NCBI GenBank assembly: GCA_008632985.1
Contig: QPGO01000001.1
Coordinates: forward strand, 62,001 to 126,000
DNA length: 64,000 nt
Direction of reading: 5' to 3'
DNA from: Psammoneis japonica
Taxonomy: Eukaryota
Shown here: piece after piece, positions 1 to 64,000 of the stretch
How the letters are laid out: each line of letters starts with the position of its first letter
Position numbering within the stretch: position 1 is the stretch's first letter
Notes under the pieces: generated by a model
The model's database searches: none
Told to the model about the DNA's origin: nothing
The model's input: only the letters and a program-made list of their open reading frames with translations
Made by a program: the position numbers and the translations under genes

Positions 1-2921
1 ATAGCATAGTTATGCTTACGACATCCCGGGTGCACACAAACAGGAACAGGGATATGAGGTTGTACAGCGCTTCGAGGGTGGGTATAGGGTAACGACTTGG
101 GCTTCTTCTTGAATCGATTCCCTCCATTTCTGGCTGGAGACGAATCTCCTTCTTTATCCTCCCCTGACGCAAAGTCCAGATTACCGTTCGCCTGCGCAAC
201 GCACGAGACATAGAAATGTCTTCACAACCAATCAAAAAGTGAGTTAATTCAAACCCTGCTATGCAACGACGTTCGGGATTAACTCACTCTGGGGCTTGGG
301 TGGCGTGAAAGAACTTGGAAACCAATTCACTCATTCTATCCATAATGGTCTTTGTACCACCCCTATCGTTTTCGGGGTTTTCATTTTCTTGGCGTCCTCC
401 AACGTGACTGTCCATTGCGGCGGCATATGCCACCAACTTTTTCATATCATCTTGAGATATCTGCAATTCGTCAAAAAAAGGTTTGCAGCCGACTGCCTTG
501 TTCATGACACCGTGGCCTGTCGGGCCATTGTACTTCATTTCAAACTCGTGGTCGTCGGGGGTGTGAAACTTTCGGTACTCGGCAATGGCGGCAACAGCCC
601 CATTTCGACCGGGGCTTGCCTCAAAAGACTTCTTGTGCTTGGTCATATACAGCACGAGTTTTTCGAAAATAAGAGCAGTCCATGCGCTACTTCAGACAGA
701 TCCTTTTCTTTTTCTTCACCCTCCACCTCAACTTGATTAAAGGCATGCTTTTGCGCACTAGAATAGTGTGCAAGCAAGGAAACGATCTCACAGAGCTCCA
801 CTTCGCCAAACTTTCCAGAGCCACTCTCTTTCAGTGTGTCTTCGACGTTGTGTGCCTCATCCAGAACAACCACCGCCCCTTCCAAATCAATTTCGAGGAA
901 GGAACGAATTGACGGGTCCAGAATGTAATTGTACGGAGCAAAAATGAGCTGGGCGTGTTTGCTCAGAGCCCTCGACAAGTAGTACGGACACGCCGCCTGC
1001 GACGAGTAGTCTTCGTCTTCTTCTTCATTGTCACCCGATGCATGAAGCAAATCTAGCAAGAGAGGATCTTTCGTCGTATTCACGATTGCACTCGTTACTT
1101 GGTCCAGCCGCATATCTCGCGCATCCCTACCGTTGACGGATAGAATACGATCCTTTGGCTTGACGTGACTTGCTTTTTCAGCCGCACCACCCTTGTGTAC
1201 CGCGTCCACCACACATCCGCCATTCTTCTCGTCGCTCGCAATGGCCATTTTGAAAGAGCCAGAACCCGTCTCTCGGTACAAGGCTACACCCTTTTCCTTG
1301 TGTGGGTTCATTCCAAAGCTTACCAAATCTTCAATGTCGTGAACTCCCGCTTTTGTTTCTTCTCCTCCGACACTACAGCACTGCGACTTGAGGAATGCTC
1401 ATTGGCCATGCTGGCGTGACGCTGAGTCGAAAGCTGTCGATAGTGTGGGCAGGTGGGCTTTTTTTTGTTGTGCGACATGATCCAACCCGAACTGTTTGGG
1501 TTCTTGCCACCGTCGTCATCGTCTTGAGAGCTCTGGTCGACATTGCTGGTGCCGCAACCGTCACTCGGTAAATCTATCGGAGGATTATCGTCCTCATAAA
1601 AAAAGTCTTCTGATTTGGCAAGCCTTCGGCGGATTTTTTCCGTATTGGATACCCGCACTTGGCATTCTCGATTGACATTGATCTTATTCGTAGGTGGATC
1701 GCTGCCGTCGCGAGGAACAAGTGACTTGTGAATACAGAGACGATCCCGACTCCCCAGTACAGCCATGCGAGGACGGTATGGTGTTTTCTTGAGAGACGCC
1801 ACCATTTGAGCCACTTGCGAGTGTGTCCGACTGCAATAAATAATTCTTGGCTGCTTTTCGTCGTTAGGGTGGGTCTTGGCGTGATACCGCTGCCAAGCCA
1901 AGACGGCACAAAGGATCGCTACGCTTTTCCCTGTACCGGTGGGGCTTTCCAGCACGACGTGGTGTGAATTTTTCAAAGCTCGGATCAAATGGAAAGCCAT
2001 CTCACGTTGGGGTTTCATAATCATGGGAAACTAGATAAAAGGAATAGGACATGATGTGAGAGATGTTCAAAAAAACAAAACTAGACGGCACGCATGCATG
2101 CATTCTTGTTCACTTACGGGCCATCCAACACGGACACTCTGCATAAAGAAGGCTTTGTGGAGATTTAGTTGTGCGATGTCGCCCTCCATCTCCTTATTCT
2201 GCGAAGGTTGAACGAGCTCAGCCAATTTCTGAGATAAAACTTCGGTAATACGCATTTGTTGATTGGAACGAGCATATGTTTCTCCTCCTGTCCTTCTTCT
2301 GTTGGGATAATGCTGTTGCATCACGGAGAGATTTTGACGCACAGCATGCATAATACTTTGGTGATGCATACCAGTATGGCTCTGCAACCGTTGGAATTCG
2401 GCGTAAGAAACAACAACGTTCTCGTCATCGTCGTCACTGTCATCTTCAAGGTCTTTAGGAGCGCTCTTTTTCGGTACAAACTGACAATGCTCTTTCCACT
2501 GACTGCATAGACTGACTGGTTTGTTGCACTTGATGCAAAAACAATTCTTACAATACTTCTCCTTGGAACCGTCCTCATACTTATGCACACCGCAGTCATG
2601 ACGAGCGTGCGGATAAACCACGATGGGATTGGTGACGTTACTCGACTCCACAATGACTTCGTCGTCATCAACGTTGGTACTGGCTGTAGCAACATTGCTT
2701 ATTTTCGGTGGAGGAGAGAGCATTTCAACGTCGGAATCAACGGTATGTTGCTTTGTAGCTACAGCAGCAGTTTTCGGCCTTGATGAGCAGTACGGATTCC
2801 TTACAGGAGGCGTTGAAGAGGAGTCGTTTCGCACGCGATGAAAAAAGATGGCGCGTCGCGCGGTTTGACGACACCGTTCGCGCGCCAATCGCCCTACCGG
2901 CATGAAGATGGAGAGCGGCAA
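1..2921 (-). CDS. BRIP1: FANCJ/BRIP1 (or RTEL1)-type Fe-S DNA helicase with N-terminal Cys/His domain and internal PDZ insert; 3' end runs off the window
   Basis: Motifs [43 protein letters not shown]...[28 protein letters not shown]. Predicted introns 2031-2117 (GTAAGT..TAG) and 220-287 (GTGAGT..AAG). Apparent 1-nt frameshifts near 1400 and 660. Start codon uncertain; FANCJ versus RTEL1 not settled by eye. Confidence 0.88.
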
Positions 2922-3029
2922 AGTGAAGCATGCAAACTACGCTGGTTCTAGCTGCCGGTAGAGGGGGCAACCTGAGTATTTTTGCGAGCTACATGTCATA
3001 TCTTTATTTCGATTTACGCCCCATGAATT

Positions 3030-4790
3030 CGAATGTGAGGCACGTGAAGGCTGAAAGCCTTGAAACGGATGCCAGCCTCATTGCAACGAATGTCTTTCGC
3101 CCAAAACCATGCACTGTCTCTGCCTGAATGAGTGTCAACAACAAACACGTCACCAATGTTGAATGGAATTCACCCAACCTGGTGCAAAAAGTGTTGAAAA
3201 ATCTTGTTGACATTCCAAATCACAATGCTCTCAGCTGCTTCTCAAAAGAAGCCAACAAAATTCAAAGCTCCCAACACCAATCCCGCGCTGCACATGTGTG
3301 CTCCACCACCTTGACATTGACAGGATTTTCTGAGCCAGTCATGTGTCCATCATCTAGCCGCACCACCAAATGAAGCTTTTGTGAGTCGATCGTGGCAAAC
3401 ACCTGATTTTGTGTTGCTTGAGCCACCATCGTCGGGGTGGAAGAACTTGAGATCTTCAACAGCGCAGCCACCGTTTCTGTTGATGCTGTTGAGACGTCCC
3501 TCCAGTGGCTTGTTCACATTGTGCCAAGAGATGAAGCACTCCCCAATCTGAGGGGATTCAGAAGTGTTCCTCTTTTTCCCATGACTCTTGAGCTCAAAAC
3601 GACTGGGAACGATCCAATTGTCTGACCACCGAACTTCAACATCAGGGATCCAGTTGCTGTGCGCTTGAATTGGATGCCTTTGCAGTCACACTTGATGTTC
3701 TTTGCACAGCATTTAGCGCCCATCTCTCCACCAGTCCACATCAACAATGAAATCCTGCAAGGGGAAAGATTTTGTGCCCATTTGAAGGAAAGACAGAAAA
3801 GCCTTGACAATCGCCTTGGAAATGGTCTTTTCAATCTTGGGGCGGACGGCCCCGACAAAGTTTCCAAGCTTCAGTTTGGCATCAGCCTTGCTCATTTTTA
3901 CCTTCTTCACATTGATGATGATTGGATTGACACAGCCACCGGCATGTCCATCACTCAGCTCTAGAACAAGGTCGAGCTTTGTGTGGTGCATCACCGCCAG
4001 GACACCGATCGTCGCAGCACCTTCCATGCAACAAAGCACTCACCAAGAAGAACAGTCATGGTGAACAATCTTTGCTCTTGCACAACATGGGCTGTTTGCA
4101 AGTGAGACAACTTTTTGTGAGAAAAGCTGTGTGTGATGACTCGCTTCTGCCAGAAGATCTGAAAGCACGTGAGGCAAATCATGCCACAGGTGGCGCACTT
4201 GTTTGATTTCTTCAATTTTAGATTTTGAAAATTTGGTGGTGGCCAGCAATTGACAACGAGCACATTTCACATCAACGCACTTTCATTGATGCACTTTTGC
4301 ACAAAATCTCTGCTCAACTGCCCCAGCTCAATGTTGTTTGTTCGTTGGTGTGCAAAACAGGAAAAGACAAGAGAGCTCACCGTCCAGCGGGGTGACAGCC
4401 AGTGGAAGCAAAAGATCTCATGGACCAGTCACTGCCCATGGATGCTGACAAGTGGCAAAGTTCCAATCAGGTGGCTGCCCGCGAGAAACAAAACGCCGCT
4501 CAGGAGGCAGCCCCCGCACCCAAGAAGAAAAGGACAAAAACCGCTCCCACCAAGTGCTTTTCCTTGCAGGAAGGACACGTTCTTTGACATGGATCACAGC
4601 ACCAAAAATCCCTTTGACTGCCGCCCCAAAACAATCCAGCATGTGATCAGGTGCCTGGAGCTGCTCCGTTTTGGTTTTTTGCTGGAGGGCGACTTTGATG
4701 GGTTTTGCCTCGATCAGCTGTTTGTCAAATCCTGGAAGAGAGCACGTCAGACACTGGCGGAGAGAGAGAGAGAGAGAGAGAAACAAAGAG
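3030..4790. other. TpA-depleted degenerate coding-like sequence of unidentified origin, probably a decayed transposon
   Basis: Very few TA; Cys/His-rich broken ORFs on both strands; no recognisable motif; ends in a (GA)n tract. Confidence 0.4.
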
Positions 4791-4828
4791 AGTGACAGAG
4801 GGCGATTGACCTGACGATTGGCCTGGAG

Positions 4829-5477
4829 TGCCACAAGTGGTTAACTTTTTCCGCACCCGCGGGACAAAATTTTTTGTCCCGGCATTTTCTCTAATTAACT
4901 CAAGTGCAATTGTCATTTCATTGTCATTTGCACATTTAATCACATCTTTCCTGGTGTCACATTATTTGAATGGAAAATGTTGCCTTTCCTCTTTGTCAGC
5001 AGCTTCAGAAGAATGACTCGGCTTAACACATTTCGACCCACAGACATTTAGTTTAGACACTTGTGAAGCAGGGTGCACAGCCCTGCTGACAAAACCCATG
5101 CATAATGCAAAACTTTGAACAGGACAGAAGATTTTGGAAATTGTCGCCAAAAGTCACTCTTCCATGGTGTCTACATACGTCCCCAGCATGCATGCGTCTG
5201 TCCGTCACTTTTTTGCACCCCCACTGCCCTGGTCCATTCAGATGTGTCATCCGGTTGTGTGCGTGGCACGGATCTCTTCGCAATTGTCCAAACTGCAGGT
5301 CCAAAGTCTGTCCTGGGGCTTGTAATGCCATCAGACAAAACTGTCACGGTCGAAACAGCACACATTTATTTGCATTTATTTGAGTGGAAAAGTTTTGTTG
5401 TTTGTGCCGGCATTCTTGTTTAAATGGGGCAATCGAGCGAAACCGCGTGGGTGCGGAAAAAGTCAACTCATTTGGCA
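4829..5477. mobile_element. Non-autonomous TIR element, about 650 bp
   Basis: Left TGCCACAAGTGGTTAACTTTTTCCGCACCCGCG is an imperfect inverted repeat of right CGCGTGGGTGCGGAAAAAGTCAACTCATTTGGCA; no clear TSD. Confidence 0.6.
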
Positions 5478-5659
5478 GACCGCACGTTTGCGTCGTTTGG
5501 CTCGTGTCATCGTGTGTGCTGTTTTTCGCGTTTGTTCCAAAAATCAAAAAAGTCTGTCTTTGTGCGATTCCGCCAACCCTGACCCACACTGTCACACACC
5601 ACACACCACACACGCATCGGCTCGCGGTCTTGAACAACCACAACCATGACGCTGACATC

Positions 5660-6010
5660 ATCAACAGCACTGCGAATCAATGACAACAACAATGACAACA
5701 ACGACACCATGACGTTTGGAGGATTGTCTGCCTCGTGAGCAGAACAAATCAATGTTGAGTGTTGTTTCGGATGCGTGCTGTGATTTGATTCTTTGTGTGT
5801 TGTGTTTCATGCGAGTCGAATGCTGCCGATTGAGAAAATCATTGACACGCTCCTGCTGCTGCTGCCGCATGCACGCCATTGTCATGGGACCGCCGCTCGG
5901 CTGCTGCTGCCAGTTTGTAAGAAAGAAACCGAGTGCTCGAGATGTGAAGGAGCATTTGTGTTGGAATTGTTGGAACCATGGTCACTCAAAATTAAAACCA
6001 ATGTCATGGC
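5660..6010 (+). pseudogene. IST1: Decayed copy of IST1 5'UTR, exon 1 and intron
   Basis: GAATCAATGACAACAAC...CCATGACGTTTGGAGGATTGTCTGCCTCGTGAGCAGAACAAATC aligns to the reverse complement of 28590-28665 (GAATCAATAACAATAAC...CCATGTTTGGAGGGTTTTCTGCC...CCTCGTGAGTAGAATATATC). Confidence 0.75.
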
Positions 6011-6199
6011 AAACAACTCACAGGCACGGTGGTGCGAGCGCAGCATGGTGCAGATGGATGCAACGAACGATTTGTTGCGATGCGATTTTTTTTGCATGTT
6101 CGAATGTTGTTTTGCGGTTGAAAAAAGGAAGAATGGCGACAAACTGTCTCCGTTGCGTTGAGTGGCAATGGATGGACATGTCTTGGTGTGGTTGGACGT

Positions 6200-6790
6200 G
6201 ATGGAACATGACGTCAATGGATTGACCAAATGCGCGCGGATCAAGTTTGCATCTTTTTAGCATGACGGCACAATGCACATGAAGCATTTCGGAAATCCTT
6301 TAAATGGCAAGGCCAAGCATGATTGCTTTGGGGATTCCATGGGTTTGGTCACTCGACATCCTTGAGTTGTTCCTCAAGTGTTGTTGGCATTGGACAAAGT
6401 GGAGACGTTGGTGACACGGTTTCGGCATTTGAGTGCAGTTTGTCAATGTCAAGATGGGAGACTCTTCTTCCAGGTGATTCAATCTTTGAGCATGTCGACA
6501 ATGTTGGGATTGTGTTTGCGGACATGCTGTGTCTCTCATGACAGTGGTTTGCTCCTGTTGGCAGGCACAGTGGCAAGGATCGTTTTGCTTTGTGACTTGT
6601 GCCGCTTGATGTCGTCGTGGAGTCAGCGTGGCCAAACTGCAACTTGGCAAAAACTTTGCTTGGTCAGTGTCGTTGAGCAGAAATGGAAACGGTTGTGGCA
6701 GTCGGAAATCATTGCCATGATGTAAATGGTGTGTGCCAAGTCGGTCAAGTTAGAATCTTTCAGTGCGACAGCAATGCAGACGATGTTTCC
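6200..6790 (+). pseudogene. Decayed fragments of an FG-GAP propeller gene (last blades, present twice)
   Basis: VAVGNHCHDVNGVCQVGQVRIFQCDSNADD versus LAVGSHYHDVNGLTSAGQVRIFQHDSNADE in the 9527-12133 gene; a second match CATGACGTCAATGGATTGACC...ATCCTTTAAATGGCAAGGC at 6207-6313. Confidence 0.8.
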
Positions 6791-8619
6791 ATTCCTGCAC
6801 TCTTGTCATTTTTCGCCCAGTTGCTTTTTTGGGGGTTTCTAAGGAACTCCAGACTGACTGCTCTCAACACTCTAGATGTTTCCATTCCCGCACTCTTTTC
6901 ATTTTTCGCCCAGATGCTTTTTTTGGGTTTTCTGAGCAACTCTGCTAGACCAACTGCTCTCAACTCTAGCCACAGCTCCAGCTGGCCCCATGTAAAGAGC
7001 AACATCATGTCCCCAGCTGCTGGCAGAGCCACTCTCTCAGATGACAACACAGAAGAGAGAGCACTTTAGAGAGACAACATGGAGGATGCACCACTGGTCT
7101 GGAGTGAATGAACTGTGGTCACCCTCTCCAGAGTTCCCAGTGTGGCAATGGTGGCCACAGCAACAATGCAGAAGCAGTGATTTGTCAAGGTGGCATGGAC
7201 ATCAGATGGAAGAAGCCACCTCCAATGTGTGACAAAGTGAGAAATGCTGGTCAGGTGGTTGTGCCTGTTCATTTTGGTGGCTTCTTCTTGCCTTTTGAGG
7301 CTGTTGCCTCTGTGCATGACAAGGCACTGGCACTCACCAAATACAATGCTTGTTGAGAGTGGCTGGTGCCTCAGCTGCAAAAGCTGGACTGTCCAAAAAA
7401 TGAAAAAGAAGTGCAGCAGGAATGGCTGTGTGCCACAGCAAGTTGGCACTTGCCATTCTCAGCTGCACTGCACCATTGCTTGTTTGTTGCCAATTGCCAG
7501 GAGGATTGAAGCAAGACAATGTGCTCCCCTGCATGACTTCTCCACCAAAACAACCATTTTGCTGAGTTTGCAAGCAGGGGGTGCGCACATTTCAACTTGT
7601 GTTTTTTGCCACAGTTCCCATTCAATTGACATTGTCAAATGCATTGAATGGCATCATGATTGATCAACAAAAGCCACAACAAATGGGGTGCAAATGTGGT
7701 GTGTTGCCCATTTTTGTTGCGGTTGGTTGATTGTGTGGCTCCACATGTCCCTGCACACAGAAGGTGCAGAAATGAACAAGAGGACAAGAGGGGAAGCATG
7801 GGAAATCCCGGTGTACAAAAATTTTCATTCATGTGTTGAGCACATGTGTGGCATGGTGTCATTCATGGGAATTCCCCAGGAAATCATGCTTCCCACAGAA
7901 ATTGCGGCAAAATGTTGCAACCCCGGGGAATTTTGGGGAATCCCACGGCAAAACCAAACTGGGGAGATGTGCAGTGTGCTGCTGGGTGGAAGAGGATGAA
8001 GTTGACAAAAGGCTCTTAAATTGCACAGGAAAGAAGCCAGAGGGTGGCAAATGGGAGCTTCAAGTGTGTTGAATGCAGTGCTGGTGTGGCTGTCAGAAGG
8101 ACACTTGGATGCATGATGGACATGCAAAGGCAAAGCAGCTGCATGGGAATGCTGCAAAAGCTTCAGCTTGCAATGTTCTGAGTGCTCCAACAGCAGAAGC
8201 AGCAGAAGCAGCATTGGCACCTGTCACATTTTTCAGGAGACAGTGCCTGGCTCAACATGGTCTGCCAAAGGTTCAGTGGAGTGAGTTTTGTTCATCTGAC
8301 AGATGATGAGTTGAAGCTGAAAGTTGACAAGAGGCTTTGCAAGGTGTGCAAAGCAAGGCTCTGGAGCCACAAAGAGGAGCAGCTGCCAGCACACCCTGCA
8401 AAAAAGGGCTGTTTGGTGTGGCTGTTTGCACCCAAGAACCTTTCAAGGCACTCCATCAAAGTTCTCAGTCTTGTGCCAATGACTGCACTGGTGCCATGCA
8501 ACCGGCCTTCTTCTGCATCCCAACCAAGAAAGCTTTGGGTGGGCACTTGATTTTTGAGCATGAGCCACTCAAGACAAAAGGGTTGCACCTGTCTTGATGA
8601 CAAATTCTTGCACTTGTTT

Positions 8620-8995
8620 GAAGTGGCAACAAGAATTGTTGGCAGAACACACAAAATTGTTGGAACACTCCAAAACATGTCCACTCGATTTGGTCTCATG
8701 TGTTTCCACACTGTTTTGTGGGCGTGCAACCATGTTGACATTGCAGAGATCCTGCTCATTAAAAAAAACAATTTCGTTCCAAATGCAGAAAAGACTTTGA
8801 ATTACGGTGCCCTTGGAAAAGATTTGCAGCTTGCAAAAACTGGATTGGAAGCCACACGTGTCTTGGTTGGACAGTTCTCTGGCACAAACGCGTGGCGGCA
8901 CCTGTTGGACATCATGCTGCACACAAGTGGCGGGTTGAATGGGCATGTTGGGAACTTGCTGTGGACAATCTTCAGGGCAAAAGAGCAAGAAATGT
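8620..8995 (+). pseudogene. IST1: Decayed, internally deleted copy of IST1 coding exon 2
   Basis: ELLAEHTKLLEHSKTCPLDLVSCVSTL / WACNHVDIAEILLIKK / AAPVGH versus intact ELLAERIKLLEHSKTCPPDLVSCVSTLIWACDYVDIAELPLIKK / AAPVGY; frameshifted. Confidence 0.92.
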
Positions 8996-9526
8996 GGCTT
9001 CTGTCAGGGGAGGGGGGGATGGGCAGCACGGTGGCACAAAAGTGTGGTGCAAGTCTTCCACGCTCCGCTTCATCATGCAGCACAGAGGGTGGGCTGCTGT
9101 GGCCGGAGCTTTGTCGCACTGGCACCAGATCTGCCAGATTCTGCCCAGCATCAGGAAACACATTCATGATCATTTTCACGATTGAATGAAATTGCATAAA
9201 AAGCCATTGTGATCACATGCTTGTGTGTTGACTGCATGAAACAATTGAACTCACCGTGCAAGTGCATGATGTGACGACAGACGAGTCGAGGTGGTCGCGG
9301 TTCATACAGCCGCGCCGCGGTTCATCAGTCTTGCTTCAAGTTATTCGCTGATGATCTATTGTTGGCAGATTTCCCGCGTTTCATCCGTTCTTGCTTCAAG
9401 TCCATCGCTTTCTGCGGATGCTCCAGCAGCTTTAACAGAACATGCAGTGGCAACTGCAAACTCTCACTCGTGCTGCTTGTGACCATTTGTCCACACATCT
9501 TTCTTATTGTAGAACTGCTTTCCCCC

Positions 9527-12133
9527 ATGATGAAGCGTTCGAGCGACGACGATGACGACATGTGCGACAGGCGTGGTGTTCGCGGCCGTGCCAGCAGCAG
9601 GAGCGGCAATTTGAAGGAAGATGAAACGGATAAGCAGTTACAAGAAATCGAAGAAACAATTCCTACGGGAGAAACGACCGCCGCTTCTTCTCATACGAAA
9701 AAGAAGAAGAGACAAACTGCTCATCGCCGCCGTCAAGAGCAGCAACAAGCAGAAGGAGGAAACTTGGCGGGTGAAGAACAAAAGGAAGAAGAACTGCTCG
9801 TTGAGTCGGATGATACTGATGAAGACATCGGCGCCACGACTGCCACAAACTTTACAAACGATGATGCAGGTGCGGGTACTGCTGGCGCGTTTGCCATTGG
9901 TCAAGGAGGACGACAGGTGCGAAGAGGAGGAAGTGACGCTGCTGACAATATTTCGCTCTTTTCAGAACTCGAAACGATACGCTCCAGTAGTTCAACGCCT
10001 CCTCCTCCAGAGGAGGCTGCTCGCGCTGACAATGATGGTGATGCTCCACTCGTTGTAGCTGAATTGGCAGATCAATCGGGACATGTTGCAGCGGAGGATT
10101 TCATAGCGCTTCAGGAACAAGTTACTAGTCTCCAAGCAGGAATTTACCAGGCACAGGCTGTACGGGCGGTTCCTGCTTCTGTTGATGGCGGACAGAATGA
10201 GCAAGTAAATGAAACAAGGAGAATTGATGGTGATGATGAGAGTGCTGAAGAGGAACCTCGTTACAAGCGCCGTCGCAGACGATTCATTATTCTGGTTGTT
10301 GTATTGTTGGCCATTGCTGCGATTGTCAGCATTCTTGCTGGAGTAAAGCCATGGGATAATGGTGGTGGAGGGAGCCCTGCTATTCCGCCTACTGTTGCAC
10401 CCGCTTCGGAGACCCAACAGGCCACCGGATTGGTGCTGAATTTGGTTGGTTTAGATACCGAGTTTGACGAAAGCGATTCCGAGTTGTGGGCCACAGCAAC
10501 CAAGGCGTTTGTCGAGGAATATTTTAACACTCCTAGTCGACGTGGTCTTGGCAGTCTCTTGATCCGCAATTTACAAGTATCGAACGTACAAGACGTTGAG
10601 ACGACACTGCAAGTTACTAACACTATTGTTGCTCAAGATGGTAATGGTGCAGAGCCCTCCCTTCAAGTCGTGTACAGCCAAGCCGTCACGTATGCTATTG
10701 ACACCAGCAACAACGATTACATTTCCATGGAAGTGTTGGCGACCGAGCCATTCAAGACATCAGCAAGGAGGTTGGCCTATGTGAATGACCTCCAGGTTGC
10801 GGGTACCAATGCCGGAAGCGATGTTTTCGACAATTTGATTGGCACTACCGAAGTATCGACCAATGCAGATACACTTGCTCCCGCCACTCCAGCTCCATCT
10901 CCTTCTCCAATCATTGTGCTTCCAAACGGTCCGTGGAATCCCGTCGGCCAAGTCTTGCACGGCAAAGCCGCAATTGATTGGTTTGGCAATTCCGTATCCT
11001 TGTCTCGTGATGGCAGTGTAATGGCGATTGGAGCGGATCAAAGGGGGTCTTCCAATCCCGGCTATGTTGTTGTGCAACGATACAATCTAAGTAACAAACA
11101 ATGGATACAAATTGCCCAAGAATTGGTGGGACAAGCCGGCGGCGACCGTTTTGGATTGTCAGTTTCATTAAATGGTGATGGCACGATTCTTACCGTTGGA
11201 GCTCCATGGAATTACAGTGGCGGAAAGTCTGTCGGTCAAGTTCGCGTTTTTGAGTACGACTCTGTATCGGATCGTTGGGTCCAACTCGGCAGCGACATTC
11301 TTGGACAAGACGCTCGTGACCAATTTGGGTTTTCCGTGTCGCTCTCGGACGCGGGAGACATTCTTGCCGTGGGAGCTGATTTGGATGACACGGAAAACGG
11401 CTCTGGTTCCGGATCGGTTCGATTGTTTCAATATAACCGCAGCTCTTCATCCTGGAACCAACTCGGGCAAACACTCATTGGACAAGCTACCGCTGATTAT
11501 TTTGGCATTTCTGTTTCCTTGAATGCGCAGGGAACCATTGTTGGCGTTGGAGCGCATTGGAATGATTCGGGCGGAAACAATGCTGGTCAAGTGTCGGTGT
11601 ATGAATACAATTCTGCCTCGTCAAAATGGGATCCATTGGGTGACTCAATCAATGGACAAGTCTTACATAGTTTGTTTGGATATTCTGTTTCTCTTGACGA
11701 CAGCGGTTTGATCGTTGCTGCAGGTGCACATGGTGGTAGCACCAACGAGAGAGTTTCGGTTTATTCATACGACCGCTCGACTTTGACATGGAATCAACAT
11801 GGCCAAACTCTCTTGACACAACAGCCTGGCAACAATTTTGGTTGGTCAGTGTCATTGAGTGGCAATGGAAATGTCCTGGCAGTTGGAAGTCATTATCATG
11901 ATGTCAATGGATTGACCAGCGCCGGTCAAGTCCGAATCTTTCAGCACGACAGCAATGCAGACGAATGGAAGCAAGTTGGTGATCCTTTAAATGGCGAGGC
12001 TGAAGATGACTATTTTGGAAGTTCCGTGTCGTTGTCGGCCGACGGGAGTGTCGTTGGAGTTGGTGCTCATGAAGCTGATATCAATGGCGACCGGTCCGGA
12101 TCCGCGTATGCATTCACAGTGAACAACAATTAA
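9527..12133 (+). CDS. Single-pass membrane protein: acidic N-terminus, TM helix, SEA-like stalk, 7-blade FG-GAP (integrin-alpha-like) beta-propeller
   Basis: Uninterrupted ORF; RRRRRFIILVVVLLAIAAIVSILAGV TM; seven FGxSVSLxxxGxxxAVGA repeats; first ATG of the ORF at 9527. The SEA-like call is from recall of pattern only. Confidence 0.9.
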   Translation: MMKRSSDDDDDMCDRRGVRGRASSRSGNLKEDETDKQLQEIEETIPTGETTAASSHTKKKKRQTAHRRRQEQQQAEGGNLAGEEQKEEELLVESDDTDEDIGATTATNFTNDDAGAGTAGAFAIGQGGRQVRRGGSDAADNISLFSELETIRSSSSTPPPPEEAARADNDGDAPLVVAELADQSGHVAAEDFIALQEQVTSLQAGIYQAQAVRAVPASVDGGQNEQVNETRRIDGDDESAEEEPRYKRRRRRFIILVVVLLAIAAIVSILAGVKPWDNGGGGSPAIPPTVAPASETQQATGLVLNLVGLDTEFDESDSELWATATKAFVEEYFNTPSRRGLGSLLIRNLQVSNVQDVETTLQVTNTIVAQDGNGAEPSLQVVYSQAVTYAIDTSNNDYISMEVLATEPFKTSARRLAYVNDLQVAGTNAGSDVFDNLIGTTEVSTNADTLAPATPAPSPSPIIVLPNGPWNPVGQVLHGKAAIDWFGNSVSLSRDGSVMAIGADQRGSSNPGYVVVQRYNLSNKQWIQIAQELVGQAGGDRFGLSVSLNGDGTILTVGAPWNYSGGKSVGQVRVFEYDSVSDRWVQLGSDILGQDARDQFGFSVSLSDAGDILAVGADLDDTENGSGSGSVRLFQYNRSSSSWNQLGQTLIGQATADYFGISVSLNAQGTIVGVGAHWNDSGGNNAGQVSVYEYNSASSKWDPLGDSINGQVLHSLFGYSVSLDDSGLIVAAGAHGGSTNERVSVYSYDRSTLTWNQHGQTLLTQQPGNNFGWSVSLSGNGNVLAVGSHYHDVNGLTSAGQVRIFQHDSNADEWKQVGDPLNGEAEDDYFGSSVSLSADGSVVGVGAHEADINGDRSGSAYAFTVNNN

Positions 12134-12383
12134 GCCCGTAGTTTTGCATTCATCGCGAACTGCATTGACGGCACACCATTTCCATGCTTCTTTTTACCCT
12201 ATCGAGATGGTTGACTGCCGTATCTTCTTTTCGATTTTCGAACTTAAAGTAGGCCAAGTGATCACAAGGGAACAGATTAGAATGATATAATGAATGTACT
12301 CGCTACTAGCTAGCCACCTTAGAGAGAAAGAACGAGTGCTAGGTCACGAATTCTCGCTCCTTTCATATAAGTTCCAGAACGAA

Positions 12384-14630
12384 TCATTGCACCACTGATT
12401 CAAGCTCCTCCAAAACATCAGCAAGCTTCTGCCGTATTGGCTGAACAAGTGCTTTGCGGTCAGTTGTGTCAAGATTCATCAAAGATCCAACGTCTTCAAA
12501 CGCTTCCAAGACCTTTGATTTCATTGGCCGCATCGTCCTTCGATCGACACTTTCGCCGAGCATGTCAAGGTCATTCATTACATCGACAAGCTTGTGGCGA
12601 ATCGCAGCAACACTGTCGTTTGTCGAGTCCATACGCTTGGCATGATTATTGTTGCTCTTTCGGATCCCATTTACGAGTTTGTTTTCCCTCTTTTCAGAAC
12701 CGCGCTCATCAGCCTCACTGCGATCAAACGAACTCGCGTTGTATGACTCATCGTCTACACGCTTATTGCGTCGCATCACTGGACTACCCCTTGGCCGAAT
12801 GTACTCTTCATCGCCATCGTCACCATGCATTGACTTTACACCGCTGAGGTCTTCCGCTCTGCTTCGGAGGGACTTGTTTCGAGACTTTTGTTGCTTATCC
12901 AACTCGTACTCGTCGTCTCCTCCATGTATCGAAGTCACATTGCTTAGGTTTTCCGCTCGCCCGGTACGCGATTTTCCTCTTGACTGAGAGGAATACTCTA
13001 CATCATCGTCTTCGCGATGAATGGAGGATACATTGCCCAGAATCTCTGCCCGCTTGCCCCCCGCTCTTGCTCTTCCAGCAAGGCGCGGTTTGGAATGGTC
13101 GTTATCGTCATCCCCACCATGAATGGACGTCACATTACCAAGGTCTTCCGCTCTGCCGCGAGACCTGGATTTGCTTCGTCGGTTACTTGCGTATCCGCTA
13201 TTGTCATCTTCTTCACCCCCATGAATTGAAGTCACATTGCTGAGATCTTCGGCTGCTCTGCCACCACGTGATCTTGATTTGCTTCGTGGACTATTCGAAT
13301 AGCTACCAAGAGCGTCATCCTCGCCACCATGAATGGAGGTAACGTTGCCAAGATCCTCCGCTCTGCCACGAGACCTCGGTTTGTTCCTTGTTGTAGTCGA
13401 ATATAAATGAAAATCTTCGTCATCGTCATCACCCCCATGAATCGAAGTTACATTGCTCAAATTCTCGGCTCGGCCAAGACGTGATTTCGATTTGTTTCGT
13501 GTCCTATGGCTATTGGCGAATCCGGCAGAGTCATTATTGTCCACGTCATCCCCGCCATGAATCGTTGTTACATTACCAAGATTTTCGGCTCTTGCACCCC
13601 GCAATCTCGACTTGGGCTCGAGTGTCCTATTGGTACCTCCACGATAATGAGTACTTTTCGAATCTCGAATAATATTCTCGGGTCGGTTGTGAGGTGTTGT
13701 AATGATTTCGCGTGGTTGTTCTAAATCGTCATTCATGTCCAGATCATCATCCAATGACAGGCTGTATCCAATGTTTCGGGAGTCATCATTTTTGGTTTTC
13801 CGTGTATGAGTCTAGACGTGAGATCCTCCATGTGCTCATGATTGCTACTGCTGGCCGCCGAGCGTTGTTTCGGCTTTGGGGGTGCTGTGCACATTATAAT
13901 CTTCGTCACGACGACTACGACCCCTAGACCTCGAACGGGATTTTCCCATGAATCCGATATTATCCTGGTCATTTGCATGTATCGATGATACATTTTCTAA
14001 TAGCTCTGCTCGTTTACCACCTGTTTTCGTTTTATGCTCATCATCCTCCACATCGTGAATGGACGAAATATTTCGCAAGACTTCCGCGCGTAGACCAGGA
14101 TTGTGACTGTGAGCCGTGGATTTTGAAAGAGACGATAGAGTTTCTTCTTCGTTAGGATGGTGATGATGATTTACATGTCGACCCTTGGATCTGCTTCTCG
14201 TCGTCGCGCTCTTTTTCCTACCGGGCGACGTAGTCTTGAGCTCTTTTTTATTGCCATGCGCCAGCCGTATTTGTTCATCCAGCATATCATCTTCTTCATC
14301 ATAAATTTCATGCATCTCCTGCAATATTTCTTCCTTTCGGTCACGTCTTTGTTGATATGCAATCGCTTTCTTCTTTAATTGTTTTCTTGTCCTTGTTGCA
14401 GGAGAGTCTTCGATTATTTGTTGTTGTTGTTTCTTGGGTGAAGACTTTTTCGGTGGAGGAGGAGGAGGAGGAGGTGGACTAATGGCAGAAGTACCATTTT
14501 CGTATTTGTATCGTCTCCTTGACCGATACACAAAGTCTTCATCGTCATCTCCACCATGAATGGAATTGACATGACTGAGCGTCTCTGCCTTTTTGCGCAA
14601 TAAGGCAGCAGTACGGGGAGAAGTCACCAT
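12384..14630 (-). CDS. Low-complexity protein with 11 RAE(D/N)L(G/S)NVTSIHGGDD repeats, function unknown
   Basis: ORFs 13845-14780 and 12384-13754 share the repeat and are bridged by ORF 13733-13993 via two apparent frameshifts (about 13875 and 13755); ATG of MVTSPRT at 14630; normal TpA content. Confidence 0.75.
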
Positions 14631-15062
14631 GGTCGGTGCTGCCGCAAGCGAAAAATTGAAAAAAATGAAGCGTTGAGACGATCGCGCGTAAAGGAGCGCG
14701 AAAGCGGCATGCGCTGTCGCGCGCGGGCGTTTTTTGAACGGAGGGACAGCACAACCGTCCACATCGGAAAGATTGACCAATACAAATAATATTCATATTC
14801 AGCTTTTTATGTCTTTAATGATTTGATGGCGAAATATCCACGACTGGGACTAAAAACGTTTCTAAGTGAACGAAGCTTTTCATAAATGTTCATGCAAGAC
14901 TCAACGTAGGTATGCCTTCTGGTTTTCAGCTCTCGCTACTTTCTCATCTTTTCGTGCGTCACAATGTTCCTTGTGGTGTCCAAATGCTGATGGTGTTGAC
15001 GCTTGCGAAACGCAAACAGCACCGTTGATGCCATTCTAGAGTAGTTGCAAGAGCCACTCATC

Positions 15063-15857
15063 ATGACAATAGTGCTGTCTTTACGACTGTCGCTACTGCT
15101 GGTCCTTTGGACTGGCTACACCTCTAGTCAGGACAATGCCTTTTGCGAAGCCAAAAAGAGTTGGGCAAGCATTGTCGCCAGTGACCCAGCTCCACCGTTG
15201 GAAATTACCAAGGCACCGCCAGTCAAAAAGCAAAAGACGGGTGGTGGTCGTATTTTAGCTCCGGGTGTATACGGAAAGCTTCCGAAAGGCGCTGTACCGT
15301 ATCGCGTACGAAACGTCTATGACGGCGACACGCTCACCCTGACAAATGAACAACGCATTCGCTTCTTGGGAATTGACACTCCAGAATTGGCAGAAAAACA
15401 ACCCTTTGCCAAGGAGGCTAAACAGTACGTCAAGGATTATTGTCCTAAAAATGGTCAGGTCTATTTGACCTTTCCAAGCTCTGAAAAAGAAGACAAGTAC
15501 GGCCGATGGCTCGCCATGGTATGGGTCAAACTACCCGACAATACGAATAATTCGTACTTGTGTTTGAATGAAGGTCTCGTGGCGGCGGGATTGGCAACCG
15601 TGTACTTGGCAAACAAGCAAATCAAATTTCCTAGCTACAAAACCATGTTGGCGCTTCAACGTCAAGCGAGAAACGCCAAGCGTGGTATTTGGACCCATTT
15701 TGTAGACTTCAACGTTGTCGCGACCCAATACGGATCGGCCTATCACAAACCAACCTGTGGACATGTGAGTCATTCTCGCAATCTGAAAAAGCTCAAGGCA
15801 AGCCAAGCAGCCGATCAAGGATTGCATCCGTGTCGAACCTGTCTGGCGGACCAGTAA
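15063..15857 (+). CDS. Staphylococcal-nuclease (thermonuclease) domain protein with C-terminal Ada-type metal-binding domain and N-terminal hydrophobic leader
   Basis: VYDGDTL, IRFLGIDTPE, DKYGRWLA, LNEGLVAAGLA, ARNAKRGIW; C-terminal GSAYHKPTC...GLHPCRTC; intronless. Confidence 0.9.
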   Translation: MTIVLSLRLSLLLVLWTGYTSSQDNAFCEAKKSWASIVASDPAPPLEITKAPPVKKQKTGGGRILAPGVYGKLPKGAVPYRVRNVYDGDTLTLTNEQRIRFLGIDTPELAEKQPFAKEAKQYVKDYCPKNGQVYLTFPSSEKEDKYGRWLAMVWVKLPDNTNNSYLCLNEGLVAAGLATVYLANKQIKFPSYKTMLALQRQARNAKRGIWTHFVDFNVVATQYGSAYHKPTCGHVSHSRNLKKLKASQAADQGLHPCRTCLADQ

Positions 15858-16052
15858 AATACCATAGAGTCGCAAATAGTGAGTCTGCTTCTCACTATTA
15901 GCCTCGTCCAAAATGAGAAGCTTCACGATGGAGAGTTTTTTTCAGCGACGCAAAAGCACAAGGATTGTTTTTACAATGGAATGAAATGTTTTTTTTATAA
16001 CACAGGAAACAGAGAAAAACCGCTAATAAGCGTATTGCATGGTGCTGCACAC

Positions 16053-16263
16053 TATAACTGTTTCCCTTTTGCATCTCGTTTTGACAAACTACCCACCAAT
16101 ATATGCAAGAGCAGATGAGTCTACTATATCAAAGCATAATGCGCGCAAAATGCTCTCTTATAACTGTTTCCCTTTCGCATCTCGTTTTGACAAACTACCC
16201 ACCAATGTATGCAAGGGCAGATGAGTCTACTAGATCAAAGCATAATGTGCGCAAAATGCTCTC
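16053..16263 (+). repeat. Tandem duplication, 2 x 106 bp
   Basis: TATAACTGTTTCCCTTT...GCAAAATGCTCTC at 16053 and 16159, few mismatches, TpA mostly retained. Confidence 0.9.
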
Positions 16264-16499
16264 TACTGCTAGAGACAGAGAATAGTCTTGCAACATGCAA
16301 AGCAACGCACGAGCGAAATGCTACAATACAAAACAGAACTCTTTTTTGGTACTTGTTTTGTTTTGTTGTTGACACTCTCTAGAGCATTCGTCGCACCCAT
16401 GCTCAAAAACAACATTTTTCCATTCACAGACAATGAGGGAACGAACCAACTCTTATATTCCGACTCGGTCTCTTCTAAAGGTTGATTCCAAACGTATCT

Positions 16500-18000
16500 G
16501 CGGTGGTGACATTGTGAGATCCCAACTTGTTGACCAGCGACGTGGGGGCATGCCGTTTTTGCGTCATGCCAAACGACTGTCTTGCGACTGCTCTACAACA
16601 TTTCCAATCCACGCCGCTCACCAAAGTTTTTTCAACAAGTTGCTGTGAGAATATAGCATGGATCGTTCTTGTGACATGGTGTTGCATGGCGGGTGCAGGG
16701 GTTGTCATTCTCTGTTTCTGGCAGAAGTGGATGCAGTGTTGAATCATCACCCATCCTCTCAACTTGAGATTCTTCTTGAGATCTTGCACTTGGTGCTTGC
16801 CTGCTGCCAGACAGGCGAGTGCCTTCTGACTCCCTCCTCTTGTGCGAGCTTGCGCCTGAGTTTCAACTGAAGGATCCAGTCCCTTAAGCTCATCCATTTT
16901 TGTCATGCATTGGTTTTCCACTGCAGCAGCAACATTCATCAACCATTCTTTTGGGGCCAACCCATCTCATTGCCAGTGATGATCATGCCTGTGCATGGCG
17001 CACTTCCCAGCATGAAGCAATGACAACGCAACACATGCCAGCCAACAGCCATGCATGTGTGCATGCAGCAAAAAGCAGAAAGCATGGCAATCTGACTGTG
17101 GCAATGAGATCCATCAAATCAAGAAACACAGCCACTCCAGAGCCAATTAACAGGTCGTTTGGTTGGGCTAAACTGACAAACAGAAATGAGCCAAGAGCAG
17201 CAGCTCATTGGTTTCCTTTGTGATGGAACATGGCCAATGTGGGCCAGCAGGAGAGTCCTCTCAATTTTTCATGCTCCAAAAGCAGAGGATGTCAAAGAGA
17301 GGAGTGCCTGGAGTGCATGGCTCAGCTCTCAATTTGTTTGAGCAGACTGACAATTGTGGCGCTGGTTGCGGCAAATGCTGAAAAAACAGTCACAGAATTC
17401 TGGGTTGCAGAACTCTGCATCAACACATGGAGGCAGGGCGCCAAAATCAGAAAAGTCAAAAGCATGCTGCGGCAACTGATCAAAGCTGCTCTTGAGTGCC
17501 TTTGTCCTGGCTTGACATGCTGCAGCTCTCCAAGTCAGCAATGCATTTGCAGCAAGCCCTTTTGACAATCATGCTGCATCTGCTGTGAGTGGCTTGGCCT
17601 TGTTGCTGTTGCTTGGGTCAGCACAACAGAGCCGCTGTGAAGCCTTGCACTGGCTGACCACTTCTCCTTGAACTCTGCTGTTGCACACACCCACAGATGC
17701 TTGAGCAGCACAGCCAGGGTGCTCTCAGGTTCCCACTTGATTTCATCAAAAGAGCTCATTTGTTTTTGCTGTGGCTCACAGTTGGTGTGCACCCTTCCTT
17801 TTGCTTGTTGCCCTTCAAAAAAAGTGCTCTCTGCAACATTTGCGCTTGTTGATGTGTGTCAAGCAGGGACATGGCTGTGCACTGTTGGCAGGAGCTCCAA
17901 AAGAGCACTTGTTGTTGCACCCTCCAACTGCCTCAGGTGGATGACCTTGTCTTTTGCATCTGGTGACAGGACAGCAGCTGTTGCACAGGCCAAGGATAAT
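16500..18000 (-). other. TpA- and CpG-depleted degenerate coding-like block, probable decayed transposon
   Basis: Successive broken minus-strand ORFs rich in Cys/His; almost no TA between about 16660 and 17990; no family motif recognised. Confidence 0.4.
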
Positions 18001-19339
18001 GTGCGGGTGGATGGCTGGTTAGATGTAGCAAAATCACCTGATTTTGGTAAATTGAGAATCCCGATATCCGGGTTACTTTGGGCGGGTTGGACAGCCACCA
18101 CCTCCTGGTTACTTGAGGTTCACACATCATCACGCTTTGTATTACGTACAAAGCTACGCGTTGTCACGGTACATGACGTGGCTTTTTGAAGTTGCATGCA
18201 TCTCATGCAACGCTCAGAACAACAAAAAACACCGCATCTCCCACCATGGGACTTGATCGTTTGTAGATCGACGGCCGCAACGTCGATCAAGATGAGAGTG
18301 TAGTCACACCACTATTAAACAGTGCTTATTTCGATGGTTGTGCTGGATTTCTCGGCAATGTTGACTGTTGTGCCGTATTTAGACACACCAACAAGCAGTG
18401 TGTTTGCTGACTTTTTTCTGCAGGGCTCTCACGACCGCTACGTAAATAAGTTTACAATCACTGGGTTTATCTCTGCTGTAGATGTAATGATTAGTATCTA
18501 AGGAATACACACGCATGGGCAGCATCATTTTTGTTTCTCTGCTGTTTCTCATGACAGATGCAGAAAATGACATTCTGATTTCCAACGTCGACAATGCACC
18601 GTGTGCGATATAGAAAAGGAATAATGGATTTTTTTTTTTCAAAGAGAGAAGAGGAGCTAATTTATGTAGTAAATACAGTTATTGGACGCTGCAAACAATT
18701 GTTGGCACCTTGTTTGGAATGTTTTTTTCTTCCCTATCAAAGCGACAGTAGCAATCATAGCACCTTGCTCATTTTCGCCCCATGGTGTCAATGCAGCTTG
18801 GCTGCGTGATGCAGCACGTGGTTTGCTTTATCACGGGACAGTGCGTGAAACCAAAAGTGCAATGGACGGGAGCTCCGAACCATCGGCGATCGGATCTGGA
18901 ACCAGCTCGTCGAGCTCGTTCCAAATCCGTGCTCAAATGGATCGGAGCGGCTGTCCTTCGTTGCGTCTGTACGTCGTCCGCACGGAAACTAATTTTACCA
19001 CCATTGGACACTCTAACTGGCCAACCACCCGTGCAGCACCAGTGTGGAAATGATGGAGGTGTGCTGCAGCAGCAAAGTGCAAGAGCATCGGCCAACAAGA
19101 CACACGTCATCGATGGGGTCAACGTTAACAACAAAAACAGAAAAGATTTTCATCAAGTGCCACCCCAGCACTCTTCCAATGTAAAGCCACTGTTTGAGTG
19201 GGTGTTTTTGCTTGTCAAAAGTGGTCACTCTGAGATGTGAAAATGTGTTGATCACATGACTGATGGTTGTCCTGCACACATGATGATGTCTTCATTTGTG
19301 ATTCACTTTTTTGGGCATGCGTTTTCAGTTTGAATGGCT

Positions 19340-19438
19340 CTAGAGAGGAGAGAGAAGGGCAATGGCTAGGTAGAGCAGAGAGCCAGCTCTCCAGCAAGAG
19401 AGAGAGAGAGAGAGAGAGAGGCGAGAGAGAGAGAGAGA
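19340..19438 (+). repeat. (GA)n-rich microsatellite upstream of TPP2
   Basis: Direct reading. Confidence 0.85.
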
Positions 19439-19617
19439 TTCCGGCCCAGCACGCGCGCACGCACGTGACGCGACGACGCACGCACGATCGATTAGGTCCT
19501 GTCACTTTCAAGCATACACAACTAATCCTGAGGAAGCCGATTGAATGCCGACGATCTTATTATTGACACACTTTTGTTGACTGTGCGCTGTTGTTGCTGT
19601 TGTTTGTCGTTCCTACA

Positions 19618-22600
19618 ATGTCATCATTTCCATTGGACGATTTGATTCCACGCAAGGAAACGCAAGCATACGAGTTTACTTCTGGTAATGTAGAAACACG
19701 AATTGGAATTTTGGATACCGGCGTGGATCCAACTGCCATTGAAGCTGACGTGATTCAAACACTCGACTGTACGGGAAGTGGAAATGTCGATGTGAGTACC
19801 GAGGTGGAACTCTCGAATGAGCATAAAATTACAGCATTATCGGGACGAACGTATACCATTCCAATCACCGACTGGAATGTTCAGCCTTTTCCCAACAATG
19901 ACAATTCAGAAACTACTACTACAACAACCGTTCGATTGGGACTTCTTCGAGCGTATGATTTGTTTCCCAAAAAGCTTCAACATCGTGTCGAGCCGTATAG
20001 AAAACGAGAATTGGAAAAACAAGTACAAGAGTGGATGGTGACGGTCCAGCAGGATTTGAACAAGTGGCATGAGGAATACACTAAAAACAACAAACCCACA
20101 GCGGAACAACTCAACACCAAACACGATTTGGATGCGCAATTGGACTTTTTGCAATCGTCTATAAACAAAGAATCCGAGGATGACGATAGTATTATTGGAC
20201 CCGTCCATGACGTGATTGTCTATTTTGATGGTACAAATCATCGTGCCGTGGTTGTAACAGATCCATCAACTTTTTTACCAACAAAGGGCGGCATGGCCGA
20301 ATATGCTGTGGAACAGGAAACGTGCACGTTTGGTACAGTGGATCAATTTACGTTTGCCATTCAATTTTATAATGATTACAAAACACTGAGTATCGTGAGT
20401 GACGCGGGTGCACATGGGACACATGTGGCGAGTATTGCCACGAGCATTTCTACAAATTCCAAGGTGATTGCTCTCAAAATTGGTGATTCGCGTTTGGGTT
20501 CCATGGAAACCGGCACCAGTTTGGTGCGTGGTATTGTGGAAGCCATTCGTAACCAATGTCATGTCGTCAATTTATCCTATGGTGAAGGATGTGCATTGGC
20601 CAATCGTGGACGAATTGTCGAGTGCATCGAGGAATTGGTTTACAGGCACAATATTGTGTTTGTGGCCTCGGCGGGAAACAATGGTCCCGCATTAACGACG
20701 GTGGGTACACCCGGTGGAACCTCGTCAGCAACCCTGTCGGTGGGAGCGTACGTGTCACCCGCCATGATGGCATCCAATTACAGTCTCATTACGAATCGAG
20801 ACGACGACGACGAAAGGATGATTCTCTCATTGGCACACCTTTACCTGGAGCAGTGTCGGACCAACGGCGGACGGCGACTTTGGTGTCGACGTGATTGCAC
20901 CCGGTGGAGCCATCACGTCCGTCCCCACCTGGACGCTACAACGTGGACAGCTAATGAATGGTACCAGCATGAGTAGTCCACACGTGGCCGGATGTGTCGC
21001 CTTGTTGATTGGCGCATGTCTGGAAAACAATATTCCCGTGCATGTACCACAACTGCTACGGGCCATTAAAAATACGGCCAAGCCCCAAGACGGATTGAAC
21101 GTCTTGCAACAGGGCTGGGGCATGATTCAAGTCCAAGATGCTTATGCCTATCTGGAACAACACAAGGATTGTCTCTACAATCATGTTCGTTTTGATGTAT
21201 GTGTCGATAATCGTCCCAATCAACCGCGGGGTATTTATCTGAGACAAGCCGACGAGATTGCAGCGGGTAAACAAGTTTATTCGATTCATGTCGATCCAAA
21301 ATTTGGTTACAAGAATCACGATGTATCAGAACAAACACAAAAGGACCGGATTGACTTTGAAATGCATGTAAATCTCGAATCGACGGAACCGTCGTGGGTC
21401 AAGACACCCGAACACTTTGAATTGCTACACAATGGGCGATCGTTTAAAGTAGAGGTCGATCCAACACATTTACCAGTCGGCGTTGTGTCGACGGCACAAG
21501 TTTTGGGTCGAGACTCGCAACATCCAAGCCGTGGCGTCATGTTTTCGGTACCCATTACGGTCGTCAAACCCATGCCGGAACAAACGAATATTGATTTTGG
21601 AGAAATCGAGGTGAGTATTGTGTGGTTTACTTTATGATATATTGTTGTTTTTATTTCCTTGTTGTTTCTGATGCACACTTTCTTCTATTCTTGCGCTTCT
21701 TCTTTTTACAGTTTTCTCCCGCTGAAGTCAAACGATTCTTCTTGACGGTCCCACACGGAGCCACGTGGATGGATTTGACGGTTCGTGATTGTCGTTTACC
21801 GGTAGACAAGGATTCGTCACCTCGATTGATTGCCTTGCACACGGTTCAACTCTTACCACACGAGGCCTATCGCCATGCCCAAACAAAAAAGTATTTGAAT
21901 CTCGTGCCGTCGGAAACCACCGTCACGTCCGTTCCGGTCCATGCCGGTATTACGATTGAATTGGATTTGGCGCGGTACTGGTCGGCATCCGGAATAACAA
22001 GTTGGAAGCGTCTGTGGAATTCCGTGGTGTCATGGTGGTACCACACGAGGTAACCATGACGTGTGGTTTGGGTGGAGCACAAGTCGTGTGGAAAGCTACA
22101 TCAAGGATGAAATCATAATGCCGTCGGCCAAGTTGACCAAGCACAAGACTCCTCTTTGCCAAAGTCCAATGTCAACAACAATTGTATTACACCCCTCGAC
22201 GAATACCGCGACATCATGCCTGACTTGAAGCAACGCATTTATCAATTGGTATTGGAGTACGAGTACGATTCGTCGTCTGCCACCAAGATTATTCCCCGCG
22301 CTCCTGCATTGCAGGGTGTCTTGTACGAGTCTATCTTTGAATCGCAAATGTTATGGTGTTTGATTCCAACAAGAGACGTCTCGGTGTTGCTGATGCGTGG
22401 CCCAAGTCCGAGATTGCTATTCCGAAGGGCAAGGTGACGATTCGCCTCCAAGTCCGGCACGATTCCGTGCAACAATTGGAAAAGCTAAAGGAAATGCCAA
22501 TTTGGATTGAGCAGAAATTGGAAAAGGAAATTGCCTTGTCTGTGTATGGAAGCAAGGAGGATTTAATGACAGACAAAAAGTTTGCAAAGCGCAAGCTGCG

Positions 22601-23505
22601 TCAAGGCACGAGTGCTGCCGTGTTTTTTGGTGAACCAACCAAGCTGCCGTCCGGAGTCAAACGTGGCGATATCTTGTTTGGTACGGCAAACTATTGTGCC
22701 GGCGATTCACAATTGCCCGGAAGTGGCAAGAAACCAGGCGGATTTCCCATTTCGTACGTGGTGGGTCCCACAATGGAAAAGAAAAAGAGGAACCGGCAGT
22801 AGCCGAGGCACCCGACGAACGTAGCGCTTCTGAAAAACTTAATGAATCCGTACGCGACTACAAGGTAACCGAGTTGGAAAAGCTCGAAGGCGACAGTTTC
22901 CGCGGGTGTACGACAGTCTTATTCAAGAGTATCCAAAGCACATACCGTTGTTGTTGGCTCATGCCAAGCATTTGGATAATGCAAAAGAAAACAAAGACTT
23001 GGATGCCGTAATTGCCGCATGCGACAAGGTTATTGGCGAAATTGACGAGAACGACTTGGCCTTGTTCTTTGGAAAGCAGCATGACGAGACGGATCCGTCT
23101 GTAAAGATAAAGGCCAAGGAAATGGGCGAGACCAAATCGCAACTCATTCAAGCTTTAACTCGCAAGGCCCGTGCTGTGTTTGATAAAAAGGAGGACGCAT
23201 CTGCCGTTTTGAAAAATTTGTCGTCGTGGAAAGACATTGACGAGAGCGATGATTACGCATTCTTGGCCTTGCTGCGTGATGAACAGGCCATGCGCTACGG
23301 TCTGGTGCTCAAGCGCTTGACTTCTCTGATTGGCAGGTGTAAAAACGGAGAGCTTGCAAAGAGCAACATTGGCAGTACGAATACTCTGCCGGAATTGTTG
23401 GAAAAACGTTGCCAAATCTTGTCCAAATTGGGATACAAGGCACTGGCGGAGAGGGATCATGACGAAAAGGCCATTTCGTCGCCCAAGAACTATGCCTTGT
23501 TTTGA
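19618..23505 (+). CDS. TPP2: Tripeptidyl-peptidase II (subtilase S8)
   Basis: Catalytic triad GILDTGVDP, GAHGTHVASI, MNGTSMSSPHVAG; KIGDSRLGSMETGT; RGIYLR; LYESIFESQM. Intron 21611-21711. Several apparent 1-nt deletions (about 20815, 20837, 22010, 22350, 22790, 22905). Confidence 0.93.
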
Positions 23506-23933
23506 ACGTGTATTGAGGGGTGCAGTTTCGCTGCACAGTGCAGTTGCATCATAAAAAGTGAGAAGTAAGTACTCCGAGTACCAAGCAGCAGTTATGTGTC
23601 TATCGGAACACATGGAGCTCCTCGCGGAAAGTTGAAGGTGACTTAGAGCACCATGCGTGCTGTTTGCAAAGACTGAGGGCTTGAACCTTACACAAATAAA
23701 CACAAGTAAATGTTATCTTGAGTTAGCTAGTAGTGATGGTTTACTCTGAGCCTGTGGTTGCTGTTCCCATTATTTTGCACCCCTGTGGTAGGGGAGAATG
23801 TGATGATGTCATGGTTACATGGCAGATTTATATCTTGTGCATCACATTTTTACACAATTGTCCTCACATTTATTTGTGCATTTGTACACAAATGCCAACA
23901 GCAACAGGAAAAATCCTGAACCACATTCTCCCC

Positions 23934-26042
23934 TAAAACTCTGACCTCCAAAATCCGGAGGTACGGAAACGCACTTTTGGCAGCTCTTTTCTTCGCACAA
24001 AAAACATGCTCGACCATGATGATGCCTGGTGGTTCTTCCCCACCACCTTCCCAGGACGCCGATCCCACTGATGCCATTGCCAATGACACTGACACAACAG
24101 GCAATGTCATCACTCCGGTTTTCATGGGTGTGACACATGCAAAATAAGATGGCTGCAAACTCACACTGTTGTTTGTGCGCTCCACTGCCTCCCACAGATG
24201 CCATCACAAATTCCAATTCCGCACCTGCGTTTTGGGCCCCTTGCATGCCCAATGCTGTTGCTCCCACCTTGCTGCCACAGGCACTGTTGACACTGTCATT
24301 GTCTTTTGCCAACAACATCCACAATGAATTGCTGATGACTCACGCTTCTTTCATTCTTGCCCCACTGCCTCCCAAAGATGCTGTCAGGAATGCAAACACC
24401 GCACCGGCATTTGGGTCCACTGGCATGCCTGATGCTGTTGCTCCCACCCTTGCTGCCGCAGGCACTGTCAATGCTGTCACTGTCTTTTGCCCATGACGTC
24501 CACAATGAAATGCCAATGACTCACACTTCTTTCATTCTCGCCCAACCGCCTTCCAAAGATGCTGTCACGACCACAAACGCCGCAACTGCGTTTCGGTCCA
24601 CTGGCATGCCCAACACTGTTCCTTCCACCCTTGCTGACACAGGTGCTGTTGACGCTGTTGTTGTTTTTGCTTTGGAAGGAGGACAATGGATGATGGTGGA
24701 AAAGGAAACCCTTGGCATGGCCTGCTGATGGACGAGTGTTTGTGTTGTGGCTGTTGTGCTTTCTGTGTTTGTTCATGGTTTTCTGGCATTGGTTCAACGC
24801 ATCCTCTGGAGCACTTGCAGCCCATCAGGCAAAGACATGGCTGTCAACTTTTCAGATGTTGCCAGCATCAACAGCTGTGTTGCACAAGCATTCAGTGGGC
24901 TCTTTGCCTGCCCTTTGCTGGCCTGCAACATCAATGGACATGAATGGTGCCTCTTTGTCAACTCTTGAGTGCAGTCTGATTTTCAAAATGTGCAGACATG
25001 TGATGCAGTTCCCTGTAAATTAGAAACCTGACATCATTCAGATGGCAGGCATGCTTTCACATTTTTTCAGTTGGAGAGGTCAGCGAGTTGGCATTTGATT
25101 GCAGGCAACTTGGCAAGGTTTCAAGTGGTGCGTGTGACTTGGACACTGCTCTGCTTGCCAGAACTGGCTCATTGTCTGCAATTCCATGAGACACCACTCT
25201 TGCTGTTTGAATTCCACGTGCAATGTGCAACGTGCTGTTTTTGCAAGTTGCCAAAAAATGGAAGCAGTTGGCAACGTGCTTTTGGCAAACACTCGCCATG
25301 TTTGTTGCTGTTGGACCTTCTCAAGCAGCACCACATGGACAGCTGTGCTGCTGCTTTGCATGCCGGCACCTTCTCTGCCTGTGTTCCATTGGCTGTGTCC
25401 TCCTTCATGTTGCTGCGGCTCATCTTGATGCCTGTTGTTGGCTCAGATTGGCTCCACTGGGCTCTGGGTGAATCTCAATCACCTCCAGATGGAGGAGGTT
25501 CTGCTTGGGATTCAACCTGAGAAAAGCTGTCACCACACCCCCCAGATGCTCCTCTGCCATGCCCATGCCCATGCAAGGAGCATCGACCAGTCCATCAGCA
25601 CTCGCTGATCCTGTGCCTCCGTCGTTCCAAGCAGAATCGCCTCTGCTGCCTCCAGGCCTGCTGCTTGCATCCACATCAGCCAGAGCATGAGTGGGGCTGT
25701 TTCTCCTTGTTTTGTTGCATTGTGCTTGATTGCAGTGCTCAAATCACAAATGGCGGCAATGTCGTCCACCGTCAATTTTGGATCCAGCGAACAGAAGCCC
25801 AAGTCTTCCGGATGGCAAATCAGCTGTGTTTTTGGGTGACGAGACAGTGGGTGCAACAGTGCCGTCCAACACAGGAGGGACTGCCACATCAGATGTGGCA
25901 GGCGGGGACACGTCGGGTGGTGTGGGGGGTGGAGAACGTGAGGTCGTCATGGTCGAGTCGTCAAAACGCGTGATGTTTTGGTGTGTGCGCAGTCTTCCAA
26001 AAAGTGCGTTTCCGCACCCCCGGATTTTTGAGGAGAGTTTTA
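23934..26042. mobile_element. Decayed TIR DNA transposon, about 2.1 kb; TIRs may extend further outward
   Basis: Left TAAAACTCTGACCTCCAAAATCCGGAGGTACGGAAACGCACTTTTGG versus reverse complement of right TAAAACTCTCCTCAAAAATCCGGGGGTGCGGAAACGCACTTTTTGG; interior TpA-depleted with a broken minus ORF from about 25950. Confidence 0.7.
24182..24670 (+). repeat. Tandem repeat, about 2.7 x 180 bp
   Basis: CCACTGCCTCCCA(C/A)AGATGC at 24182 and 24362, variant at 24542. Confidence 0.85.
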
Positions 26043-26529
26043 TCATACCGTACAGTGGGGGAGCTGTGGAATGGGGATTTTTACTTATGGAATATACACA
26101 TGCATCAGATACTACTGATTTAAATACACAGATAAGATCATATAAGATTCAATATTGTTGTGGTGTTCTGCAAGAAATATTTCGTTTAAACCTGAATCGA
26201 CTTTTTTAATATGTTCCTTATTAACGGCTTTATACAATCATTCCCATGCTATCGAATTTTGCCTTCAAATTCATGCGTTGGAATGGCTCCAAATTTTGTT
26301 CACAAGACTCTTTCCCAACGCCTCAATAAAACAGAAGAGCCAAGACGACTTGACACAATTTCTGCCAACTTCATTTCTTGAATTAGCCAAACGGTTAAGG
26401 TGCTGGTGTGTGTTTTGAATCGTCTTTGTCCCTGACGAGACTTGTCTCCTTTGCTGTAAACTCCTCACACGTGCCACACATTTTATCACTCGCTATTCTC
26501 GCTGCATCCACAGATTTTTGCGAATCATC

Positions 26530-26727
26530 ATGAAGATTTTATCCATTCTTTTCCCGTTGGCCCTTACTGCTGCAATGATGATTCAGCCCGCGGATGCCAC
26601 GCTTCCCCCCTTTGTGGGCAAGTTTATGTGCAAACTGTTTGGGAAATACATCGGATCTAAATGCATTGGCATCAACGGAAGTAGTGGTGATCGTCGCATG
26701 TTGCGCGCAGCACAACAACAAGAGTAG
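26530..26727 (+). CDS. Small secreted peptide precursor, 65 aa
   Basis: MKILSILFPLALTAAMMIQPADA signal peptide with A-x-A site; mature TLPPFVGKFMCKLFGKYIGSKCIG with two Cys; RRMLR processing-like motif; lies in unmutated DNA. Confidence 0.6.
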   Translation: MKILSILFPLALTAAMMIQPADATLPPFVGKFMCKLFGKYIGSKCIGINGSSGDRRMLRAAQQQE

Positions 26728-27415
26728 CTGCATGTGTGTTCAATTTGCGACTCATGGCATGGTGTGTGCTAGTGTAACTACAATCTACTAGCTCCCAACA
26801 CATCATGGTAAACCCTTCTCTTGTTTCTTTTTATCTGATAATGAGCAACTATCGCGTGACAATCGATGTAATGCGTATCGTGATGCACGCGGCAGAAACG
26901 TTGTAAGAGCACATTCTGCTGCAGCCAAGACAAAAGTCATTGTTTGACTCTATAGAGATGCGGATCGAACTACATATTTTGCATTCCGCCGCATAGCAAG
27001 CCTGCACAAGCGTTGTATGCAACGGTCACGCAATATGTTCATGTGTCCAGAAAGCGCAATGGGAAACATTTAGTAAAGTTTCTTTTCCTTTGGTACTATA
27101 CTACTTCTCAAGGATAAAGGACAACCACAAGCAGATGAATGCTACGTACCCCGGTATAGCTCTCTCTCTCTCTCTCTCTACCACTAATGCATCATCTAAT
27201 TCCAAAGTGGTTTGTACGGGTATTTTGCTCCTGAAGTTGAAACAAGCTACGCTATAGTCTCAAGCGTTTTTGCGTTCCATATATTGTCATGTTGTCTATA
27301 AACGCGTTATAAACAAGGACAATTTATGATGATATGGTGCTATAGAGAGAAAAAGTCGTTTTGCAATTGCATTCATATCCATATCGCCGCAGCAGCATAG
27401 TACTGGCCCTCTTTT

Positions 27416-28396
27416 TCACTTGTTGAGTTTCGCAAATCGTGCTTCCAATTCGGCATAGGATGAATTGACATTCGTTGTTCCACCGCCACCACCAGTACTA
27501 GCGCCGCCATTGTTATTACTACTCTCGTCGTCGTCGTTGTCATTCTTCTTGTCGCCATTGTCATTGTTTACGGGTGCCGAGGGAATGGTAGGTACAAAGA
27601 TGTCAACATCTCCAAAGTCATTATCATTGTCATTGTTACTCGTAGTAGTACTCGGAGCCGTGGGCGGGACAAAGACATCTGCCGAAGGAACCGTAGGAAT
27701 GTCCCCCTTGGGTGGTGGTTGATAGTTGATTTCTTGATCGACATTTTCTTGTCCCACAACAGCGGTTCCCAACAAGCCCGTTCCACCGGCTACTTGGACG
27801 CTATACCCCACTGGCGCCGCCATGGGTTGTGCCGGAGCACTGTCGGATTGAGACACGCGTGGTTTCCAATCCACTTCAAATAGCTTGCAAATCTTTTCCA
27901 AGTAAGTCTCCACCAAGGCTGCTGCGGGTGGTTGAACCGACAATTTGGAAACGACACGTTCATTCAACACTCCACCCACATTGTTCAAAGCCGCATCTTC
28001 AAAGTCTTTTCCGTATTTAGAACGAAATTGTTTCTTGATGAGAGGCAGCTCGGCAATATCGACATAATCACATGCCCAAATTAATGTCGATACACACGAT
28101 ACCAAATCGGGTGGACACGTTTTGGAATGTTCCAATAATTTGATGCGTTCCGCCAACAATTCACATTCGAGTTGCATAATTTCATATGCTTGAATGGCAT
28201 TATCTTCTCGAATCAGAGCTTCGGCACGAATTTTTGCCAATTCCTCCTTGGGCGGATCTTCGCTCAACATGACAGCAACCGCACGCATTTGTTGTTTGGC
28301 GACGGCCGTTTTTTTATTGGATGCAATTTGAAAACGACTCGAGGCCATTTTTAATTCTGTAGGAGTAGAGTATGAGAGAGAGAAGGAGTATGAGAG

Positions 28397-28440
<44 letters not shown>

Positions 28441-28641
28441 CATGCATGTATGTATGAATTACAACAAAAGCATGTTGGCGGTGGCAACAGCGCGCGTGTG
28501 AATTTCAATAATAGTTTCACAATCGGTGCTCGACTTATGCAACAACATTAAGAATCAACCCCAGCATGTCAATGTCAAGTATAATAACGATATATTCTAC
28601 TCACGAGGCTTTAATTTCTTGGCAGAAAACCCTCCAAACAT
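27416..28641 (-). CDS. IST1: IST1, ESCRT-III-like regulator of Vps4
   Basis: Exon 1 28605-28641, intron 28357-28604 (GTGAGT..CAG, contains (CA)n/(CT)n), exon 2 27416-28356. Joined N-terminus MFGGFSAKKLKPQLKMASSRFQI; AKIRAEALIRED; C-terminal MIM-like YAELEARFAKLNK. Confidence 0.95.
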
Positions 28642-28791
28642 GGTAGTTGTTATTGTTATTGATTCGTGCTGCGTTGGCTGTTTTTCAAGTTTTTTTTAGT
28701 TGTGGGATTTTCAGCGAGCATCGAGGTGATGATTCGTGATTGGAATTGCACGACTCAAAAATCGTCTGCGAACGCAAGGCGAACGGACGCG

Positions 28792-28794
<3 letters not shown>

Positions 28795-28835
<41 letters not shown>

Positions 28836-28862
28836 CTCTCGCTCTCTCTCTCGCTCTCGCTC
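28795..28862 (+). repeat. (CT)n microsatellite at the gene/repeat border
   Basis: Direct reading. Confidence 0.9.
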
Positions 28863-28899
28863 TGCATCCACCGCATGCTCTCCATTGAACAAATTACCC

Positions 28900-30900
28900 C
28901 GCACAGCAGTCGCGTGCTCTAGAGGGCAAAGACTGGAACTAAAACATGCAACATGGTGCCACCATTTCTCAGAATTGTGATGCTTGTCTCGGATGGACTT
29001 CGGTCTGCTCATCATTTCACCGACGTAAAGCACACATCACCAAATTTCACATCTCCACATGGCAAATTCTTCAGCCCCCTCAAGTCAATGAAGTGGACAA
29101 TGAATCGGCTTGATCCAATTTGCTCTCTCCGGCCATGTTTGGCCGCGCTGATGTGACAAGGAAACCCTGACAACCTGCGCCCATCATTCTAAGCTCATGC
29201 CTTGGACCTCGCAAAGCTTCCATGCCTGCTTCACAGCCACAAACTCAGCTCCAAAGACTGAGGTCTCAATGGCACTCTGTCACTCAGAAACCCAGGCAAC
29301 CAATGCCATGTTTAAATGTGCAAAGCAGCCCACATGGGAGCACCTTGTCAGCTTGTCATTGGCATGGTTGGAATGCACAAACAAGTGCAGGTCAACATCT
29401 TCACCCAGAGCTTCTGGTGCATTGGGCAGAACAGCTTCCTTCACGTCCCCACAAAATGCCTTCCTGCCGCATTCCTTGAAGTCAGACATGTCCATTTCTG
29501 GGTGTGTCAGATCAAACACCAGCCTTGCATCATGTCTGGCCTTGAGGCATCCACACACATGCAGGATGGCCTCAAGATGGCCCTCCCTTGGTGCAGTGAG
29601 GAATGAGGCAAGCTGTGAGGTGTGCAGCTGGAAGTGCTTGCACAGCAGCGGGTGCCAGGCACCCTGCAAAAACACCAGAGTTGTTTCTGAGCAACTGGTC
29701 TGAGGCCATTTTGTCTTTTGGAGCCAAAGTGCAGACATGGCATTGGTGGTGCCAGAGATGCCTCAAAACCATGTGAACTGATGAGCCAACAAAAATGCTT
29801 GCGCATGATGATGCATCAGAGGAAGGAGCTGTTTGGGTTCAGTGTCCATGTGGTTTTTCTGCTTGTTTCCTGCAGCTTTTTGTAATTGTCATTTGGGTTG
29901 TGCAACATTTCCACCTGCTTCCACTGGCGCAAGTGCATGCTGAGCTGTCCAGAGAATGCCATCATTTTGTTCCCTTGTGTGTGTGTGCCACTCACACAAG
30001 GGAATTGTCAGACTAAAAGAAAAGCCACAAAGTCACCTTGGCCCAGCCAGCCCTCTCTGCCATGTCTGCACAGGATGGGCATTTTGAGCCAAAGGCCATG
30101 GACAAGCAAAGGTTGCTCCATGCTAAAAACACAACACTTGAAGAAATTGCTTTTGTGAAACACATGCTGGAGCTGGGAGAAGTTTGTGACAAGGAGCTCT
30201 CCGGAAGAAGAATTGGTGTGTGCTGCAGCTGCAGCAAAAAGTTGGCTGCTGCATGACCAATGTTGGCAAGCTTGAGTGGCCAGATCCCACTCCTGTTGAA
30301 TCTCAGGCACAAGCTCATGTGAAAGGAGGTGGCCAGGAAATGCCCACCCATCTGGCGGCAGCATGCAAGCAAGTGCGGTGCCTCACTGGAAGAAGATCAA
30401 GCTGAAACCAAGGGCCTGTGCAATGCCTCAAGAAGAGGCCAAAGTCAAGGAAGGGAGATGATTTGACGCTGCACCCACTCCTGCCAGAGTCAAAGAATGA
30501 CATCCCAAGAAGAAGCTGATTCAAAGATGGGTGATGACCCGATGCCACAGCTGCTCCTGCCAGAGCCAGAGAGTGAAAACCCTGGTGCCCCACCAGCCAG
30601 GCAACAGCAGCATCCAAGATGTGCTCTCCCATCTGTGTCGTGAGATTCAGCTCTAGGTGGGACCTTGTGTGGCTGGACTGGTCTTTGGACATGTGCCACA
30701 TGTTGCTTGCTCACACTTGTGTGTGTGTTCTTCCACAAAATTTCCCGTGCTCCTTCCTGCTCTGAGGGGGGGGGACAAAGGCTTTTTAATCCATGCATTT
30801 GTGAGAGTCAAAATCAGCCAGGTGTTGGTTGTGGCATCTGTTCTGTCATGTTCTCAATGGGAGTCATTCGGGCCCTCACAGCCATTGTGTGTAAATCACA
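28900..30900 (-). mobile_element. Heavily decayed Ty1/copia remnant (RT end and RNase H recognisable at 29170-29640)
   Basis: ASFLTAPREGHLEAILHVCGCLK...VFDLTHPEMDMSDFKEC...LFVHSNHANDKLTRCS...ETSVFGAEFVA, homologous to 63540-63960. Outer limits approximate. Confidence 0.8.
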
Positions 30901-31055
30901 TGGTAGAGCGCCAGAAATGGCTGTCGAAATCGGCACAAAACGTAGAGCAATCCGTAATCATAGAACTCGCAAACGCGCAAGCATTTGTGTATGACCAATA
31001 AAGCAAGGGCCAAAATAGTGGTTTGTTTGAAAATATTGACTTTACTGTTAAGCAG

Positions 31056-32096
31056 CTACATGCCCTCAAGCACTTCCTCATATCGATTCCATTGTTCCTG
31101 CGTGTCATTTGACTTCCATGCAACAAATTCGGCAAATTCACGGTTGTCTTTCACGAATACTGTGGTCTGCCAGATTTTTTTGTCGATTCGTTTGGCGCCC
31201 TGTGGAAGGGGCCGAAAGGCTGTGGCATCCACTTCATGAAAGAATTCCAACCGCAATGTCACTGGAAAGCGATTGTCCTTCTCCGTTACACGGCACTCTG
31301 ACGCATTGACAACAGACAGCTTCAGCACTGACATACTGTCCATGTTGTTCAGACCATCAAGCATCTGGTGGAGGGGCCATGACGCAGCGAGCACATTGTT
31401 GGGGTTTCTTGCGACAGATCGAAATCTTGCCTTGTCTTTCGAGTGGCATTTATAGGGTCTGTTCGTTCCAACGCAGATATCGAGCGATTGATATATTGCG
31501 ACGGGGTCGGTAGGTGCAACACTTTCAGTTACTGGAACGGACAGTCGATAAGAGTGTAGTTGGTTGAGCGAAAGGCACGGAGACTCTGAATCGTCGGGAA
31601 TGTAGTGTTGAAGGTAATACCTCGTTAAATCTCCAGGGTTTCGCACTTCTTTCGGGTTAGGTGGGTCGATTTTCACGCCATCAAGCTGCGCAATTTCTTT
31701 ATGGATTTCCCAGTGATTTATCGAAGACTGAAAGGCCATCGCATCCCCTACAACCAAAAAATACGCTTTGACGGTCAGGTCGTCACCGTCGTAACGCACT
31801 TGCTGCCCCTCACCTTCCGAAAAGGAACCATTGTGTTCTTCTAAAATCTTGTAAACGTTGCCTCTTGCCCCGTGCGACCTCAAGGCACCTTCCACACGGG
31901 CACAAACAAGAAAGACGGGCGGCTTTGACTCCTCTCGGATTAACCGACGGAGCTTTCCCTTCGTTCTCAAATCTGCTGGAAGGCCAGCATGCTCAATAAC
32001 TTCGAGTTGTTCTTCTACTGTCTGCAAATCAATGAGTTCGATGCCCAACTCATCTGCTGACCGCTTCAACTTCTTTACGTCTTTGTCTTCGTTCAT
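31056..32096 (-). CDS. Crinkler (CRN)-like protein with C-terminal HNH-type nuclease-like domain, 346 aa
   Basis: Intact ORF with normal Tyr. Pattern VEGALRSHGARGNVYKI...YQSLD...CHSKDK...NPNNVLAASWPLHQMLDGL...TTVFVKD...FVAWK resembles oomycete CRN C-terminal domains (from recall, needs HMM confirmation). Confidence 0.65.
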   Translation of the reverse strand: MNEDKDVKKLKRSADELGIELIDLQTVEEQLEVIEHAGLPADLRTKGKLRRLIREESKPPVFLVCARVEGALRSHGARGNVYKILEEHNGSFSEGEGQQVRYDGDDLTVKAYFLVVGDAMAFQSSINHWEIHKEIAQLDGVKIDPPNPKEVRNPGDLTRYYLQHYIPDDSESPCLSLNQLHSYRLSVPVTESVAPTDPVAIYQSLDICVGTNRPYKCHSKDKARFRSVARNPNNVLAASWPLHQMLDGLNNMDSMSVLKLSVVNASECRVTEKDNRFPVTLRLEFFHEVDATAFRPLPQGAKRIDKKIWQTTVFVKDNREFAEFVAWKSNDTQEQWNRYEEVLEGM

Positions 32097-33599
32097 GGCT
32101 AAATCAAGACAGATTGCAGAGATTGAAGATACACAAAACGAGGATAGTGAGGTGTGATTTCGCGCGTTGCGGCGCCACTTACTCCACTGCACGCGAGAGT
32201 TCCCACAAATTTTCTTGGAGTTCTCTGGATTTCCTGCGCGCGCTTCGTGGCGCGTGACTTTGGATGAAGCATGGCGCGTTTTCTGGAGGAATTACTGGGC
32301 GGGCAGGTGGGGTTTTTCTGGTCACATTGCTGGATTTTTCACCTTTTTCTGGGTCAATTTCTGGGTGGTCCTTCTCGGATTTTACTGGTTTTCATTCCTG
32401 GACGCCAAATTGCTGTCTCACATTTCTGGGTTTGAGGGTTCCTCCAATGTTGTGGGGGACGGCCCATTTCTGGAACACCAGGAATCGGTGCTCTCCTCTG
32501 TTCCTGGACCATGTTTCTGGTGCAGCATCATTCTCAACTGTGGTGCAACGCATTCATTTAAATGCCACAGCACTGACAACTGTGACATCAATGGAGAATC
32601 AATTGAGATGCAACCAAACAAACCAAGTCAACACACATTGGCGGAACTGACATGTTCCATGCAGCACTTCACCGCGCAGTTTCTCACGATTCTCAATGCA
32701 GAAAGCAAACTTTCAATTAATCGTCAAGCCTCTTCCTTGGTTTTCTTGCCCTTCTGGGCCTGTCAGAGGTGCATCTCTGTCTTGCAGTGCATGCCATCAT
32801 CCTGAGACTTGTTCGCAAAGGATTCGCTGTGGTTCTGGCTGCAAGCATGGTGGTCGCATGCATTGTTCTTTTGCACCTCATCGGATGCTCTGTGGCAGTG
32901 TGTGCAAGAGGGAAGAACAATTGGTGTGAGTTGCCAGAAAAGGAAAAGAGAGCTGTTCTGAGGACAACTTGCCAACATGACGAATGTGCGAACATCCAAT
33001 CCCACAAGCATTTGAAGCACCGAGCACATCGACAGAGGAACGTGATGGATGGGCGCGGCGCCATTTTCAGCATTGGCCTGTTGCTGTTGCTTTTTAGCCT
33101 GCAACACAACCACACCTGCTGTTCTCTCATTGACATTGCCAATTGGCTGGTCTCACAATGCACCGATCAATGCTGTGTGCCACCTGGCTCTTGGCTTGAG
33201 CGAGATGGCAGAGAAGAGGCTGTTCGAGGAGCGAGCATGATGAGACCCTTTGGGCACCCCCCTGTCAAACCTGACCAGATCCATCTGCAACATGCAGAAA
33301 TGCTCCTCCCAGACCTGCAGTCCAAGACCTCCCATCTCTTCCAAATGGCGAGTCAGAGTTAAAGCTGTTTTCTCTCTCAAGCTTCCAAGTGCAGCAGGGG
33401 GGCAGAAGCAGAATCAATGCAGGTTCTGGCATTGAACTCACCTTTCAGCAAACAACCCAACAATCACAGCATGCAGAGCCTGTGTGACTTCTGGCATTGA
33501 TCTCACTGTCAGGAACAGTCAGCGCATGACATGTGTGATCACAACGACTGCAGCTGCCATCAATGGCATCAACAATGACGGTTGTTGCTTCAATTTGAC

Positions 33600-36270
33600 A
33601 GCCTGCATTTTGCCGCCCCCCATTCTGAAAGTTTCCCCTGGTTTTCCCTGGAGACCTTCAGTGCATTTGGCTTTCAGTTGCTGGATTGGTTGGTTGCGGC
33701 AGGATGTCCTTTAACTCTGGAGCAGCAGTTGGGAAAATTTCTCACCCCATTTTGGCATGGATTGAGTGACCGGGGGCTGGAACTTCACAAGATGAGCCTT
33801 GCAATGCTCAGCCAACATTCTCACAGTGTTCCCTGAGTTTCTCTGGACACCTTCAATGCCCTCAGCCTGCAGTTGCTGTGTTGGTTGGTTGCACCAGGGT
33901 GTCCTTTCACTCTGGACTCAGGGCTTTCATCAGGTGTCAGGTCTTGCTCTGGTGGCATGGGGGCAAGTGACTGGGGGCTGGAACTGCACCAGATGTTCCT
34001 TGTGACACTCCCCCACCAATCTCAAAGTGTTTTCTGGGTTTCACTGGAGACTGTCAATGCCCTCAGCCTGCAGTTGTTGGGTTGGTTGGTTGCACCAGCA
34101 TCAGGGTGTCCTTTCACTCTGGAGTCAGGACTTTCATCAGCTGTTGCTCTGGCTTGGCTGAAGTGACTTGTGGCTGCAACTGGACCAGATGAGCCTTGCA
34201 ACACTCCAACACTGTTCTCAAAGTGTTCCCTGGGCTCCACCAGACATTGTTGGGTTGGCTGGTTGTGTCATGCTGGTGTTCTTTCTCTGGGGAGACAGGA
34301 GTTTTTCTGCTCTCACTCTGGCATGGCTGAAGTGACTGGTGAGCACCACTGCACAAGGCACAACATGAGCCTTTCAAAACTCCATCACCACCCTCAAAGT
34401 GTCCTCTGGTTTCCCTGCAAATCTTCAATGCCTTTGGCCTGCAGTTGATGGGTTGGTTGTGTCAAGGTGTCCTTTCACTCTGGAGCAGTTGGGAATTTTC
34501 CTCCTCTCATTTTGGCATGAATTGAGTGTCTGAGGGCTGGAACTGCAACAGACGAGCCTTGCAACACTCTGCCGCTGTTCTCAAAGTGTTCCGCGGGTTC
34601 CACAAGAGACCTTCGATGCCCTCAGAAAACAGTCATTTGGTTGGTGGATTGCATCAGGGTGTCATTTCACTCTGGAGCAGTTTGGCAGTTAACTGCTCTC
34701 AATCTGGCATGAAGCAAGTGACTGGGGGTTGCAACTGCATCAGGTGAGCCTTGCTGCACTAAAACACCAATCTCAAAGTGTTTCCTGGGTTTCACTGGAG
34801 AAGTTCAATGCCCTCAGCCTGCAGTTGATGGGTTGGTTGGTTGCATCAGGGTGTTCTTTCTCTGAGGAGTTGTGGGAGTTTTTCTGCTCTCACTCTAAAA
34901 GGCGTTCAGTGATTGGTGGCTGCAAATGCACCAGATGGGCCTTGCAACACTCCACTGCCATTCTCACAGTGTTTCCTGGGTTTGCCTGAAGAGCTTCAGT
35001 GTCCTCAGCATGCAGTTGTTGGGTTGGTTGGTTGCATGAGTGTGTTCTTTCTCTGAAGAGTCAGGAATTTCAGCTCTCACCATGTCATGGAGTGAGTGAC
35101 TGGTGGCTGCACTTGCACCAGATGGGCCTTGCGACACTCCACTGCCATTCTCACAGTGTTCCCTGAGTTCCTCTGACGAGCTTCAATGCCCTCAGCCTGC
35201 AGTTGTTGGGTTGGTTGGTTGCATCAGGGTGTTCTTTCTCTGAAAAGTTGGGAGTTTTTCAGCTCTCACTCTGGCATGCATTCAGTGGCTGGTGGCTTCA
35301 ACTGCAACAGATGGGCCTTGCAACACTCCACCAGCACTCTCAAAGTGTTCCCTGGAACCCTCCAAAGACCTTTGATGCCCCCAGCCTGCAGTTGATGGGT
35401 TGGTTGGTTTGCTGCATCAGCGCATCCTTTCACTTTGGATTCAGCAGTTTCAAGTCTCACTCTGGAATGGATTGAGTGACTGGTGGCTGCAACTGCACCA
35501 GATGAGCTCTTTGACACTCCAGCAACATTTTCAAAGTGCTCTGCCCTGGGCTCCAGTGGAGACCTTCAATGTCCTCAGCTTTCAGTTGTTGGGCTGGTTG
35601 GCTGTGTCAGCGTGTCCTTTCACTCTGGAGTCAAGAGTTTCAGCTCTCACTCTTGCATGTGTCAAGTGACTGGCAACAGCAGCTGCACCAGAGAAACCTT
35701 GCAACACTCCACCACCATTCTCAAAGTGTTCTCTGGGGTCCACTGGAGACCTTCAATGCCCTCAGAGTGCACTTGTTGGGGGTTGTTTGGCTGGAGTCAG
35801 CAGTTTCAGCTCTCACTCTGGCATGGATCAAGTGATTGGTGGCTGCAAATGCATGAGATGAGTCTTGCAATGCTCCGCTGCTGCTCTCAAAGTGTTCCTT
35901 TTGTTTCAAGGGAGAGCTTCGACACCCTCAGCTCTCAGTTGTTGGGTTGGTTTGCTGCATCAGGGTCCTCTTTCACTTTGGATTTAGCAGCTTCAGGTCT
36001 CACTCTAGAGGGGATCAAGTGACTGGTGGCTGCAACTGCACCAGACAAGCCTTGCAACACTCCGCCATCATTCTCAAAGTGTTCCCTGGGGTCCGCCAGA
36101 GACTTTCAATGCCCTCAGCCTGCATTTGTTGGGTTGTTTGGTTGCATCAGAGTGTGTCCTTTTACTGTGGAGTCAAAAGATTTGGCTCTCACTCTGGCAC
36201 AGATCAAGTGATTGGTGGCTGCAACTGCACCAGATGAGCCTTGAATGCTCTGCCACTGTTCTGCTCAAAA
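33600..36270 (+). repeat. Degenerate tandem array, about 14 units of about 190 bp
   Basis: Core AATGCCCTCAGCCTGCAGTTGTTGGGTTGGTTG at about 33856, 34056, 34427, 34617, 34807, 34998, 35185, 35375, 35568, 35756, 35922, 36108. Confidence 0.92.
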
Positions 36271-38634
36271 TGTTTGTGCCTTTGGGCATGTGGAGGAAGC
36301 TGAGAGTGCAGACAAACTCTTGTCAGAGGAAGCTTTTTCTGCTGTTGGCTGACACTTGCTCCTCAGTGCTTTGAGATTTGTGTCTGACCTGGGGACAGGA
36401 AGAGTGTGGGCAGATGATGATGATGATGGCAGCAATGACGACATGTTCGATCGTGTTGTTGTGCTGGAAGTGCGTGGTGCTTGTTTGTGAGGACAGGCTG
36501 TGATGGGCAACAACAGCACCGAACGAAATGCGCTCATTGTGGAAGGAAGCAACAACGCCACTTTCCATGCCACTGAAGTCCACAGGACTTTTGGCAACTT
36601 CATTTTTCTTTTTGGCTTGCAACAGCACAAACTCAAGTGCTGCGTGCAACCACTCTCTAGAGAGAAAAGACTTGAAGCTTGATGCCAAGAATGGAGGAGT
36701 GTCTGTTGCACTGCTCTGCAATGGGATTTTTGAGAGATTTTGATTTTTCTTTGATGGGTGTCAGTTGCGCGATCATGCTTGCTAAAATTTTTGATTTTGC
36801 AGGCGGGTGACGCAAGAACCGGTGGAAGAATTGTGCTGCTGCCTGTTCTGCATTGCAGAAGTTGGCAGTCGCACAAAGGAGTGTTTTGCAGAATTGGGCG
36901 GGGAGTTCTGAAAGAATTTTTTTTGCAATGGCATTCAATGAAAGACTGTCTTTCAGCACACACATGATGTCAGAAACACGAACAACCGATCCCACAAACG
37001 TCCCCGATGTTGATGTGTCTGAAATCCCCAAATCATCATTCCCATCATGGACCATTTCGCATGACCCCACAACCTGTTTTTCTGACTGTGCCAAAACCAC
37101 TGAGTGAAAAGAAAGACCACCGCAGGACTGAGAGCACAAGAACGGCAGCAGAGGATGCGGGATCAAAACCAAGCCCATGTCCAAAGCCTCTGCAATGTAA
37201 ACAACATTTTCTGAACTTTGTGTGCCACAAATCCATCTCCTCCTCCTTTGATTGAAAAGAAATGTGATGTCTTCTCTCCAGCTGGAGAGTGCCAAAAAGT
37301 TTTTTGGCACAGTCAAAGAATGGGTTGTGAGGTTTTTGGCTCTGTGCAAAATGCGGTCCATTGCCAAATCTGCGCATGGGGACACACCGAATGATTTTAG
37401 CCAGTGGCTAAAATCTTGTGTGGACACATGCCAGGTTTGCACACTGGTGCATTTTCCACACAGGAAATGTTTGCTGTCCATTTCACTGAACCTGTGAATG
37501 TCATGTGTGCAGCGGTTTGCTGCTGACTGTGACGTTCGTCAACATGAAACCTTCAGCTTTTAAGCCTTAAAAAACAAGTGCAAAAACAAAAAACTTCAAA
37601 CAATGACATGCGTGCAAAAGAAGACAATGGGGCGGCATTAAAAGGCGTCATCATCAAATGAATCGCATGCCAGAAGAAATGTGTGGAATTCTGCAGGAGG
37701 TTTCTAGCCACTGGCTAAATTCATTCGGGATGTGAGCACTTTCTTGGCTCTGTGCAAAATGCATGGGGTCTGTCATTCAGTGAGGGCGCGCGAAAAACCC
37801 GGGTGTGATGCGCGTTTTTCACTTTGGCAAAGGCCGTTGAGCTGTTGTCAAATTTGTTTGATCACTGAGATGCATGTCCACTGTTTCTCCCCTTCATCAT
37901 GATCGTTGATTGATGAATCAACAGTTGCAATGGTCCAAACAGTTGCAGTGTTGCTGCCTCCAACACTCAAAGGGGCATGACGCCTGGGGCACTTGGGGAA
38001 TTTTCCTGGGTTTTTGTGCGTGCTTCGTGCCCGCAGAAGCTGTGTGGTGCTCTGCACTGCAACTCATGACAAAAAAGGCAACACATGCAAGCTTGTTGCC
38101 GCAAGAGCAACAGAGTGCACCAATGGAACAACAAACGTTGGTTTCTCGTCATGCCGTTGAGTTTGTGGCATCAACAGCAATTGGGTGCAGCTGAGGAGGC
38201 AGAAGCAGGATCCTCGCCATTGAGCATTCCAGGCTTGATGGTCGCTGGTGTGGGTGGTGATGATGTGACAGAAGTGTGTTTTTCACAGGTGGCCACAGCG
38301 GAGGCCAAGGAAGAGGGAGATGGTGGTGACAGTGGAGCAGAACAATGTCAGCTCAAGACCAACAACACTTGAAACACCTCTGCGCAGCAATGAAATGACA
38401 GCAACACTCACATTCTGTTGACTCACCATCTTCATCTGACGTGTTCCAGCCGCACGTGAACCAAATCGTGCACAAAAACGACATTTGCGTGATTTTTGCG
38501 CGGTCCCTGACTTGCGATCGAACTTTCACCACCAAAAGTGTAGATTTGTGCAAGTGTGAATGTTTTGCAACACTGACAAGACTCGTGTGAGTGTTGCAAT
38601 GTCATTGTTGTTGTGCTGTCTGTGTTTTTCACAA

Positions 38635-39049
38635 GCAGTGGTCACCTCCATTTTGTGGGAAAAAAACCGTTGAACAATTGGGTGGATGGATGTGTTTCAA
38701 TGATCATGTCTCTCCCTCAAACACCGTCATCCGAACAAACCCTCAGTGTCTTGCCCCCTTTTCACACACGAGGAATTTGGCTCTGCTGTTCGTTTTCTCC
38801 GACAACGCGATTTGAGAAAAAACCGTTAAATGTGTGCATTCACTGATGAGTTTAACGGCTGTTTTCCCAAATCGCGTCATCGGAGAAAACGAACAGCAGA
38901 GCCAAATTCCTCGCACATGAAAAGGGGGGCAAGACACTGAGGGTTTGTTTGGATGACAGTGTTTGAGGGAGAGATGTGATCATTGAAACACATTCATCCA
39001 CCAAATTATTTGACGGTTTTTTTCCCACAAAATTTGGGTGATCACTGCT
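38635..39049. repeat. Foldback inverted repeat (MITE-like), about 195-bp arms with about 20-bp spacer
   Basis: Arms align end to end; differences are mostly CA/TG/TA/CG swaps. Confidence 0.93.
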
Positions 39050-39779
39050 CATTGCGTTAAAAGATTCGTAACACAACGGATGATTTTCGGCGAAAACATT
39101 GCCGTCATTTGGATGTCACCTAAATGTGTCTTTCTGCGATGCCACTTGGCAGGTTTTCTACCTGCAAAAAAATCTCTGTGTGAATCTGCTGACGCACAAT
39201 CAGTGTTGAGTCTGCTGAGGAAGTTTGTGACACATGTCCCATGAGGATTTGAGTGCCCCTCAAAAAACCATTTAAATGTTCACACTCTAGAAGCCTGCAA
39301 AAGTCAATCCATCCAAGTGTTTTTGTTAAAATGCTGTGCACTAAAACACACATAAATTGCATTCAAAATCCGATTGTCTTTTGTGCATCACTGGAACACG
39401 TCATCTTCATCCCCATCACCAGAATTTTTGGTTGTTGCACACAAGAGCATCATGAGGCCTCCCGACCACTGGCATGATTGACGTTTGCATTTCAACCATG
39501 AAAGATGAGAAGCAGCAACTCTCAAGAGCACTGGTGGTGAGTTTTAGACACTGCAGAAACAAAGGGAATGGAGAGAGCAAAAACAATGTAGCAGCACACG
39601 CCTTGAGCACCGCAGATGGGATTGACATCGTCATTCTTTGAAAAGACCAATCAAAATGCTGCGAAGCATTCAGAACATTTGTCAGCTCAAGAATGTCAAT
39701 GTGAACAACTGCGTGTGACAAAATGATGGGAAAGCTCACATTCAGCCAACCTGATTGTTGCGTTCGACAGTGCGGTGAT

Positions 39780-40690
39780 TGCGAAGTCGCGTCGCTGTGC
39801 ATCCTGACCACTGGCATTTTTGATTGTTGCGTTTCAATGAGTTGAATTGTGCAGCATCTGAACTGCAGCAGAAAAGAGGAGAAATGGCAAGTCTCAGACA
39901 AAAAAGAAAGGAAACACAGAGAGAATCAAAATGACGTTGGCACATGCCTTCTGTCGCACAGTGGCACTGGCATGTGGCGGCATTCTGACCACTGGTGTTC
40001 CACCAGCATTTTGATTCTTACATTTTAATGTCTTGAATCACTCAGCATCTGAACCACAGAAGGCAAGAGCAAAAATGTTAAGTCTTGAACAACATGGCAC
40101 AAACCTGGAGTGTTGCACAGCGGCATCGGCGTGCACCGGCATCCCAACCAACAGCAGCACTCCACTGCCATTTTTTGTTCTTCCATTTCAATGTCTTGAA
40201 TTGATCATCACCTGAGCCAGCAGGCAAGAGGACGAACAGCAAGCCTCGGATGACAAGGGAAAAAGGGAGAATCAAAAATGCCGCACATGCCTTGAGTGTT
40301 GCACGGTGTGTGCTGGCATCCCGACCAATCATGCTCCACTGGCGTTTTTGATTCCTCCATTTCAACATTGTCTTGAATTGCTCTGCAACTGAGCTGCAGC
40401 AGGCAAGAGGAAAAGTGACAAATCTCAGACAACAAAGAAACAAAATGAAAAATCAACACAATGCCGCACATGCCTTGAGTGTTGCACGGCATGCACCGGC
40501 ATCCCAGCTGGTGGATTCCAACAGCATTTTTGATTCCTCCATTTCAATGTCTTGAATTGCTCAGCAACAGAACTGCAGCAGGCAAGAGGAACAATGACAA
40601 GTCTCAGACAACAAAGAAACAAAGCATGAGTCAACACAATGTCGCAAATGCTTGAGCATCTCACGGCATGCACCGGTGTCATGACCACTG
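39780..40690 (+). repeat. Degenerate tandem array, about 5 units of 165-190 bp; isolated copy near 42260
   Basis: TTGAATTGCTC..CAAC.GA.CTGCAGCAGGCAAGAGG at about 39842, 40032, 40195, 40372, 40551. Confidence 0.8.
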
Positions 40691-42968
40691 GGACTCCCAC
40701 TGCTCGAGTGTGGGTGGGCCCAAGCAATGCCAAAAACCATTGGCAGCTGTCACCATGTAATTTGGCAGTGTTTTGGTGCTCCACATGTGAGGCATTTATG
40801 TGGAAATTGCGTGTGTGCAAACATCAGGGGAAACGAGCGTGGAGAAGAGACGATGCGAGCAAAGCACGATTGCCGGAAAGAGATGCAATGAGAGCAATCC
40901 AATGACATTGCAAGGGTGCAAAAGAGAGAAAAGACCAGTTTGAGTTAGCACCATGTCTTCAATGAAAACGAACAAAGCAAGACAACATTGGCGTGCACAA
41001 AAACTTGCGCATGGAAGCACAGCACCAGTGCCTGAAAAATGACCACATCTGGGGTGACATGGAGCAACACAAGGAGGTGAGAACATGCTTTTCTACAAAT
41101 GCAAAGCAACAACAAGCAAACGACCAAAGCAAACTCACCAGCAGGGTCAAAACTTGGGGTGCCTGGATCGTCAATGGTGGGCAGGGAGGACAGATGGAAG
41201 AGAGGCAGTCTGGTGGTTCCACAGAGCAGGGTGACAAAAGCAGGTGGCAAATCGGCATGAGCAATGGTGGAAAGTCGGCACTTGGGATCAAGTGACTGTG
41301 GAGAACGGAGGCAGCGCCATGGTGGGATGGCATGGGCCGGGGAAAGAAGAAGTGCCATGGCGGAATGGCGTGGAATGGTGACGGAGCAAAAAATGGTGAT
41401 GGCAGTGGCGCAAACCCGGGACTTGGACATCCCTGTCTTTGAGTCATGTGCATCAAGATGCGGGTCAAGGAGGTTCAAGGTGAGTGCCATTGCGAACAAG
41501 AACGGAGAAAAAGACACACAATTCCACAAGAATCAGAGCTCAACACATTTTGAGTCATTCTGACCCATTCCAGAGCCAGGGCTCACTCACATGGCACGAC
41601 CCAATGGATTGTGACACTGTCAAGCAAGGCAGGGGTCGGAAGGCAGTGTTGCACCGGTCAAATCGGCCAAAAGCACCATTGTCGGAGGGAGCAGTGGGTT
41701 GTTGATCGGCCGCTCGGAAAAATTGTGAGCCATCAACTCGACCGCGCACCGTTTGGAGTCGCACAAAATTTCTCGGTGCAAAATGTGCACAAGTGTGCGT
41801 CAGCATAAAATTGTGCAGAAGGGTTGCAAGCAGAACCTCGCTGTCTCTCTGTAGACTGCAAGGATTCTGCCGTTGAACTGTGCCAGCATGAACAATTCTG
41901 CGTGGCCCATTTGAATCAATCCCACAAACGTTTTTAAACATTGATCCTGCTGACAGTTTCAGGTGCAAGATGAACACATGTGTGAGTTTCAATTGATTGT
42001 CATGTGCAATGTTGACAATTTTGAATGATTGCGCGACTGCCAGTCGGCATGAAAAACCGTTGCCAACAAGCAAACCTCAGCCCAACCAGAAGGCCACACG
42101 ACAAGCTGTGGGGTCGTTCTCGCCATTGTGCAACCCGCCTCGTCGGTCTCCACCTCATTGCTTGGACCCTTCTCGTCACTCATTGGGCTCCACAACAAGT
42201 GCACAGGGCGCGCACCTGCAGGGCTCCACTGGCATTGTTGATTGTTGCATTTTTAAAATTGGTTGAATTGCTCTGTGCCCAACTGCAGCAGGCAAGAGGC
42301 AAATGGCAAGTGTCAGGCAAAAAAGAAACAAAGGCAATGCAGCAGAGAAAATCAAAACAATGGTCTTGTTTTGCTGTCAACGGCATTTGCACAAAACCTG
42401 AAGTGCACGGTCGTGAACGTTGCGCAAGAGAAAAAAGAGGCATTCTCAGGAAATGCAGCAACACTGTGCGCAGAATGCACACACATGTCATTGCACTTGC
42501 ATGCCTTGCTTTGCTGCCGTCGCCATTTGTGTGGACTCCATTGTTGTTTTGCTGTCGTTGCTGTTCATTGTCAGCTCTTTCACTCATCCTGCGCTGAATT
42601 CTGCGCAGAGACAAAAACCAGGCGTGACACCCCGCGGTGCTTCACACCCGGGTTGTTTGTGCGGGTGTGACACCCCAGGTGTCGTCACATCCCATGAAAA
42701 AAGGGGGTGTGATGCCTGTTTCTGAATCCGGGCGTCACGCCCACCCGGGCGTGACACCCGTGCGAAATGCGCCCTCACTGAACGATTGCCAAATCTAGAC
42801 CGGGACTGGTGCGAGAGTCAGTCGTGCCTGCATCGCACTCCGCTGCCACGCTCAACGTGCCACATGCTCTCACAGCACACAGATGCAGCATTGCATCATT
42901 CCCGTTCGTGTTGTTGTCCTTGTTTCTTTGTTGTTCTTGTCTTTCAAAAGCAATGAAAAGAAGCAGAA

Positions 42969-45900
42969 ATGGCAAATGAAGCCGCTCCAAATGAGCTGAG
43001 AATCTGGCATGAGCTGCACGGCAAGCCAGCATCGGCGATGGCCCTGCTCATGCAGCGACCCCCCAAAACAAGGGTCACTGCCACTGCGCATGCAGTGACC
43101 CCCCAAAACGAGGGTCGCTGCAGCTGCGTTAAATTCCACGTGTTTGCACCAGGAAAATGTGCCTCCAACCCATCCAGCAGGCGTGAGCAACATTTTGTGC
43201 ACGAGAAAGAGTTCGTTGGGGCAGGCGAACAACATCACTCTACGATGCGACTGGTGCAAAATCCACGTAAATGCACAGATGCGCTCTGGAGCATGTGTGT
43301 GCAAATTCGAGCTCGCAAACAACAAGCAGGGATGATCGCTTCAAACGCCCTCATTGACGATTTCCGCAAGGCAATCATCTCGGAGAATCCTCCACTGCAA
43401 TTGCTTTCCCTGGGAACCATCAATGTCTGCAAGCCCGGGACGCCTGCTCCTGTTCCCGATGGAACTGAACGTGTCAACCCTTGTTGCAAAGTCGCTGATT
43501 TGGGTCGAAACACAGAGAGTGGTGCCTTGATTGCAGTTCCTCCTGCACTGCCTCCGACACAGCAGCAGCAGCAGCAGCAGCAGCGAGATGGCAAGTTGAG
43601 ATGTTGCTCTCGCGCTCAGTGTGCTTGCAGGTTGAACATCGATTTGAGCTGCATTCTCACCAGTGTCTCGCACAACTTGCACCAGCAAACCGGTCCTTGG
43701 TGTCTGCATGTGAGAGGTTTTTACCGCAGGATTGGGACGGACAAGCCCCAACCCTCAAACCCTTTCAACCAGCAGACGATGCCTTGTTCCACCACATTTT
43801 CAACGGGAGGGCACAGATTCCCTGCATCCCAAAATGTGACAAGCCCTCTCTTCTTCTTTTCGACCTGACAAACGAGGCACACAAAGAAACAGATGCCTGC
43901 AAGTGCATCAATGCAAGCAGGAAAAAGGGACCAAGCGCAGTTTGTGGCACATCTGGAGCGGGCAAGACGCAGCGTGGACTCGAGCATCTCTCCCAAAATT
44001 GTGGTTTCTACTTTGTTGTCAACAACAAAGACAATCCTGGCTCGGGTGATGTGAGGGGCTTGCTGCATGTCATCGAGGACAAGCTTGTTTGACATGATTC
44101 TGGTGCAGATCCAATTCGTCTGTCTGAAGACAATCTTGAGGTTGTGTTGAAGCACTTGAAAGTCTTGGTTGCTGCGCGGACAATGGTGTTTCATTGTCTC
44201 AAGAAAATCCGAGATCTGAGTTGCCACGAGTGGCTGCTCACTCAGCTTTTCCCCAAGGAATTCCTGGGGAAAGACGTTTTCAAGACTTTGATGATTGGTT
44301 GGTTGGAAAAGGACTTGCCAATTGATCTTCCCAAAGTGACAACAAACATGGCTTGTTTGGTTGACGAGGCTCAGACACTCAAGGACAAATTGCCTCATTT
44401 TTTCTTGTCGAGTGATGGAAAGTCCAAAAGATCTGCATGCAAGGCCTTTGTCCAGGGTTTCACGGGATTGTCCAAAGAAACACCCATCTTGGGTCATCCG
44501 GTGTTCAGTGGCACGGGCTTGTCTCTTCATGCATTGCAGAGCAAGACCAAGTCCGTGATGGCCAAACCACTTGTGCACGAGCCTGTCTTCACCAGCATGA
44601 AACCCCTGGGAGTGTCGGAAATTGCAGCTCATTTGCAACTTTTCTTGAACCTCAACGGCGTCGGGTTGGACCTGATTGAGCACATGGCAAAATGGTTGTG
44701 TGGTTGACCCAGGTGGGCTGCAACATTTTGGAGACATTTCTGCAGCACAAAAGCAGACAAGGGGGTCATGCCGCATCCTCTGGGACTTTCACGGAACACG
44801 AACGCCCAATCATTCAAGCTGTGGACCGTTGCATTGAAAGGGTTGCCACGGATGCGAACCAGTCCAACAGGAGGCTTTCGTGGACTTTGGGAGAAAGTTC
44901 GGCCTGCGCGGCTGTGAGCAAATTGCACACCCGTCGACTTGACAACAGCAACCAATGGTTGGTGATGAGTCAGCTCAAAGACGCAAGTTGTAAATTCGCT
45001 TTGTCCGGCAGTGCGATGACAGTGTGTGACACTGCCGCTTGCTTGACAGAGTGTGGCATTGTGTCAGTGGTGACTCGCATCGGTGATGAAGGTGATGAAC
45101 CAAGCGACCATGTTGACTGCAGGACAGATGAACCTCTGACAGTGCAATCGTGCATCAATTTTTTTGGAATCGACAAATTGCTTGAGGTTGAAATGGCACT
45201 GAAATGCAGAGAAAGTGAGAAAGGAAATGGCTTCGAACATTTTCTACTTCCTGCAATCCAAGGCAACTTTTCAAAGGTGATGAAAGAGCAGCTGGAAGAT
45301 GACATCGGTGACTTCGGTGACTGTTCTGTGCCAAAGCTGTCATCGCATGGTGTGCTTGCGCATGAATGCTCGGGCATCAACGAAACCCTGAATTGGCTCA
45401 GCAATTCAATGGATGCTCAACTCGAAGGCATCGTTGAACCATTTTGCTTTCCTGACAAGAGCATTGGCCCGGACTTGATGTTCTTCCTTAGAAATCTTGT
45501 CTGCAAAATGCGATTGTGTGTTGTGCAAGGAAAATTCAAGTGCAAAGTGAAAAATCAGGCAGGCACTCTTCGCACCATTGAACCCAAGCAATTTTATCAG
45601 GAATCGCGAAAATTGGGACGCAATTCTTCTCCTGCGTCTGTCATGACCAAAGCACAACATGAAACTTGGTCGACAATCCAAGAAACGTTGTTTAAAATGA
45701 AGAATGCCCCCGCTGAACAGATTGCACAGAATGGCAGACCCACGACACACGCCAACAAAAGCAAGACCAAGACGCGAGTGAAGCAAGAACGAAATGCTGA
45801 GGTTGCCTGGATGATGGTCCAATTTCCTGCGACTCGGACCATGTCAGCCCTGGTGCCGTTTGATGAAAAGAGCACTTGCGGCCTGCAATGCAAACGCCAC

Positions 45901-46020
45901 AAGCATGATGCTTTTTTGACAATTGATGGTGGATCTTTTGAAGCATGTCAAAAGCAGAAGTGGGGACAACGACGAGACCTGGAAGTGGTGACAGTTGCAG
46001 TCCTACAAGGTGCACTTTGA
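42969..46020 (+). pseudogene. Mutated Crinkler-like gene: ubiquitin-like header, P-loop NTPase, restriction-endonuclease-like domain
   Basis: Header IWHELHG...IDDFRKAIISENP; Walker A GTSGAGKT; GFYFV..NPGSGD; Walker B CLVDEAQ; FSGTGLS; KGNGFE; FPDKSIGPDLMFFL..VQGK. In-frame TGA at about 44090 and 44705, frameshift, Tyr replaced by Cys/His. Confidence 0.75.
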
Positions 46021-46529
46021 CAGCATGTCCTGCTGATCCATTGGCCACGCTGATTCGCCGTCCACTCCACAACATCATCACATCAGAAATCCCGAAGAGA
46101 GACATCTTGTGCTGGAGTGGCTTGTGATGCAGAATGATGTCGAAAGGTTTGGCAGAAGTGCCTTTTTCTGGTGGCCAAAACTTTGGTGCCACCAGGTTTC
46201 TCAGCTGGCTCCCCAGACTTTGCTCTGGTGCCAACACAACTGCAGAGTCCAGCAAACCACCCAAACTGTGCTCAACACATTGAGATTGTGCCTTGTGACA
46301 TGAAGAGTGTGCTCAAAAGAAAAAGCTGCAAACACTTTGTCACAAGTGACTTTTTTGCTGGCTGACACCTGGCCAATGTGCAGCTCTGCACTCACAGAGG
46401 CTGCTCTGCCACCACAACCAGGCTTCTTGCTTTGCACACTTCCCAGAGGTGGCTGCTTTGCCACCACAACTGCAGTTGAGCAAGCCACCCAAACTGTGCT
46501 CAACCCTTTGAGATGTTGGTCCTTTGGAC

Positions 46530-47364
46530 ACAAACAGTGTCCAGACAGAAAACGAGTCTGTTTGCAAACTCTGCTGGGGCAATGTCAGGCCAAAACAACA
46601 ACACAAGATGGTGAGCCAAGCCAACTGCCACTCTTGAAGTCCACCCCTGGGTCACATTGAGTTGTCTGGAGTCCTCTGCTGGCAACTGTTTGGTTTGTTT
46701 GTCATGCTTGAGGTGCCCATCCATTGTCCAGACAGAACTCAAGTCTGTCTGCAGACTGCTGGGGTGATGTTGGGCCAAAACCACAACACAAGATGAGTCA
46801 AGCCAACTGCCAATCTTGCAGTCCACCCCTGGGGTCACATTGAGTCATCTGGAGCCCTCTGCAAGCAACTGCTGTTTGGCTTGTTTGCCATGCTCGAGGC
46901 ATCCATCTGTTGTCCAGACAGAAAATGAGTCTGTCTGCAGACTGCTGGGGTGATGTTGGGCCAAAACCACAACACAAGACGAGCCAAGCCAACCACCACT
47001 CTTGAAGTCCACACCTGGGTCACATTGAGTTGTCTGAAGCCCTCTGCAAGCAACTGCTGTTTGGCTTGTTTGCCGTGCTTGAGGCATCCATCCTTTGTCC
47101 AGACAGAAAATGAGTCTGTCTGCTGCCAGCTTTGGGGAGGATTTTGATCCCGAACAATGACAGATGAGCCTTTCTGACCAAAATGAATGCTCTTAAAAAC
47201 CACCTCAGGGGCACAGTGAGAAGGCCAGAATCCTTGGTTGACAACTGCACAGTCAGTTTGTTGCACTTGAGGTGTCCATCCATTGTCCAAATGAAAAAAT
47301 CAAGTCTGTCTTGTGCTGGTCTTGGGCAATGTCAGGCCAAAACAACACCAGATGAACCAAGCCA
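46530..47364 (+). repeat. Tandem array, about 4.5 units of 186 bp, interrupted by nested insertions and resuming at 52892
   Basis: GTCCAGACAGAA at 46539, 46726, 46912, 47097, variant at 47285. Confidence 0.9.
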
Positions 47365-47785
47365 GGGAGTCGCCTCAAACACGTTGAAAGCATGGAGGTC
47401 ATCATCATGCGCGTGATGGCGCGCGTGTTGCAAGCGAATGCGTGAGCAATGAGCACGTCCGTTAAATTCACTTCATTTGTAGATGGACATCCTGCACAAA
47501 TTCTGCAGTTTGGCACTGCCCTCAGTCTTTACTGCTCATGTGCAAGTGCATTGGTCATCAGTGCACCTGTGTTTTCATGATCCAACGGACATCTCAAAAA
47601 CGTTGAAAGTTAACACGGTGAAAGTTAACACGTTGAAAGCTGTGTCTTTCAACGGATTTCCGTTGAAAGCTGTCTCGTTGAAAGTCAACACGTTGAAAGC
47701 TGTGACTTTCAACGGATTTCCGTTGAAAGTTAAAAAACGTTGAAAGTGCATCTTTCAACAGATTTCCGATTTCCGATGACATCAT

Positions 47786-48663
47786 CTACACGTCCCAAAG
47801 CGGCGAGCCAAATTCCAACTGGTGCTGCGCGATGACGCACACTGCCTCGAAGCAGCGGCGGTGTTTCTCGACGCCATGCCGAAACGTCCCGGAGAGGCAA
47901 GCGAAGTTTTTGATGCGGGCATTGAAAGCCTCTTGACGAGACCGAGCCCGGCTCTTGAACTTTTGTAGCTCAGGTGAGTCATGGGGGTTTGGTGTGCTGA
48001 TTTTTTTTCTCGCCTCGGCAACCGTCTTTCCTGCAGGCATTTTTTTAACAAGCTTCTCTCGGAACATCGCAAGGTCGTGCTTGGAGGCCTTGGCCGGCCC
48101 TCTCATCCATGCAAGCCGGTTCTCATAAATTGACAAAGCGAGTTCACATGTCAATCCGGCTTGATTGGTTTTGTGTGAGTGGCATTCCTTGTTTTTCCCA
48201 CACAGCAGGTGCTGGGGTTCGTTCACCCGGCAGTGGACGCCGTCCAAAGAAATGACAAAAATGGGTGAGTCACAAGCAGAATGCTTCCATTCTTCTGGCC
48301 AAACAACTTTCTGTTTCTTGAGTGCTCGCATCTTTTTAACACAAAACCAAACCCACTTCGTGCCGTGTTCTCACAGATTTTGAAAATGGCCGATCGGACT
48401 TCCTCCGTTTCACAGAGTTTCAAGAAATTGAGGGCCATCAGAAATGAGCCCAAGCAGACATCTTTAAGATCAACCCGGGCTTTTTCAATCTGAGTTGTTT
48501 GGAGGTCATGGAACACGTGTTTGCAAACTCTAGGAGAGGAGCCACGCAGCTTCTTGAATCGTCTGATGTTGCGATCTTTACAAGACTTTCTTTGGCGATG
48601 TAAGTTGATGCCATAGAGCATCAGACCCTTTTGGAGCAATGCAGCGGTCAAAACTTTGATCAT
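47786..48663 (-). pseudogene. Harbinger DDE transposase (DDE_Tnp_4-like), inactivated
   Basis: ISLDGVHCRVNEP, SHKTNQAGLTCELALSI, HDLAMFR, RARSRQEAFNARIKNF, FRHGVEKH; frameshift near 48350; the DxGY motif expected after GKTV appears deleted. Confidence 0.88.
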
Positions 48664-49044
48664 TGCACAGTCCAGCTCTCAGTGAGACATGAGATGCAAC
48701 AATCAAATTGTGGAGGTCTTGCTGTAGAGTCTTGTGGGATCGCGGCACTCGTGTGGTTTCTAAAACGTTCATGGGACCTAGCTCCAACTACATCAGCATG
48801 CACTGGGCACTCACATTGTCACAGCCTCCTGCGCATTGTGCTGCAAATGTGAGCTCAGTTCTCTACATGCACTGCTTGTGCTGTTTGCGCCCACCAGTGG
48901 TGTGTCAATTCAATCGACACCACTCGCTGCTCACGACACATGTCTTCACGATCGTGAGCACAATCTACGCTCGTCAGCAAGATTCACGCTTGCTCAGACT
49001 TCCAGTTCTTGCCAAACTAAAACACAGAGACAATGCCAAGCAAC

Positions 49045-49345
49045 ATGATCAGCAAAGGAGACATTGTAGACATCACCGGTGGGACCCATGGGGGCCAGTG
49101 GGGAAAAGTCAAGAAGATCACGCCAAAAAAGGTGAAGGTTTGTTTGCCCGACGAAGATGACGTCCACTGCATGTCTCAAAAGCATTGCAAGAAAGTGAAC
49201 CCGGAAGCAGAGATTGAAAAGTTGTGCCTCAAGCTGTTCCACATGGGTGTCAACGGCAGCGGCGTCAACCAACTTTCGTCTCACATGGTCGGGACGTTTA
49301 AAGCGCTCCAAAAGGATGGCGAGTCTAAGAGGGCCAGGACCAATT
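49045..49345 (+). pseudogene. Small KOW-motif ORF inside the Harbinger element
   Basis: KGDIVDITGGTHGGQWGKVKKITPKKVKV fits the KOW pattern; 3' end uncertain. Confidence 0.55.
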
Positions 49346-49409
49346 GCACAGGAGAGAGCATGCCTGTGGGATGGACTGCTTGCCAATTGATCCAATTGTT
49401 CCAAGTCCT

Positions 49410-50184
49410 TCAACTGCTGGCGTGTGGTGACATCTGCTGCTCAGTTCGCGTCTTCTCCTCCCGGCGTTTGCACCAAGCTGTGTGCTCATGTTTCTTTGCT
49501 TCTTGACAGATGTGCTTCCGAAAAACTTCAAGAGAGAAAACTTGATGCTCCTTTTGAGAAAGACGGAGCTCTTGGGGGGAGAGCACCTTGTGCCTTTTGT
49601 TGTCAATGTCCTTTTTTAAAGAAGCTTCCGCCTTGGATCCCTCCCAACGTGGTTCGCCGAGAGAGTTGAACAGTTTCTTGGGGAAGAGGTGCCTGTCGTG
49701 AGCCAGAGCCAGTTCTTCTGTGGCAGCTCGGTGTTGATCTTGGACAGCTTTTTCTCAACAACACTCGACACGTGCTTCAAAAAAATTAAAGCTGAACTCC
49801 ACAAACTCTGGACGTTGCCAGCAGACATCCTCGGCTGTCATGCTGCTTTCGTCAGTTGGCACTGCGCCTTTTCGTAGATCCTGCTTGAGCAGTTCTTTTG
49901 CCACACTTTTCCTCCAACAAGCCGATTCATCAATGACTTCTTCCTCCCACACAAATCCGTTGCTTCGTAGCCTCTCCAACAGTCAGCTTTCTTGCCGGAC
50001 ACCGCGAGTCCATGTTGCGCAAGAGATCTTTCAGCTCCGGAACTTTCATCTTTGTGACACCATCCAAATGAATTTCACCTTTAGAATTTTTGAGCTGTTG
50101 GATCTCGTCATGTCCCTTTCTTTTCTTTTTCTCCTGTTTTTTTTAGGACGCGTCGCCCTTTGTTTGGCAACTGCTGCAGCCCAT
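49410..50184 (-). pseudogene. Harbinger accessory ORF with SAP-like motif, broken
   Basis: KMKVPELKDLLRNM...ERLR (SAP-like); WRKSVAKELLKQDL...AEDVCWQRPEF; ALAHDRHLFP...GEPRWEGSKAE...VFRKHICQE across frameshifts. Confidence 0.55.
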
Positions 50185-50403
50185 GGTGAAACTCCCTTGC
50201 CACGCTCGGAGCTTCGCGTGATGACTCGTTTCCTGCGCTTTATTTTTCTGACTCGAAACACGACTCACTCAAGCAGCGATTGAATGCCAACCATAAGTTA
50301 AAGTTGAACGATCAGATTATGGTCATTCAAGTGCAGGAAAGAAATGAATTGGATTTGAAATTGTTTTCGAGCCGATTCGATTCATTTCGCTGGCACGTCG
50401 TCC

Positions 50404-51780
50404 ATGAACAAAGACAACATCGGCAACTGTCATCGCAGGAAACGCCGGTCGCATCAACAGCCTTGACGATCCAGCAGTCGAGGACTGCCAGAACACATTG
50501 ACAAAGCTCTCGTCCAACACATCGAGGAAGCAGGCGGAATCGGATTCGGAAATCTGAGCGGTCCCATCAGTGTTCGAAAGCTGTGCACAGGCAGAGAGGA
50601 TCTGCACGGAACACCTGGATCCGCACTGAGGGAGAAGGCATGCCAACGAGTCGCATTCCTTCATCAACTTTCTGAAGCCGAATGCTGCAGACACGTTGTG
50701 GACATTGGTGTTGAACAGTTGACAACAAGAAGAAGAAGCAGCATGTCATCATCGTCGTCTTCATCTGAATCAGAGGAATGGCCTCTAAAAACACCGCAAA
50801 TCATCGGCCTCAAGAAACACCGCCAACAGTCACGCAGCGCCAAATCAAAATCCTCGTCGGGATTTGCTCTCCACCCCGAAGAGCATCCAGTTCGACATCG
50901 CGGCGGAATCCATTGGTGTCGCCTCCTCCTCATTGTCACGACCCAAGAAAGGTGAGCATCATTGTTTGCATGTCCTCAAGAATTGTTTGCCCACACTCAC
51001 AATGTGTTTGCTTTGCTCGCCATTAAAGAAATTCCGGTGATCCCAGTCGACCTGGAAGACCCGACCAACCACGGGCCCCTCCGGAATGTTGTCGTTACTT
51101 TCTTTCCGAGGAAGGTCCTGAGAGTGATGGGAAAGTCCACAATGGTTTCGAGACAATGATCTGTGGTCATGCCAAGGATTGTGATGACCGCCCACATCTC
51201 GCTCAGGTGGTGTCCGACACCGACCTTCTCTTCACGACCCCGATGGCCCCTTACCCGTGCCGCGAGGAACATGAAAAATTCCATGCCAAAGCGGCAGAAA
51301 TGGGTGTGGCTTGTGACAGGACGAAGATGCCGCACACAAAGGCCACCCACAAGCTTCACGAAACACAAAAGGAACACGGTGTGCAACGCAATCATTTCAT
51401 TTTGCAATTCCCGCCGTCGGTCAAGCTCTCAAAGCACTGCTGTGCGGATGAGGATGGGATCATCAAACCCAAATGGGCGAGCAATTGTTGTGTGTCTTTT
51501 GCAATGGTGTGTCAGCCTCTCACCTGTTTCCTTGGTTCATTCGCACCAGGTGCCCTTCAAGGGCGATGCACCCACGATCAAGTCACACAAGGGCAAAGCT
51601 TTTGTCCATGTCACGGACTCCATCGTGTGGAATGTTGCTGTCCAAATGGGCGTTGATGGCGTCAAAGACTCCGTTGATGAAATCGACGAGCATCTGGCCA
51701 ACGCCGTGAAGAAAGGCGTGGCTCTCGATCAGTGGTCTGTTCAAGGTCTTTGCTGGTGCAGTAAATTAGACTTGTTCTAG
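50404..51780 (+). pseudogene. Fourth, apparently spliced, accessory ORF of the Harbinger element
   Basis: RGLPEHIDKALVQHIEEAGGIG...DLHGTPGSALREK, then EIPVIPVDLEDP..., ...ILQFPPSVKLS and ...IVWNVAV, separated by intron-like segments at about 50952-51028 and 51476-51549. Confidence 0.45.
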
Positions 51781-52501
51781 CAGGGTCATTTTTGCCGGCA
51801 CAGCAGACGACAGAGTGTGTTGGCGAAGTTCTGCAGACGTTGCCATGTGCTCCACCGGTGTCCTCACTCTTGCAGACTGCATCGCTCGTGTCAATTGTCG
51901 TGTCATCATTCACAAGAGGGATTTTGAAATTCTTGAATGCCGAAACGACCGGGCTAGAGGTTGGGGCCCTTAAAGTCTACCACGATCGAATGCCGGTAGT
52001 CTAGAGCTCTCTCCACTGCTCTAGCAGAGAGTGAGTCTATGTTTTTAATCTACTCTAGCGCGGGCACCTAAAGCTGGATAGACTTTCAACAGATTTCCGT
52101 TGAAAGTTAAAAACGTTGAAAGTTAATCCGTTGAAAGTTATATCTTTCAACGAATTTCCGTTGAAAGTTAAAACGTTGAAAGTTAAAGCGTTGAAAGCTA
52201 CATCTTTCAACGGATTTCCGTTGAAAGTTAAAGCGTTGAAAGATCAAACGTTGAAAGTTAATCAACGCAGGACGATACTATGACTCCATTTTTATGAACA
52301 CATTCATAGATCTGATTCAAACATTTGTGTATGACTTATATAATTATTAAAGTGCCGTTGTACATCATAAAGTTATATAAATAATGAATCCTTTAATTCC
52401 CTGTTATGAACATACTTGAAATCAACATATATCTGTTAACATATAAATGCATTAAATCTCCACATCATATGGTGCTTTCAACGTTTTTGAGGCGACTCCC
52501 A

Positions 52502-52891
52502 GACGCGTTCCAGGTCTAGGTGGGACCTCGCACTACTGAACTGTGACATCGATAGTTTTTTGAGTCTCGTCGTATGTCGCGCACGTAGATTTCTACGTGA
52601 TTTTTTCGATATTTTGTGTCATTTTAAAGTTCACTTATTGAGCGATCCGTCCAACAACTTTTGACATTTTTTGTTATAGCGCGATTCTTTAATGTATTAA
52701 GAATCGCGTAGGGCAGGCGAAGTTGCAAAAACGTCGAGTGGTAAGAGGCATAATTGTACCACAAACTTGGCCGTTTATTTGATGTTGAAGATAAATGTGT
52801 CCATTAATTAAATTCTCGTACTACGGAGCTCGCACGTAGAATTCTACGGGCCCAATGTCACACGGAGTCCCACATAGGGCTGGAACGCGTC
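52502..52891. mobile_element. MITE, 390 bp, AT-rich, unmutated
   Basis: TIR GACGCGTTCCAG..CTA.GTGGGAC; 4-bp TSD GCCA (47361-47364 and 52892-52895) once the Harbinger is removed. Confidence 0.82.
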
Positions 52892-52994
52892 GCCAACCAC
52901 ATTGAGTGCTCTCAGCAAAGTCCACCCAAGGAGCACAGCAAAATGGCCAGAGCTCTCAGCTGACTAATGTTTTTTTTTCACACTTGGGGTGCTC

Positions 52995-53725
52995 TTCCAG
53001 TCTCACCCTTGGCGTGGTGTGAAGTGACATGGGGGCAACAACTGCACCAGAACAGCCTTGCAAAACTCAACCACAGTTCTTGAAGTGTTGCCTGGGGTCC
53101 ACCAAAGACCCCTGCACCCTCTGGATGTGGTTGTTGGGTTCTTGGTTGGTGCATTGATGGCATCCTTCCACTGCGGAGTTGGGGTTTCAAGTCTCACCCT
53201 TGGTGTGGTCAGAAGTGACACAGGGCCCCACAGCTTAGCCAGGGTGGCCTTGCAACTCTCAAAATCACAGCTCTCAAAGTGTCCCCTGGGGTCCGCCAAA
53301 TGCCCTCAATGCCCTCTGACTGCAGTTGTTGGATTGGTTGGTGCACTTGTCATGGTGTCCTTTCACTGTGGACTTGGGATTTCAAGTCTTGCCCTTGGCG
53401 AGGTGTGAAGTGGCATGGGGCCACAGCTGCGCCAGGGTGGCCCTTGCAGCTGTCAACCCACAGTTCTCAAAGTGTTGCCTGGGGTCCACCAAAGGCACCC
53501 AGGGCCCTCTGGCTGCAGTTGTTGGGTCAGTTGGTGCATTCATGGTGTCCTTTCACTGTGGAATTGGGGTTTCAAGTCTCACCCTCATTGTGGTGTAAAG
53601 TGACTGTGGCAACAACTGTGCAAGAGTGGCCTTGAAAGTCTCAACCACAGCTCTTGAAGCATGCCTGGGGTCCACCAAAGACCCCCAATGTGCTCTGGCT
53701 GCAGTTGTTGGGTTGGTTGGTGCAA
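52995..53725 (+). repeat. Tandem array, about 4 units of 186-194 bp, related to the 33.6-36.3 kb array
   Basis: CCTGGGGTCC at 53091, 53285, 53478, 53664; shares CTGCAGTTGTTGGGTTGGTTG, GTGTCCTTTCACT and TTCTCAAAGTGTT with the larger array. Confidence 0.88.
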
Positions 53726-54019
53726 TCAATCTGTGTGGAGTGACAGCTGCTGCGGCCATGACTTTCTCCACTCGCTCTCATCAACAGACATCTTTTGCTG
53801 CAAATTCCGCAGCAAATGGCGGCTCCTCTCTGTGGCAGCAAACAATGGAAACCACCATTCTGTGGCAGTCATCTAGAGCAAATGCACAGAACTCATCAGT
53901 CGTTTGGATTTGATGGTTTGACACATTTGACGCACTGGCACTCCTGGTGGAAAACTCAACACGACCCACAACAAAACAACCCCGATCCGCACCCTTCTCT
54001 GTGACCCCCTCTGCATTGT

Positions 54020-54330
54020 CATTCAAGCATGACACAGCCTTGATGTTTCCTGCACTCTGTCAAATTTGCACTCCAGGGTGTCTGGAAGAGAGTGTCAGGG
54101 CCAACTGTCAATGCTAAAAACTGAGTCTAGACGAGAACACTCACCTGCGTCAGAGTGGGAACAGTGCGAGGCACCCTCCCAGCAAGTGACATGTTGTCAT
54201 TTTCAAGCATGACAGACCCTTGACATTTCCTTCACTCTTTCAAATTCGCACTCTGGGGTGCATGAAAGAGAGTGTCAGAGCCAACCAACAACAGAAAAAC
54301 CAAAACTCAACGAGAACACTCACCCACTGC
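54020..54330 (+). repeat. Tandem duplication, period 180 bp
   Basis: TTCAAGCATGACA...GAGAGTGTCAG.GCCAAC...ACGAGAACACTCACC at 54022 and 54202. Confidence 0.8.
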
Positions 54331-54636
54331 GGTAAAAAAAAGGTTGTGTTCTGTTTTTTCCCAGCAACTCGGTCATTGTTTTACCCAAAATGCCTCACCC
54401 AGTTAATTGGTCCATCAAAAAATTCAGATCCAGCAAATTGTTCCAGGAAAAACGCAAGTTGCTTGGGAAAATCAACGGATCACTGGATCTTTCGCGTGCA
54501 GTGATGTTGTGTTGGATTTTTCAGTGGATTTTTTCAGCGAGGGCGTTGATTGGTGATTGGAATTGCAGGACTCAAAAAGTGGAGACAGACAGACTCACGG
54601 TTTTTTGACAAATTTTGGCAATAGCGAGAGATGCCG

Positions 54637-55160
54637 TAAGGACTGAGGCGAGCGCGCGGCTACACGAAGTTGTCAGTCCCGTCTACTCGTGACTCAGTAC
54701 ATTTCTACGGTGAAAATTGCGTAGGAATCAGAAGATGACAAAAACGGTCAGATAACTTCCGCTAACTACAATATCAGCTGCACCTAATGTACATTCCATG
54801 TTCTTTTATACATGAATTAACAAATTTAAGCGTTAGATGCAGTTACTTTGATGAATTTCGCCAAAATAACGCTAAGCACTGTATTGCGTACAAATCCACG
54901 GCACTCCGTACGATTCGTGTTTTGTTTCGGATAACTTCCAATTCGTCAAAGTAACTGCATGTAACGCCTAAAATAGTTAATTCAGCTATCAACGAACAAA
55001 GAATGTACATTAGGTGCAGTTCATATTGTAGTTAGCGGAAGTTATCTGACCGTTTTTGTCATCGTCGGATTCCTACGCAATTTTCACCGTAGAAATGTAC
55101 TGAGTCACGAGTGGGCGGGACTGACAACTTCGTGTAGCCGCGCGCTCGCCTCAGTCCTTA
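54637..55160. mobile_element. Long-TIR MITE/foldback, about 520 bp, TA-flanked, unmutated
   Basis: TA|AGGACTGAGGCGAGCGCGCGGCTACACGAAG ... CTTCGTGTAGCCGCGCGCTCGCCTCAGTCCT|TA; arms near-perfect for about 160 bp and imperfect beyond. Confidence 0.92.
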
Positions 55161-55308
55161 CAAGTAGTAGAAAAACACACCATGACACACAAGGGACGCG
55201 ATGCACGGTCTACTCTACTCTAGCTAGCTCTAGAGAAAAGAAATGAACTACAAATAATGTGCAGTGTGATTGACACTGTACAAAAGGATACAATGTAAGA
55301 ATGAATTT

Positions 55309-57732
55309 CTAATTGTTGCTTGTCGTGAATGCATACGCGGATCCGGAATCCTCGCCATTGACATGAGCTCCAAGAGCACCAACTCCAACGACGCTTCCAT
55401 CGGCCGACAAGGACACGGAATGTCCAAAGTTATCATACTCAGCCTCGCCATTCAAAGGATCGCCGACTTGCTTCCATTCGTCTGCATTGCTGTCGTGCTG
55501 AAAGATTCGAGCTTGACCCGCACGGTCTAATCCATTGGCGTCATGATGGCGACTTCCGACCGCCAAAACGTTTCCATTCCCACTCAATGACACTGACCAA
55601 CCAAAATCACTGTTGGGCTGTTGCCTCAAGATAGTTTGGCCACGTTGATTCCATGTCAAAGTCGAGCGGTCGTGCGAATAAACCGAAACTCTCTCGTTCC
55701 TTCCATATGCACCCACGGCCACGATCAAACCACTGTCGTCAAGAGAAACAGAATGTCCAAACCACTCATTCACGACTTGGCCATTGATTGGATCGCCCAA
55801 CAAATCCCATTTTGATGAGGCAGAATTGTATTCAAACACCGACACTTGACCCGCACTGCTTCCACCTGAATCATTCCGTTGCACTCCAACGCCAACAATG
55901 GTTCCCTGCGCATTCAAGGAAACGGAAACACCAAAACGATCACTGTCGGCTTGGCCAATGAGTTTTTGTCCGAGTTGCCTCCAAGATGATGTGTCACGGT
56001 CGTATTGAAATAATCGAACAGATCCAGAATCAAGGCCATTTTCTGTGTCATCGACATGAGCTCCGACGGCAATAATGTCTCCCGCATCCGAGAGAGACAC
56101 GGATAAACCAAAATCATCATAAGCGTCTTGTCCAAGAATATCGCTACCAAGTTGAACCCAACGATCCGATGCCGAGCTGTATTCAAATACACGAACGTGA
56201 CCGGCATTCCATCCGCCACTGTTGTTATCATCAGCTCCAACTGCAAGAATCGTGCCGTCGCCGTTTAACGAAACAGACTCTCCAAAACCGTCGCGGCCGT
56301 CTTGTCCAATCAATTCTTGGCCAATTTGTATCCATTGTTGGGTGCTTGGATTGTATCGCTGCACAACAACATAGCCGGGAGTGGAAGAAGAAGTTTCGTG
56401 ATCCGCTCCAATCGCCATGACAGTACCATCACGGGACAAGGATACGGAATCGCCAAAATAATCATTTTCAGCCTTGCCGTGCAAGACTTGACCAACGGGA
56501 TTCCACGAACCGGTTTGCGGCAAAGTTGGATCCTCTTCGCCAACTGCAACAAAAGCATGTTGGGCACTCTCACCAAAATCACCCAATCCGTCAACCAGGA
56601 GTTTCCTTTCATCCGTTATGTCAGCGCTGTCGAAGAGTTTGTAGTAGCCGCCAACAATTCCGTCACCCCCCGTGTCGAAAATGTTAAACAGACATTCTTT
56701 TGCGCGAACAACGTCGATTTGCGCGGAGACAAGGCTGTTTGGTTTGCCCCCATACGTGCCAGGAGGAAAGGCAATGAGCTCCATTGCATCACAGTCCACT
56801 TCCCATCCAGTCTCTTCCGGTTTGTTGTCCAACTGGATGACGACTGATACGACCGTTGTCGTTAGTCGTGCGGCGTCTTTCTTTGTAGCTTGGATGGCAA
56901 CCACTGCAATTACTGCCGCAAGGATAAAAGTCGCCACAATCAGAATGAGTCGCCTCCAACGTCGTGTTTCCGTTGTTGCTTCGTCACTGCTCTTGTTCCC
57001 TACCGCCACAACTCCCTCTGCCGCGACAGCTGACTCAGCCAAGACACGACGAATCTGCAAGTCAATGTTCTCCCCTTGCGCGTCGTCGGCTACCTCGGCT
57101 GCAATAGGAAAAGAGAGAGGCGAGGTATCATCTGGCAAATCCGATCCCGCAAACATTCCAGCATCATCCAGCTCTTGATATGGAACGCGCCCGCTATCAG
57201 TTCTGTCTCCCTCCGTATACGCTCCAGGACTCGAAGGCGCCCGAGACGGTGCCGATTCAATATCTCTTCTTTCGTCGGTGTCACCAGAGTATGCCAGCAT
57301 GGTCACACCCGGAGTATCAAAAACATCTGCATGCTTGTGTCTCTTCGTGTGCAGCACATCTGCTGCACTATCTCCTTCGTGTGCCGGTACACCCGCAAAC
57401 TCAGGAACGCCGCCATCACCTGAATCGAGATACTGCTTCTTGTCCACAATAACCCTCTTCTTGACTGCACTTCCTTTCATGTCGTTGCGATTGGTTGGAG
57501 AGGGGGGATACCCAACTTGACGGGGACGACGACGACGACTTTGCTTGGACTTGCTGCTTGGTGGGGATTCCCATGATCCATCAGGCTTCACCATGGAAAA
57601 CTCTTCTGGACGACTGCTAATTCCCTCGTCGTTCGATTTCCGCGTTGCAAAATCATGGGGCAACGACGGAGGCAACGACGAAACCTCATCTGGTTCCTCT
57701 CCAACGCGCCCGGATGGATGACGGTGTGACAT
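55309..57732 (-). CDS. Single-pass membrane protein with 7-blade FG-GAP propeller, paralog of 9527-12133; N-terminus may extend by splicing to about 58310
   Basis: Open ORF; PGAYTEG motif; RRWRRLILIVATFILAAVIAVVAI TM; IQLDNKPEETGW...IFDTGGDG module; seven FG-GAP repeats closely similar to the paralog. Confidence 0.88.
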   Translation of the reverse strand: MSHRHPSGRVGEEPDEVSSLPPSLPHDFATRKSNDEGISSRPEEFSMVKPDGSWESPPSSKSKQSRRRRPRQVGYPPSPTNRNDMKGSAVKKRVIVDKKQYLDSGDGGVPEFAGVPAHEGDSAADVLHTKRHKHADVFDTPGVTMLAYSGDTDERRDIESAPSRAPSSPGAYTEGDRTDSGRVPYQELDDAGMFAGSDLPDDTSPLSFPIAAEVADDAQGENIDLQIRRVLAESAVAAEGVVAVGNKSSDEATTETRRWRRLILIVATFILAAVIAVVAIQATKKDAARLTTTVVSVVIQLDNKPEETGWEVDCDAMELIAFPPGTYGGKPNSLVSAQIDVVRAKECLFNIFDTGGDGIVGGYYKLFDSADITDERKLLVDGLGDFGESAQHAFVAVGEEDPTLPQTGSWNPVGQVLHGKAENDYFGDSVSLSRDGTVMAIGADHETSSSTPGYVVVQRYNPSTQQWIQIGQELIGQDGRDGFGESVSLNGDGTILAVGADDNNSGGWNAGHVRVFEYSSASDRWVQLGSDILGQDAYDDFGLSVSLSDAGDIIAVGAHVDDTENGLDSGSVRLFQYDRDTSSWRQLGQKLIGQADSDRFGVSVSLNAQGTIVGVGVQRNDSGGSSAGQVSVFEYNSASSKWDLLGDPINGQVVNEWFGHSVSLDDSGLIVAVGAYGRNERVSVYSHDRSTLTWNQRGQTILRQQPNSDFGWSVSLSGNGNVLAVGSRHHDANGLDRAGQARIFQHDSNADEWKQVGDPLNGEAEYDNFGHSVSLSADGSVVGVGALGAHVNGEDSGSAYAFTTSNN

Positions 57733-57781
57733 GTGGTGATGATCGAGCCAAAACCTGCTGCAGCGCGCATGGGGCAAAAAG

Positions 57782-58164
57782 GAAGAAGAAGAATCATGTT
57801 GGGACTGCTGATGGGACTGCTCAAAGTACAATTCTTGAATGATTGTTTGACAAGACTTACCGCAGATAGTTGATCTGATTGTGACTTCCTTACCGCTTTC
57901 AATGCTGCTGTCGCTTTCAATGCAATCGTATGTTCTTCTTCTGTTTTCTTTATGAGAACGTTGGGGCGAAAAGGAAGAAGGAGAAGGAGAAGAAGAAGAA
58001 ACATGTTGGAACTGCTGATGGGACTGCTCAAAGTACAATTAATAATGATTGTTTGACAAGACTTACCGCAGATAGTTGATCTGATGGTGACTTCCTTATC
58101 GCTTTCAATGCTGCTGTCGCTATCAATGCAATCGTATTCTTCTTTTGTTTTCTTTGTGAGAAGA
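57782..58164 (-). repeat. Tandem duplication (period about 208 bp) of an exon plus GTAAGT-donor unit
   Basis: YDCI(D/E)SDSSIES(D/G)KEVTIRSTICG|GTAAGT occurs twice. Confidence 0.85.
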
Positions 58165-58584
58165 ACCTTCCCAATTCTCGCGTGACTCCTTGTAGAAGCC
58201 ACAGCTTCTCTGGTACAGCATGTATCGAAAAAAGAGGGTACCAGCGCAAGTGGTGTTCTCGTTCTCCTGCGACGATGACACGATGCGAGTGCCTGGAGTT
58301 GACGTCATCGTTGACACGAGAGTTCGGGTAACCTCATTGCTGCTCCTGCTCCCATAACATGCATGTACAGCATGAGTGTCAGTGTGAATCAACTCCATAG
58401 CAGTGGAGGTTTCGCTCTCGATGTAAGCGCTGTGAGTTATGCGTCGTCGTCATGGTGGGTGTCTTGTTTCTTGTTGTTGGCGCTGTTTTGTGTCGCCACT
58501 CGCCACAATCGGGATGGAGGTGGCAGGGACGGACGAAAGAAATCCGATGTATCGGATTTAGTTAGAGTGCTGTTGTTAGAGTGC

Positions 58585-61500
58585 TGTTGGTAACGGCTGG
58601 TGCTGAGCCAACCGTTGTGACGTGTTATCGGAGGGAAGCGTTGGATTTCCCTCCAATGGCGCTCACTTGTTACGAGTAGTTGTAACAGGCCTAAGAGCAT
58701 CGTTAGATCGTTAGATTTTTTCTCATTCATTGGGTGCATGACTTCCAACGCGTCAGTGAAAATCCTGCCATTGACGGTTTGGATCAGGCGCGTTTTCTCG
58801 ATGCGCTGTCTACTGCATTGTCGAGGGCCGACATTTGCAGCCAGATGAGGGATCAATCCGAGTCCATTGCTCGTGAGGCGTCCCCTGGACTCTTGGAGAG
58901 CGAAAAGGTCTGGGTAAAATGGAGCACCGCTTTCAAGAACATGCTCAGCACGATGCTGGGAGTCGACGGCGTTCCGTTGATTTGTGTCATGCGCGAGAAC
59001 GAGGAGCCCGAGCCTGAAGGGCATGAGACTTTTATGCAGAAGTCGGTTGCATGCGCTCCACTCGAGGGTCCAGCTTTCGAAGCTGATTCTCGCACCGTTG
59101 GCCAACTGATCGTTTCGTTCACGAAAGGCACCCCAAGCGAGCAGTGGATCAAAGAGCACCACAACAGCCAGAACGGTCGTCTCTGCTGCGAATCTTTGGA
59201 GAACCACTGTCAGGGCGAGGGCAATGCCACCCGTTGTATCTCAGAAGCTGAGCGTTTGGAAAACACTCTACATTGCAGGAGTGAACGCTCCATGACGTTC
59301 GAAATGTTCGTGAACAAGCTTCAGGAGATGTTCAACATTTTCGAAGAGAATGATGAACCCAAGACGGAGGCTCAGAAGCTGCGATTGCTGTTCGACAAGG
59401 TGCAACACCAGCAGTTGCAGAACGTGGTAGAGACCCTGAAGGTGCAGAATGAGTTCGGAGGAGGGACCAGTTTTGCTGCAGCGTGCAACCATCTTGCCGC
59501 TAAAGTCGCCACTCTCCCGGAAACAGTTGCGCACCGTCGTGCGATTTCCTCTGTTGCGTCCGGCGTCAGCAAGGAAGGTGATTCCATTTACAAAGAAGAT
59601 GGGTCCATTGACACCGGATTTCACAAAAATTGGCATCAATTGAGCAAGGAAGACAAGAAGAAGGTCATGGACGAGCGTGTGCATTTGGGACTCAAGAAGA
59701 GGCCGGGTAACCCGAAGTGCCGCGCTGCATCCGTCAGATCGCTTAAAAAGAAGAATCGGAAGCTGACGTCCCAGCTTGAGCAAGCGAACCGCACTGTTTC
59801 TTCCTTGGAGACCACTGCCGGCACCGATTCCGGAAAGGTTGGTGCAGGAACTGGCGGTCAAGGCGGCAACAATGCCGGAGACGCATTTGGGGGATGCCAG
59901 GAGCGTCAGCAACGCAGCTGACTCCTGAGCTGGACCCTGTTCTGTAGCCTCATCCAATTTGCATTGTGGCCACTTCATTGGGGCGGGGGCCAGCCGCATC
60001 GTTCGAAAGAAACGTTGGTTCATGGGGACTGTCGTTGCATTTGTGAAATTACTGCTTCCACACGACGAGTCTCTGCGGCACGGACTAACACGCGTGCCAC
60101 TCACGTCCAAACAGACGATCAGGTAAAGCATGGGCGACTAGAATTGGACTCACATGCTGACACTGCTGTTTTTGGTTCTAACTTTACCCTCTCAGGTTAC
60201 ACTGGCAGAGAATGCGACGCATCACCTTGTGACGAGGGATGCGAAGCTGTCAAGAGTGTCCCAATCGCATCGGCGGCCACTGCGTGGACCTCACCGGCGA
60301 CGGGAGCAACGCACATCCTGGTGTTCCATGAAGGACTTTGGATGGCAGATTCCATGGAGAATTCTCTCCTTGACCCGAATCAGATGAGGCATTTCGGTGT
60401 CACGGTTCAGGATGACCCCTGTTCCGAGTCGCCGTTGCATGTCCTTGCGGAGGACAAGGGATTCATGCTACCCCTTGAGTTGATGGGCACTGGCATCATT
60501 GCGGCAACTCGGACCCCCACTGAAAGGGAGCTCCAAGAGTGCCCACACATCCAGTTGACCTGCCAACAACCTTGGGATCCACACAACGTCAAGTTTAAGC
60601 AGTCCAGACCTTGACGTTCTGTGGAGGAGGAAATGGAGTTGATTCGGTCGGTCGCAACTGTTCGGTCAAGCCCTGGCTACGCGTTCAGTCAGGATCCTGA
60701 TTGTGGCAACCCTCAGACCGGGGACTGTTGTGACAGGAGACTCATCTGCGGTGTGGACCAAGTTCAATCAAGATTGACAGCGTCAGTCCAGGTGGAAGCG
60801 GATGTTCAGATCGCGGCCACTGAGACGATCGGCTCGGAACTCGAAGACGTGCCGTCCCCGAAGACTTTCATGTCCAAGGAACGGCACAGTTCTGTCACCG
60901 CTGTTGACTTGAGTGAGCGCTGGGGCATTGGATTGAAACAAGCGACATCAACATTGAAGAAGACCACCCAGAAGCTAGTGAGATCGGCGCTTGTGCCCCT
61001 GGCCAGGCGTTGTCGAGCGGATCGGATGTTCACGAAGCCGAAACTTCGAGGCGAGTGGGCGACTGATGCGGTCGACGGCAAAGTGGNNNNNNNNNNNNNN
61101 NNNNNNNNNNNNNNNNNNNNNNNNNNNNNNNNNNNNNNNNNNNNNNNNNNNNNNNNNNNNNNNNNNNNNNNNNNNNNNNNNNNNNNNNNNNNNNNNNNNN
61201 NNNNNNNNNNNNNNNNNNNNNNNNNNNNNNNNNNNNNNNNNNNNNNNNNNNNNNNNNNNNNNNNNNNNNNNNNNNNNNNNNNNNNNNNNNNNNNNNNNNN
61301 NNNNNNNNNNNNNNNNNNNNNNNNNNNNNNNNNNNNNNNNNNNNNNNNNNNNNNNNNNNNNNNNNNNNNNNNNNNNNNNNNNNNNNNNNNNNNNNNNNNN
61401 NNNNNNNNNNNNNNNNNNNNNNNNNNNNNNNNNNNNNNNNNNNNNNNNNNNNNNNNNNNNNNNNNNNNNNNNNNNNNNNNNNNNNNNNNNNNNNNNNNNN

Positions 61501-64000
61501 NNNNNNNNCTTGGCGAAACTGTTGACATCTCAGAGTGCCTTGACTTCGGATTCTACGATTGGGTTTGGCACAGGGAGAATGCTGGTCTTGGTGACCAGAA
61601 GCTCGGTAGGTGGCTCGGAGTGTCCCACCGGATTGGCAGTCTAATGTCATGTTACGTGTTGACGCAAACCGGTCGTGTCATGTCGCGAACATCTGTTCAG
61701 CGAGTCACCAACTTGGAAGCTGGCACGCAAGAGAATCAAGATCGTTTCAAGGCTTTTGACGAGGAGATCCAGCGCAGACTTCGTGACCAAGAGTTTCCCA
61801 AAGACGAAGAGCGCAGGATCAGCCCCGAAGACTGGAAGGACTGTCTTGGGTACGACGACGAATTCCTCGACGAGTGCGATCGCGTCATCAGTTCTGAAGA
61901 TGTGTCAAACAAGGACGACGACAAGAAAGACGAGGAAGCCTCCCCGGAAGCGGCGGATTGGGGTCATCTCAATGTGGAGTTGGCTTTGCCGAGAGATGAT
62001 GATGGTCCCGAGTTCGCGCGTGTGACGAAGAGGTTGAGGGATGCGAATGGCATTCCCATTGGGACAGCCAACGACAACCCAATCCTAGATGCTCGAATGT
62101 GTCAGGTGGAGCATCCCGATGGTCACACTGCAGCACTTTCAGCTAACTCTATTGCCATGAACATGTTCGCACAGATTGACGAGGACGGAAATCGGCATGT
62201 TCTGTTTGACGAGATTGCAGACTTCCGTGCGAATGGGGACGTCCCGGAATCCGATTTCTTTGAAACTGAGCAAGGCAACAAGAGGCGGCGCAGGACCACG
62301 AAAGGATGGGAACTCTTGTTCCAATGGAAGGACAGCAGCACTGCTTGGGTTGACCCAAAGGACGCGAAGGAAGGATTCCCTGTCCAGGTCGCCGAGTTCG
62401 CCATCCAACACAAGATCTCGAAGGAGCCGGCGTTTGCTTGGTGGGTTCCGCACTTAATGAGGACCCGCAAGCGTTCTATTGCGAAGGTCAAGTCAAAGCA
62501 TTGGTTGAGAACCCATGAATTTGGCACACGAATTCCCAAGACTGTGAAGGAGGCACTGGAGCTCGATCGTGCGAACGGCAACACCTTGTGGCATGACACC
62601 ATTTGCTTGGAAATGAAGAATGTTCGAGTTGCGTTCGACAAGTTCGAGGGGGACGAAACGGAGCTGCCTCCTGGGCACCAACAAATCGATTGTCACATGA
62701 TTTTTGACATCAAGTTGGGAGAGAACTTTTGGCGCAAGAGCAGGATGGTTGCGGGTGGTCACATGACCGACACCCCAACTGCCATTGCCTGCTCCTCAGT
62801 TGTTTCCAGGGATTCGGCAAGGATTGCCCTTGCACTTGCCGTGCTTGATGACTTGCAAGTCTTTGCCTGCAACATCCAGAATGCCTGCTTGACAGCGCCG
62901 TGCCGAGAGAAAATTTGGACTCGTGCCGGTGAAGAGTTTGGCGCGGAACGCGGTGAGATTGTGATTGTAGTCAGGGCACTCTACGGATTGAAGAGCTCCG
63001 GCGCGGCATTCAGGGCCTTCCTGGCGGAGACGCTTTGTGATCTAGGATGCAAGCCTGGCAAGGCTGATCCCGACGTTTGGATGAGGCCAGCAGTGAAGCC
63101 AGACGGATTCGAGTGCTACGACCACATCTTGGTGTACGTCGACGACTTGCTGTCGATTAGTCATGAGCCGATGAAGACTGTGGATGGTGTCAAGTCGAAG
63201 TTCAAGCTCAAAGACGATAAAGCAGCGGAACCCGAATCCCACTTGGGCGCCAAATTGTCGAAGATGGACCTTGCTGACGGCACCACCTGCTGGACGATGT
63301 CAGCAGAAGATTGCTGCAAGGCGGCGGTCCGGAATGTTGAGGACAAATTGGCCAAGGAAGGAAAACGGCTGCCGAGCAAAGCATGCACACCTTTAAGTGG
63401 CGGATGCAAGCCGGAGTTGGACACTTCGGGCGAACTGGATGCAGAAGGCCTCAACCACTGCCAAGAGCTGATTGGCGTTTTGATTTGGGCCGTGGAATTG
63501 GGTGGGGTCGATGTCATTTTGGAAGTGTCAAATGTGTCGGCTCACCTTGCCTTGCCGCGCATTGGTCACTTGGAACAGGCATTGCATGTCTGTGCATGCC
63601 TCAAACAGGTCCCAAAGCGCCGGGTGGCGTTCGATCCTACGCATCCGGTCATCGACGAGTCTAGGTTCAAGGAGTGCGATTGGTTTGACTTCTGCTGAGA
63701 CGCGCAAGAGGCGATTCCCCCCAACATGCCACCACCTCGAGGTGACGTTGTGTCTGCTCATTGTTTCGTGGATGCCAACCATGCTGGTGACGCATCAACT
63801 CGCCGCAGTCATGCAGGCATTCTGACATTCCTGTGCCGAGCACCCATCATCTGGTGTTCGAAGAGACAGAACACCATGGAGACCAGTGCTTTTGGCGCCG
63901 AGATCGTGGCACTCAAGGTCGTGGTGGAATTTATTGAAGGTCTGAGGTGCAAGCTTCGAATGTTTGGAGTTCCTGTTGAAGGTTCTACAAACGTGTTCTG
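58585..64000 (+). mobile_element. Ty1/copia (CoDi-like) LTR retrotransposon, 5'-deleted, hypermutated, runs off the window
   Basis: TG-starting LTR-like stub 58585-58720; gag 58721-59921; protease LELDSHADT; integrase WATDAVDG...LGRWLGVSHRIG; RT KSRMVAGGH, ALYGLKSSG, YVDDLL; RNase H FVDANHAG...SKRQNT.ETS.FGAE. Order PR-INT-RT-RH. In-frame TGA at 60612 and 63696; N gap 61087-61508. Confidence 0.96.

What the first reader, a model, noticed from the sequence alone, without database searches (positions are those of the whole stretch)
3030..64000. Candidate undescribed genome-defence system: repeat-targeted A:T to G:C hypermutation at TpA (a 'reverse RIP')
Seen: more than half of the window, in sharply bounded blocks, is almost free of TpA and rich in TG/CA, while the genes between blocks have ordinary TpA and Tyr. 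Wherever a parent can be compared, TA has become TG or CA. Both outcomes occur on one strand, so both strands are hit. Retrotransposons, DNA transposons, tandem arrays and intron-containing host-gene duplicates are all affected, so it acts on DNA rather than being RNA editing copied by reverse transcriptase. Established: fungal RIP makes C to T changes and creates TpA; 5mC decay removes CpG only; ADAR hypermutation is strand-biased. None of these gives this pattern. Inference: a heterochromatin- or repeat-directed mutator, for example a TadA/ADAT-like DNA adenine deaminase, deamination of a modified adenine, or Pol-eta-type (WA to WG) error-prone repair in methylated DNA. I know of no description of this in diatoms but could not search the literature. 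No gene for the mutator is identifiable in this window.
Basis: partly seen in the sequence, partly recalled or inferred. Interest (0 to 1): 0.96.

Follow-up and report, generated by a model that had tools for sequence, protein, structure and literature searches.

The report
TpA-erasing hypermutation of diatom repeats
In this diatom DNA, silenced transposon and satellite sequences have had almost every TA dinucleotide turned into TG or CA, a mirror image of fungal repeat-induced point mutation that none of my literature searches found described.

Summary
36.6 of 64 kb lies in sharply bounded blocks with TpA observed/expected of 0.03-0.18, against 0.5-0.76 in the gene-bearing blocks between them; TG and CA are both enriched.

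The direction is shown. At 30 Tyr columns conserved among copia homologues, two copia remnants in the window read Tyr 5, Cys (TGY) 18, His (CAY) 5, Phe 2, while other conserved residues in the main copy are kept within the homologues' range. In low-block copies of host genes and of a 60-bp array, TA is kept at 1 of 22 sites, against 22 of 55 in a normal paralogue pair.

Both strands are hit. The target is 5'-TA with a strong flank effect: ATA/TAT is at 2% of normal density, GTA/TAC 8%, CTA/TAG 19%, TAA/TTA 24%. CpG decay is separate and slower.

Contigs from public runs carry the depleted sequence. 80 related copia loci have normal TpA. There is no leakage across block edges. A MITE of about 1,000 copies and a multi-copy gene family are untouched.

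Ten literature searches found no description. The enzyme, the timing and in-situ action are inferred.

The parts
3101..4800 (.). Low-TpA block; no recognisable coding content.
   Evidence: 5 TA in 1,700 bp, TA o/e 0.04, CG 0.47, TG 1.65, CA 1.53; no Pfam family.
5401..9300 (.). Low-TpA block. It holds degraded copies of host-gene fragments: FG-GAP-like at 6207-6347 and 6601-6784, and Ist1-like at 8628-8974. It abuts the FG-GAP gene that starts at 9275.
   Evidence: TA o/e 0.07; homology to 11772-12028, 55414-55670 and 27764-28167. Purine/pyrimidine identity is 86-92% against 71-80% nucleotide identity; parental TA reads TG or CA in the copy.
16701..18000 (.). Low-TpA block, also CpG-poor. Homologous in inverted orientation to part of block 28701-30900.
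   Evidence: TA o/e 0.05, CG 0.15; 16691-16956 matches 30199-30590 (minus strand) at 90-94% purine/pyrimidine identity.
24001..26000 (.). Low-TpA block with a 181-bp tandem repeat at 24178-24670.
   Evidence: 3 TA in 2,000 bp, TA o/e 0.03; tandem array, 2.7 copies.
28701..30900 (-). Low-TpA block containing an old copia fragment at 29187-29627 on the minus strand.
   Evidence: TA o/e 0.09, CG 0.29; tblastn E = 1e-27 to a copia homologue; both conserved Tyr columns read Cys; other conserved columns kept at 40 of 82.
32201..39000 (.). Low-TpA block that includes a satellite array of about 187 bp (33620-36275, 14 monomers).
   Evidence: TA o/e 0.06, CG 0.33.. TG/CA is the dominant two-position polymorphism among monomers, at 11 column pairs against 3 or fewer for any other pair.
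39401..48500 (.). Largest low-TpA block. It holds tandem arrays at 40127-40676 and 46538-47123, and a mutated copy (47601-47768) of the 60-bp array whose normal-TpA counterpart lies at 52083-52260.
   Evidence: TA o/e 0.07, CG 0.58; of 7 parental TA in the 60-bp array, the copy has TG 4, CA 1, TT 1, TA 1; an X1 contig over 45422-45929 reads TA or CG where the window reads CA or TG.
48801..51700 (.). Low-TpA block with nearly normal CpG.
   Evidence: TA o/e 0.11, CG 0.80. X1 contigs cover 48923-49363 (5 differences) and 51258-51698 (13 differences).
52901..54600 (.). Low-TpA block with a 193-bp satellite (52995-53724) related to the 187-bp array.
   Evidence: TA o/e 0.09, CG 0.26.; an X1 contig is identical to the window over 54132-54664 (533 bp, TA o/e 0.16).
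58707..63998 (+). Copia-type retrotransposon polyprotein in one reading frame with three in-frame stops, interrupted by an N gap at 61087-61508. It is TpA-depleted but keeps its CpG. It is the youngest and best-polarised target in the window.
   Evidence: RVT_2 domain, YVDD motif intact; 1,605 homologues, the best at 62% identity; conserved Tyr columns read Cys or His; other conserved columns kept at 326 of 377. TA o/e 0.16 and CG 0.91, against TA 0.49-0.90 in 80 related loci.
52491..52896 (.). Unaffected comparator: a MITE-like element with terminal inverted repeats at 52502-52526 and 52867-52891. It is TA-rich and very high copy, and its end coincides with a low-block edge.
   Evidence: word depth of 62,000-66,000 in the two bins spanning 52005-53338, against about 65 for single-copy sequence; the block 51701-52900 has TA o/e 0.76.
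9275..12133 (+). Unaffected comparator and parent: an FG-GAP repeat gene with normal TpA. Its paralogue lies at 55309-58038 on the minus strand.
   Evidence: in the normal-versus-normal control pair (83% identical), TA is kept at 22 of 55 sites; 55340-56673 has a word depth of 1,800-2,673, so it is a multi-copy family, yet its TpA is normal.
27416..28504 (-). Unaffected comparator and parent: the Ist1 gene with normal TpA.
   Evidence: Ist1 domain, E = 1.9e-45; the best named relatives are diatoms; parent of the degraded copy at 8620-8970.

Best explanation
CLAIM. A real, DNA-level, element-delimited hypermutation in a diatom. In transposon-derived and satellite DNA, the A:T pair of 5'-TA-3' steps is converted to G:C on either strand, so TA becomes TG or CA.

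TARGET. The conversion is almost saturating at TA followed by a pyrimidine (equivalently, preceded by a purine on the other strand). The order is TAT > TAC >> TAG, TAA. Adenines followed by T outside TpA are hit weakly.

RELATION TO CpG DECAY. Ordinary CpG-to-TpG/CpA decay of methylated repeats is superimposed and is slower.

EFFECT. The process never turns a sense codon into a stop. It cripples proteins through missense changes: Tyr to Cys or His, with Ile, Leu and Val codons that contain TA also at risk. Functionally it works like fungal RIP with reversed chemistry.

SHOWN: the signature, its polarity, both strands, the flank dependence, the step-like edges, independence from CpG loss, and speed relative to other decay.

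INFERRED: that it acts on chromosomal DNA in situ; that it is enzyme-driven, by hydrolytic deamination of adenine to hypoxanthine or by a thymine modification that mispairs with G (sequence alone cannot tell the two apart); and that it serves as genome defence.
For: MAGNITUDE AND EDGES. Low blocks hold 173 TA where about 1,420 would be expected. The edges are step functions with no gradient.

POLARITY FROM COPIA. At 30 conserved Tyr columns in two copia remnants the window reads Y 5, C 18, H 5, F 2. With the 60 best homologues, 21 columns read Y 3, C 11, H 5, F 2. Each of the 120 homologues keeps at least 75% of its conserved Tyr.

SPEED. Non-Tyr conserved columns are kept at 326 of 377 (0.865). 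The homologues range from 0.828 to 0.960, and 25 of 120 are lower than the window.

POLARITY FROM HOST-GENE AND ARRAY COPIES. TA is kept at 1 of 22 sites, against 22 of 55 in a normal paralogue pair; Fisher p = 0.002.

NOT A PROPERTY OF THE ELEMENT LINEAGE. 80 related copia loci have TA o/e of 0.49-0.90, against 0.16 in the window.

BOTH STRANDS. At 37 unselected sites with a known TA ancestor the window reads TG 19, CA 8, TA 5, other 5 (leaving out the 9 X1 sites).

FLANK RULE. Survival in all 16 NTAN contexts fits a product of per-strand terms. It runs from 0.57 for TTAA to 0 for ATAT. Trinucleotide density ratios, low over normal, are 0.02, 0.08, 0.19 and 0.24. The TA that remain sit in the resistant contexts.

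SEPARATE FROM CpG. The copia has CG o/e of 0.91.

NOT ASSEMBLY-ONLY. X1 contigs at a word depth of about 65 carry the depleted sequence. One 533-bp contig is identical to the window although that stretch is about 14 TA short of normal density.

A CLOSE RELATIVE IS LESS MUTATED. It differs from the window at TA or CG sites in 19 of 26 listed places.
Against: Only one window was available and no genome is held.

Most low blocks have no recognisable origin.

A MITE of about 1,000 copies with some 55 TA, and a multi-copy FG-GAP segment, are untouched. So neither copy number nor position inside a low region is enough to trigger the process.

The complete lack of leakage would also fit mutation before integration.

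The X1 contig differences run almost one way: 19 places where the window has the derived state against 1 the other way. An artefact in the assembly would also give that pattern. Only 40 of 1,948 difference rows were shown, and the library type of X1 is not on record.

The test between the two mirror-image flank models is weak (13 against 6), and 9 of those sites were chosen because they differ.

TA is the least conserved dinucleotide even in the normal control pair (0.40).

No candidate enzyme is in hand.
Confidence: 0.6

Rival explanations
1. Editing before integration. An adenine deaminase with a 5'-U/T preference acts on single-stranded retroelement nucleic acids: on the genomic RNA (giving TA to TG on the sense strand) and on minus-strand cDNA (giving TA to CA). 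The low blocks would then be dead-on-arrival retroelement copies, a restriction in the style of APOBEC or ADAR and not a chromosomal process.
For: The edges are step-like with no leakage. The only protein domain recognised in low blocks is copia. The MITE, a DNA element, and the multi-copy host gene are untouched. Sense-strand outcomes dominate at Tyr codons: Cys 18 against His 5.
Against: Conversion reaches over 90% of susceptible sites on both strands, which is far above anything one replication cycle is known to give (recalled), and a copy that damaged could not go through further cycles on its own. TpA loss is graded with age: 0.16 in the copia that still has its CpG, 0.02-0.07 in CpG-poor blocks. 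Satellite arrays, host-gene fragments and the copy of a foldback/MITE-like 60-bp array are hit as well. The excess of Cys over His is equally predicted by the TA-pyrimidine flank rule.
Confidence: 0.15
2. Sequencing or assembly artefact. A modified base at TpA, together with 5mC at CpG, in heterochromatin is miscalled as TG/CA in the reads behind the assembly, and repeats escaped polishing.
For: At 19 of 26 listed places in 44181-45873, X1 contigs read TA or CG where the window reads CA or TG, and only 1 place runs the other way. X1 holds just 0.65 of the sampled words of 24001-33000.
Against: The X1 contigs are themselves TpA-poor: 0.28 over 45422-45929. One contig is identical to the window over 533 bp of low block, and others differ at only 5 and 13 places. 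TG and CA outcomes interleave within tens of bases, whereas a strand-specific miscall would give runs. The copia frame stays open over 5.3 kb without a frameshift. The degraded copies also carry indels and transversions. A 422-N gap with an estimated size suggests a scaffolded assembly (inference).
Confidence: 0.07
3. Passive decay. TpA is intrinsically unstable, and once selection is lost in junk DNA it drifts to TG/CA, perhaps helped by GC-biased gene conversion. No targeted process would be involved.
For: TA is the least conserved dinucleotide even between two normal paralogues (kept at 0.40), and it changes mostly to CA or TG. The low blocks are slightly richer in G+C: 0.50 against 0.47.
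Against: Non-coding DNA in the normal blocks keeps its TpA, at o/e 0.65-0.77 over 26-28 kb and 52 kb. The edges are steps. The copia lost about 80% of its TpA while keeping its CpG and 86.5% of other conserved residues. GC-biased conversion would not single out TpA or depend on the flanking base.
Confidence: 0.05
4. Error-prone repair synthesis of the Pol-eta type (WA to WG) in methylated or heterochromatic DNA, with no base-modifying enzyme involved.
For: TpA is the hottest WA motif for Pol eta (recalled). A repair patch could be confined to marked chromatin (inference).
Against: ApA is not depleted: o/e 1.28 in low blocks against 1.16 in normal, with AAA/TTT at a density ratio of 0.99. Saturation at over 95% of TAT and TAC sites would need very many rounds of an enzyme that errs about once per hundred bases (recalled).
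Confidence: 0.05

Closest known systems
Repeat-induced point mutation (RIP) of ascomycete fungi
   Same: Hypermutation by transitions, confined to particular DNA segments with sharp limits. Both strands are hit. It has a dinucleotide preference, leaves a strong dinucleotide-bias footprint, and inactivates transposons. A short element appears to escape here (the 410-bp MITE); RIP also spares short repeats (recalled).
   Different: The chemistry and direction are opposite. RIP makes C:G to T:A and creates TpA from CpA/TpG; here A:T becomes G:C and TpA is destroyed. RIP creates stop codons, whereas this process cannot turn a sense codon into a stop. No leakage into flanks is seen here. High-copy sequences are spared. 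The host is a diatom, not a fungus. Dependence on a RID-type enzyme and premeiotic timing could not be tested.
ADAR hyper-editing of double-stranded RNA, fixed in genomes through retrotransposition
   Same: A-to-G changes with a preference for a 5' U/T neighbour (recalled). Clustered, heavy editing of repeat-derived sequence.
   Different: Fixed ADAR editing gives A to G on one strand of an element. Here TG and CA outcomes interleave in one copia (Cys 18, His 5) and in gene fragments and arrays. The 3'-neighbour preference here is T/C, whereas ADAR prefers G (recalled). ADARs are known only from animals (recalled).
APOBEC3-type hypermutation of retroelement cDNA
   Same: An enzyme-driven transition hypermutation that kills retroelements, with a dinucleotide context preference.
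   Different: APOBEC deaminates cytosine (G to A on the plus strand) and is strand-specific. Here adenine/thymine pairs at TpA are changed on both strands.
5-methylcytosine decay of methylated repeats (CpG to TpG/CpA)
   Same: It gives the same products (TG and CA), hits both strands and acts on silenced repeats. It is present here too: CG o/e is 0.52 in the low blocks, and parental CG reads CA or TG in the copies.
   Different: It cannot remove TpA. TpA loss here precedes CpG loss: the copia has TA o/e 0.16 and CG o/e 0.91.
TadA/ADAT2-3 tRNA adenosine deaminases and their derivatives
   Same: The natural target adenine follows a U (U33-A34 in tRNA), and bacterial TadA reads U-A-C (recalled). 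That matches the 5'-T-A-pyrimidine preference found here. A trypanosome ADAT2/3 has been reported to deaminate DNA (recalled).
   Different: These are RNA enzymes, and no natural one is known to mutate chromosomal DNA at adenine. No such gene is in the window. TAT is hit more than TAC here. This is a lead, not a membership claim.
Very-short-patch repair and CTAG depletion in enterobacteria
   Same: A known case in which TA inside a motif is converted to CA/TG, there by a repair system that resolves T:G mismatches towards C:G (recalled).
   Different: CTAG is one of the most resistant contexts here, surviving at 0.37. That process is genome-wide and not confined to blocks.

Membership tests
Fungal RIP | C:G to T:A transitions, mostly at CpA, which create TpA | tested here: not met
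   The direction is the reverse. Parental TA reads TG or CA in the copies. Tyr codons read TGY or CAY. TA o/e is 0.08 in the low blocks.
Fungal RIP | Acts on duplicated DNA above a length and identity threshold | tested here: inconclusive
   Affected blocks include repeats: copia, satellites and gene-fragment copies. A MITE of about 1,000 copies (about 410 bp) and a 30-40-copy FG-GAP segment are spared, and some low blocks are now near single copy. No genome is available to count copies properly.
Fungal RIP | Needs a RID-type cytosine methyltransferase homologue and acts before meiosis | not testable with these tools
   No genome is held and no experimental data are available.
5mC deamination decay | Loss of CpG to TpG/CpA only | tested here: not met
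   CpG loss is present (CG o/e 0.52) but cannot account for TpA loss. The copia has CG 0.91 with TA 0.16.
ADAR-type RNA hyper-editing fixed by reverse transcription | A to G on one strand of the element only | tested here: not met
   Cys (sense-strand A to G) 18 and His (antisense) 5 occur in the copia remnants. TG 19 and CA 8 occur at the 37 unselected polarised sites.
ADAR-type RNA hyper-editing fixed by reverse transcription | Restricted to sequences that pass through RNA and cDNA | tested here: inconclusive
   Satellites, host-gene fragments and a copy of a foldback/MITE-like array are affected, but they could be parts of retroelements. No transposase was found in the low blocks.
APOBEC-type cDNA editing | Cytosine deamination (G to A on the plus strand) in a set dinucleotide context | tested here: not met
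   The changes are at A:T pairs of TpA.
Pol-eta WA-to-WG mutagenesis | A is mutated after either T or A | tested here: not met
   AA o/e is 1.28 in low blocks against 1.16 in normal, and AAA/TTT has a density ratio of 0.99. In the polarised pairs, A to G occurs at 5'-AA in 15 of 154 sites and at 5'-TA in 17 of 45.
TadA/ADAT-like adenine deaminase acting on DNA | Target adenine preceded by T/U | tested here: met
   TpA is hit far more than other adenine contexts. This is a resemblance in target only.
TadA/ADAT-like adenine deaminase acting on DNA | A deaminase-fold gene of that clade present and responsible | not testable with these tools
   No deaminase domain was found in the window and no genome is held. 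Passages of PMC3239186 list stramenopile-restricted deaminases fused to SAM and Tudor domains, or to a Rossmann domain, as possible nucleic-acid editors. These are leads only.

The most novel reading that the evidence does not exclude
Diatoms, or at least this lineage, have a RIP-like genome defence built on the opposite chemistry. An enzyme marks silenced mobile DNA and converts the A:T pair at 5'-TA-pyrimidine steps to G:C on both strands. It could be a natural DNA adenine deaminase or a thymine modifier. It acts in episodic, possibly strand-coordinated bursts that may also hit CpG: in the listed differences from the X1 contig, 15 of the 19 TA- and CG-derived changes lie on one strand. This would be the first natural DNA-level A-to-G hypermutation system, and a possible source of a natural double-stranded-DNA adenine editor.
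Probability: 0.4. Interest if true: 0.95.

Novelty: new variant of a known kind. Interest (0 to 1): 0.85.

Why it matters
Targeted hypermutation of repeats is known only as cytosine deamination (fungal RIP, APOBEC on cDNA) or as RNA editing (ADAR). A chromosomal process that erases TpA by A:T-to-G:C change would be a new chemistry for genome defence, in a major group of marine primary producers.

- It would change how diatom repeats must be annotated. Mutated elements keep long open frames, lose Tyr, and escape domain searches.
- It would bias estimates of repeat age and of base composition.
- It points to an enzyme of practical interest, since the adenine base editors in current use rely on laboratory-evolved TadA (recalled).

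The footprint is simple to screen for in any genome: TpA o/e below 0.2 together with a TG/CA excess, ATA/TAT nearly absent and TTAA/CTAG spared.

Tried and rejected
WHOLE GENOME: not held. Genome-wide spectra, LTR-pair tests and a search for the mutator were therefore impossible.

RNA HOLDERS: no RNA holder was listed for 24001-33000.

RFAM AND tRNA SCANS of the window: nothing.

PFAM on low-block ORFs: only RVT_2, plus weak low-complexity hits. 44 of the 194 ORFs of 70-119 aa were not scanned.

HOMOLOGUES WITH THE SAME SIGNATURE: none among the 120 listed of 1,605, and none among 80 metagenome loci. Both sets are biased towards intact elements.

PURINE/PYRIMIDINE RECODING of the window against itself: it confirmed the known parent/copy pairs and linked blocks 16.7 kb and 30.2 kb. 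It did not reveal a longer mutated copy of the MITE-like stretch.

SATELLITE MONOMERS: TG/CA dimorphism dominates, but the sites cannot be polarised, because both CG (residual in 4 columns) and TA (residual in 1 column) were ancestors.

COMPOSITION AGAINST COPIA RELATIVES: too noisy at 40-60% identity to decide between a sense-strand bias and the flank rule.

LOCAL TG-VERSUS-CA OVERDISPERSION: modest (chi2/df 1.47 in low blocks against 1.14 in normal) and confounded by ancestral composition.

Protein comparison on the Ist1 copy failed because the copy has stops. The nucleotide alignment was used.

LITERATURE: ten searches found only fungal RIP, APOBEC and unrelated papers. PMC9258296 (passages) was irrelevant. 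Subscription journals and supplements were not searched.

REJECTED READINGS:
- Foreign or viral origin of the low blocks, because host-gene copies and copia polarity show in-lineage change.
- Selection against TpA, because pseudogenes and satellites are affected while intergenic DNA next to genes is not.

Full report
OBSERVATION. A 1-kb dinucleotide scan and a two-state segmentation on 100-bp TpA counts show that 36,600 of the 64,000 bases lie in 11 blocks. In these, TpA observed/expected is 0.03-0.18 and TG and CA are both 1.3-1.9. The blocks between them have TpA at 0.5-0.76 and TG/CA near 1.2. Pooled, the low blocks (36,178 bp) hold 173 TA where the density of the normal blocks (1,017 TA in 25,900 bp) predicts about 1,420. 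CpG is also low in most low blocks (0.52 pooled) but near normal in 48801-51700 and 58801-64000. The edges are steps: normal DNA within 150 bp of an edge has 5.3 TA per 100 bp, and low DNA within 150 bp inside has 0.60. The window has one N run, at 61087-61508.

WHAT THE BLOCKS ARE. The normal blocks carry ordinary genes: a DEAD_2 helicase, two FG-GAP repeat proteins, SNase, tripeptidyl-peptidase II and Ist1. The named relatives of Ist1 are all diatoms, such as Seminavis, Grammatophora, Mayamaea, Odontella and Nitzschia, at up to 76% identity.

In the low blocks the only recognisable protein is a copia-type polyprotein. It reads as one frame over 58707-63998 with three in-frame stops, an RVT_2 domain and an intact YVDD motif. 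An older copia fragment lies at 29187-29627 on the minus strand. The rest is made of:
- satellite arrays of about 181-193 bp;
- short degraded copies of the window's own FG-GAP and Ist1 genes;
- a copy of a 60-bp array (47601-47768);
- sequence with no match.

No transposase was found in 107 ORFs of 120 aa or more, or in 150 of 194 ORFs of 70-119 aa. Because two of the three stop codons contain TA, the low blocks are full of long meaningless ORFs on both strands.

POLARITY. The copia gives the cleanest test. Its RT-RNase H part (729 aa) has 1,605 homologues, the best at 62% identity; one named source is Fragilaria crotonensis.
- Aligned with the 60 best homologues, 21 columns have Tyr in at least 70% of them. 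The window keeps Tyr in 3 and reads Cys (TGY) in 11, His (CAY) in 5 and Phe in 2. Every other residue type with more than 10 conserved columns is kept at 70-95%.
- Using all 120 listed homologues through tblastn, and adding the integrase part and the second fragment, 30 conserved Tyr columns read Y 5, C 18, H 5, F 2.
- Each of the 120 homologues keeps at least 75% of its conserved Tyr.
- The window's copy keeps 326 of 377 non-Tyr conserved columns (0.865). That is inside the homologues' range of 0.828-0.960, and 25 of the 120 are lower. So this copy lost about four fifths of its TpA while otherwise looking like an ordinary member of the family.
- Its CpG is intact (o/e 0.91).
- 80 related copia loci fetched from metagenome contigs have TA o/e of 0.49-0.90 (median 0.71), against 0.16 here.

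SECOND LINE OF POLARITY. In three parent/copy pairs within the window (FG-GAP, Ist1 and the 60-bp array), 22 parental TA read TG 11, CA 5, TA 1 and other 5 in the low-block copy. Between the two normal-TpA FG-GAP paralogues, which are 83% identical, TA is kept at 22 of 55 sites (Fisher p = 0.002). Parental CG also goes to CA or TG in the copies (11 of 38), as expected for methylated repeats.

BOTH STRANDS AND CONTEXT. TG and CA outcomes interleave within tens of bases in the copia and in the gene copies. One-strand editing is therefore excluded.

Survival of TA depends strongly on the flanking bases. Relative to normal-block density:
- TTAA survives at 0.57;
- CTAA and TTAG at 0.40 and 0.37, and CTAG at 0.37;
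- GTAA and TTAC at 0.21 and 0.13, and CTAC and GTAG at 0.15 and 0.14;
- ATAA and TTAT at 0.06 and 0.05;
- CTAT at 0.03 and GTAC at 0.025;
- ATAC and GTAT at 0.01;
- ATAG and ATAT at 0.

All 16 values fit a product of two per-strand terms that depend on one neighbour. For the adenine's 3' base, survival is about 0.75 (A), 0.61 (G), 0.16 (C) and 0.07 (T). This fit is my own arithmetic on the figures.

Survival alone cannot separate this model from its mirror image, in which a purine two bases 5' of the adenine matters. Outcomes at informative polarised sites favour the 3'-pyrimidine model by 13 to 6 (9 of those sites were chosen because they differ). The excess of Cys over His at TAY codons (18 to 5) points the same way.

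At the trinucleotide level, the density ratios of low over normal blocks are:
- ATA/TAT 0.02, GTA/TAC 0.08, CTA/TAG 0.19, TAA/TTA 0.24;
- CpG-containing trinucleotides 0.46-0.69;
- AAT/ATT 0.74 and GAT/ATC 0.81;
- all others 0.92-1.86, with CAG/CTG, GCA/TGC and CAC/GTG the most enriched.

In the polarised pairs, A to G at adenines that are not in TpA but are followed by T occurs at 18 of 82 sites, against 26 of 318 in the control (p = 0.001). So the 3'-T preference extends weakly beyond TpA. ApA is not depleted (o/e 1.28 against 1.16). Small islands with some TA inside the low blocks are clusters of resistant contexts.

Sequence alone cannot say whether the adenine or the paired thymine is the base that is chemically changed.

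INDEPENDENT READS. Three runs of one sample hold parts of the stretch: X1 holds 0.65 of the sampled words and X2 holds 0.23. Their contigs were laid on 44001-64000 at 80% likeness. X1's single-copy word depth is about 65, which indicates deep, accurate reads; the library type is not on record.

Contigs covering low blocks confirm the depletion:
- one is identical to the window over 54132-54664 (533 bp, TA o/e 0.16, about 14 TA short of normal density);
- others differ at 5 of 441 and 13 of 441 places.

Over 45422-45929 the only contig laid (depth 65.9) differs at 24 places. Of the 26 difference rows listed for 44181-45873:
- in 9 the window has CA or TG where the contig has TA;
- in 10 the window has CA or TG where the contig has CG;
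- 1 runs the other way;
- 6 are of other kinds.

That contig is itself TpA-poor, at 0.28 against 0.08 in the window and 0.53 in normal blocks. I read it as a less mutated allele, strain variant or close paralogue. Its one-way pattern, and the skew of 15 'CA' to 4 'TG', are unexplained and could mark an episodic, strand-coordinated burst. Only 40 of 1,948 difference rows were shown, so this rests on a small, non-random sample. The same table shows that the in-frame stop at 63696-63698 is TGA where two contigs read CGA, and that 19 contigs read CA at a TA which the window retains at 62477.

WHAT IS SPARED. The normal block 51701-52900 sits between two low blocks. It contains a TA-rich, MITE-like element (about 52491-52896) with terminal inverted repeats at 52502-52526 and 52867-52891. 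Word depth is 62,000-66,000 in the two bins spanning 52005-53338, roughly a thousand copies. Its end coincides with the low-block edge. The FG-GAP gene segment 55340-56673 has a depth of 1,800-2,673 and normal TpA. Conversely, the low stretches 44001-46001 and 50004-52004 have depths of only 85-156. Present copy number therefore does not predict the state, and lying inside a low region is not enough either.

EXPLANATION. The best reading is a targeted, enzyme-driven conversion of the A:T pair at TpA steps to G:C in silenced mobile and satellite DNA, on both strands, saturating at susceptible contexts, with slower CpG decay on top.

It works like RIP with reversed chemistry. Because TA to TG or CA cannot turn a sense codon into a stop, it disables proteins through missense change and leaves long open frames.

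The chemistry is inferred. One route is adenine deamination to hypoxanthine, which would match the U-A context of TadA/ADAT enzymes (recalled). The other is a thymine modification that mispairs with G; oxidised thymines are mutagenic in that direction, and 5hmU in dinoflagellates is enriched at TpA (recalled). Passages of PMC3239186 describe stramenopile-restricted deaminases fused to SAM and 1-22 Tudor domains, and a Rossmann-fused clade, which the authors suggest may edit nucleic acids. These are leads only.

Rivals are scored in their own section: editing of retroelement RNA and cDNA before integration (0.15), a base-calling or assembly artefact (0.07), passive decay (0.05) and Pol-eta-type repair (0.05).

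NOVELTY. Ten full-text searches combining diatom, TpA or TA dinucleotide, RIP-like, hypermutation, A-to-G, deaminase and genome defence returned only fungal RIP, APOBEC and unrelated papers. Subscription journals, supplements and the genome paper of this organism, if there is one, were not seen. The concept (hypermutation of repeats) is known. The chemistry, target motif and host lineage are not, so I file it as a new variant of a known kind and not as a member of RIP, whose defining mutation type was tested and not met.

Noticed in passing
window 52491-52896: A MITE-like element with 25-nt terminal inverted repeats (52502-52526 and 52867-52891) and subterminal palindromes. Word depth in the X1 bins spanning 52005-53338 is about 1,000 times single copy. 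It is probably a very abundant, recently active non-autonomous DNA transposon, and it is not TpA-depleted.
   Followed up: partly
window 52076-52490 and 47601-47768: An array of 15/60-bp units built on the core GTTGAAAG, with inverted copies at both ends of an AT-rich stretch (foldback-like). A TA-to-TG/CA mutated copy of the array lies in a low block.
   Followed up: partly
window 44181-45873: The listed differences from the X1 contig are strand-skewed. 15 of the 19 TA- and CG-derived changes appear as CA on the plus strand, for both kinds of site. This may be strand-coordinated co-mutation of TpA and CpG, but the sample is small.
   Followed up: partly
window 9275-12133 and 55309-58038: Two inverted paralogous FG-GAP/Kelch-like genes about 43 kb apart, 83% identical over 1.2 kb. 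Contig depth suggests they belong to a family of about 30-40 similar copies.
   Followed up: no
window 33620-36275, 52984-53728, 46535-47131, 40097-40676, 24179-24670: Several satellite arrays with units of 179-193 bp. The arrays at 33.6 kb and 53 kb are related to each other (67-78% identical), which suggests a nucleosome-length satellite family.
   Followed up: partly
window 63696-63698: One of the three in-frame stops of the copia is TGA where two X1 contigs read CGA. It is therefore a CpG transition and not a product of the TpA process.
   Followed up: yes
window 643-1398: An ORF with a PDZ domain directly followed by the DEAD_2 helicase domain (XPD/Rad3-like), an unusual combination if it is a single exon.
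   Followed up: no
window 57782-58162: A 206-bp tandem duplication (93% identical) in the 5' part of the FG-GAP gene region, next to a simple repeat at 57965-58006 where contigs break.
   Followed up: no

Follow-up and report, generated by a model that had tools for sequence, protein, structure and literature searches.

The IST1 gene and its decayed duplicate

The window, by which the whole 64-kb stretch of Psammoneis japonica DNA is meant, contains an intact IST1 gene with two exons and, within a TA-poor block, the remains of a partial IST1 duplicate. The coordinates of these and the other features are collected in Table 1.

Table 1. Features of the window discussed in the text. A point in the strand column marks features without strand; parent, the intact IST1 gene.
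Feature	Position	Strand	Remarks
DEAD_2/PDZ helicase	646-2936	minus	left neighbour of the TA-poor block
TA-poor block	3016-9304	.	6.3 kb, intergenic, CpG-poor and CpA/TpG-rich; between two divergent host genes
MITE-like insertion	4845-5465	.	multi-copy; 17-19-nt terminal inverted repeats, flanks TTAA / TCAA
IST1 pseudogene, 5' piece	5662-5882	plus	similar to parent 28676-28464
DNA between the IST1 pieces	5883-8632	.	2.75 kb, TA o/e 0.08, CG o/e 0.32; replaces 296 nt of the parent
Decayed FG-GAP fragment	6207-6347	plus	resembles aa 875-920 of the neighbouring FG-GAP_2 repeat gene
Second decayed FG-GAP-like fragment	6613-6784	plus	aa 841-897 of the gene at 9275-12130
Tandem duplication, 93 nt	6782-6964		follows the second FG-GAP-like fragment
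IST1 pseudogene, exon-2 piece	8633-8955	plus	similar to parent 28162-27765; weak homology out to ~8628-8993
FG-GAP_2 repeat gene	9275-12130	plus	right neighbour of the TA-poor block
Parent IST1, whole gene	27416-28641	minus	intact, two exons
Parent IST1, exon 2	27416-28356	minus	941 nt; 310 aa from the ATG at 28348
Parent IST1, intron	28357-28604	minus	248 nt, GT..AG, frame-preserving; predicted from sequence
Parent IST1, exon 1	28605-28641	minus	37 nt from the ATG; predicted from sequence
ORF, 446 aa	44680-46017		within TA-poor DNA

Exon 2 of the parent matched the Pfam Ist1 profile with an E-value of 1.4e-43. The closest of the 276 protein matches were diatom IST1 proteins with 63-78% identity, those of Seminavis, Nitzschia, Mayamaea, Grammatophora and Odontella being among the best relatives; none of the listed proteins was identical to the one encoded here. 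The TA and CG o/e of exon 2 were 0.51 and 1.16, respectively, and 17 TA were counted in the intron (TA o/e 0.82). In 68 orthologous stretches from metagenome contigs the TA o/e ranged from 0.26 to 0.85 with a median of 0.61. Both the coding sequence and the intron of the parent lie inside this range, and the description of the parent, 20 kb away from the copy, as untouched in an earlier note on this DNA was borne out. The 68 IST1 loci were found in the metagenome scan with a 20-sequence alignment; the scan with a single IST1 protein resulted in no loci. The parent is flanked on both sides by TA-poor blocks, 23881-26080 and from ~28700 onwards, and TA-poor DNA starts 60-250 nt upstream of its start codon, the last dense TA being at 28697.

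The block with the duplicate had a TA o/e of 0.04-0.09, a CG o/e of 0.3-0.5 and a CA/TG o/e of 1.5-1.9. Its edges are abrupt, with dense TA up to 3015 and again from 9305, and at the two flanking genes they are sharp to ~100-300 nt. Expressed as the TA positions on either side, the edges in the window fall between 3015 and 3355, 9197 and 9305, 25021 and 26041, and 28697 and 28895. At 26041, 1020 nt without TA are followed by one TA every few bases. The MITE-like insertion within the block has retained 14 TA (o/e 0.30). Both decayed FG-GAP fragments come from the C-terminal region of the FG-GAP gene.

The Pfam search of the 70 ORFs of at least 60 aa in 2927-9212 resulted in no credible transposable element (TE), viral or host domain and missed the IST1 copy itself, the Ist1 profile having no match to the ORFs of the copy. 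The same result was obtained with the 105 ORFs of at least 90 aa in the remaining TA-poor blocks, and 52 of all 154 ORFs of at least 110 aa in the window were scanned as well. The 2.75 kb between the IST1 pieces had no Pfam domain and no convincing flanking or terminal repeats. In the contigs of one DNA run the word depths were 70.6 over 5871-6409, 66 over 6385-7951 and 62.2 over 7932-9536, with 0-1 differing letters each, compared with 60.1 and 55 for the contigs over host genes in the same run. The edge between block and gene at 9275 was spanned by one contig without a differing letter. These values are per-contig word depths of contigs with 0-5 differing letters, of which the sums are not copy numbers, and they come from the single run with the stretch, which is probably the assembly's own source and therefore not independent. 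The depths are consistent with the block belonging to the same genome and being single-copy, although further copies with less than 80% likeness, and a closer parent, may exist elsewhere in the genome.

The duplicate consists of two colinear pieces in the same orientation. When the reverse complement of the parent was compared with the window by blastn, parent 28162-27998 matched 8633-8801 with 78.7% identity over 169 nt (E 4e-34) and parent 27902-27765 matched 8812-8955 with 73.0% over 148 nt (E 1e-15). The tblastn search with aa 63-202 of the parent protein resulted in a match at 8633-8974 with 39% identity (E 4e-18). The alignment of parent 28676-28464 with 5662-5882 scored 101; 200 shuffles averaged 21.9 and did not exceed 37, and the highest score among 48 other TA-poor segments was 33. 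Included in the 5' piece are ~35 nt of the sequence preceding the ATG, the start codon itself, exon 1, in which 3 nt were inserted and 14 nt deleted, the GTGAG donor site and the initial ~140 nt of intron. It contains no TA and has a CG o/e of 0.98. The exon-2 piece has a TA o/e of 0.08, with 2 TA across 8630-8955, and carries numerous small indels and a net deletion of ~85 nt (parent 27997-27903 vs copy 8802-8811). There is an in-frame TGA at the position of parental G189, and parental aa 203-310 are absent. Also lacking are 296 nt of the parent (28463-28168), which comprise the 3' portion of the intron and the initial ~190 nt of exon 2.

The two pieces are thereby shown to be the remains of one old, non-processed, partial and disabled IST1 duplicate. 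Since the copy has kept intron sequence as well as the splice donor and UTR-proximal sequence, the duplication took place at the DNA level, as the earlier note had stated. Its further statement that the copy keeps the intron holds for the 5' part of ~140 nt; the 3' part is missing and 2.75 kb of other DNA stands in its place. All the string pairs that had been quoted for intact gene and copy are present in the sequence.

Substitution spectrum and polarity

The alignment of parent and copy, for which a transition-tolerant scoring was used, resulted in 497 ungapped columns, 385 of them identical. The parental sequence has 26 TA, of which 5 fell in gaps and 21 were aligned. Nine of the aligned TA are TG in the copy, 8 are CA and 4 have other states (TC, TT, TT and AA); none remained TA and none became CG. 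The decayed duplicate with changes from TA to CA or TG that had been reported earlier was thus recovered, with 17 of 21 aligned TA so changed. The lone TA in the aligned copy segments sits at an indel. Among the 16 dinucleotide types, the retention was lowest for TA (0/21), followed by CG (9/28), and the remaining 14 types were retained at 40-83%. The absence of kept TA was also observed under two neutral scorings and with MAFFT, where CA and TG together made up 13/18, 15/22 and 16/26 of the outcomes.

Transitions were determined at 18 of 49 A/T sites within TA, compared with 26 of 225 other A/T sites (Fisher p 6.5e-5), in agreement with the claim that TA sites are more diverged than other A/T sites. 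As 38 of the 225 other A/T sites had changed, survival of ~69% of the TA would be expected, and by our arithmetic the retention of 0/21 has a chance probability of ~2e-11. The ordinary divergence of the copy is ~17% plus indels, which agrees with the earlier remarks that other substitutions are present and that the copy is old. The balance between TG and CA (9 vs 8) together with the zero count of CG is the outcome expected if hits require TpA strictly and can fall on either duplex strand, since one hit removes the context. The contexts of surviving TA, with a YTAR/RTAY bias, suggested a strand-specific 5'-TAY preference, which the IST1 pair did not support: 4 outcomes agreed with it, 4 contradicted it and 6 were uninformative, while 7 were dropped (4 that were not CA or TG and 3 beside gaps).

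The direction of the changes was determined by aligning the parent with the first 60 of 120 listed diatom orthologs, at the 28 codons with an amino-acid difference between parent and copy. At 22 positions the orthologs supported the parent and at 2 the copy, while at 4 they favoured neither; the two copy-favouring positions are weak, with the copy's residue in 5 and 2 of the 60 sequences. Of the 60 orthologs, 58 have Tyr at Y112, where TAC was changed to TGC, and 51 have Tyr at Y182, where TAT became CAT. Polarity was read at nonsynonymous differences, silent sites being saturated and the nearest ortholog proteins at most 78% identical. All TpA was lost on the copy's lineage since the duplication and the parent was spared, so that the CA/TG state is not the ancestral one. 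Selection on the parent cannot explain this asymmetry because the presumably neutral parent intron was also left unhit. That just one partner was affected, unlike in fungal RIP, had been proposed before and is in accordance with these data.

CpG decay and TA-poor DNA in the window

The 28 aligned parental CG became CA in 9 and TG in 4 cases, 9 were kept and 6 have other states. Thirteen of the 28 parental CpG are accordingly CA or TG in the copy, and transitions were found at 13 of 58 G/C sites within CpG vs 16 of 165 other G/C sites (p 0.02). The decay of CpG to TpG and CpA alongside the loss of TpA was absent from the earlier note. The CG o/e ranged from 0.98 in 5662-5882 down to 0.10-0.18 in 7001-9000, where the TA o/e was always 0.1 or lower, and TA-poor stretches with normal CpG (o/e 0.8-1.0) were found at 5662-5882, 48801-51960 and 58721-63980, the last of which has a TA o/e of 0.17. 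The losses of TA and of CpG are therefore separable, since the CG o/e varies widely while TA stays low. The edges of CpG decay coincide with the TA edges at 9275 and 26041. In the decayed FG-GAP fragments, 6 of the 10 CpG common to both intact FG-GAP paralogs are CA or TG and 3 are kept; as a second comparison of parent and copy for TA, these fragments offer too few parental TA, the 7 dinucleotide columns having mixed outcomes.

TA-poor blocks total 39.5 kb of the 64-kb window, including satellite arrays with repeats of ~180-200 nt, and have a (CA+TG)/TA ratio of 34. The TA o/e of the ordinary DNA was 0.4-0.8. TA-poor DNA adjoins the 5' ends of three genes. The multi-copy stretch 18005-19342, which lies beside a TA-poor block, is TA-normal, and together with the multi-copy insertion 4845-5465 it is the least depleted DNA in or beside the TA-poor blocks. 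The little-depleted state of these two fits equally well with their being younger than the mutation and with not every sequence there being hit.

The TA-poor tract extends beyond the IST1 homology by ~2.6 kb on the left, 2.75 kb between the pieces and ~0.3 kb on the right, the homology itself amounting to just 221 + 323 nt. A second pair of duplicates in the window behaved differently. The FG-GAP paralogs at 10927-12134 and 55308-56512, both intact, have 83% identity over a length of 1.2 kb, with TA o/e of 0.44 and 0.35 and a CG o/e of 1.0. This pair is longer and more similar than the IST1 pair, yet it was not hit. Because the FG-GAP pair escaped, duplication is not the trigger and location is. 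The earlier statement that host-gene duplicates are targets consequently fails as a rule; the IST1 copy is a passenger of the block and not a target in itself.

In TA-free DNA, TGA is the sole stop codon, which results in long false ORFs, and real relics are hidden from profile searches; both matter for annotation. By our estimate, the 446-aa ORF in TA-poor DNA is too long for chance even with TGA as the sole stop. It had 106 homologs (best E 1.6e-52), which are 650-970 aa long and without Pfam domains, and a Pfam search of the ORF and 7 homologs found no domain. A Crinkler-family label, given to one homolog by Atlas with a score of 0.97, is a lead only. The Tyr content of the ORF is 0.2%, compared with 2.4-3.4% in the homologs, and at 7 columns with Tyr in the homologs it has Cys in 3, His in 1, Phe in 2 and Tyr in 1. 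Such replacements are what changes from TAY to TGY or CAY would leave behind, and the ORF is a second polarised case in TA-poor DNA.

Mutational process and comparison with known systems

The observation that was followed up is confirmed as correct and statistically solid. Its earlier interpretation was partly supported, being right on the one-sided hit and against homology pairing and over-generalised on duplicates. The target is host-derived and resembles single-copy DNA, and the parent, 20 kb off and flanked by TA-poor DNA, is untouched, which speaks for position, and against foreignness or repetition, as the property by which the target is selected. Chromatin context, which the earlier note had favoured, would be just one among several possible mechanisms with purely local action. 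Of two local readings, the chromatin or transcriptional state of the block is favoured over the block as a recognised element because the TA-poor DNA makes up more than half of the window and is heterogeneous, because it adjoins the three gene 5' ends and because CpG decay has the same edges.

On balance we think it probable, with moderate confidence, that the IST1 copy was mutated as a passenger by a TpA-directed process confined to a domain and of the same kind as in Bigelowiella natans, CpG decay being a second process. Such a process would change A:T to G:C at TpA on either strand of duplex DNA. Its targets would be whatever sits in certain non-genic, probably silent and cytosine-methylated blocks, irrespective of origin and copy number. 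The IST1 fragment may have landed in such a block without its promoter and may then have been mutated along with it. For the Bigelowiella process, an adenine deaminase similar to ADAT2 has been proposed as the agent. In tRNA, adenosine deaminases modify A34, which follows the conserved U33, and a TpA rule would be in keeping with this.

The block could instead be a transposon or a virus-like element that had captured pieces of IST1 and FG-GAP and, being perceived as foreign or repetitive, was mutated, a reading that we regard as rather unlikely. With a capture of the Pack-MULE or Helitron type, the host origin of the pieces and the chromatin of the site would be irrelevant. Short pieces of two host genes, IST1 and FG-GAP, each present twice, form a mosaic with otherwise unidentifiable DNA in the block, the sharp edges of the block resemble insertion boundaries, the intron sequence in the IST1 pieces fits a capture at the DNA level, and in the B. 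natans preprint the process is read as aimed at foreign DNA (10.64898/2026.01.13.699255). However, no terminal repeats were found around the interior segment of the block, and the search of 70 + 105 ORFs from TA-poor DNA, which has poor sensitivity, revealed no domain of a transposase, reverse transcriptase or virus. The word depth of the contigs over 5871-9536 is that of single-copy DNA, and the bins over the exon-2 piece (8004-9337) sum to a depth of 77-81 at a likeness of at least 80%, the covering contig alone having 62.2. The 39.5 kb of TA-poor DNA, satellite arrays included, are also not one element. A homology-triggered mutation of duplicated DNA as in RIP, with the parent spared by chance or by selection, is very improbable. 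Although the mutated sequence is a duplicate with dinucleotide-specific transitions and tandem repeats are present in the TA-poor DNA of the window, the polarised direction is the opposite one (A:T>G:C at TpA), one partner alone was hit while the parent intron keeps its 17 TA, and the mutated tract runs kilobases past the shared sequence. The FG-GAP pair escaped, the multi-copy stretches are the least depleted, and the target described in B. natans is single-copy (10.64898/2026.01.13.699255). This kind of homology pairing, which the earlier note had also considered unlikely, is largely refuted on direction, symmetry and extent.

Two further explanations place the cause outside a DNA mutator. 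If an unspliced IST1 transcript had been edited from A to I by an ADAR-like enzyme with 5'-U preference and then reverse transcribed and integrated, the change of A to G after T would match the ADAR neighbour preference, as given in the B. natans preprint (10.64898/2026.01.13.699255). The copy carries both 9 changes of TA to TG and 8 of TA to CA in one molecule, where a single edited strand would show just one of the two. Poly(A) and other marks of retroposition are lacking, and the signature is shared by the unrelated DNA beside and between the pieces. To our knowledge, ADARs are known from animals only. RNA editing is largely refuted by the strand symmetry and by the same signature in unrelated neighbouring DNA, and we consider it extremely improbable. 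Selection, GC-biased gene conversion or foreign DNA of another native composition with an IST1 homolog would require no special mutator, and TpA is under-represented in most genomes, the normal DNA here included. To such causes we would give hardly any probability. Against gene conversion, the A/T sites outside TA show no excess of change to G/C (26/225 vs 16/165 G/C to A/T); against a foreign source, the homology extends into the parent intron and 5' flank, so that the copy is the lineage's own gene. The (CA+TG)/TA ratio in the TA-poor DNA also speaks against these causes. Near IST1 orthologs on other diatom-like contigs, none of the 143 1-kb bins from 17 loci of at least 3 kb had a TA o/e below 0.25, although this gene-dense sample says little on repeats.

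Returning to the domain-confined TpA process, a wider version can tentatively be proposed, for which the chances seem to us somewhat short of even: a mutator directed at TpA, changing A:T to G:C in bounded silent domains, coupled to chromatin, shared by diatoms and Bigelowiella across SAR and not antiviral. If so, TpA would be erased from host pseudogenes, gene-family members and satellites, whatever their origin or copy number, and ~60% of the 64-kb window would already have been converted. For the rate, context and boundaries of the process, pairs of gene and pseudogene offer natural experiments, as do the copies of one young repeat family within TA-poor blocks and outside them. The present case is a single old gene pair, and the process may be extinct in this lineage.

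As in other non-processed pseudogenes, the copy keeps the 5' flank, exon 1, the splice donor and intron sequence and is truncated, with frameshifts and a stop codon. It differs in being split by 2.75 kb of other DNA and in a spectrum dominated by two hot dinucleotides rather than the ordinary genome spectrum. CpG decay by deamination of 5-methylcytosine is the usual trace of cytosine methylation, and methylation of TEs is known in diatoms from the Phaeodactylum methylome literature. The change of 13/28 CpG to TpG or CpA and the CpG o/e of 0.1-0.5 in much of the TA-poor DNA resemble the methylation-driven decay of silenced repeats. That decay explains the CpG part only, whereas the loss of TA is more complete and more uniform.

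Fungal RIP changes C:G to T:A, mainly at CpA, and creates TpA; it depends on duplication, affects both copies and does not extend past the duplicated segment. The likeness is that a duplicated sequence is disabled by transitions at particular dinucleotides, with a skewed dinucleotide signature as the result. Here, in contrast, TA is destroyed rather than created and the TA content of the parent is ordinary. The tract 3016-9304 exceeds the 221 + 323 nt of homology, which makes homology pairing unlikely, and duplication is insufficient, as the FG-GAP pair indicates.

The sole report of TpA>CpA/TpG hypermutation that was found is a 2026 preprint on one chlorarachniophyte, B. natans, where localised hypermutation of integrated viral DNA is read as antiviral defence (Mettrop et al., bioRxiv 10.64898/2026.01.13.699255). 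Of the 302 nuclear point mutations in the mutation-accumulation lines, 231 lay within two integrated viral regions; with one exception these were A>G or T>C, and every such A>G or T>C change was at TpA (10.64898/2026.01.13.699255). The larger viral region is single-copy and transcriptionally silent, the mutation rate in the target regions is raised about 1000-fold, and the genome has 124 TpA-poor, CpA+TpG-rich clusters (10.64898/2026.01.13.699255). The authors propose, and do not show, an ADAT2-like deaminase as the agent and interpret the process as a defence against foreign DNA (10.64898/2026.01.13.699255). The two systems share the dinucleotide, the two products and the lack of double hits, as well as delimited nuclear regions, single-copy DNA and TpA-poor, CpA+TpG-rich clusters as the long-term trace. 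Some of the TpA-poor coding sequences of B. natans also carry host-type Pfam domains, according to the preprint.

The differences begin with the lineage, a chlorarachniophyte there and a diatom (stramenopile) here. The target there is viral, whereas here it is a host housekeeping pseudogene together with satellite-rich non-genic DNA, in which a weak search found no viral or TE domain; a foreign origin does not apply, as the hit sequence derives from the host IST1, its intron included. The TA o/e of the NCLDV region is 0.45, compared with a near-complete loss here (o/e 0.0-0.1), and CpG decay accompanies the loss here while CpG is not mentioned in the main text of the preprint. The rate was measured there; the trace here is historical and gives a bound only, 0/21 TA kept vs ~69% expected. 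A comparison of parent and copy is absent from the main text of the preprint, in which the term pseudogene has no occurrence. Our literature search on diatoms with TpA or A-to-G signatures found no report of TpA>CpA/TpG in diatoms. The present case thus has the same signature in a diatom, polarised and with a target that is certainly host-derived and apparently single-copy. The mutation type is already in print for another protist, B. natans (10.64898/2026.01.13.699255); new here are the clean polarised demonstration with parent and copy, the second, distant lineage and the occurrence in host DNA.

Extent and composition of the TA-poor DNA

TA-poor blocks, depleted of TpA (TA) and enriched in CpA (CA) and TpG (TG), were delimited with a threshold of ≤4 TA per 400 nt and together occupied 39.5 kb of the 64-kb window. 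The observed/expected ratios (o/e) in these blocks were 0.07-0.17 for TA and 1.3-1.8 for CA and TG, and the dinucleotide totals over the blocks were 229 TA, 3808 CA, 4010 TG and 1354 CpG (CG). Two short internal stretches of the FG-GAP2 gene, 55541-56000 and 57401-57860, likewise met the threshold. A 422-N assembly gap is located at 61087-61508.

Features in and beside the TA-poor DNA of the window
Feature	Positions	Strand	Remark
TA-poor blocks 1-5 of 10	3001-4960, 5181-9420, 16481-18060, 23881-26080, 28701-30940		TA count threshold
TA-poor blocks 6-10 of 10	32141-39060, 39341-48600, 48801-51960, 52841-54620, 58721-63980		TA count threshold
Tandem arrays	33620-36262, 52994-53724, 46538-47365, 40127-40676, 24178-24670		periods 179-201 nt
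446-aa open frame	44680-46017	+	in TA-poor DNA; 106 homologs
ORF	49021-49503	+	in TA-poor DNA; sub-threshold Pfam matches
MITE-like element	4845-5465		terminal inverted repeats of 17-19 nt; multi-copy depth
Multi-copy stretch	18005-19342		summed depth of contigs 743-933; as many as 29 contigs, with loose ends at 18005
FG-GAP_2 repeat gene	9275-12130	+	intact
FG-GAP_2 repeat gene	55312-58038	-	intact

Repeats, reading frames and multi-copy stretches

Part of the TA-poor DNA consisted of the tandem arrays, two of which (35073-36252 and 52995-53721) were mutually related. The TA-poor stretches 16691-16956 and 30199-30590, lying on opposite strands, were 90-94% identical in purine/pyrimidine coding. 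They are a dispersed repeat that is visible only when transitions are ignored.

The best of the homologs of the 446-aa frame had an E value of 1.6e-52. The homologs are proteins of 650-970 aa without Pfam domains, matched in their C-terminal halves at about 35% identity, and the Atlas label of one of them provides a lead to the Crinkler family. The frame retains just one Tyr, with Cys, His or Phe at the Tyr columns of the homologs. In the shorter ORF, KOW/SPT5 and the SMUBP-2 1B domain were matched weakly and below the Pfam threshold, with E values of 1e-3 to 3e-3. This ORF may be a further decayed host-gene fragment.

Word depths were summed over contigs of one public DNA run, probably the assembly's own source, and are not copy numbers; the bin of the MITE-like element reached 1953, compared with about 60 for single-copy DNA. 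The TA o/e of this element was 0.30 versus 0.04-0.09 in the enclosing block. With TTAA to its left and TCAA to its right, the element may be bounded by a TTAA duplication in which one TA has changed to CA. The multi-copy stretch adjoins the block 16481-18060, yet its TA content was normal (o/e 0.43-0.61).

Both FG-GAP_2 genes were normal in TA and CG. They have 1.2 kb in common (10927-12134 and 55308-56512), with identities of 83% and 78% at the DNA and protein levels, respectively, and the run's contigs contained many additional, diverged relatives of it, with depths reaching 3087 per bin.

Context of surviving TA and the relation to CpG depletion

Taken over every TA-poor block in the window, surviving TA were biased by their flanking bases relative to the counts in normal DNA. 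YTAR contexts were retained (TA-poor/normal counts: TTAA 47/57, CTAA+TTAG 43/65, CTAG 21/33), RTAY contexts were nearly lost (ATAT 2/73, ATAC+GTAT 8/150, GTAC 7/82), and the mixed classes survived at intermediate levels. A strand-specific TAY preference was unsupported by the fates of parental TA in the decayed IST1 copy, with 4 outcomes for and 4 against.

TA depletion was uniform across the TA-poor DNA, whereas CpG depletion was patchy. The CG o/e was 0.98 in 5662-5882, 0.10-0.18 in 7001-9000, 0.81 in 48801-51960 and 0.90 in 58721-63980, with a TA o/e of ≤0.17 in all four. CpG decay and TA decay are separable.

Follow-up and report, generated by a model that had tools for sequence, protein, structure and literature searches.

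The window analysed here, one 64-kb stretch of DNA, is part of a diatom-type nuclear genome in which TA dinucleotides have been lost through A:T to G:C changes. The direction of change, a rule of sequence context, action on both strands, independent hits in separate copies and the sparing of genes are all seen in this window. They are probably the outcome of a targeted, TAY-specific mutational process (R, purine; Y, pyrimidine) that acts on repeats and transposons and on duplicated pieces of genes. Sharply bounded TA-depleted blocks, with a TA observed/expected ratio (O/E) of 0.03 to 0.2, make up about 38 kb of the window, and host genes with their adjoining intergenic DNA have an ordinary TA O/E of 0.5 to 0.9. 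Over the whole window, CA O/E is 1.47 and TG O/E is 1.45.

Depleted and normal states were assigned by an HMM on TA counts, which places 37.6 kb with 189 TA in the depleted state and 26 kb with 1040 TA in the normal state. Six of the seven main blocks carry no strand assignment, as follows: 3101..9300, which holds decayed pieces of two host genes; 16501..18000, with 7 TA and CpG strongly depleted as well; 24001..26000, with 3 TA and a 181-bp tandem repeat at 24178-24670; 28701..30900, with 12 TA (8 YTAR, 4 of the mixed contexts YTAY or RTAR, and no RTAY); 32201..51900, the largest at 19.7 kb, which includes two TA-richer islands; and 52901..54600, which holds a tandem array of period 193 at 52995-53724. 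The seventh, 58801..64000 on the plus strand, is the 5' part of a Ty1/copia LTR retrotransposon and runs off the window. The seven blocks together contain 181 TA, 6 of them RTAY. Four small TA-richer islands were merged into the depleted set because their 36 TA (19 YTAR, 1 RTAY) are in survivor-type contexts. TA of the RTAY, TAT and ATA types are absent throughout 32145-39007, a 6862-bp gap in sensitive sites; such sites occur at about 22 per kb in normal DNA, against none over these 6.9 kb of the largest block. In the oldest blocks CpG O/E is down to 0-0.2. None of 105 frames scanned in the depleted blocks matched a Pfam family (RVT_2 was found separately, in the copia pol frame), and no Rfam family was found within the window. 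Targeting of repeats and transposons is established for the copia element, the tandem arrays and the gene fragments only, and most blocks are without a recognisable transposon gene.

The surviving TA follow the order YTAR > YTAY/RTAR > RTAY that the initial annotation had predicted, and they do so against three baselines. The density ratios for YTAR, mixed and RTAY contexts are 0.41, 0.10 and 0.02 for depleted versus normal DNA in the window, 0.31, 0.083 and 0.012 against intergenic DNA in the window, and 0.36, 0.22 and 0.037 against 80 unmutated copia relatives. In counts of YTAR/mixed/RTAY, the HMM depleted state has 99/81/9 and the normal state 167/560/313 (chi2 = 140, p = 3e-31), and the depleted set including the islands has 116/95/7 among 218 TA. 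The controls comprise 8.6 kb of intergenic DNA (469 TA at 55 per kb; 85/257/127) and 16.2 kb of open reading frames (511 TA; 54/277/180). Uniform depletion across NTAN and YTAR enrichment in unmutated intergenic DNA, the two patterns that the initial annotation had set against its own rule, are both absent: depletion differs by context, and the intergenic control is 18% YTAR and 27% RTAY. Its counts for 6190-9290 (16 TA, 10 YTAR) are exact, and in 28900-30900 the survivors are YTAR or GTAA as it had stated (11 TA, comprising 8 YTAR and 3 GTAA).

A multiplicative model, in which the TA-N half-site on each strand is struck independently (10 classes), gives half-site survivals of 0.70 for TAA, 0.58 for TAG, 0.21 for TAC and 0.09 for TAT. 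It fits the data (goodness of fit chi2 5.2 on 6 df) and is far better than uniform loss (likelihood ratio 152, 3 df). TAC and TAT half-sites are thus lost far more than TAA and TAG, which supports the earlier proposal of TAY as the target. The accompanying claim that mutation is most efficient in RTAY stands insofar as RTAY survives least; as it comprises two targets, neither of them has to be better than a single one elsewhere. TAR half-sites are also partly lost, with a baseline-dependent survival of 0.6-0.7, and the apparent survival of YTAR ranges from 0.31 on the intergenic baseline to 0.91 on the ORF baseline, ancestral composition being available only by proxy. The gain of TGC/GCA in the blocks is close to the loss of TAC/GTA and the gain of TGT/ACA is much below the loss of TAT/ATA, CpG decay yielding the same products in either case. 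GC-biased gene conversion was considered as a cause and rejected, because what is lost is specifically TA, in a manner set by the flanking bases, and blocks and normal DNA are nearly equal in GC content.

The recognition unit is probably the half-site 5'-TAY-3', with TAT preferred to TAC and both strongly preferred to TAG and TAA, read on each strand separately. TAY turns into TGY on its own strand, and RTA into RCA on the opposite one. RTAY, with two targets, is nearly gone, and YTAR, with none, persists. Where a T stands two bases 5' of the TA, survival is about 3-fold better, and some effects occur at +2, all on small counts.

The tandem array at 33629..36264 (no strand assigned) consists of 14 units of 166-201 bp, recognised from TRF periods of 187-201 and a unit alignment. 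Its units each lie 10-22% off the consensus, CpG is almost absent, and neither Pfam nor Rfam gave a match. The interval 33600-36270 contains 7 TA in 2671 bp (TTAA twice, CTAA twice, TTAG, CTAG and TTAC). The initial annotation had counted about six, five in YTAR and one TTAC; the TTAC was right, and the total and the six YTAR were each one short, a TTAA having been missed. A simulation that ignored context but used the observed substitution spectrum predicts 73.5 +/- 7.9 TA (minimum 47 in 2000 runs) versus the 7 observed; descent from a founder unit poor in TA does not by itself explain why the array has so few. The array at 52995-53724 belongs to the same repeat family, at 66-68% identity. 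TG/CA flips between array units look CpG-derived and were left out of the argument on TA because several of the columns also carry CG.

The Ty1/copia element at the end of the window carries a gag-like frame (58707-59918, plus strand) and a pol frame (60621-63698, plus strand, with an N run at 61087-61508). The pol frame encodes a copia-type reverse transcriptase (RVT_2, E 7.6e-13, above the Pfam cut-off) and has 1617 relatives, the best covering 100% of the query at 62% identity; the named ones are from the diatom Fragilaria crotonensis. A self-comparison of the window showed no LTR pair, and the element is cut off by the window end at 64000. Its TA O/E is 0.07-0.29, yet its CpG O/E is 0.76-1.08 (500-bp bins over 59001-64000, leaving out the N-run bin), and its 1025-codon frame is open, which points to a fast loss of TA. 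Compared with 60 relatives, the pol frame has at 21 conserved Tyr columns 3 Tyr, 11 Cys (TGY), 5 His (CAY) and 2 Phe, against 349 of 405 conserved non-Tyr columns kept, as expected from the earlier suggestion that Tyr codons are the main casualty. This loss is absent from the 60 closest copia proteins, each of which keeps at least 80% of the Tyr columns. The 11:5 split between Tyr-to-Cys and Tyr-to-His is near the calculated 12:4 that strand-symmetric action predicts; two of the five Tyr-to-His codons now have an upstream pyrimidine. Within 61509-63698, all six surviving in-frame Tyr codons are followed by G (TACG), and the 12 TAC codons that have mutated all lack a following G. Protection of TA by a downstream CpG was dropped as a general rule, since it fails for the copia block (TACG at 8 of 26 TAC half-sites) and for the window.

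Selection on the elements to avoid TA, for example against a TA-cutting nuclease, a UA-specific RNase or TA-targeting insertions, is hardly credible as the cause of this pattern. TA avoidance is known in other settings, but here conserved and presumably functional Tyr residues have been replaced by Cys or His, TA is depleted equally over all three codon phases of the mutated frames (0.04-0.23), and dead gene fragments and non-coding arrays are depleted as well. Furthermore, TA is depleted in none of 80 related metagenome copia loci (O/E 0.51-0.90).

Copies of the copia family in run X1, where its word depth of 250-2650 indicates high copy number, differ at 82 places, 77 of them by transitions. 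Forty of these places were listed, giving 29 events, of which 11 are adjacent TG/CA flips; in 6 the window has TA and other copies have TG or CA, and in 3 the reverse holds. Three of the 11 flips are in YTAY contexts, and some may stem from CpG and not from TpA, CG being present at 62333/62334 in some contigs. The copia copies have been mutated independently. Run X1 is the sole run with the sequence, no RNA run being listed for the copia stretch, and may be the source sample of the window assembly, so that it gives no independent confirmation. This would leave room for a sequencing or assembly artefact, such as the systematic miscalling of a modified base in silenced DNA, and the changes are indeed limited to blocks that may be chromatin-marked. 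Such an artefact is nevertheless extremely improbable: the mutated sequence recurs in separately built run X1 contigs (102 of 394 at least 99% alike), some copies in that run show the alternative change at an identical position, contrary to what systematic miscalling would yield, and the gene fragments have also diverged by indels and other substitutions.

The best-characterised block being a retrotransposon with independently mutated copies, editing could in principle have been confined to retrotransposition, by an RNA adenosine deaminase acting on the transcript or a deaminase acting on single-stranded cDNA, and then fixed at integration. ADAR prefers U before the edited A and G as its 3' neighbour, and the T before the changed A here resembles the first of these preferences. 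The 3' preference, in contrast, is for a pyrimidine, and TAG, the triplet favoured by ADAR, survives here at the value given above, against the far lower ones of TAT and TAC. Editing of sense RNA would give Tyr-to-Cys only and of minus-strand cDNA Tyr-to-His only, whereas both are seen in the pol frame; the changes are therefore not those of A-to-G on the transcribed strand only, and the 11 TG/CA flips between copia copies point the same way. The change has struck host-gene fragments, tandem arrays and a non-copia gene family to the same degree, and confinement to retrotransposition is very improbable.

The non-copia family is represented by an open frame of a second element at 44680..46017 on the plus strand. 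It matches the C-terminal half of proteins of ~650-970 aa whose family function is not assigned, with 106 relatives at E<=1e-3 and 16 at E<=1e-30. Pfam gave no match in the seven relatives scanned, and a protein-atlas search with the frame retrieved only unnamed fungal clusters with low recognition. Tyr makes up 1 of its 446 residues, 0.2% versus 3.0% in the relatives, and Cys plus His 7.2% versus 3.7%. A relative of 78% identity (P0250) has Y at sites where this frame has C, H or F.

Within the block 3101..9300, blastn and tblastn identified fragments of an FG-GAP repeat gene (6158-6347 and 6602-6784) and of an IST1 gene (8633-8974), for which intact copies are present in the window. The 14 TA of the intact copies have become TG in 6 cases and CA in 5, with 1 remaining TA and 2 with other outcomes; the fragments carry indels and other substitutions besides. 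Over the Tyr columns, gene fragments and copia variants taken together, 13 of 18 polarised events in contexts that allow one outcome match the prediction, a modest margin.

The intact copies served as controls. The FG-GAP repeat protein gene (9359..12133, plus strand; Pfam FG-GAP_2, 1.4e-36) adjoins the depleted block and has ordinary TA, with O/E of 0.28-0.62. The IST1 gene (27416..28447, minus strand; Pfam Ist1, 1.7e-45) is the parent-type copy of the fragment at 8633-8974, and its relatives, at <=60% identity, are diatoms where named. Host genes and promoters are spared within a few hundred bases of depleted DNA. A mutational bias against TA acting throughout the genome, apparent in neutral DNA alone while selection keeps TA in genes and promoters, would agree with the intergenic position of the depleted blocks and with the age of several of them as judged by CpG decay. 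It is scarcely tenable as an explanation, because synonymous T3|A1 codon junctions in host genes have ordinary TA (O/E 0.52) and plentiful RTAY (57 of 198), the 8.6 kb of intergenic control DNA keeps its TA density and RTAY share, the copia element is strongly depleted with CpG and reading frame intact, and block boundaries are sharp.

A region-targeted hypermutation at the DNA level, converting A:T to G:C at TpA, would account for these observations. We infer an enzymatic, RIP-like genome defence in which repeated or silenced DNA would be recognised and its bases then converted. The attacked base cannot be deduced from sequence, because the A of TAY and the T of RTA form the same base pair. 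Adenine deamination to hypoxanthine, which pairs with C, is a putative chemistry to which we give somewhat less than an even chance; that a natural enzyme deaminating chromosomal adenine at 5'-TAY-3' provides diatoms, or this lineage, with a genome-defence mirror of RIP is a more tentative proposal still. The natural target of TadA is U-A-C, in which the edited A is flanked by T on its 5' side and C on its 3' side. The loss of T-A-Y half-sites, TAC among them, is like this context of the TadA/ADAT2 tRNA adenosine deaminases and TadA-derived DNA base editors, and the greater loss of TAT than of TAC is unlike it. We know of no natural TadA-family enzyme that acts on chromosomal DNA, and no deaminase domain was found among the window frames scanned against Pfam.

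Attack on the thymine of 5'-RTA-3' instead is unlikely, even though by symmetry (TAY is RTA on the other strand) the sequence evidence for it is identical. A TET/JBP-type dioxygenase, for example, would produce 5-hydroxymethyluracil (5hmU), whose mispairing with G would change T to C. A source on dinoflagellates ties 5hmU to transposon silencing (PMC11572971), and early work recounted in another placed it preferentially at TA and TC, although that source itself finds no 5hmU sequence motif in Breviolum (PMC11071213). No report of 5hmU or of such an enzyme in diatoms was found in the literature searched, and an efficient T to C change by 5hmU is itself an assumption.

Under TAY hypermutation, whichever base is attacked, Tyr codons would turn into Cys or His codons and TATA-type sequences would vanish. 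Frames would stay open with their proteins crippled, because A to G and T to C changes never make a stop codon. RIP, as described for fungi, turns C:G into T:A, for the most part at CpA, so that TpA and stop codons arise (PMC2621366, PMC7882544). The present pattern resembles RIP of Neurospora and other ascomycetes in its dense transitions in repeats and transposons, with sharp edges beside intact genes, and in its dinucleotide context rule, its action on both strands and the independent striking of copies. It differs in that A:T becomes G:C at TpA, TpA is destroyed, stop codons are impossible and the host is a diatom, not a fungus. Where RIP raises TpA/ApT and lowers CpA plus TpG through C:G to T:A changes, the window shows the opposite. 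As to the confinement to duplicated DNA that marks RIP, copia is high-copy in run X1, and the sequences of the arrays and of the gene fragments occur more than once in the window.

RIP depends on a protein of the RID/DNMT4 type and on a premeiotic stage. Diatoms are reported to encode DNMT4 proteins related to RID, described in one account as of unknown function, and transposon methylation in diatoms is documented there as well (PMC9998398). Methylation-driven CpG decay affects the same blocks and gives the same products, TG and CA, but it cannot remove TpA, which is lost in full here even in places with a CpG O/E of 0.8-1.0. The TCG hypermutation described for Pucciniomycotina, a C to T change (PMC12730594), is similar in its repeat targets, its trinucleotide context and its occurrence outside the classic RIP fungi; as presented in that source, it is cytosine-based and fungal, unlike the process proposed here. 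C-to-U editing of retroelements by APOBEC (PMC4866542) and editing by ADAR likewise leave clustered transitions in element copies, through enzymatic deamination. They work on RNA or a single cDNA strand and are strand-asymmetric, whereas here both strands and DNA other than retroelements are affected.

No earlier account of TAY hypermutation was found in the literature searched, whose coverage takes in few subscription journals. To our knowledge, hypermutation in defence against repeats is known solely as cytosine deamination, in RIP, its fungal variants and APOBEC editing. If the present reading is true, this strategy has also evolved, by another chemistry, in a major marine algal group; if that chemistry is adenine deamination, the enzyme would be the first DNA adenine deaminase of natural origin that serves in the defence of a eukaryotic genome. 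The data would then lead to an enzyme whose specificity is simple and checkable (TAT > TAC >> TAR) and which is relevant to base editing, possibly a ready-made, context-specific A-to-G DNA editor, and one that erases TATA-type promoter sequences. The process would also explain how dead transposons evolve in these genomes, with frames that persist, Tyr that is lost, and TA and CpG that both converge on TG/CA. For annotation, the change of Tyr to Cys or His blunts protein searches, and the depleted blocks are rich in long spurious frames: of the 200 stop-to-stop frames of at least 100 aa in the window, 143 lie in the depleted state.

Across the whole window, TA has an observed/expected ratio (O/E) of 0.30, with 0.73 for CG, 1.47 for CA, and 1.45 for TG. 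In 500-bp bins, TA O/E is either ∼0.4 to 0.9 or ∼0.0 to 0.2, with abrupt switches between these ranges, and a two-state HMM on TA counts (0.5 versus 4.0 TA per 100 bp) divides this single 64-kb window, the scope of the analysis, into 37.6 kb of depleted and 26 kb of normal DNA. Four short TA-richer islands within the depleted blocks were merged into them because their TA contexts are of the survivor type (YTAR, 19 of 36; RTAY, 1 of 36). The low-TA stretches at 55501 to 56000 and 57501 to 57800, where RTAY is present, were assigned to the FG-GAP repeat protein gene that contains them.

The initial annotation had proposed TAY as the target, which YTAR presents on neither strand, YTAY and RTAR (mixed) on one, and RTAY on both. 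The survival order that it predicted, YTAR > YTAY/RTAR > RTAY, is the one found over all blocks, with depleted/normal TA densities of 0.41, 0.10, and 0.02 (YTAR/mixed/RTAY counts, 99/81/9 versus 167/560/313; χ2 = 140, P = 3e-31). Its hand count was exact for 6190 to 9290 (10 YTAR among 16 TA), and at 28900 to 30900 the survivors are, as described, YTAR (8) or GTAA (3); at 33600 to 36270 the YTAR majority and the single TTAC stand, but the count of about six TA, five of them YTAR, becomes seven and six. With the controls split, the 218 TA of depleted DNA (116/95/7) show density ratios of 0.31/0.083/0.012 against 469 intergenic TA (85/257/127; χ2 = 110) and of 0.91/0.146/0.017 against 511 ORF TA (54/277/180; χ2 = 184), with ancestral states taken by proxy. 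YTAR makes up 52% of TA in the blocks versus the 31% expected to first order from their own dinucleotides. The order also holds with an outside baseline: the Ty1/copia retrotransposon at 58801 to 64000 gives 0.36/0.22/0.037 against 80 related metagenome copia loci (437 kb), all of which have a TA O/E of 0.51 to 0.90 and 6 to 27% YTAR. The 6.9 kb at 32145 to 39007 contain no TA of RTAY, TAT, or ATA type, versus ∼22 per kb in normal DNA, and TATA half-sites number 2 in depleted versus 94 in normal DNA.

A model in which the TA-N half-site on each strand is lost independently of that on the other fits all ten reverse-complement classes (goodness-of-fit χ2 = 5.2, 6 df) and is favored over uniform loss by a likelihood ratio of 152 (3 df). 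Half-site survival, with ancestral states by proxy, is 0.70 for TAA, 0.58 for TAG, 0.21 for TAC, and 0.086 for TAT. This bears out TAY as the target, with TAT lost more than TAC, and RTAY is the rarest class because it carries two targets per site.

The direction of change was obtained from three comparisons. The copia pol frame (60621 to 63698; Pfam RVT_2 reverse transcriptase) has 1,617 relatives (top identity, 62%; the named ones are from the diatom Fragilaria crotonensis), and its portion past the N run, 61509 to 63698, was aligned with the 60 closest. Tyrosine, expected to be the main casualty, is kept in only 3 of 21 conserved columns, the other 18 reading Cys (TGY; 11), His (CAY; 5), or Phe (2), versus retention in 349 of 405 other conserved columns; none of the 60 relatives retains fewer than 80% of its Tyr columns. 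As a separate observation, G follows every one of the six surviving in-frame Tyr codons (all TAC, giving TACG) and none of 12 mutated codons derived from TAC (Fisher estimate, ∼5e-5); this pattern is absent from out-of-frame TAC in the copia block (TACG, 8 of 26) and from the window as a whole. The frame at 44680 to 46017 (106 relatives) has Tyr at 1 of 446 residues versus 3.0% in relatives, and in a 78%-identical relative, Y stands at positions that read C, H, or F in the window. It matches only the C-terminal half of relatives mostly of ∼650 to 970 amino acids, which share a conserved PFC[FY]PD...GPD stretch; the N-terminal half may lie in other frames upstream (42957 to 46017 region). No Pfam family was found in seven scanned relatives, and the family may represent an undescribed transposon protein.

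In block 3101 to 9300, decayed pieces of an FG-GAP gene and of IST1 (6158 to 6347, 6602 to 6784, and 8633 to 8974) lie 3 to 20 kb from intact copies, which points either to an element that captured gene fragments or to local duplications of old date. Fourteen TA of the intact copies correspond to TG (6), CA (5), TA (1), or other (2) in the decayed ones, and 16 of 34 CpG to CA or TG. TA is equally depleted in all three codon phases of mutated frames (O/E, 0.04 to 0.23), while the synonymous T3|A1 junction of host genes is ordinary (O/E, 0.52; RTAY, 57 of 198). Taken together, Tyr loss, gene-fragment changes, and codon-phase data show that TA is lost by mutation and only within particular DNA, most blocks being without an identified element; neither selection on coding nor a genome-wide bias fits this combination.

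Tyr-to-Cys reflects A-to-G on the sense strand, and Tyr-to-His the same change on the opposite strand. The observed 11:5 comes close to the 12:4 calculated for strand symmetry with a purine before half of the sites. The presence of both outcomes, and hence of changes on both strands, excludes editing confined to the sense RNA or to a single cDNA strand, and non-retroelement DNA is likewise affected. Where only one strand presents a target, 13 of 18 polarized events in copia Tyr codons, gene fragments, and copia copies are as predicted (one-sided binomial P ∼ 0.05), modest support for the strand prediction of the TAY rule.

Contigs of X1, the one public run found to contain the copia stretch, were placed on copia 61509 to 64000 (word depth, 250 to 2650); the assembly may itself derive from X1, which therefore gives the base calls no independent confirmation. 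The 82 variant places comprise 19 A>G, 17 T>C, 21 C>T, 20 G>A, and 5 transversions. The 40 listed places that were classified form 29 events: 11 adjacent TG/CA flips (6 with RTAY-type flanks), 6 with TA in the window versus TG or CA in other copies, 3 of the reverse, about 5 of CpG type, and 4 others. The flips and the TA versus TG/CA differences indicate that each copy mutated on its own, starting from an ancestor that carried TA. Both outcomes occur at one site, which a systematic miscall would not yield.

CpG O/E is 0.0 to 0.2 at 7001 to 8500, 17001 to 18000, 29501 to 30500, 33501 to 36500, 46001 to 47000, and 53001 to 54000, where several 500-bp bins contain no CG and CpG loss exceeds that of other TA-depleted DNA. 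This near absence may mean that the sub-blocks have decayed under methylation for a very long time or that a second hypermutation acted on cytosine. CpG O/E is 0.8 to 1.1 at 5501 to 6500, 42501 to 43500, 50001 to 51500, and in the copia. TA is gone from both kinds of sub-block, even where CpG is normal, and its loss is therefore a faster process, distinct from CpG decay. Depleted blocks contain almost no TAA or TAG, which leaves TGA as the sole stop, and A-to-G and T-to-C changes create no stop codon. Many long spurious frames thus stay open, often overlapping on opposite strands: of the window's 200 frames that span 100 or more amino acids from stop to stop, 143 are in the depleted state, as are 108 frames of 110 or more, a pitfall for gene callers.

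The tandem array at 33629 to 36264 (14 units of 166 to 201 bp, 10 to 22% from their own consensus) has no match in Pfam or Rfam, and a related array at 52995 to 53724 is 66 to 68% identical to it. Simulation with the observed substitution spectrum, free of context, gives 73.5 ± 7.9 TA (minimum of 2,000 runs, 47) versus the 7 seen, so TA was removed after or during unit divergence. A mild strand asymmetry was also observed: measured against the unit consensus, the plus-strand rates of A-to-G (0.114 per site) and C-to-T (0.104) lie above those of their complements, T-to-C (0.075) and G-to-A (0.067), and the block contains 774 TG versus 658 CA.

The direction, the context rule, the action on both strands, the independence of copies, and the sparing of genes are observed, and the reading we commit to is a region-targeted, probably enzymatic A:T-to-G:C conversion at TAY half-sites in DNA. 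Its consequences are lost Tyr, lost TATA half-sites, and frames left open. Homology, small RNA, or chromatin may provide the targeting signal. The chemistry is tentatively deamination of adenine to hypoxanthine; thymine modification at RTA is an unlikely alternative that sequence cannot separate from it. TadA acts in a UAC context, which resembles TAY, although the preferred target here is TAT. ADAR and APOBEC editing are strand asymmetric, whereas this process hits both strands. RIP, a fungal process (PMC2621366, PMC7882544), shares its logic but has the opposite chemistry, and a TCG hypermutation in Pucciniomycotina is cytosine based, like RIP (PMC12730594). Diatoms are reported to have RID-related DNMT4 proteins of unknown function (PMC9998398), and 5hmU in dinoflagellates is linked with transposon silencing (PMC11572971); early work placed it at TA and TC (PMC11071213). 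Full-text literature searches, whose coverage excludes most subscription journals, returned no account of hypermutation by TpA loss in diatoms or in any other organism.

The ordinary long frames of the window encode eukaryotic proteins in the Pfam scan: two FG-GAP repeat proteins (9359 to 12133 and 55309 to 58038), a subtilase-type peptidase, a staphylococcal-nuclease homologue, and IST1, whose best relatives are at most 60% identical, the named ones being from the diatoms Grammatophora, Mayamaea, Seminavis, Attheya, and Odontella. Two neighboring host frames at 12384 to 14780 carry many copies of an NVTSIHGGDD-like motif separated by basic Ser/Arg-rich linkers; the Pfam scan of the first (12384 to 13754) returned no family. 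Two short arrays repeat a 15-base unit with CGTTGAAAG, which occurs in both orientations: one lies at 47600 to 47768, in a depleted block, and the other at 52083 to 52263, in a TA-rich stretch of 34% GC. Their TA is mostly TTAA.

Follow-up and report, generated by a model that had tools for sequence, protein, structure and literature searches.

Introduction

Deaminase hypermutation of retroelements is known from animals, where APOBEC3 and ADAR act with a preference for neighbouring bases, ADAR favouring a U 5′ of the edited A. These enzymes work on cDNA or double-stranded RNA within the replication cycle and affect retroelements only, and to our knowledge ADARs are confined to animals. So far, genome defence through mutagenesis of the A>G type has been demonstrated in a single case, the chlorarachniophyte Bigelowiella natans, by a 2026 preprint (Mettrop et al., bioRxiv 10.64898/2026.01.13.699255). 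According to the available text of that preprint, a total of 231 mutations arose in two regions of integrated viral DNA in mutation-accumulation lines, with a single exception A>G or T>C and all on TpA, and the de novo rate was raised about 1000-fold. The long-term trace described there consists of clustered TpA depletion with enrichment of CpA and TpG, including reverse-transcriptase and DDE-transposase ORFs, and adenine deamination was proposed as the cause.

Here, we have analysed a 64-kb stretch of DNA (the window) from the diatom Psammoneis japonica. A preliminary description of this stretch had presented a copia element at its end as caught mid-process, its Tyr codons erased while most CpG survived.

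Results

Loss of tyrosine codons from a copia pol frame

The element at the end of the window is organised as follows.

58535–58720 (+): putative 5′ LTR or leader, the repeated start of the element (contig depth rises; loose ends at 58534 and 58717)
58734–59921 (+): gag-like ORF with 0.3% Tyr (ORF list; no Pfam match)
59964–60614 (+): protease-region ORF in the pol frame, closing at TGA 60612–60614 (homologues align from 60342)
60621–63698 (+): integrase and reverse-transcriptase ORF (RVT_2), ending at TGA 63696–63698 (Pfam, tblastn)
63699–64000 (+): pol continued without a change of frame and extending past the window, RNase H region (unbroken tblastn segment 61512–63998)

The 3′ LTR lies past the window end and the limits of the 5′ LTR are therefore putative; of the repeated part, the start alone is visible in the window. 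A profile match to RVT_2 (PF07727, E 7.6e-13) was obtained in pol, which according to tblastn is collinear with copia polyproteins over 60342–63998, on either side of an N gap (61087–61508) that coincides with the position of the integrase core.

The ORF at 60621–63698 comprises 1025 codons, 141 of them read as X in the gap and 884 readable. The readable residues include 7 Tyr, 29 Cys and 23 His, that is, a Tyr content of 0.8% compared to a median of 3.7% (range 3.1–4.8%) in 120 homologous proteins. When conserved Tyr columns were defined as those with Tyr in at least 80% of the best 60 of the 120 homologues, 19 were found, of which the element keeps 3 and reads Cys in 10, His in 4 and Phe in 2, whereas non-Tyr residue classes at conserved columns in the same 60 homologues were kept at 69–95%, a loss of 5–31% each. 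Four Tyr that are invariant in 60/60 homologues have gone, while the Tyr of the catalytic YVDD and that of ALYGLK are among the three retained. Upstream of the gap, the motif RRCRADR carries Cys where 26 of 27 homologues have Tyr. These counts bear out the preliminary description, which had counted 7 Tyr by hand in about 880 residues and had recognised that conserved Tyr, RRCRADR included, read Cys or His, as is the case in 14 of the 19 columns defined here. All seven surviving Tyr codons of this ORF are TAC followed by G, a context found for 1 of the 18 that were lost (Fisher p 1.7e-5).

Changes affected 59 of 360 conserved columns. Single transitions account for 28 of the 59: 16 TA>TG, 7 TA>CA, 5 CpG-type and none in other contexts, the TA-type changes including the V>A (GTA>GCA), I>T (ATA>ACA) and T>A over a codon boundary that had been put forward earlier. 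Over the whole element the observed/expected ratio (O/E) was 0.17 for TpA and 0.90 for CpG (44 TA vs 318 CG), in line with the abundant CpG already noted, and CpA (1.30) and TpG (1.33) were enriched alike; in 80 related copia loci from metagenomes TpA O/E was 0.49–0.90, with a median of 0.71. The putative LTR or leader retains 12 TpA in 186 bp, compared to 44 in the 4858 bp of the element body. Half of these (6/12) sit in refractory YTAR contexts, which accounts for part of the TpA retained there; selection or absent targeting may contribute.

As had been reported, pol shows no frameshift (the tblastn segment from 61512 to 63998 is single), and between 59964 and the end of the window just two stops interrupt the reading frame, both TGA (60612 and 63696). 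Elsewhere in the family the former is CGA in 697 of 744 depth and the latter in 258 of 258, so that, as far as these copies indicate, both stops are CpG>TpG changes private to the window copy, and the earlier suggestion that they derive from CGA holds. Among contig pieces from the sequencing runs, 214 of 860 matched the element at ≥99%; these runs may be the assembly's own data and are not independent with respect to technical artefact. Copy-to-copy comparison covered the 40 best-supported of 449 differing places. None of the 18 Tyr-replacing codons was found among these 40, and therefore the recent family ancestor was probably already Tyr-poor; most Tyr losses appear common to the other copies. 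At six of the same 40 places a TpA of the window copy is TG or CA in other copies, and the reverse was found in none. Once CpG-type and double changes are set aside, 11 transitions are left among the 40, and 6 of them lie in TpA, whose bases make up 2.2% of the stretch concerned (binomial p 5e-8). This one-way difference suggests that TpA erosion is still running. The picture of this individual copy as caught mid-process is thus not borne out, as the Tyr losses are probably family-wide.

TpA-erased blocks across the window and host genes as controls

About half of the window consists of sharply bounded TpA-erased blocks. TpA O/E in 500-bp windows was bimodal, at 0.00–0.3 in the blocks and 0.4–0.9 in genes and non-coding flanks. 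Pooled blocks (32 kb) gave a TpA of 0.08 with CpA and TpG both at 1.67, and the remaining pooled 26.5 kb gave 0.54 and 1.23, respectively. Besides the copia element, the blocks, and the host gene used as polarity control, are:

3016–9304 (unstranded): TpA-erased block with host-gene fragments, Ist1 at 8633–8955 and FG-GAP at 6158–6331 and 6602–6783
16655–17996 (unstranded): TpA-erased block with base-sharp edges
23936–26040 (unstranded): non-autonomous TIR DNA transposon between TA target duplications, with a 181-bp tandem array inside it (inverted repeats)
27765–28162 (−): portion of the host's intact Ist1 gene, from which the eroded fragment at 8633–8955 derives
29027–30653 (−): older block erased of TpA and CpG, with a copia pol remnant (29208–29627)
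32560–51761 (unstranded): 19-kb TpA-erased block holding satellites and a protein-family relic
52966–54332 (unstranded): TpA-erased block with a 193-bp satellite akin to that at 33.6–36.3 kb

The blocks begin and end abruptly, within tens of bases, and one pair of edges corresponds to the TIR ends and TA duplications of the DNA transposon, whose arms (34 nt) are 91% complementary, with TA+AAACTCT at both ends; only 4 TpA remain in its 2105 bp. Inverted repeats were sought in the block at 16655–17996 and none was found. The 19-kb block contains satellite arrays of 187–201 bp at 33.7–36.2 kb and further arrays at 40.1–40.7 and 46.5–47.1 kb, as well as a protein-coding relic from an unnamed family (44680–46017, +). 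A Pfam scan of 158 block ORFs detected no viral domain, the recognised targets being transposons and satellites. In the older blocks, diverged by 20–30%, CpG has been lost too. The copia remnant at 28.9–30.9 kb, with a TpA of 0.09, a CpG of 0.20, no Tyr in 140 residues and both of its two conserved Tyr changed to Cys, fits the later stage of the same process that had been proposed for it.

Comparison of the Ist1 fragment with its intact parent gave the direction of change. All 12 parental TpA have been lost, becoming 5 TG, 4 CA, 2 TT and 1 TC. CpG was lost at 16 of 21 sites, and CpA and TpG changed at 8 of 24 and 9 of 32, respectively. The other transitions were balanced, with 16 A/T>G/C outside TpA and 12 G/C>A/T outside CpG. 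Host ORFs of the window contain 1.9–4.8% Tyr. Between host FG-GAP paralogues (1203 bp, 83% identity) no more than 18 TA-type changes were counted, next to 37 of CpG type, 68 other transitions and 80 transversions. Judging from these sequences and from the 80 related copia loci, TpA erasure is not a lineage-wide or genome-wide trait. Cys and His shared by the whole family had been regarded beforehand as evidence against a mutational process; such sharing is probably the case here, yet the process stands, since the same erasure is seen beyond the copia family, in satellites, a DNA transposon and a piece of a host gene.

Flanking bases and the order of TpA and CpG loss

TpA survival, calculated as a comparison between compartments and not from polarised events, depended strongly on the flanking bases: 0.000 in ATAT, 0.008 in GTAC, about 0.01 in ATAC and ATAG, 0.10–0.13 in ATAA, CTAC and GTAA, 0.24 in CTAG, 0.47 in CTAA and 0.64 in TTAA. 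CpG survival was flat across flanks (0.39–0.63). This dependence fits a single-strand target 5′-TAY (TAT > TAC >> TAG > TAA), with both strands counted independently. Several blocks combine a TpA of at most 0.18 with a CpG of 0.8–1.16 and no block shows the opposite pattern, which indicates that TpA loss outpaces CpG decay. The earlier claim of a specific process running ahead of CpG decay and indels is sustained. The extent over half of the window, the flank dependence and the match to the B. natans signature go beyond the preliminary description.

Discussion

We propose, with a probability of roughly 0.7, that mobile and repeated DNA in this diatom undergoes DNA-level, locally targeted hypermutation in which TpA is converted to CpA or TpG (A>G on either strand). 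The direction of change and its limitation to TpA and to blocks with edges at element ends are shown by the data, as is its action on elements of both classes (I and II), on satellites and on a fragment captured from a host gene. Erasure of the TIR element, of satellites and of the gene fragment, together with the equal enrichment of CpA and TpG in copia, argues for a process acting on DNA and not on RNA. Adenine would probably be deaminated enzymatically to hypoxanthine and then copied as G, and targeting may be set by a silenced or foreign state of the DNA. Tyr codons would be hit since TAY is the target motif itself. The multi-copy family of the copia element at 58.5–64.0 kb would go back to a recent ancestor from which most Tyr codons were already gone. 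It would have spread afterwards, its copies continuing to lose residual TpA, and the window copy would later have acquired its two private stops. A family that spreads with 16 of 19 conserved Tyr gone poses a difficulty should pol be disabled by these changes, and calls for trans-mobilisation, tolerated changes or copying by segmental duplication. Sharp block edges would equally follow from elements that were TpA-poor before insertion.

The same targeted transition could instead pass through thymine, if the T of heterochromatic TpA were modified, for instance by a TET/JBP-type enzyme oxidising it to 5-hydroxymethyluracil, and faulty copying or repair then left a C. TpA being its own reverse complement, T>C and A>G on the opposite strand are indistinguishable by sequence, and dinoflagellate hydroxymethyluracil reportedly prefers TpA and TpC. 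However, we know of no thymine-modifying system in diatoms, and 9 of the 12 lost Ist1 TpA are clean transitions, a better fit to deamination than to a glycosylase/abasic-site path; we consider this route unlikely. Less likely still is selection, whereby elements avoiding TpA/UpA escape a host nuclease or other sensor, or the family is just poor in Tyr and TpA. The frame stays open and most losses appear common to copies, as selection would have it, and the retention of the YVDD and ALYGLK Tyr shows that selection was active during Tyr loss. Yet CpG-less dead relics, satellites and a host-gene fragment are beyond such selection and are the most erased; moreover, the 80 related loci are not TpA-poor, the 120 homologues are not Tyr-poor, and the invariant Tyr were lost along with the others.

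Below these two we rank a route through RNA, in which an ADAR- or ADAT-like enzyme would edit retrotransposon transcripts (A>I 3′ of U) and reverse transcription would fix the changes. A>G after T is the ADAR/ADAT preference, as discussed in the available text of the Bigelowiella preprint (bioRxiv 10.64898/2026.01.13.699255), the shared Tyr losses look as if they preceded integration, and visible TA>TG exceeds TA>CA by 16 to 7. This ratio, however, largely reflects which changes alter residues and falls to 12 Cys and 6 His where both are visible; sense-strand T>C is frequent (His codons, V>A, I>T, L>P), copia is enriched alike in CpA and TpG, and erasure extends to a cut-and-paste element, satellites and a gene fragment, beyond elements passing through RNA. 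Least probable of all is that the pattern stems from normal ageing, from an AT>GC bias of a general kind, from gene conversion between repeats that favours GC, or from a sequencing or assembly artefact. While the older blocks are CpG-depleted and 20–30% diverged, and the window is a scaffold with a gap within the element, ageing or bias is at odds with the balanced transitions of the Ist1 fragment outside TpA and CpG (16 vs 12), with the lack of any such transition in conserved copia columns (0/28) and with the ordinary spectrum of the host paralogues. An artefact would neither spare YVDD nor track element ends, nor would it be expected from the 214 of 860 contig pieces matching at ≥99%, though that run is possibly the assembly's own data.

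If DNA-level hypermutation is accepted, a wider picture is possible, although we hold it to be doubtful. Diatoms might possess a DNA-editing system devoted to defence, able to tell where mobile DNA begins and ends with a precision of tens of bases. It would deaminate the adenine of 5′-TAY on either strand, faster than 5-methylcytosine decays. Living copia lineages might have co-evolved with it, shedding dispensable Tyr and keeping the essential ones of YVDD and ALYGLK solely as TAC followed by G, and together with Bigelowiella this might represent an old, widespread immune layer of SAR and a clock for transposon age.

A saturated trace in a diatom, if true, would mean that the signature is not peculiar to one alga, and that ordinary transposons and satellites are targeted in addition to integrated viruses. 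The order TAT > TAC >> TAG > TAA and the TACG survivors define a specificity by which to judge candidate deaminases. For annotation, erased blocks contain long spurious ORFs in all frames because they have almost no TAA or TAG, and Tyr-poor, Cys/His-rich 'proteins' will be predicted from them. TpA O/E delimits mobile DNA at near base-level and, combined with CpG O/E, orders insertions by age.

Comparison with known systems

As a Ty1/copia element of diatoms (named matches are from Fragilaria crotonensis), the element has the expected RVT_2 domain, collinearity with homologues of 900–1270 residues and multiple copies, but differs from known members in its best identity of 62%, its Tyr content (0.8% vs 3.1–4.8%) and its TpA O/E (0.17 vs 0.49–0.90). 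Unlike the action of APOBEC3 and ADAR, erasure here reaches a DNA transposon, satellites and a gene fragment, and both strands. It resembles RIP of ascomycete fungi as a DNA-level defence with one transition class in a dinucleotide context, sharp limits and a dinucleotide skew. RIP, however, is C>T in CpA and creates TpA, which here is destroyed. RIP is triggered by duplication; in the window, host paralogues with 83% identity over 1.2 kb are untouched and show an ordinary spectrum. Diatom DNMT4 is described as related to fungal RID in the available part of PMC9998398; a route of this type is unsuited because a cytosine methyltransferase would not produce A>G.

A literature search found no report of TpA hypermutation in diatoms. 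The closest match is B. natans, with which the window shares A>G/T>C transitions confined to TpA (23/28 TA-type in copia; 9/12 to TG or CA in Ist1), the clustering of TpA depletion with raised CpA and TpG and, within the 64 kb, an effect on non-host DNA while host genes remain ordinary. The host is a diatom (Stramenopiles) and not a member of Rhizaria, and the targets are copia, a TIR element, satellites and gene fragments, with no viral domain, instead of the giant-virus and virophage DNA described in the available preprint text. The 5′-TAY flank rule and the order relative to CpG decay, absent from that text, are visible here, and erasure is near complete, with a TpA O/E of 0.00–0.1 compared to the 0.45 given there for the B. 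natans NCLDV region.

TpA is lost from sharply bounded blocks of the window

TpA dinucleotides are scarce in the window as a whole (observed/expected ratio, O/E, 0.29; 1334 TGA, 325 TAA and 229 TAG trinucleotides), and in 500-bp steps the TpA O/E is bimodal. The host genes (helicase, two FG-GAP, SNase, tripeptidyl-peptidase II and Ist1) showed values of 0.4-0.9, as did their non-coding flanks, for example at 26.0-27.4 and 52-53 kb. Values of 0.00-0.3, mostly below 0.1, were found in six blocks:

3.0-9.3 kb
16.7-18.0 kb
23.9-26.0 kb
29.0-30.7 kb
32.6-51.8 kb
53.0-54.3 kb

Taken together, the 32 kb of blocks gave TpA 0.08, CpG 0.47 and CpA and TpG of 1.67 each, and the remaining 26.5 kb, likewise pooled, TpA 0.54, CpG 1.03 and CpA/TpG 1.23. 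Outside the blocks, successive TpA sites are separated by a median of 17 bases and a maximum of 209, and inside them TpA-free runs reach 1190 bases and end within tens of bases, giving the blocks sharp edges. Lowered TpA (0.16-0.25) also occurs at 19001-19500, 55501-56000 and 57501-58000, in or beside host genes; these dips may be small inserted fragments or chance.

TpA is lost at a higher rate than CpG decays, as had been proposed in the preliminary description of this DNA: several stretches combine TpA of at most 0.18 with CpG of 0.8-1.16. TpA has gone and CpG is kept at 5.5-6.5, 42.5-43.5, 47.5-48 and 50-51.5 kb and in the Ty1/copia-type element at the window end, and both have gone at 7-8.5, 34-36 and 46-47 kb. 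In 500-bp steps of this window, no in-block stretch had lost CpG and kept TpA.

TAA and TAG are nearly missing from the blocks, which contain overlapping ORFs of 90-450 codons in several frames on both strands; the window has 73 ORFs of at least 150 aa. ORFs opened in this way would be miscalled as Cys/His-rich, Tyr-poor genes. No credible Pfam domain was found among the 58 block ORFs of at least 150 aa, nor among the 100 ORFs of 90-149 aa outside the satellite arrays, which contain another 15 of that size.

The blocks hold mobile and repeated DNA

Within the window, the loss is confined to mobile or repeated DNA and extends up to the element ends. The following features were located inside the blocks:

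23936-26040: non-autonomous DNA transposon with 34-nt terminal inverted repeats (TIR), 91% complementary
24178-24670: tandem array
33765-36243: tandem array
40127-40676: tandem array
46538-47123: tandem array
52995-53724: tandem array
44680-46017, + strand: relic ORF of a ~800-residue protein family without Pfam domain

At each end of the TIR transposon AAACTCT is preceded by TA, the target duplication, and only 4 TpA are left in its 2105 bases, so the process also reaches elements without an RNA stage. The two arms differ by TA/TG (left GGTACGG, right, as reverse complement, GGTGCGG). All five tandem arrays have nucleosome-sized periods (179-201 bp) and lie within blocks stripped of TpA; the TIR transposon contains one, and others are in the 19-kb and 53-kb blocks. 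Relatedness is confined to the pair at 33.6-36.3 and 53.0-53.7 kb. Alignment of the satellites was discarded as a polarity test, since among the many TG/CA/CG alternations an ancestral TA is indistinguishable from CG.

The 29.0-30.7 kb block contains a copia remnant with TpA 0.09 and CpG 0.20, in agreement with the previous reading of 28.9-30.9 kb as a remnant deprived of TpA and of most CpG; it has no Tyr in 140 residues, and both of its two conserved Tyr are now Cys. The 3.0-9.3 kb block includes fragments of two host genes, and no terminal repeats were found in the block at 16.4-18.1 kb. The relic ORF at 44680-46017 matched 106 cluster representatives at E ≤0.001 (best 1.6e-52); the closest Atlas clusters consist of unnamed proteins, chiefly from Basidiomycota, with Crinkler- and DAP3-bearing clusters scoring lower, and it may encode a mobile-element protein. 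It contains 1 Tyr in 446 residues (homologue median 3.2%) and keeps 1 of just 5 conserved-Tyr columns, and its transitions (4 TA-type, that is, TA to TG or CA, 5 CpG-type and 5 other) make it, taken alone, poor evidence for TpA erasure.

Tyrosine codons have been erased from the copia element

From ~58.5 kb to the window end, the + strand carries the 5′ portion of a retrotransposon of the Ty1/copia type, with three ORFs:

58734-59921, + strand: gag-like ORF
59964-60614, + strand: protease-region ORF
60621-63698, + strand, frame continuing to 64000: long pol ORF

The three share one frame, broken solely by TGA at 60612 and 63696. A 422-base N gap (61087-61508) conceals the integrase core, and the part of pol after it matched Pfam RVT_2 (E 7.6e-13). 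Of its 1617 homologues at E ≤0.001, those with a name belong to the diatom Fragilaria crotonensis; top identity was 62%. No close relative of the element appeared in the metagenomes scanned, where the best match also reached 62%. The homologues were collinear with the element, a single tblastn segment covering 61512-63998, which bears out the absence of frameshifts noted earlier. A perfect 9+9 palindrome with a 2-base centre (58540-58559) lies where the repeated part of the element starts, and the putative LTR also contains two short direct repeats with TTAG.

The scarcity of Tyr that first drew attention to this element is real and far beyond chance: its pol ORF has 7 Tyr in 884 readable residues, and the Tyr content of the 120 homologues listed is 3.1-4.8% (median 3.7%). 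We aligned the post-gap part of pol to its best 60 homologues and took as conserved those Tyr columns with Tyr in at least 80% of them. In the 19 columns so defined, the element has Tyr in 3, Cys in 10, His in 4 and Phe in 2, and in every non-Tyr residue class 69-95% of conserved columns were unchanged. Before the gap, RRCRADR, previously interpreted as a Tyr to Cys change, corresponds to Tyr in 26 of 27 homologues. Altogether 59 of 360 conserved pol columns have changed, 28 of them by single transitions, of which 16 are TpA to TpG, 7 TpA to CpA, 5 CpG-type and none in any other context. Thus 23 of the 28 were TA-type. The central proposal of a TpA-specific process faster than CpG decay is upheld. 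The non-Tyr changes that had been listed in its favour were likewise found at conserved columns, both in NTA codons (L>P, I>T, V>A) and across codons, where TA-type changes after a codon ending in T gave M>V, K>E, T>A, N>D, R>G and I>V.

The element as a whole has TpA O/E 0.17 and CpG 0.90 (44 TA versus 318 CG), and CpA (1.30) and TpG (1.33) indicate that both strands were struck about equally. TpA depletion is not a trait of this copia clade, since 80 related loci from metagenomes have TpA O/E of 0.49-0.90 (median 0.71). Whether Tyr became Cys or His was not decided by the base preceding the codon (Cys:His 4:2 after pyrimidine and 8:4 after purine), so that identical outcomes in near-identical copies reflect common descent, not convergence.

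Erosion probably predates the latest spread of the family and is still under way in single copies

We matched Logan contigs of one sequencing run to 58400-64000 and obtained 860 pieces, 214 of them at ≥99% likeness, so that the family is multi-copy; the run is possibly the source of the assembly and is therefore no independent check on base calls. The between-copy analysis covered the 40 listed of 449 differing places. None of the 40 fell in the 18 Tyr-replacing codons, and the bulk of Tyr loss is therefore probably common to the copies and older than their spread. At six places (58812, 59708, 60051, 61607, 62477 and 63933) the window has TA and other copies TG or CA, the reverse being found at none of the 40. 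TpA bases make up 2.2% of the stretch, yet they account for 6 of the 11 transitions left once CpG-type and double changes are set aside (binomial p 5e-8). Three adjacent double differences among the 40, with TG in one copy and CA in the other, agree with separate changes at a single ancestral TpA or CpG. The shared Tyr loss and the TA differences together indicate that erosion started before the last family spread and still goes on in individual copies.

Both TGA stops read CGA in other copies and are private CpG decay of this copy, in accordance with the CGA origin suggested for them; decay of the same kind occurred at six further places among the 40. The picture of a single copy caught in the act did not hold, as its Tyr losses are probably shared and the same process is a property of the mobile DNA of this genome as a whole.

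A host gene fragment gives the direction of change

The window also contains host sequences in more than one copy:

8633-8955: Ist1 fragment
27765-28162, - strand: part of the intact parental Ist1 gene
9275-12130, + strand: FG-GAP gene
55312-58038, - strand: FG-GAP paralogue, inverted, 44 kb apart

Compared with its parent, the Ist1 fragment had lost 12 of 12 TpA (5 to TG, 4 to CA, 2 to TT and 1 to TC) and 16 of 21 CpG, while 8 of 24 CpA and 9 of 32 TpG were altered. Transitions from A/T to G/C outside TpA (16) and from G/C to A/T outside CpG (12) were balanced, so that a general drift to GC is absent. The host is a diatom, and the best named relatives of its Ist1 are from Grammatophora, Mayamaea, Seminavis, Attheya, Odontella and Nitzschia, at ≤60% identity.

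The FG-GAP paralogues share 83% identity over their last 1203 bases; the differences between them, which run both ways, are made up of 80 transversions, 37 CpG-type changes, 18 TA-type changes and a further 68 transitions. This spectrum is ordinary, and no leakage of TpA erasure into duplicated host genes was seen in this pair. Decayed FG-GAP fragments lie at 6158-6331 and 6602-6783, within an erased block, and a 206-bp tandem duplication (57782-58162; 1.9 copies, 93% matches) overlaps the beginning of the second FG-GAP ORF and lies within a few hundred bases of the copia start.

The sharp block edges could also be explained by elements that were already TpA-poor on insertion. The gene fragment, the TA differences between copia copies and the absence of new TpA in satellites that have diverged by 20-30% argue instead for continued action in place.

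TpA survival depends on the flanking bases

We calculated TpA survival for each pair of flanking bases as the share of TpA among the four dinucleotides that these transitions interconvert (TA, TG, CA and CG), blocks divided by outside; it thus compares compartments, not polarised events, and re-created TpA may add to the survivors.

TpA survival by tetranucleotide
ATAT: 0.000
GTAC: 0.008
ATAG/CTAT: 0.009
ATAC/GTAT: 0.011
ATAA/TTAT: 0.10
CTAC/GTAG: 0.10
GTAA/TTAC: 0.13
CTAG: 0.24
CTAA/TTAG: 0.47
TTAA: 0.64

CpG survival by the same measure was flat (0.39-0.63), so base composition does not account for the TpA pattern. Each tetranucleotide presents two half-sites, one per strand, whose values are roughly additive in the order TAT > TAC >> TAG > TAA. 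Activity on the A of 5′-TAY in single strands would give this order, and Tyr would vanish as a residue because its codons (TAY) are the target motif itself.

All seven surviving Tyr codons of the pol ORF are TAC followed by G, compared with a following G in 1 of 18 Tyr-replacing codons (Fisher p 1.7e-5). The Tyr of the YVDD and ALYGLK motifs are among those kept, and 2 of the 7 occupy columns where Tyr is rare in homologues. General protection of TACG was rejected: with both strands of the entire element counted, 8 of 124 TACG versus 18 of 460 TACH were kept (p 0.22), and better survival before G holds only for in-frame Tyr codons. Protection of the A by a neighbouring methylated CpG, selection, or both are possible explanations.

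Proposed mechanism and comparison with known systems

The change runs from TA to TG or CA and is restricted to TpA. Adenine in DNA may be deaminated to hypoxanthine, which would yield A>G directly, by an enzyme that would prefer 5′-TAY and might recognise its targets by their silenced or foreign state.

Fungal RIP acts in the opposite direction (CpA to TpA) and does not fit the window; diatom DNMT4, related to the RIP enzyme RID, has no known function (PMC9998398). In the literature searched we found no report of TpA hypermutation in diatoms, the sole directly relevant text being a preprint on Bigelowiella natans (Mettrop et al., bioRxiv 10.64898/2026.01.13.699255). It reports that, in mutation-accumulation lines, two integrated viral regions received 231 of the 302 point mutations in the nucleus. 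With one exception these 231 were A>G or T>C, all on TpA, and the rate was ~6e-7 per site per generation; an ADAT2-like adenine deaminase is the enzyme its authors suggest. Diatoms, CpG, context and trinucleotides are not mentioned in its main text. The two cases have signature and localisation in common and differ in host lineage and in targets, which are transposons and satellites here and viral inserts there; the window also shows near-complete saturation and exposes the flank rule. The diatom case joins a kind of process with a single previous description, that of the preprint, from a different supergroup lineage.
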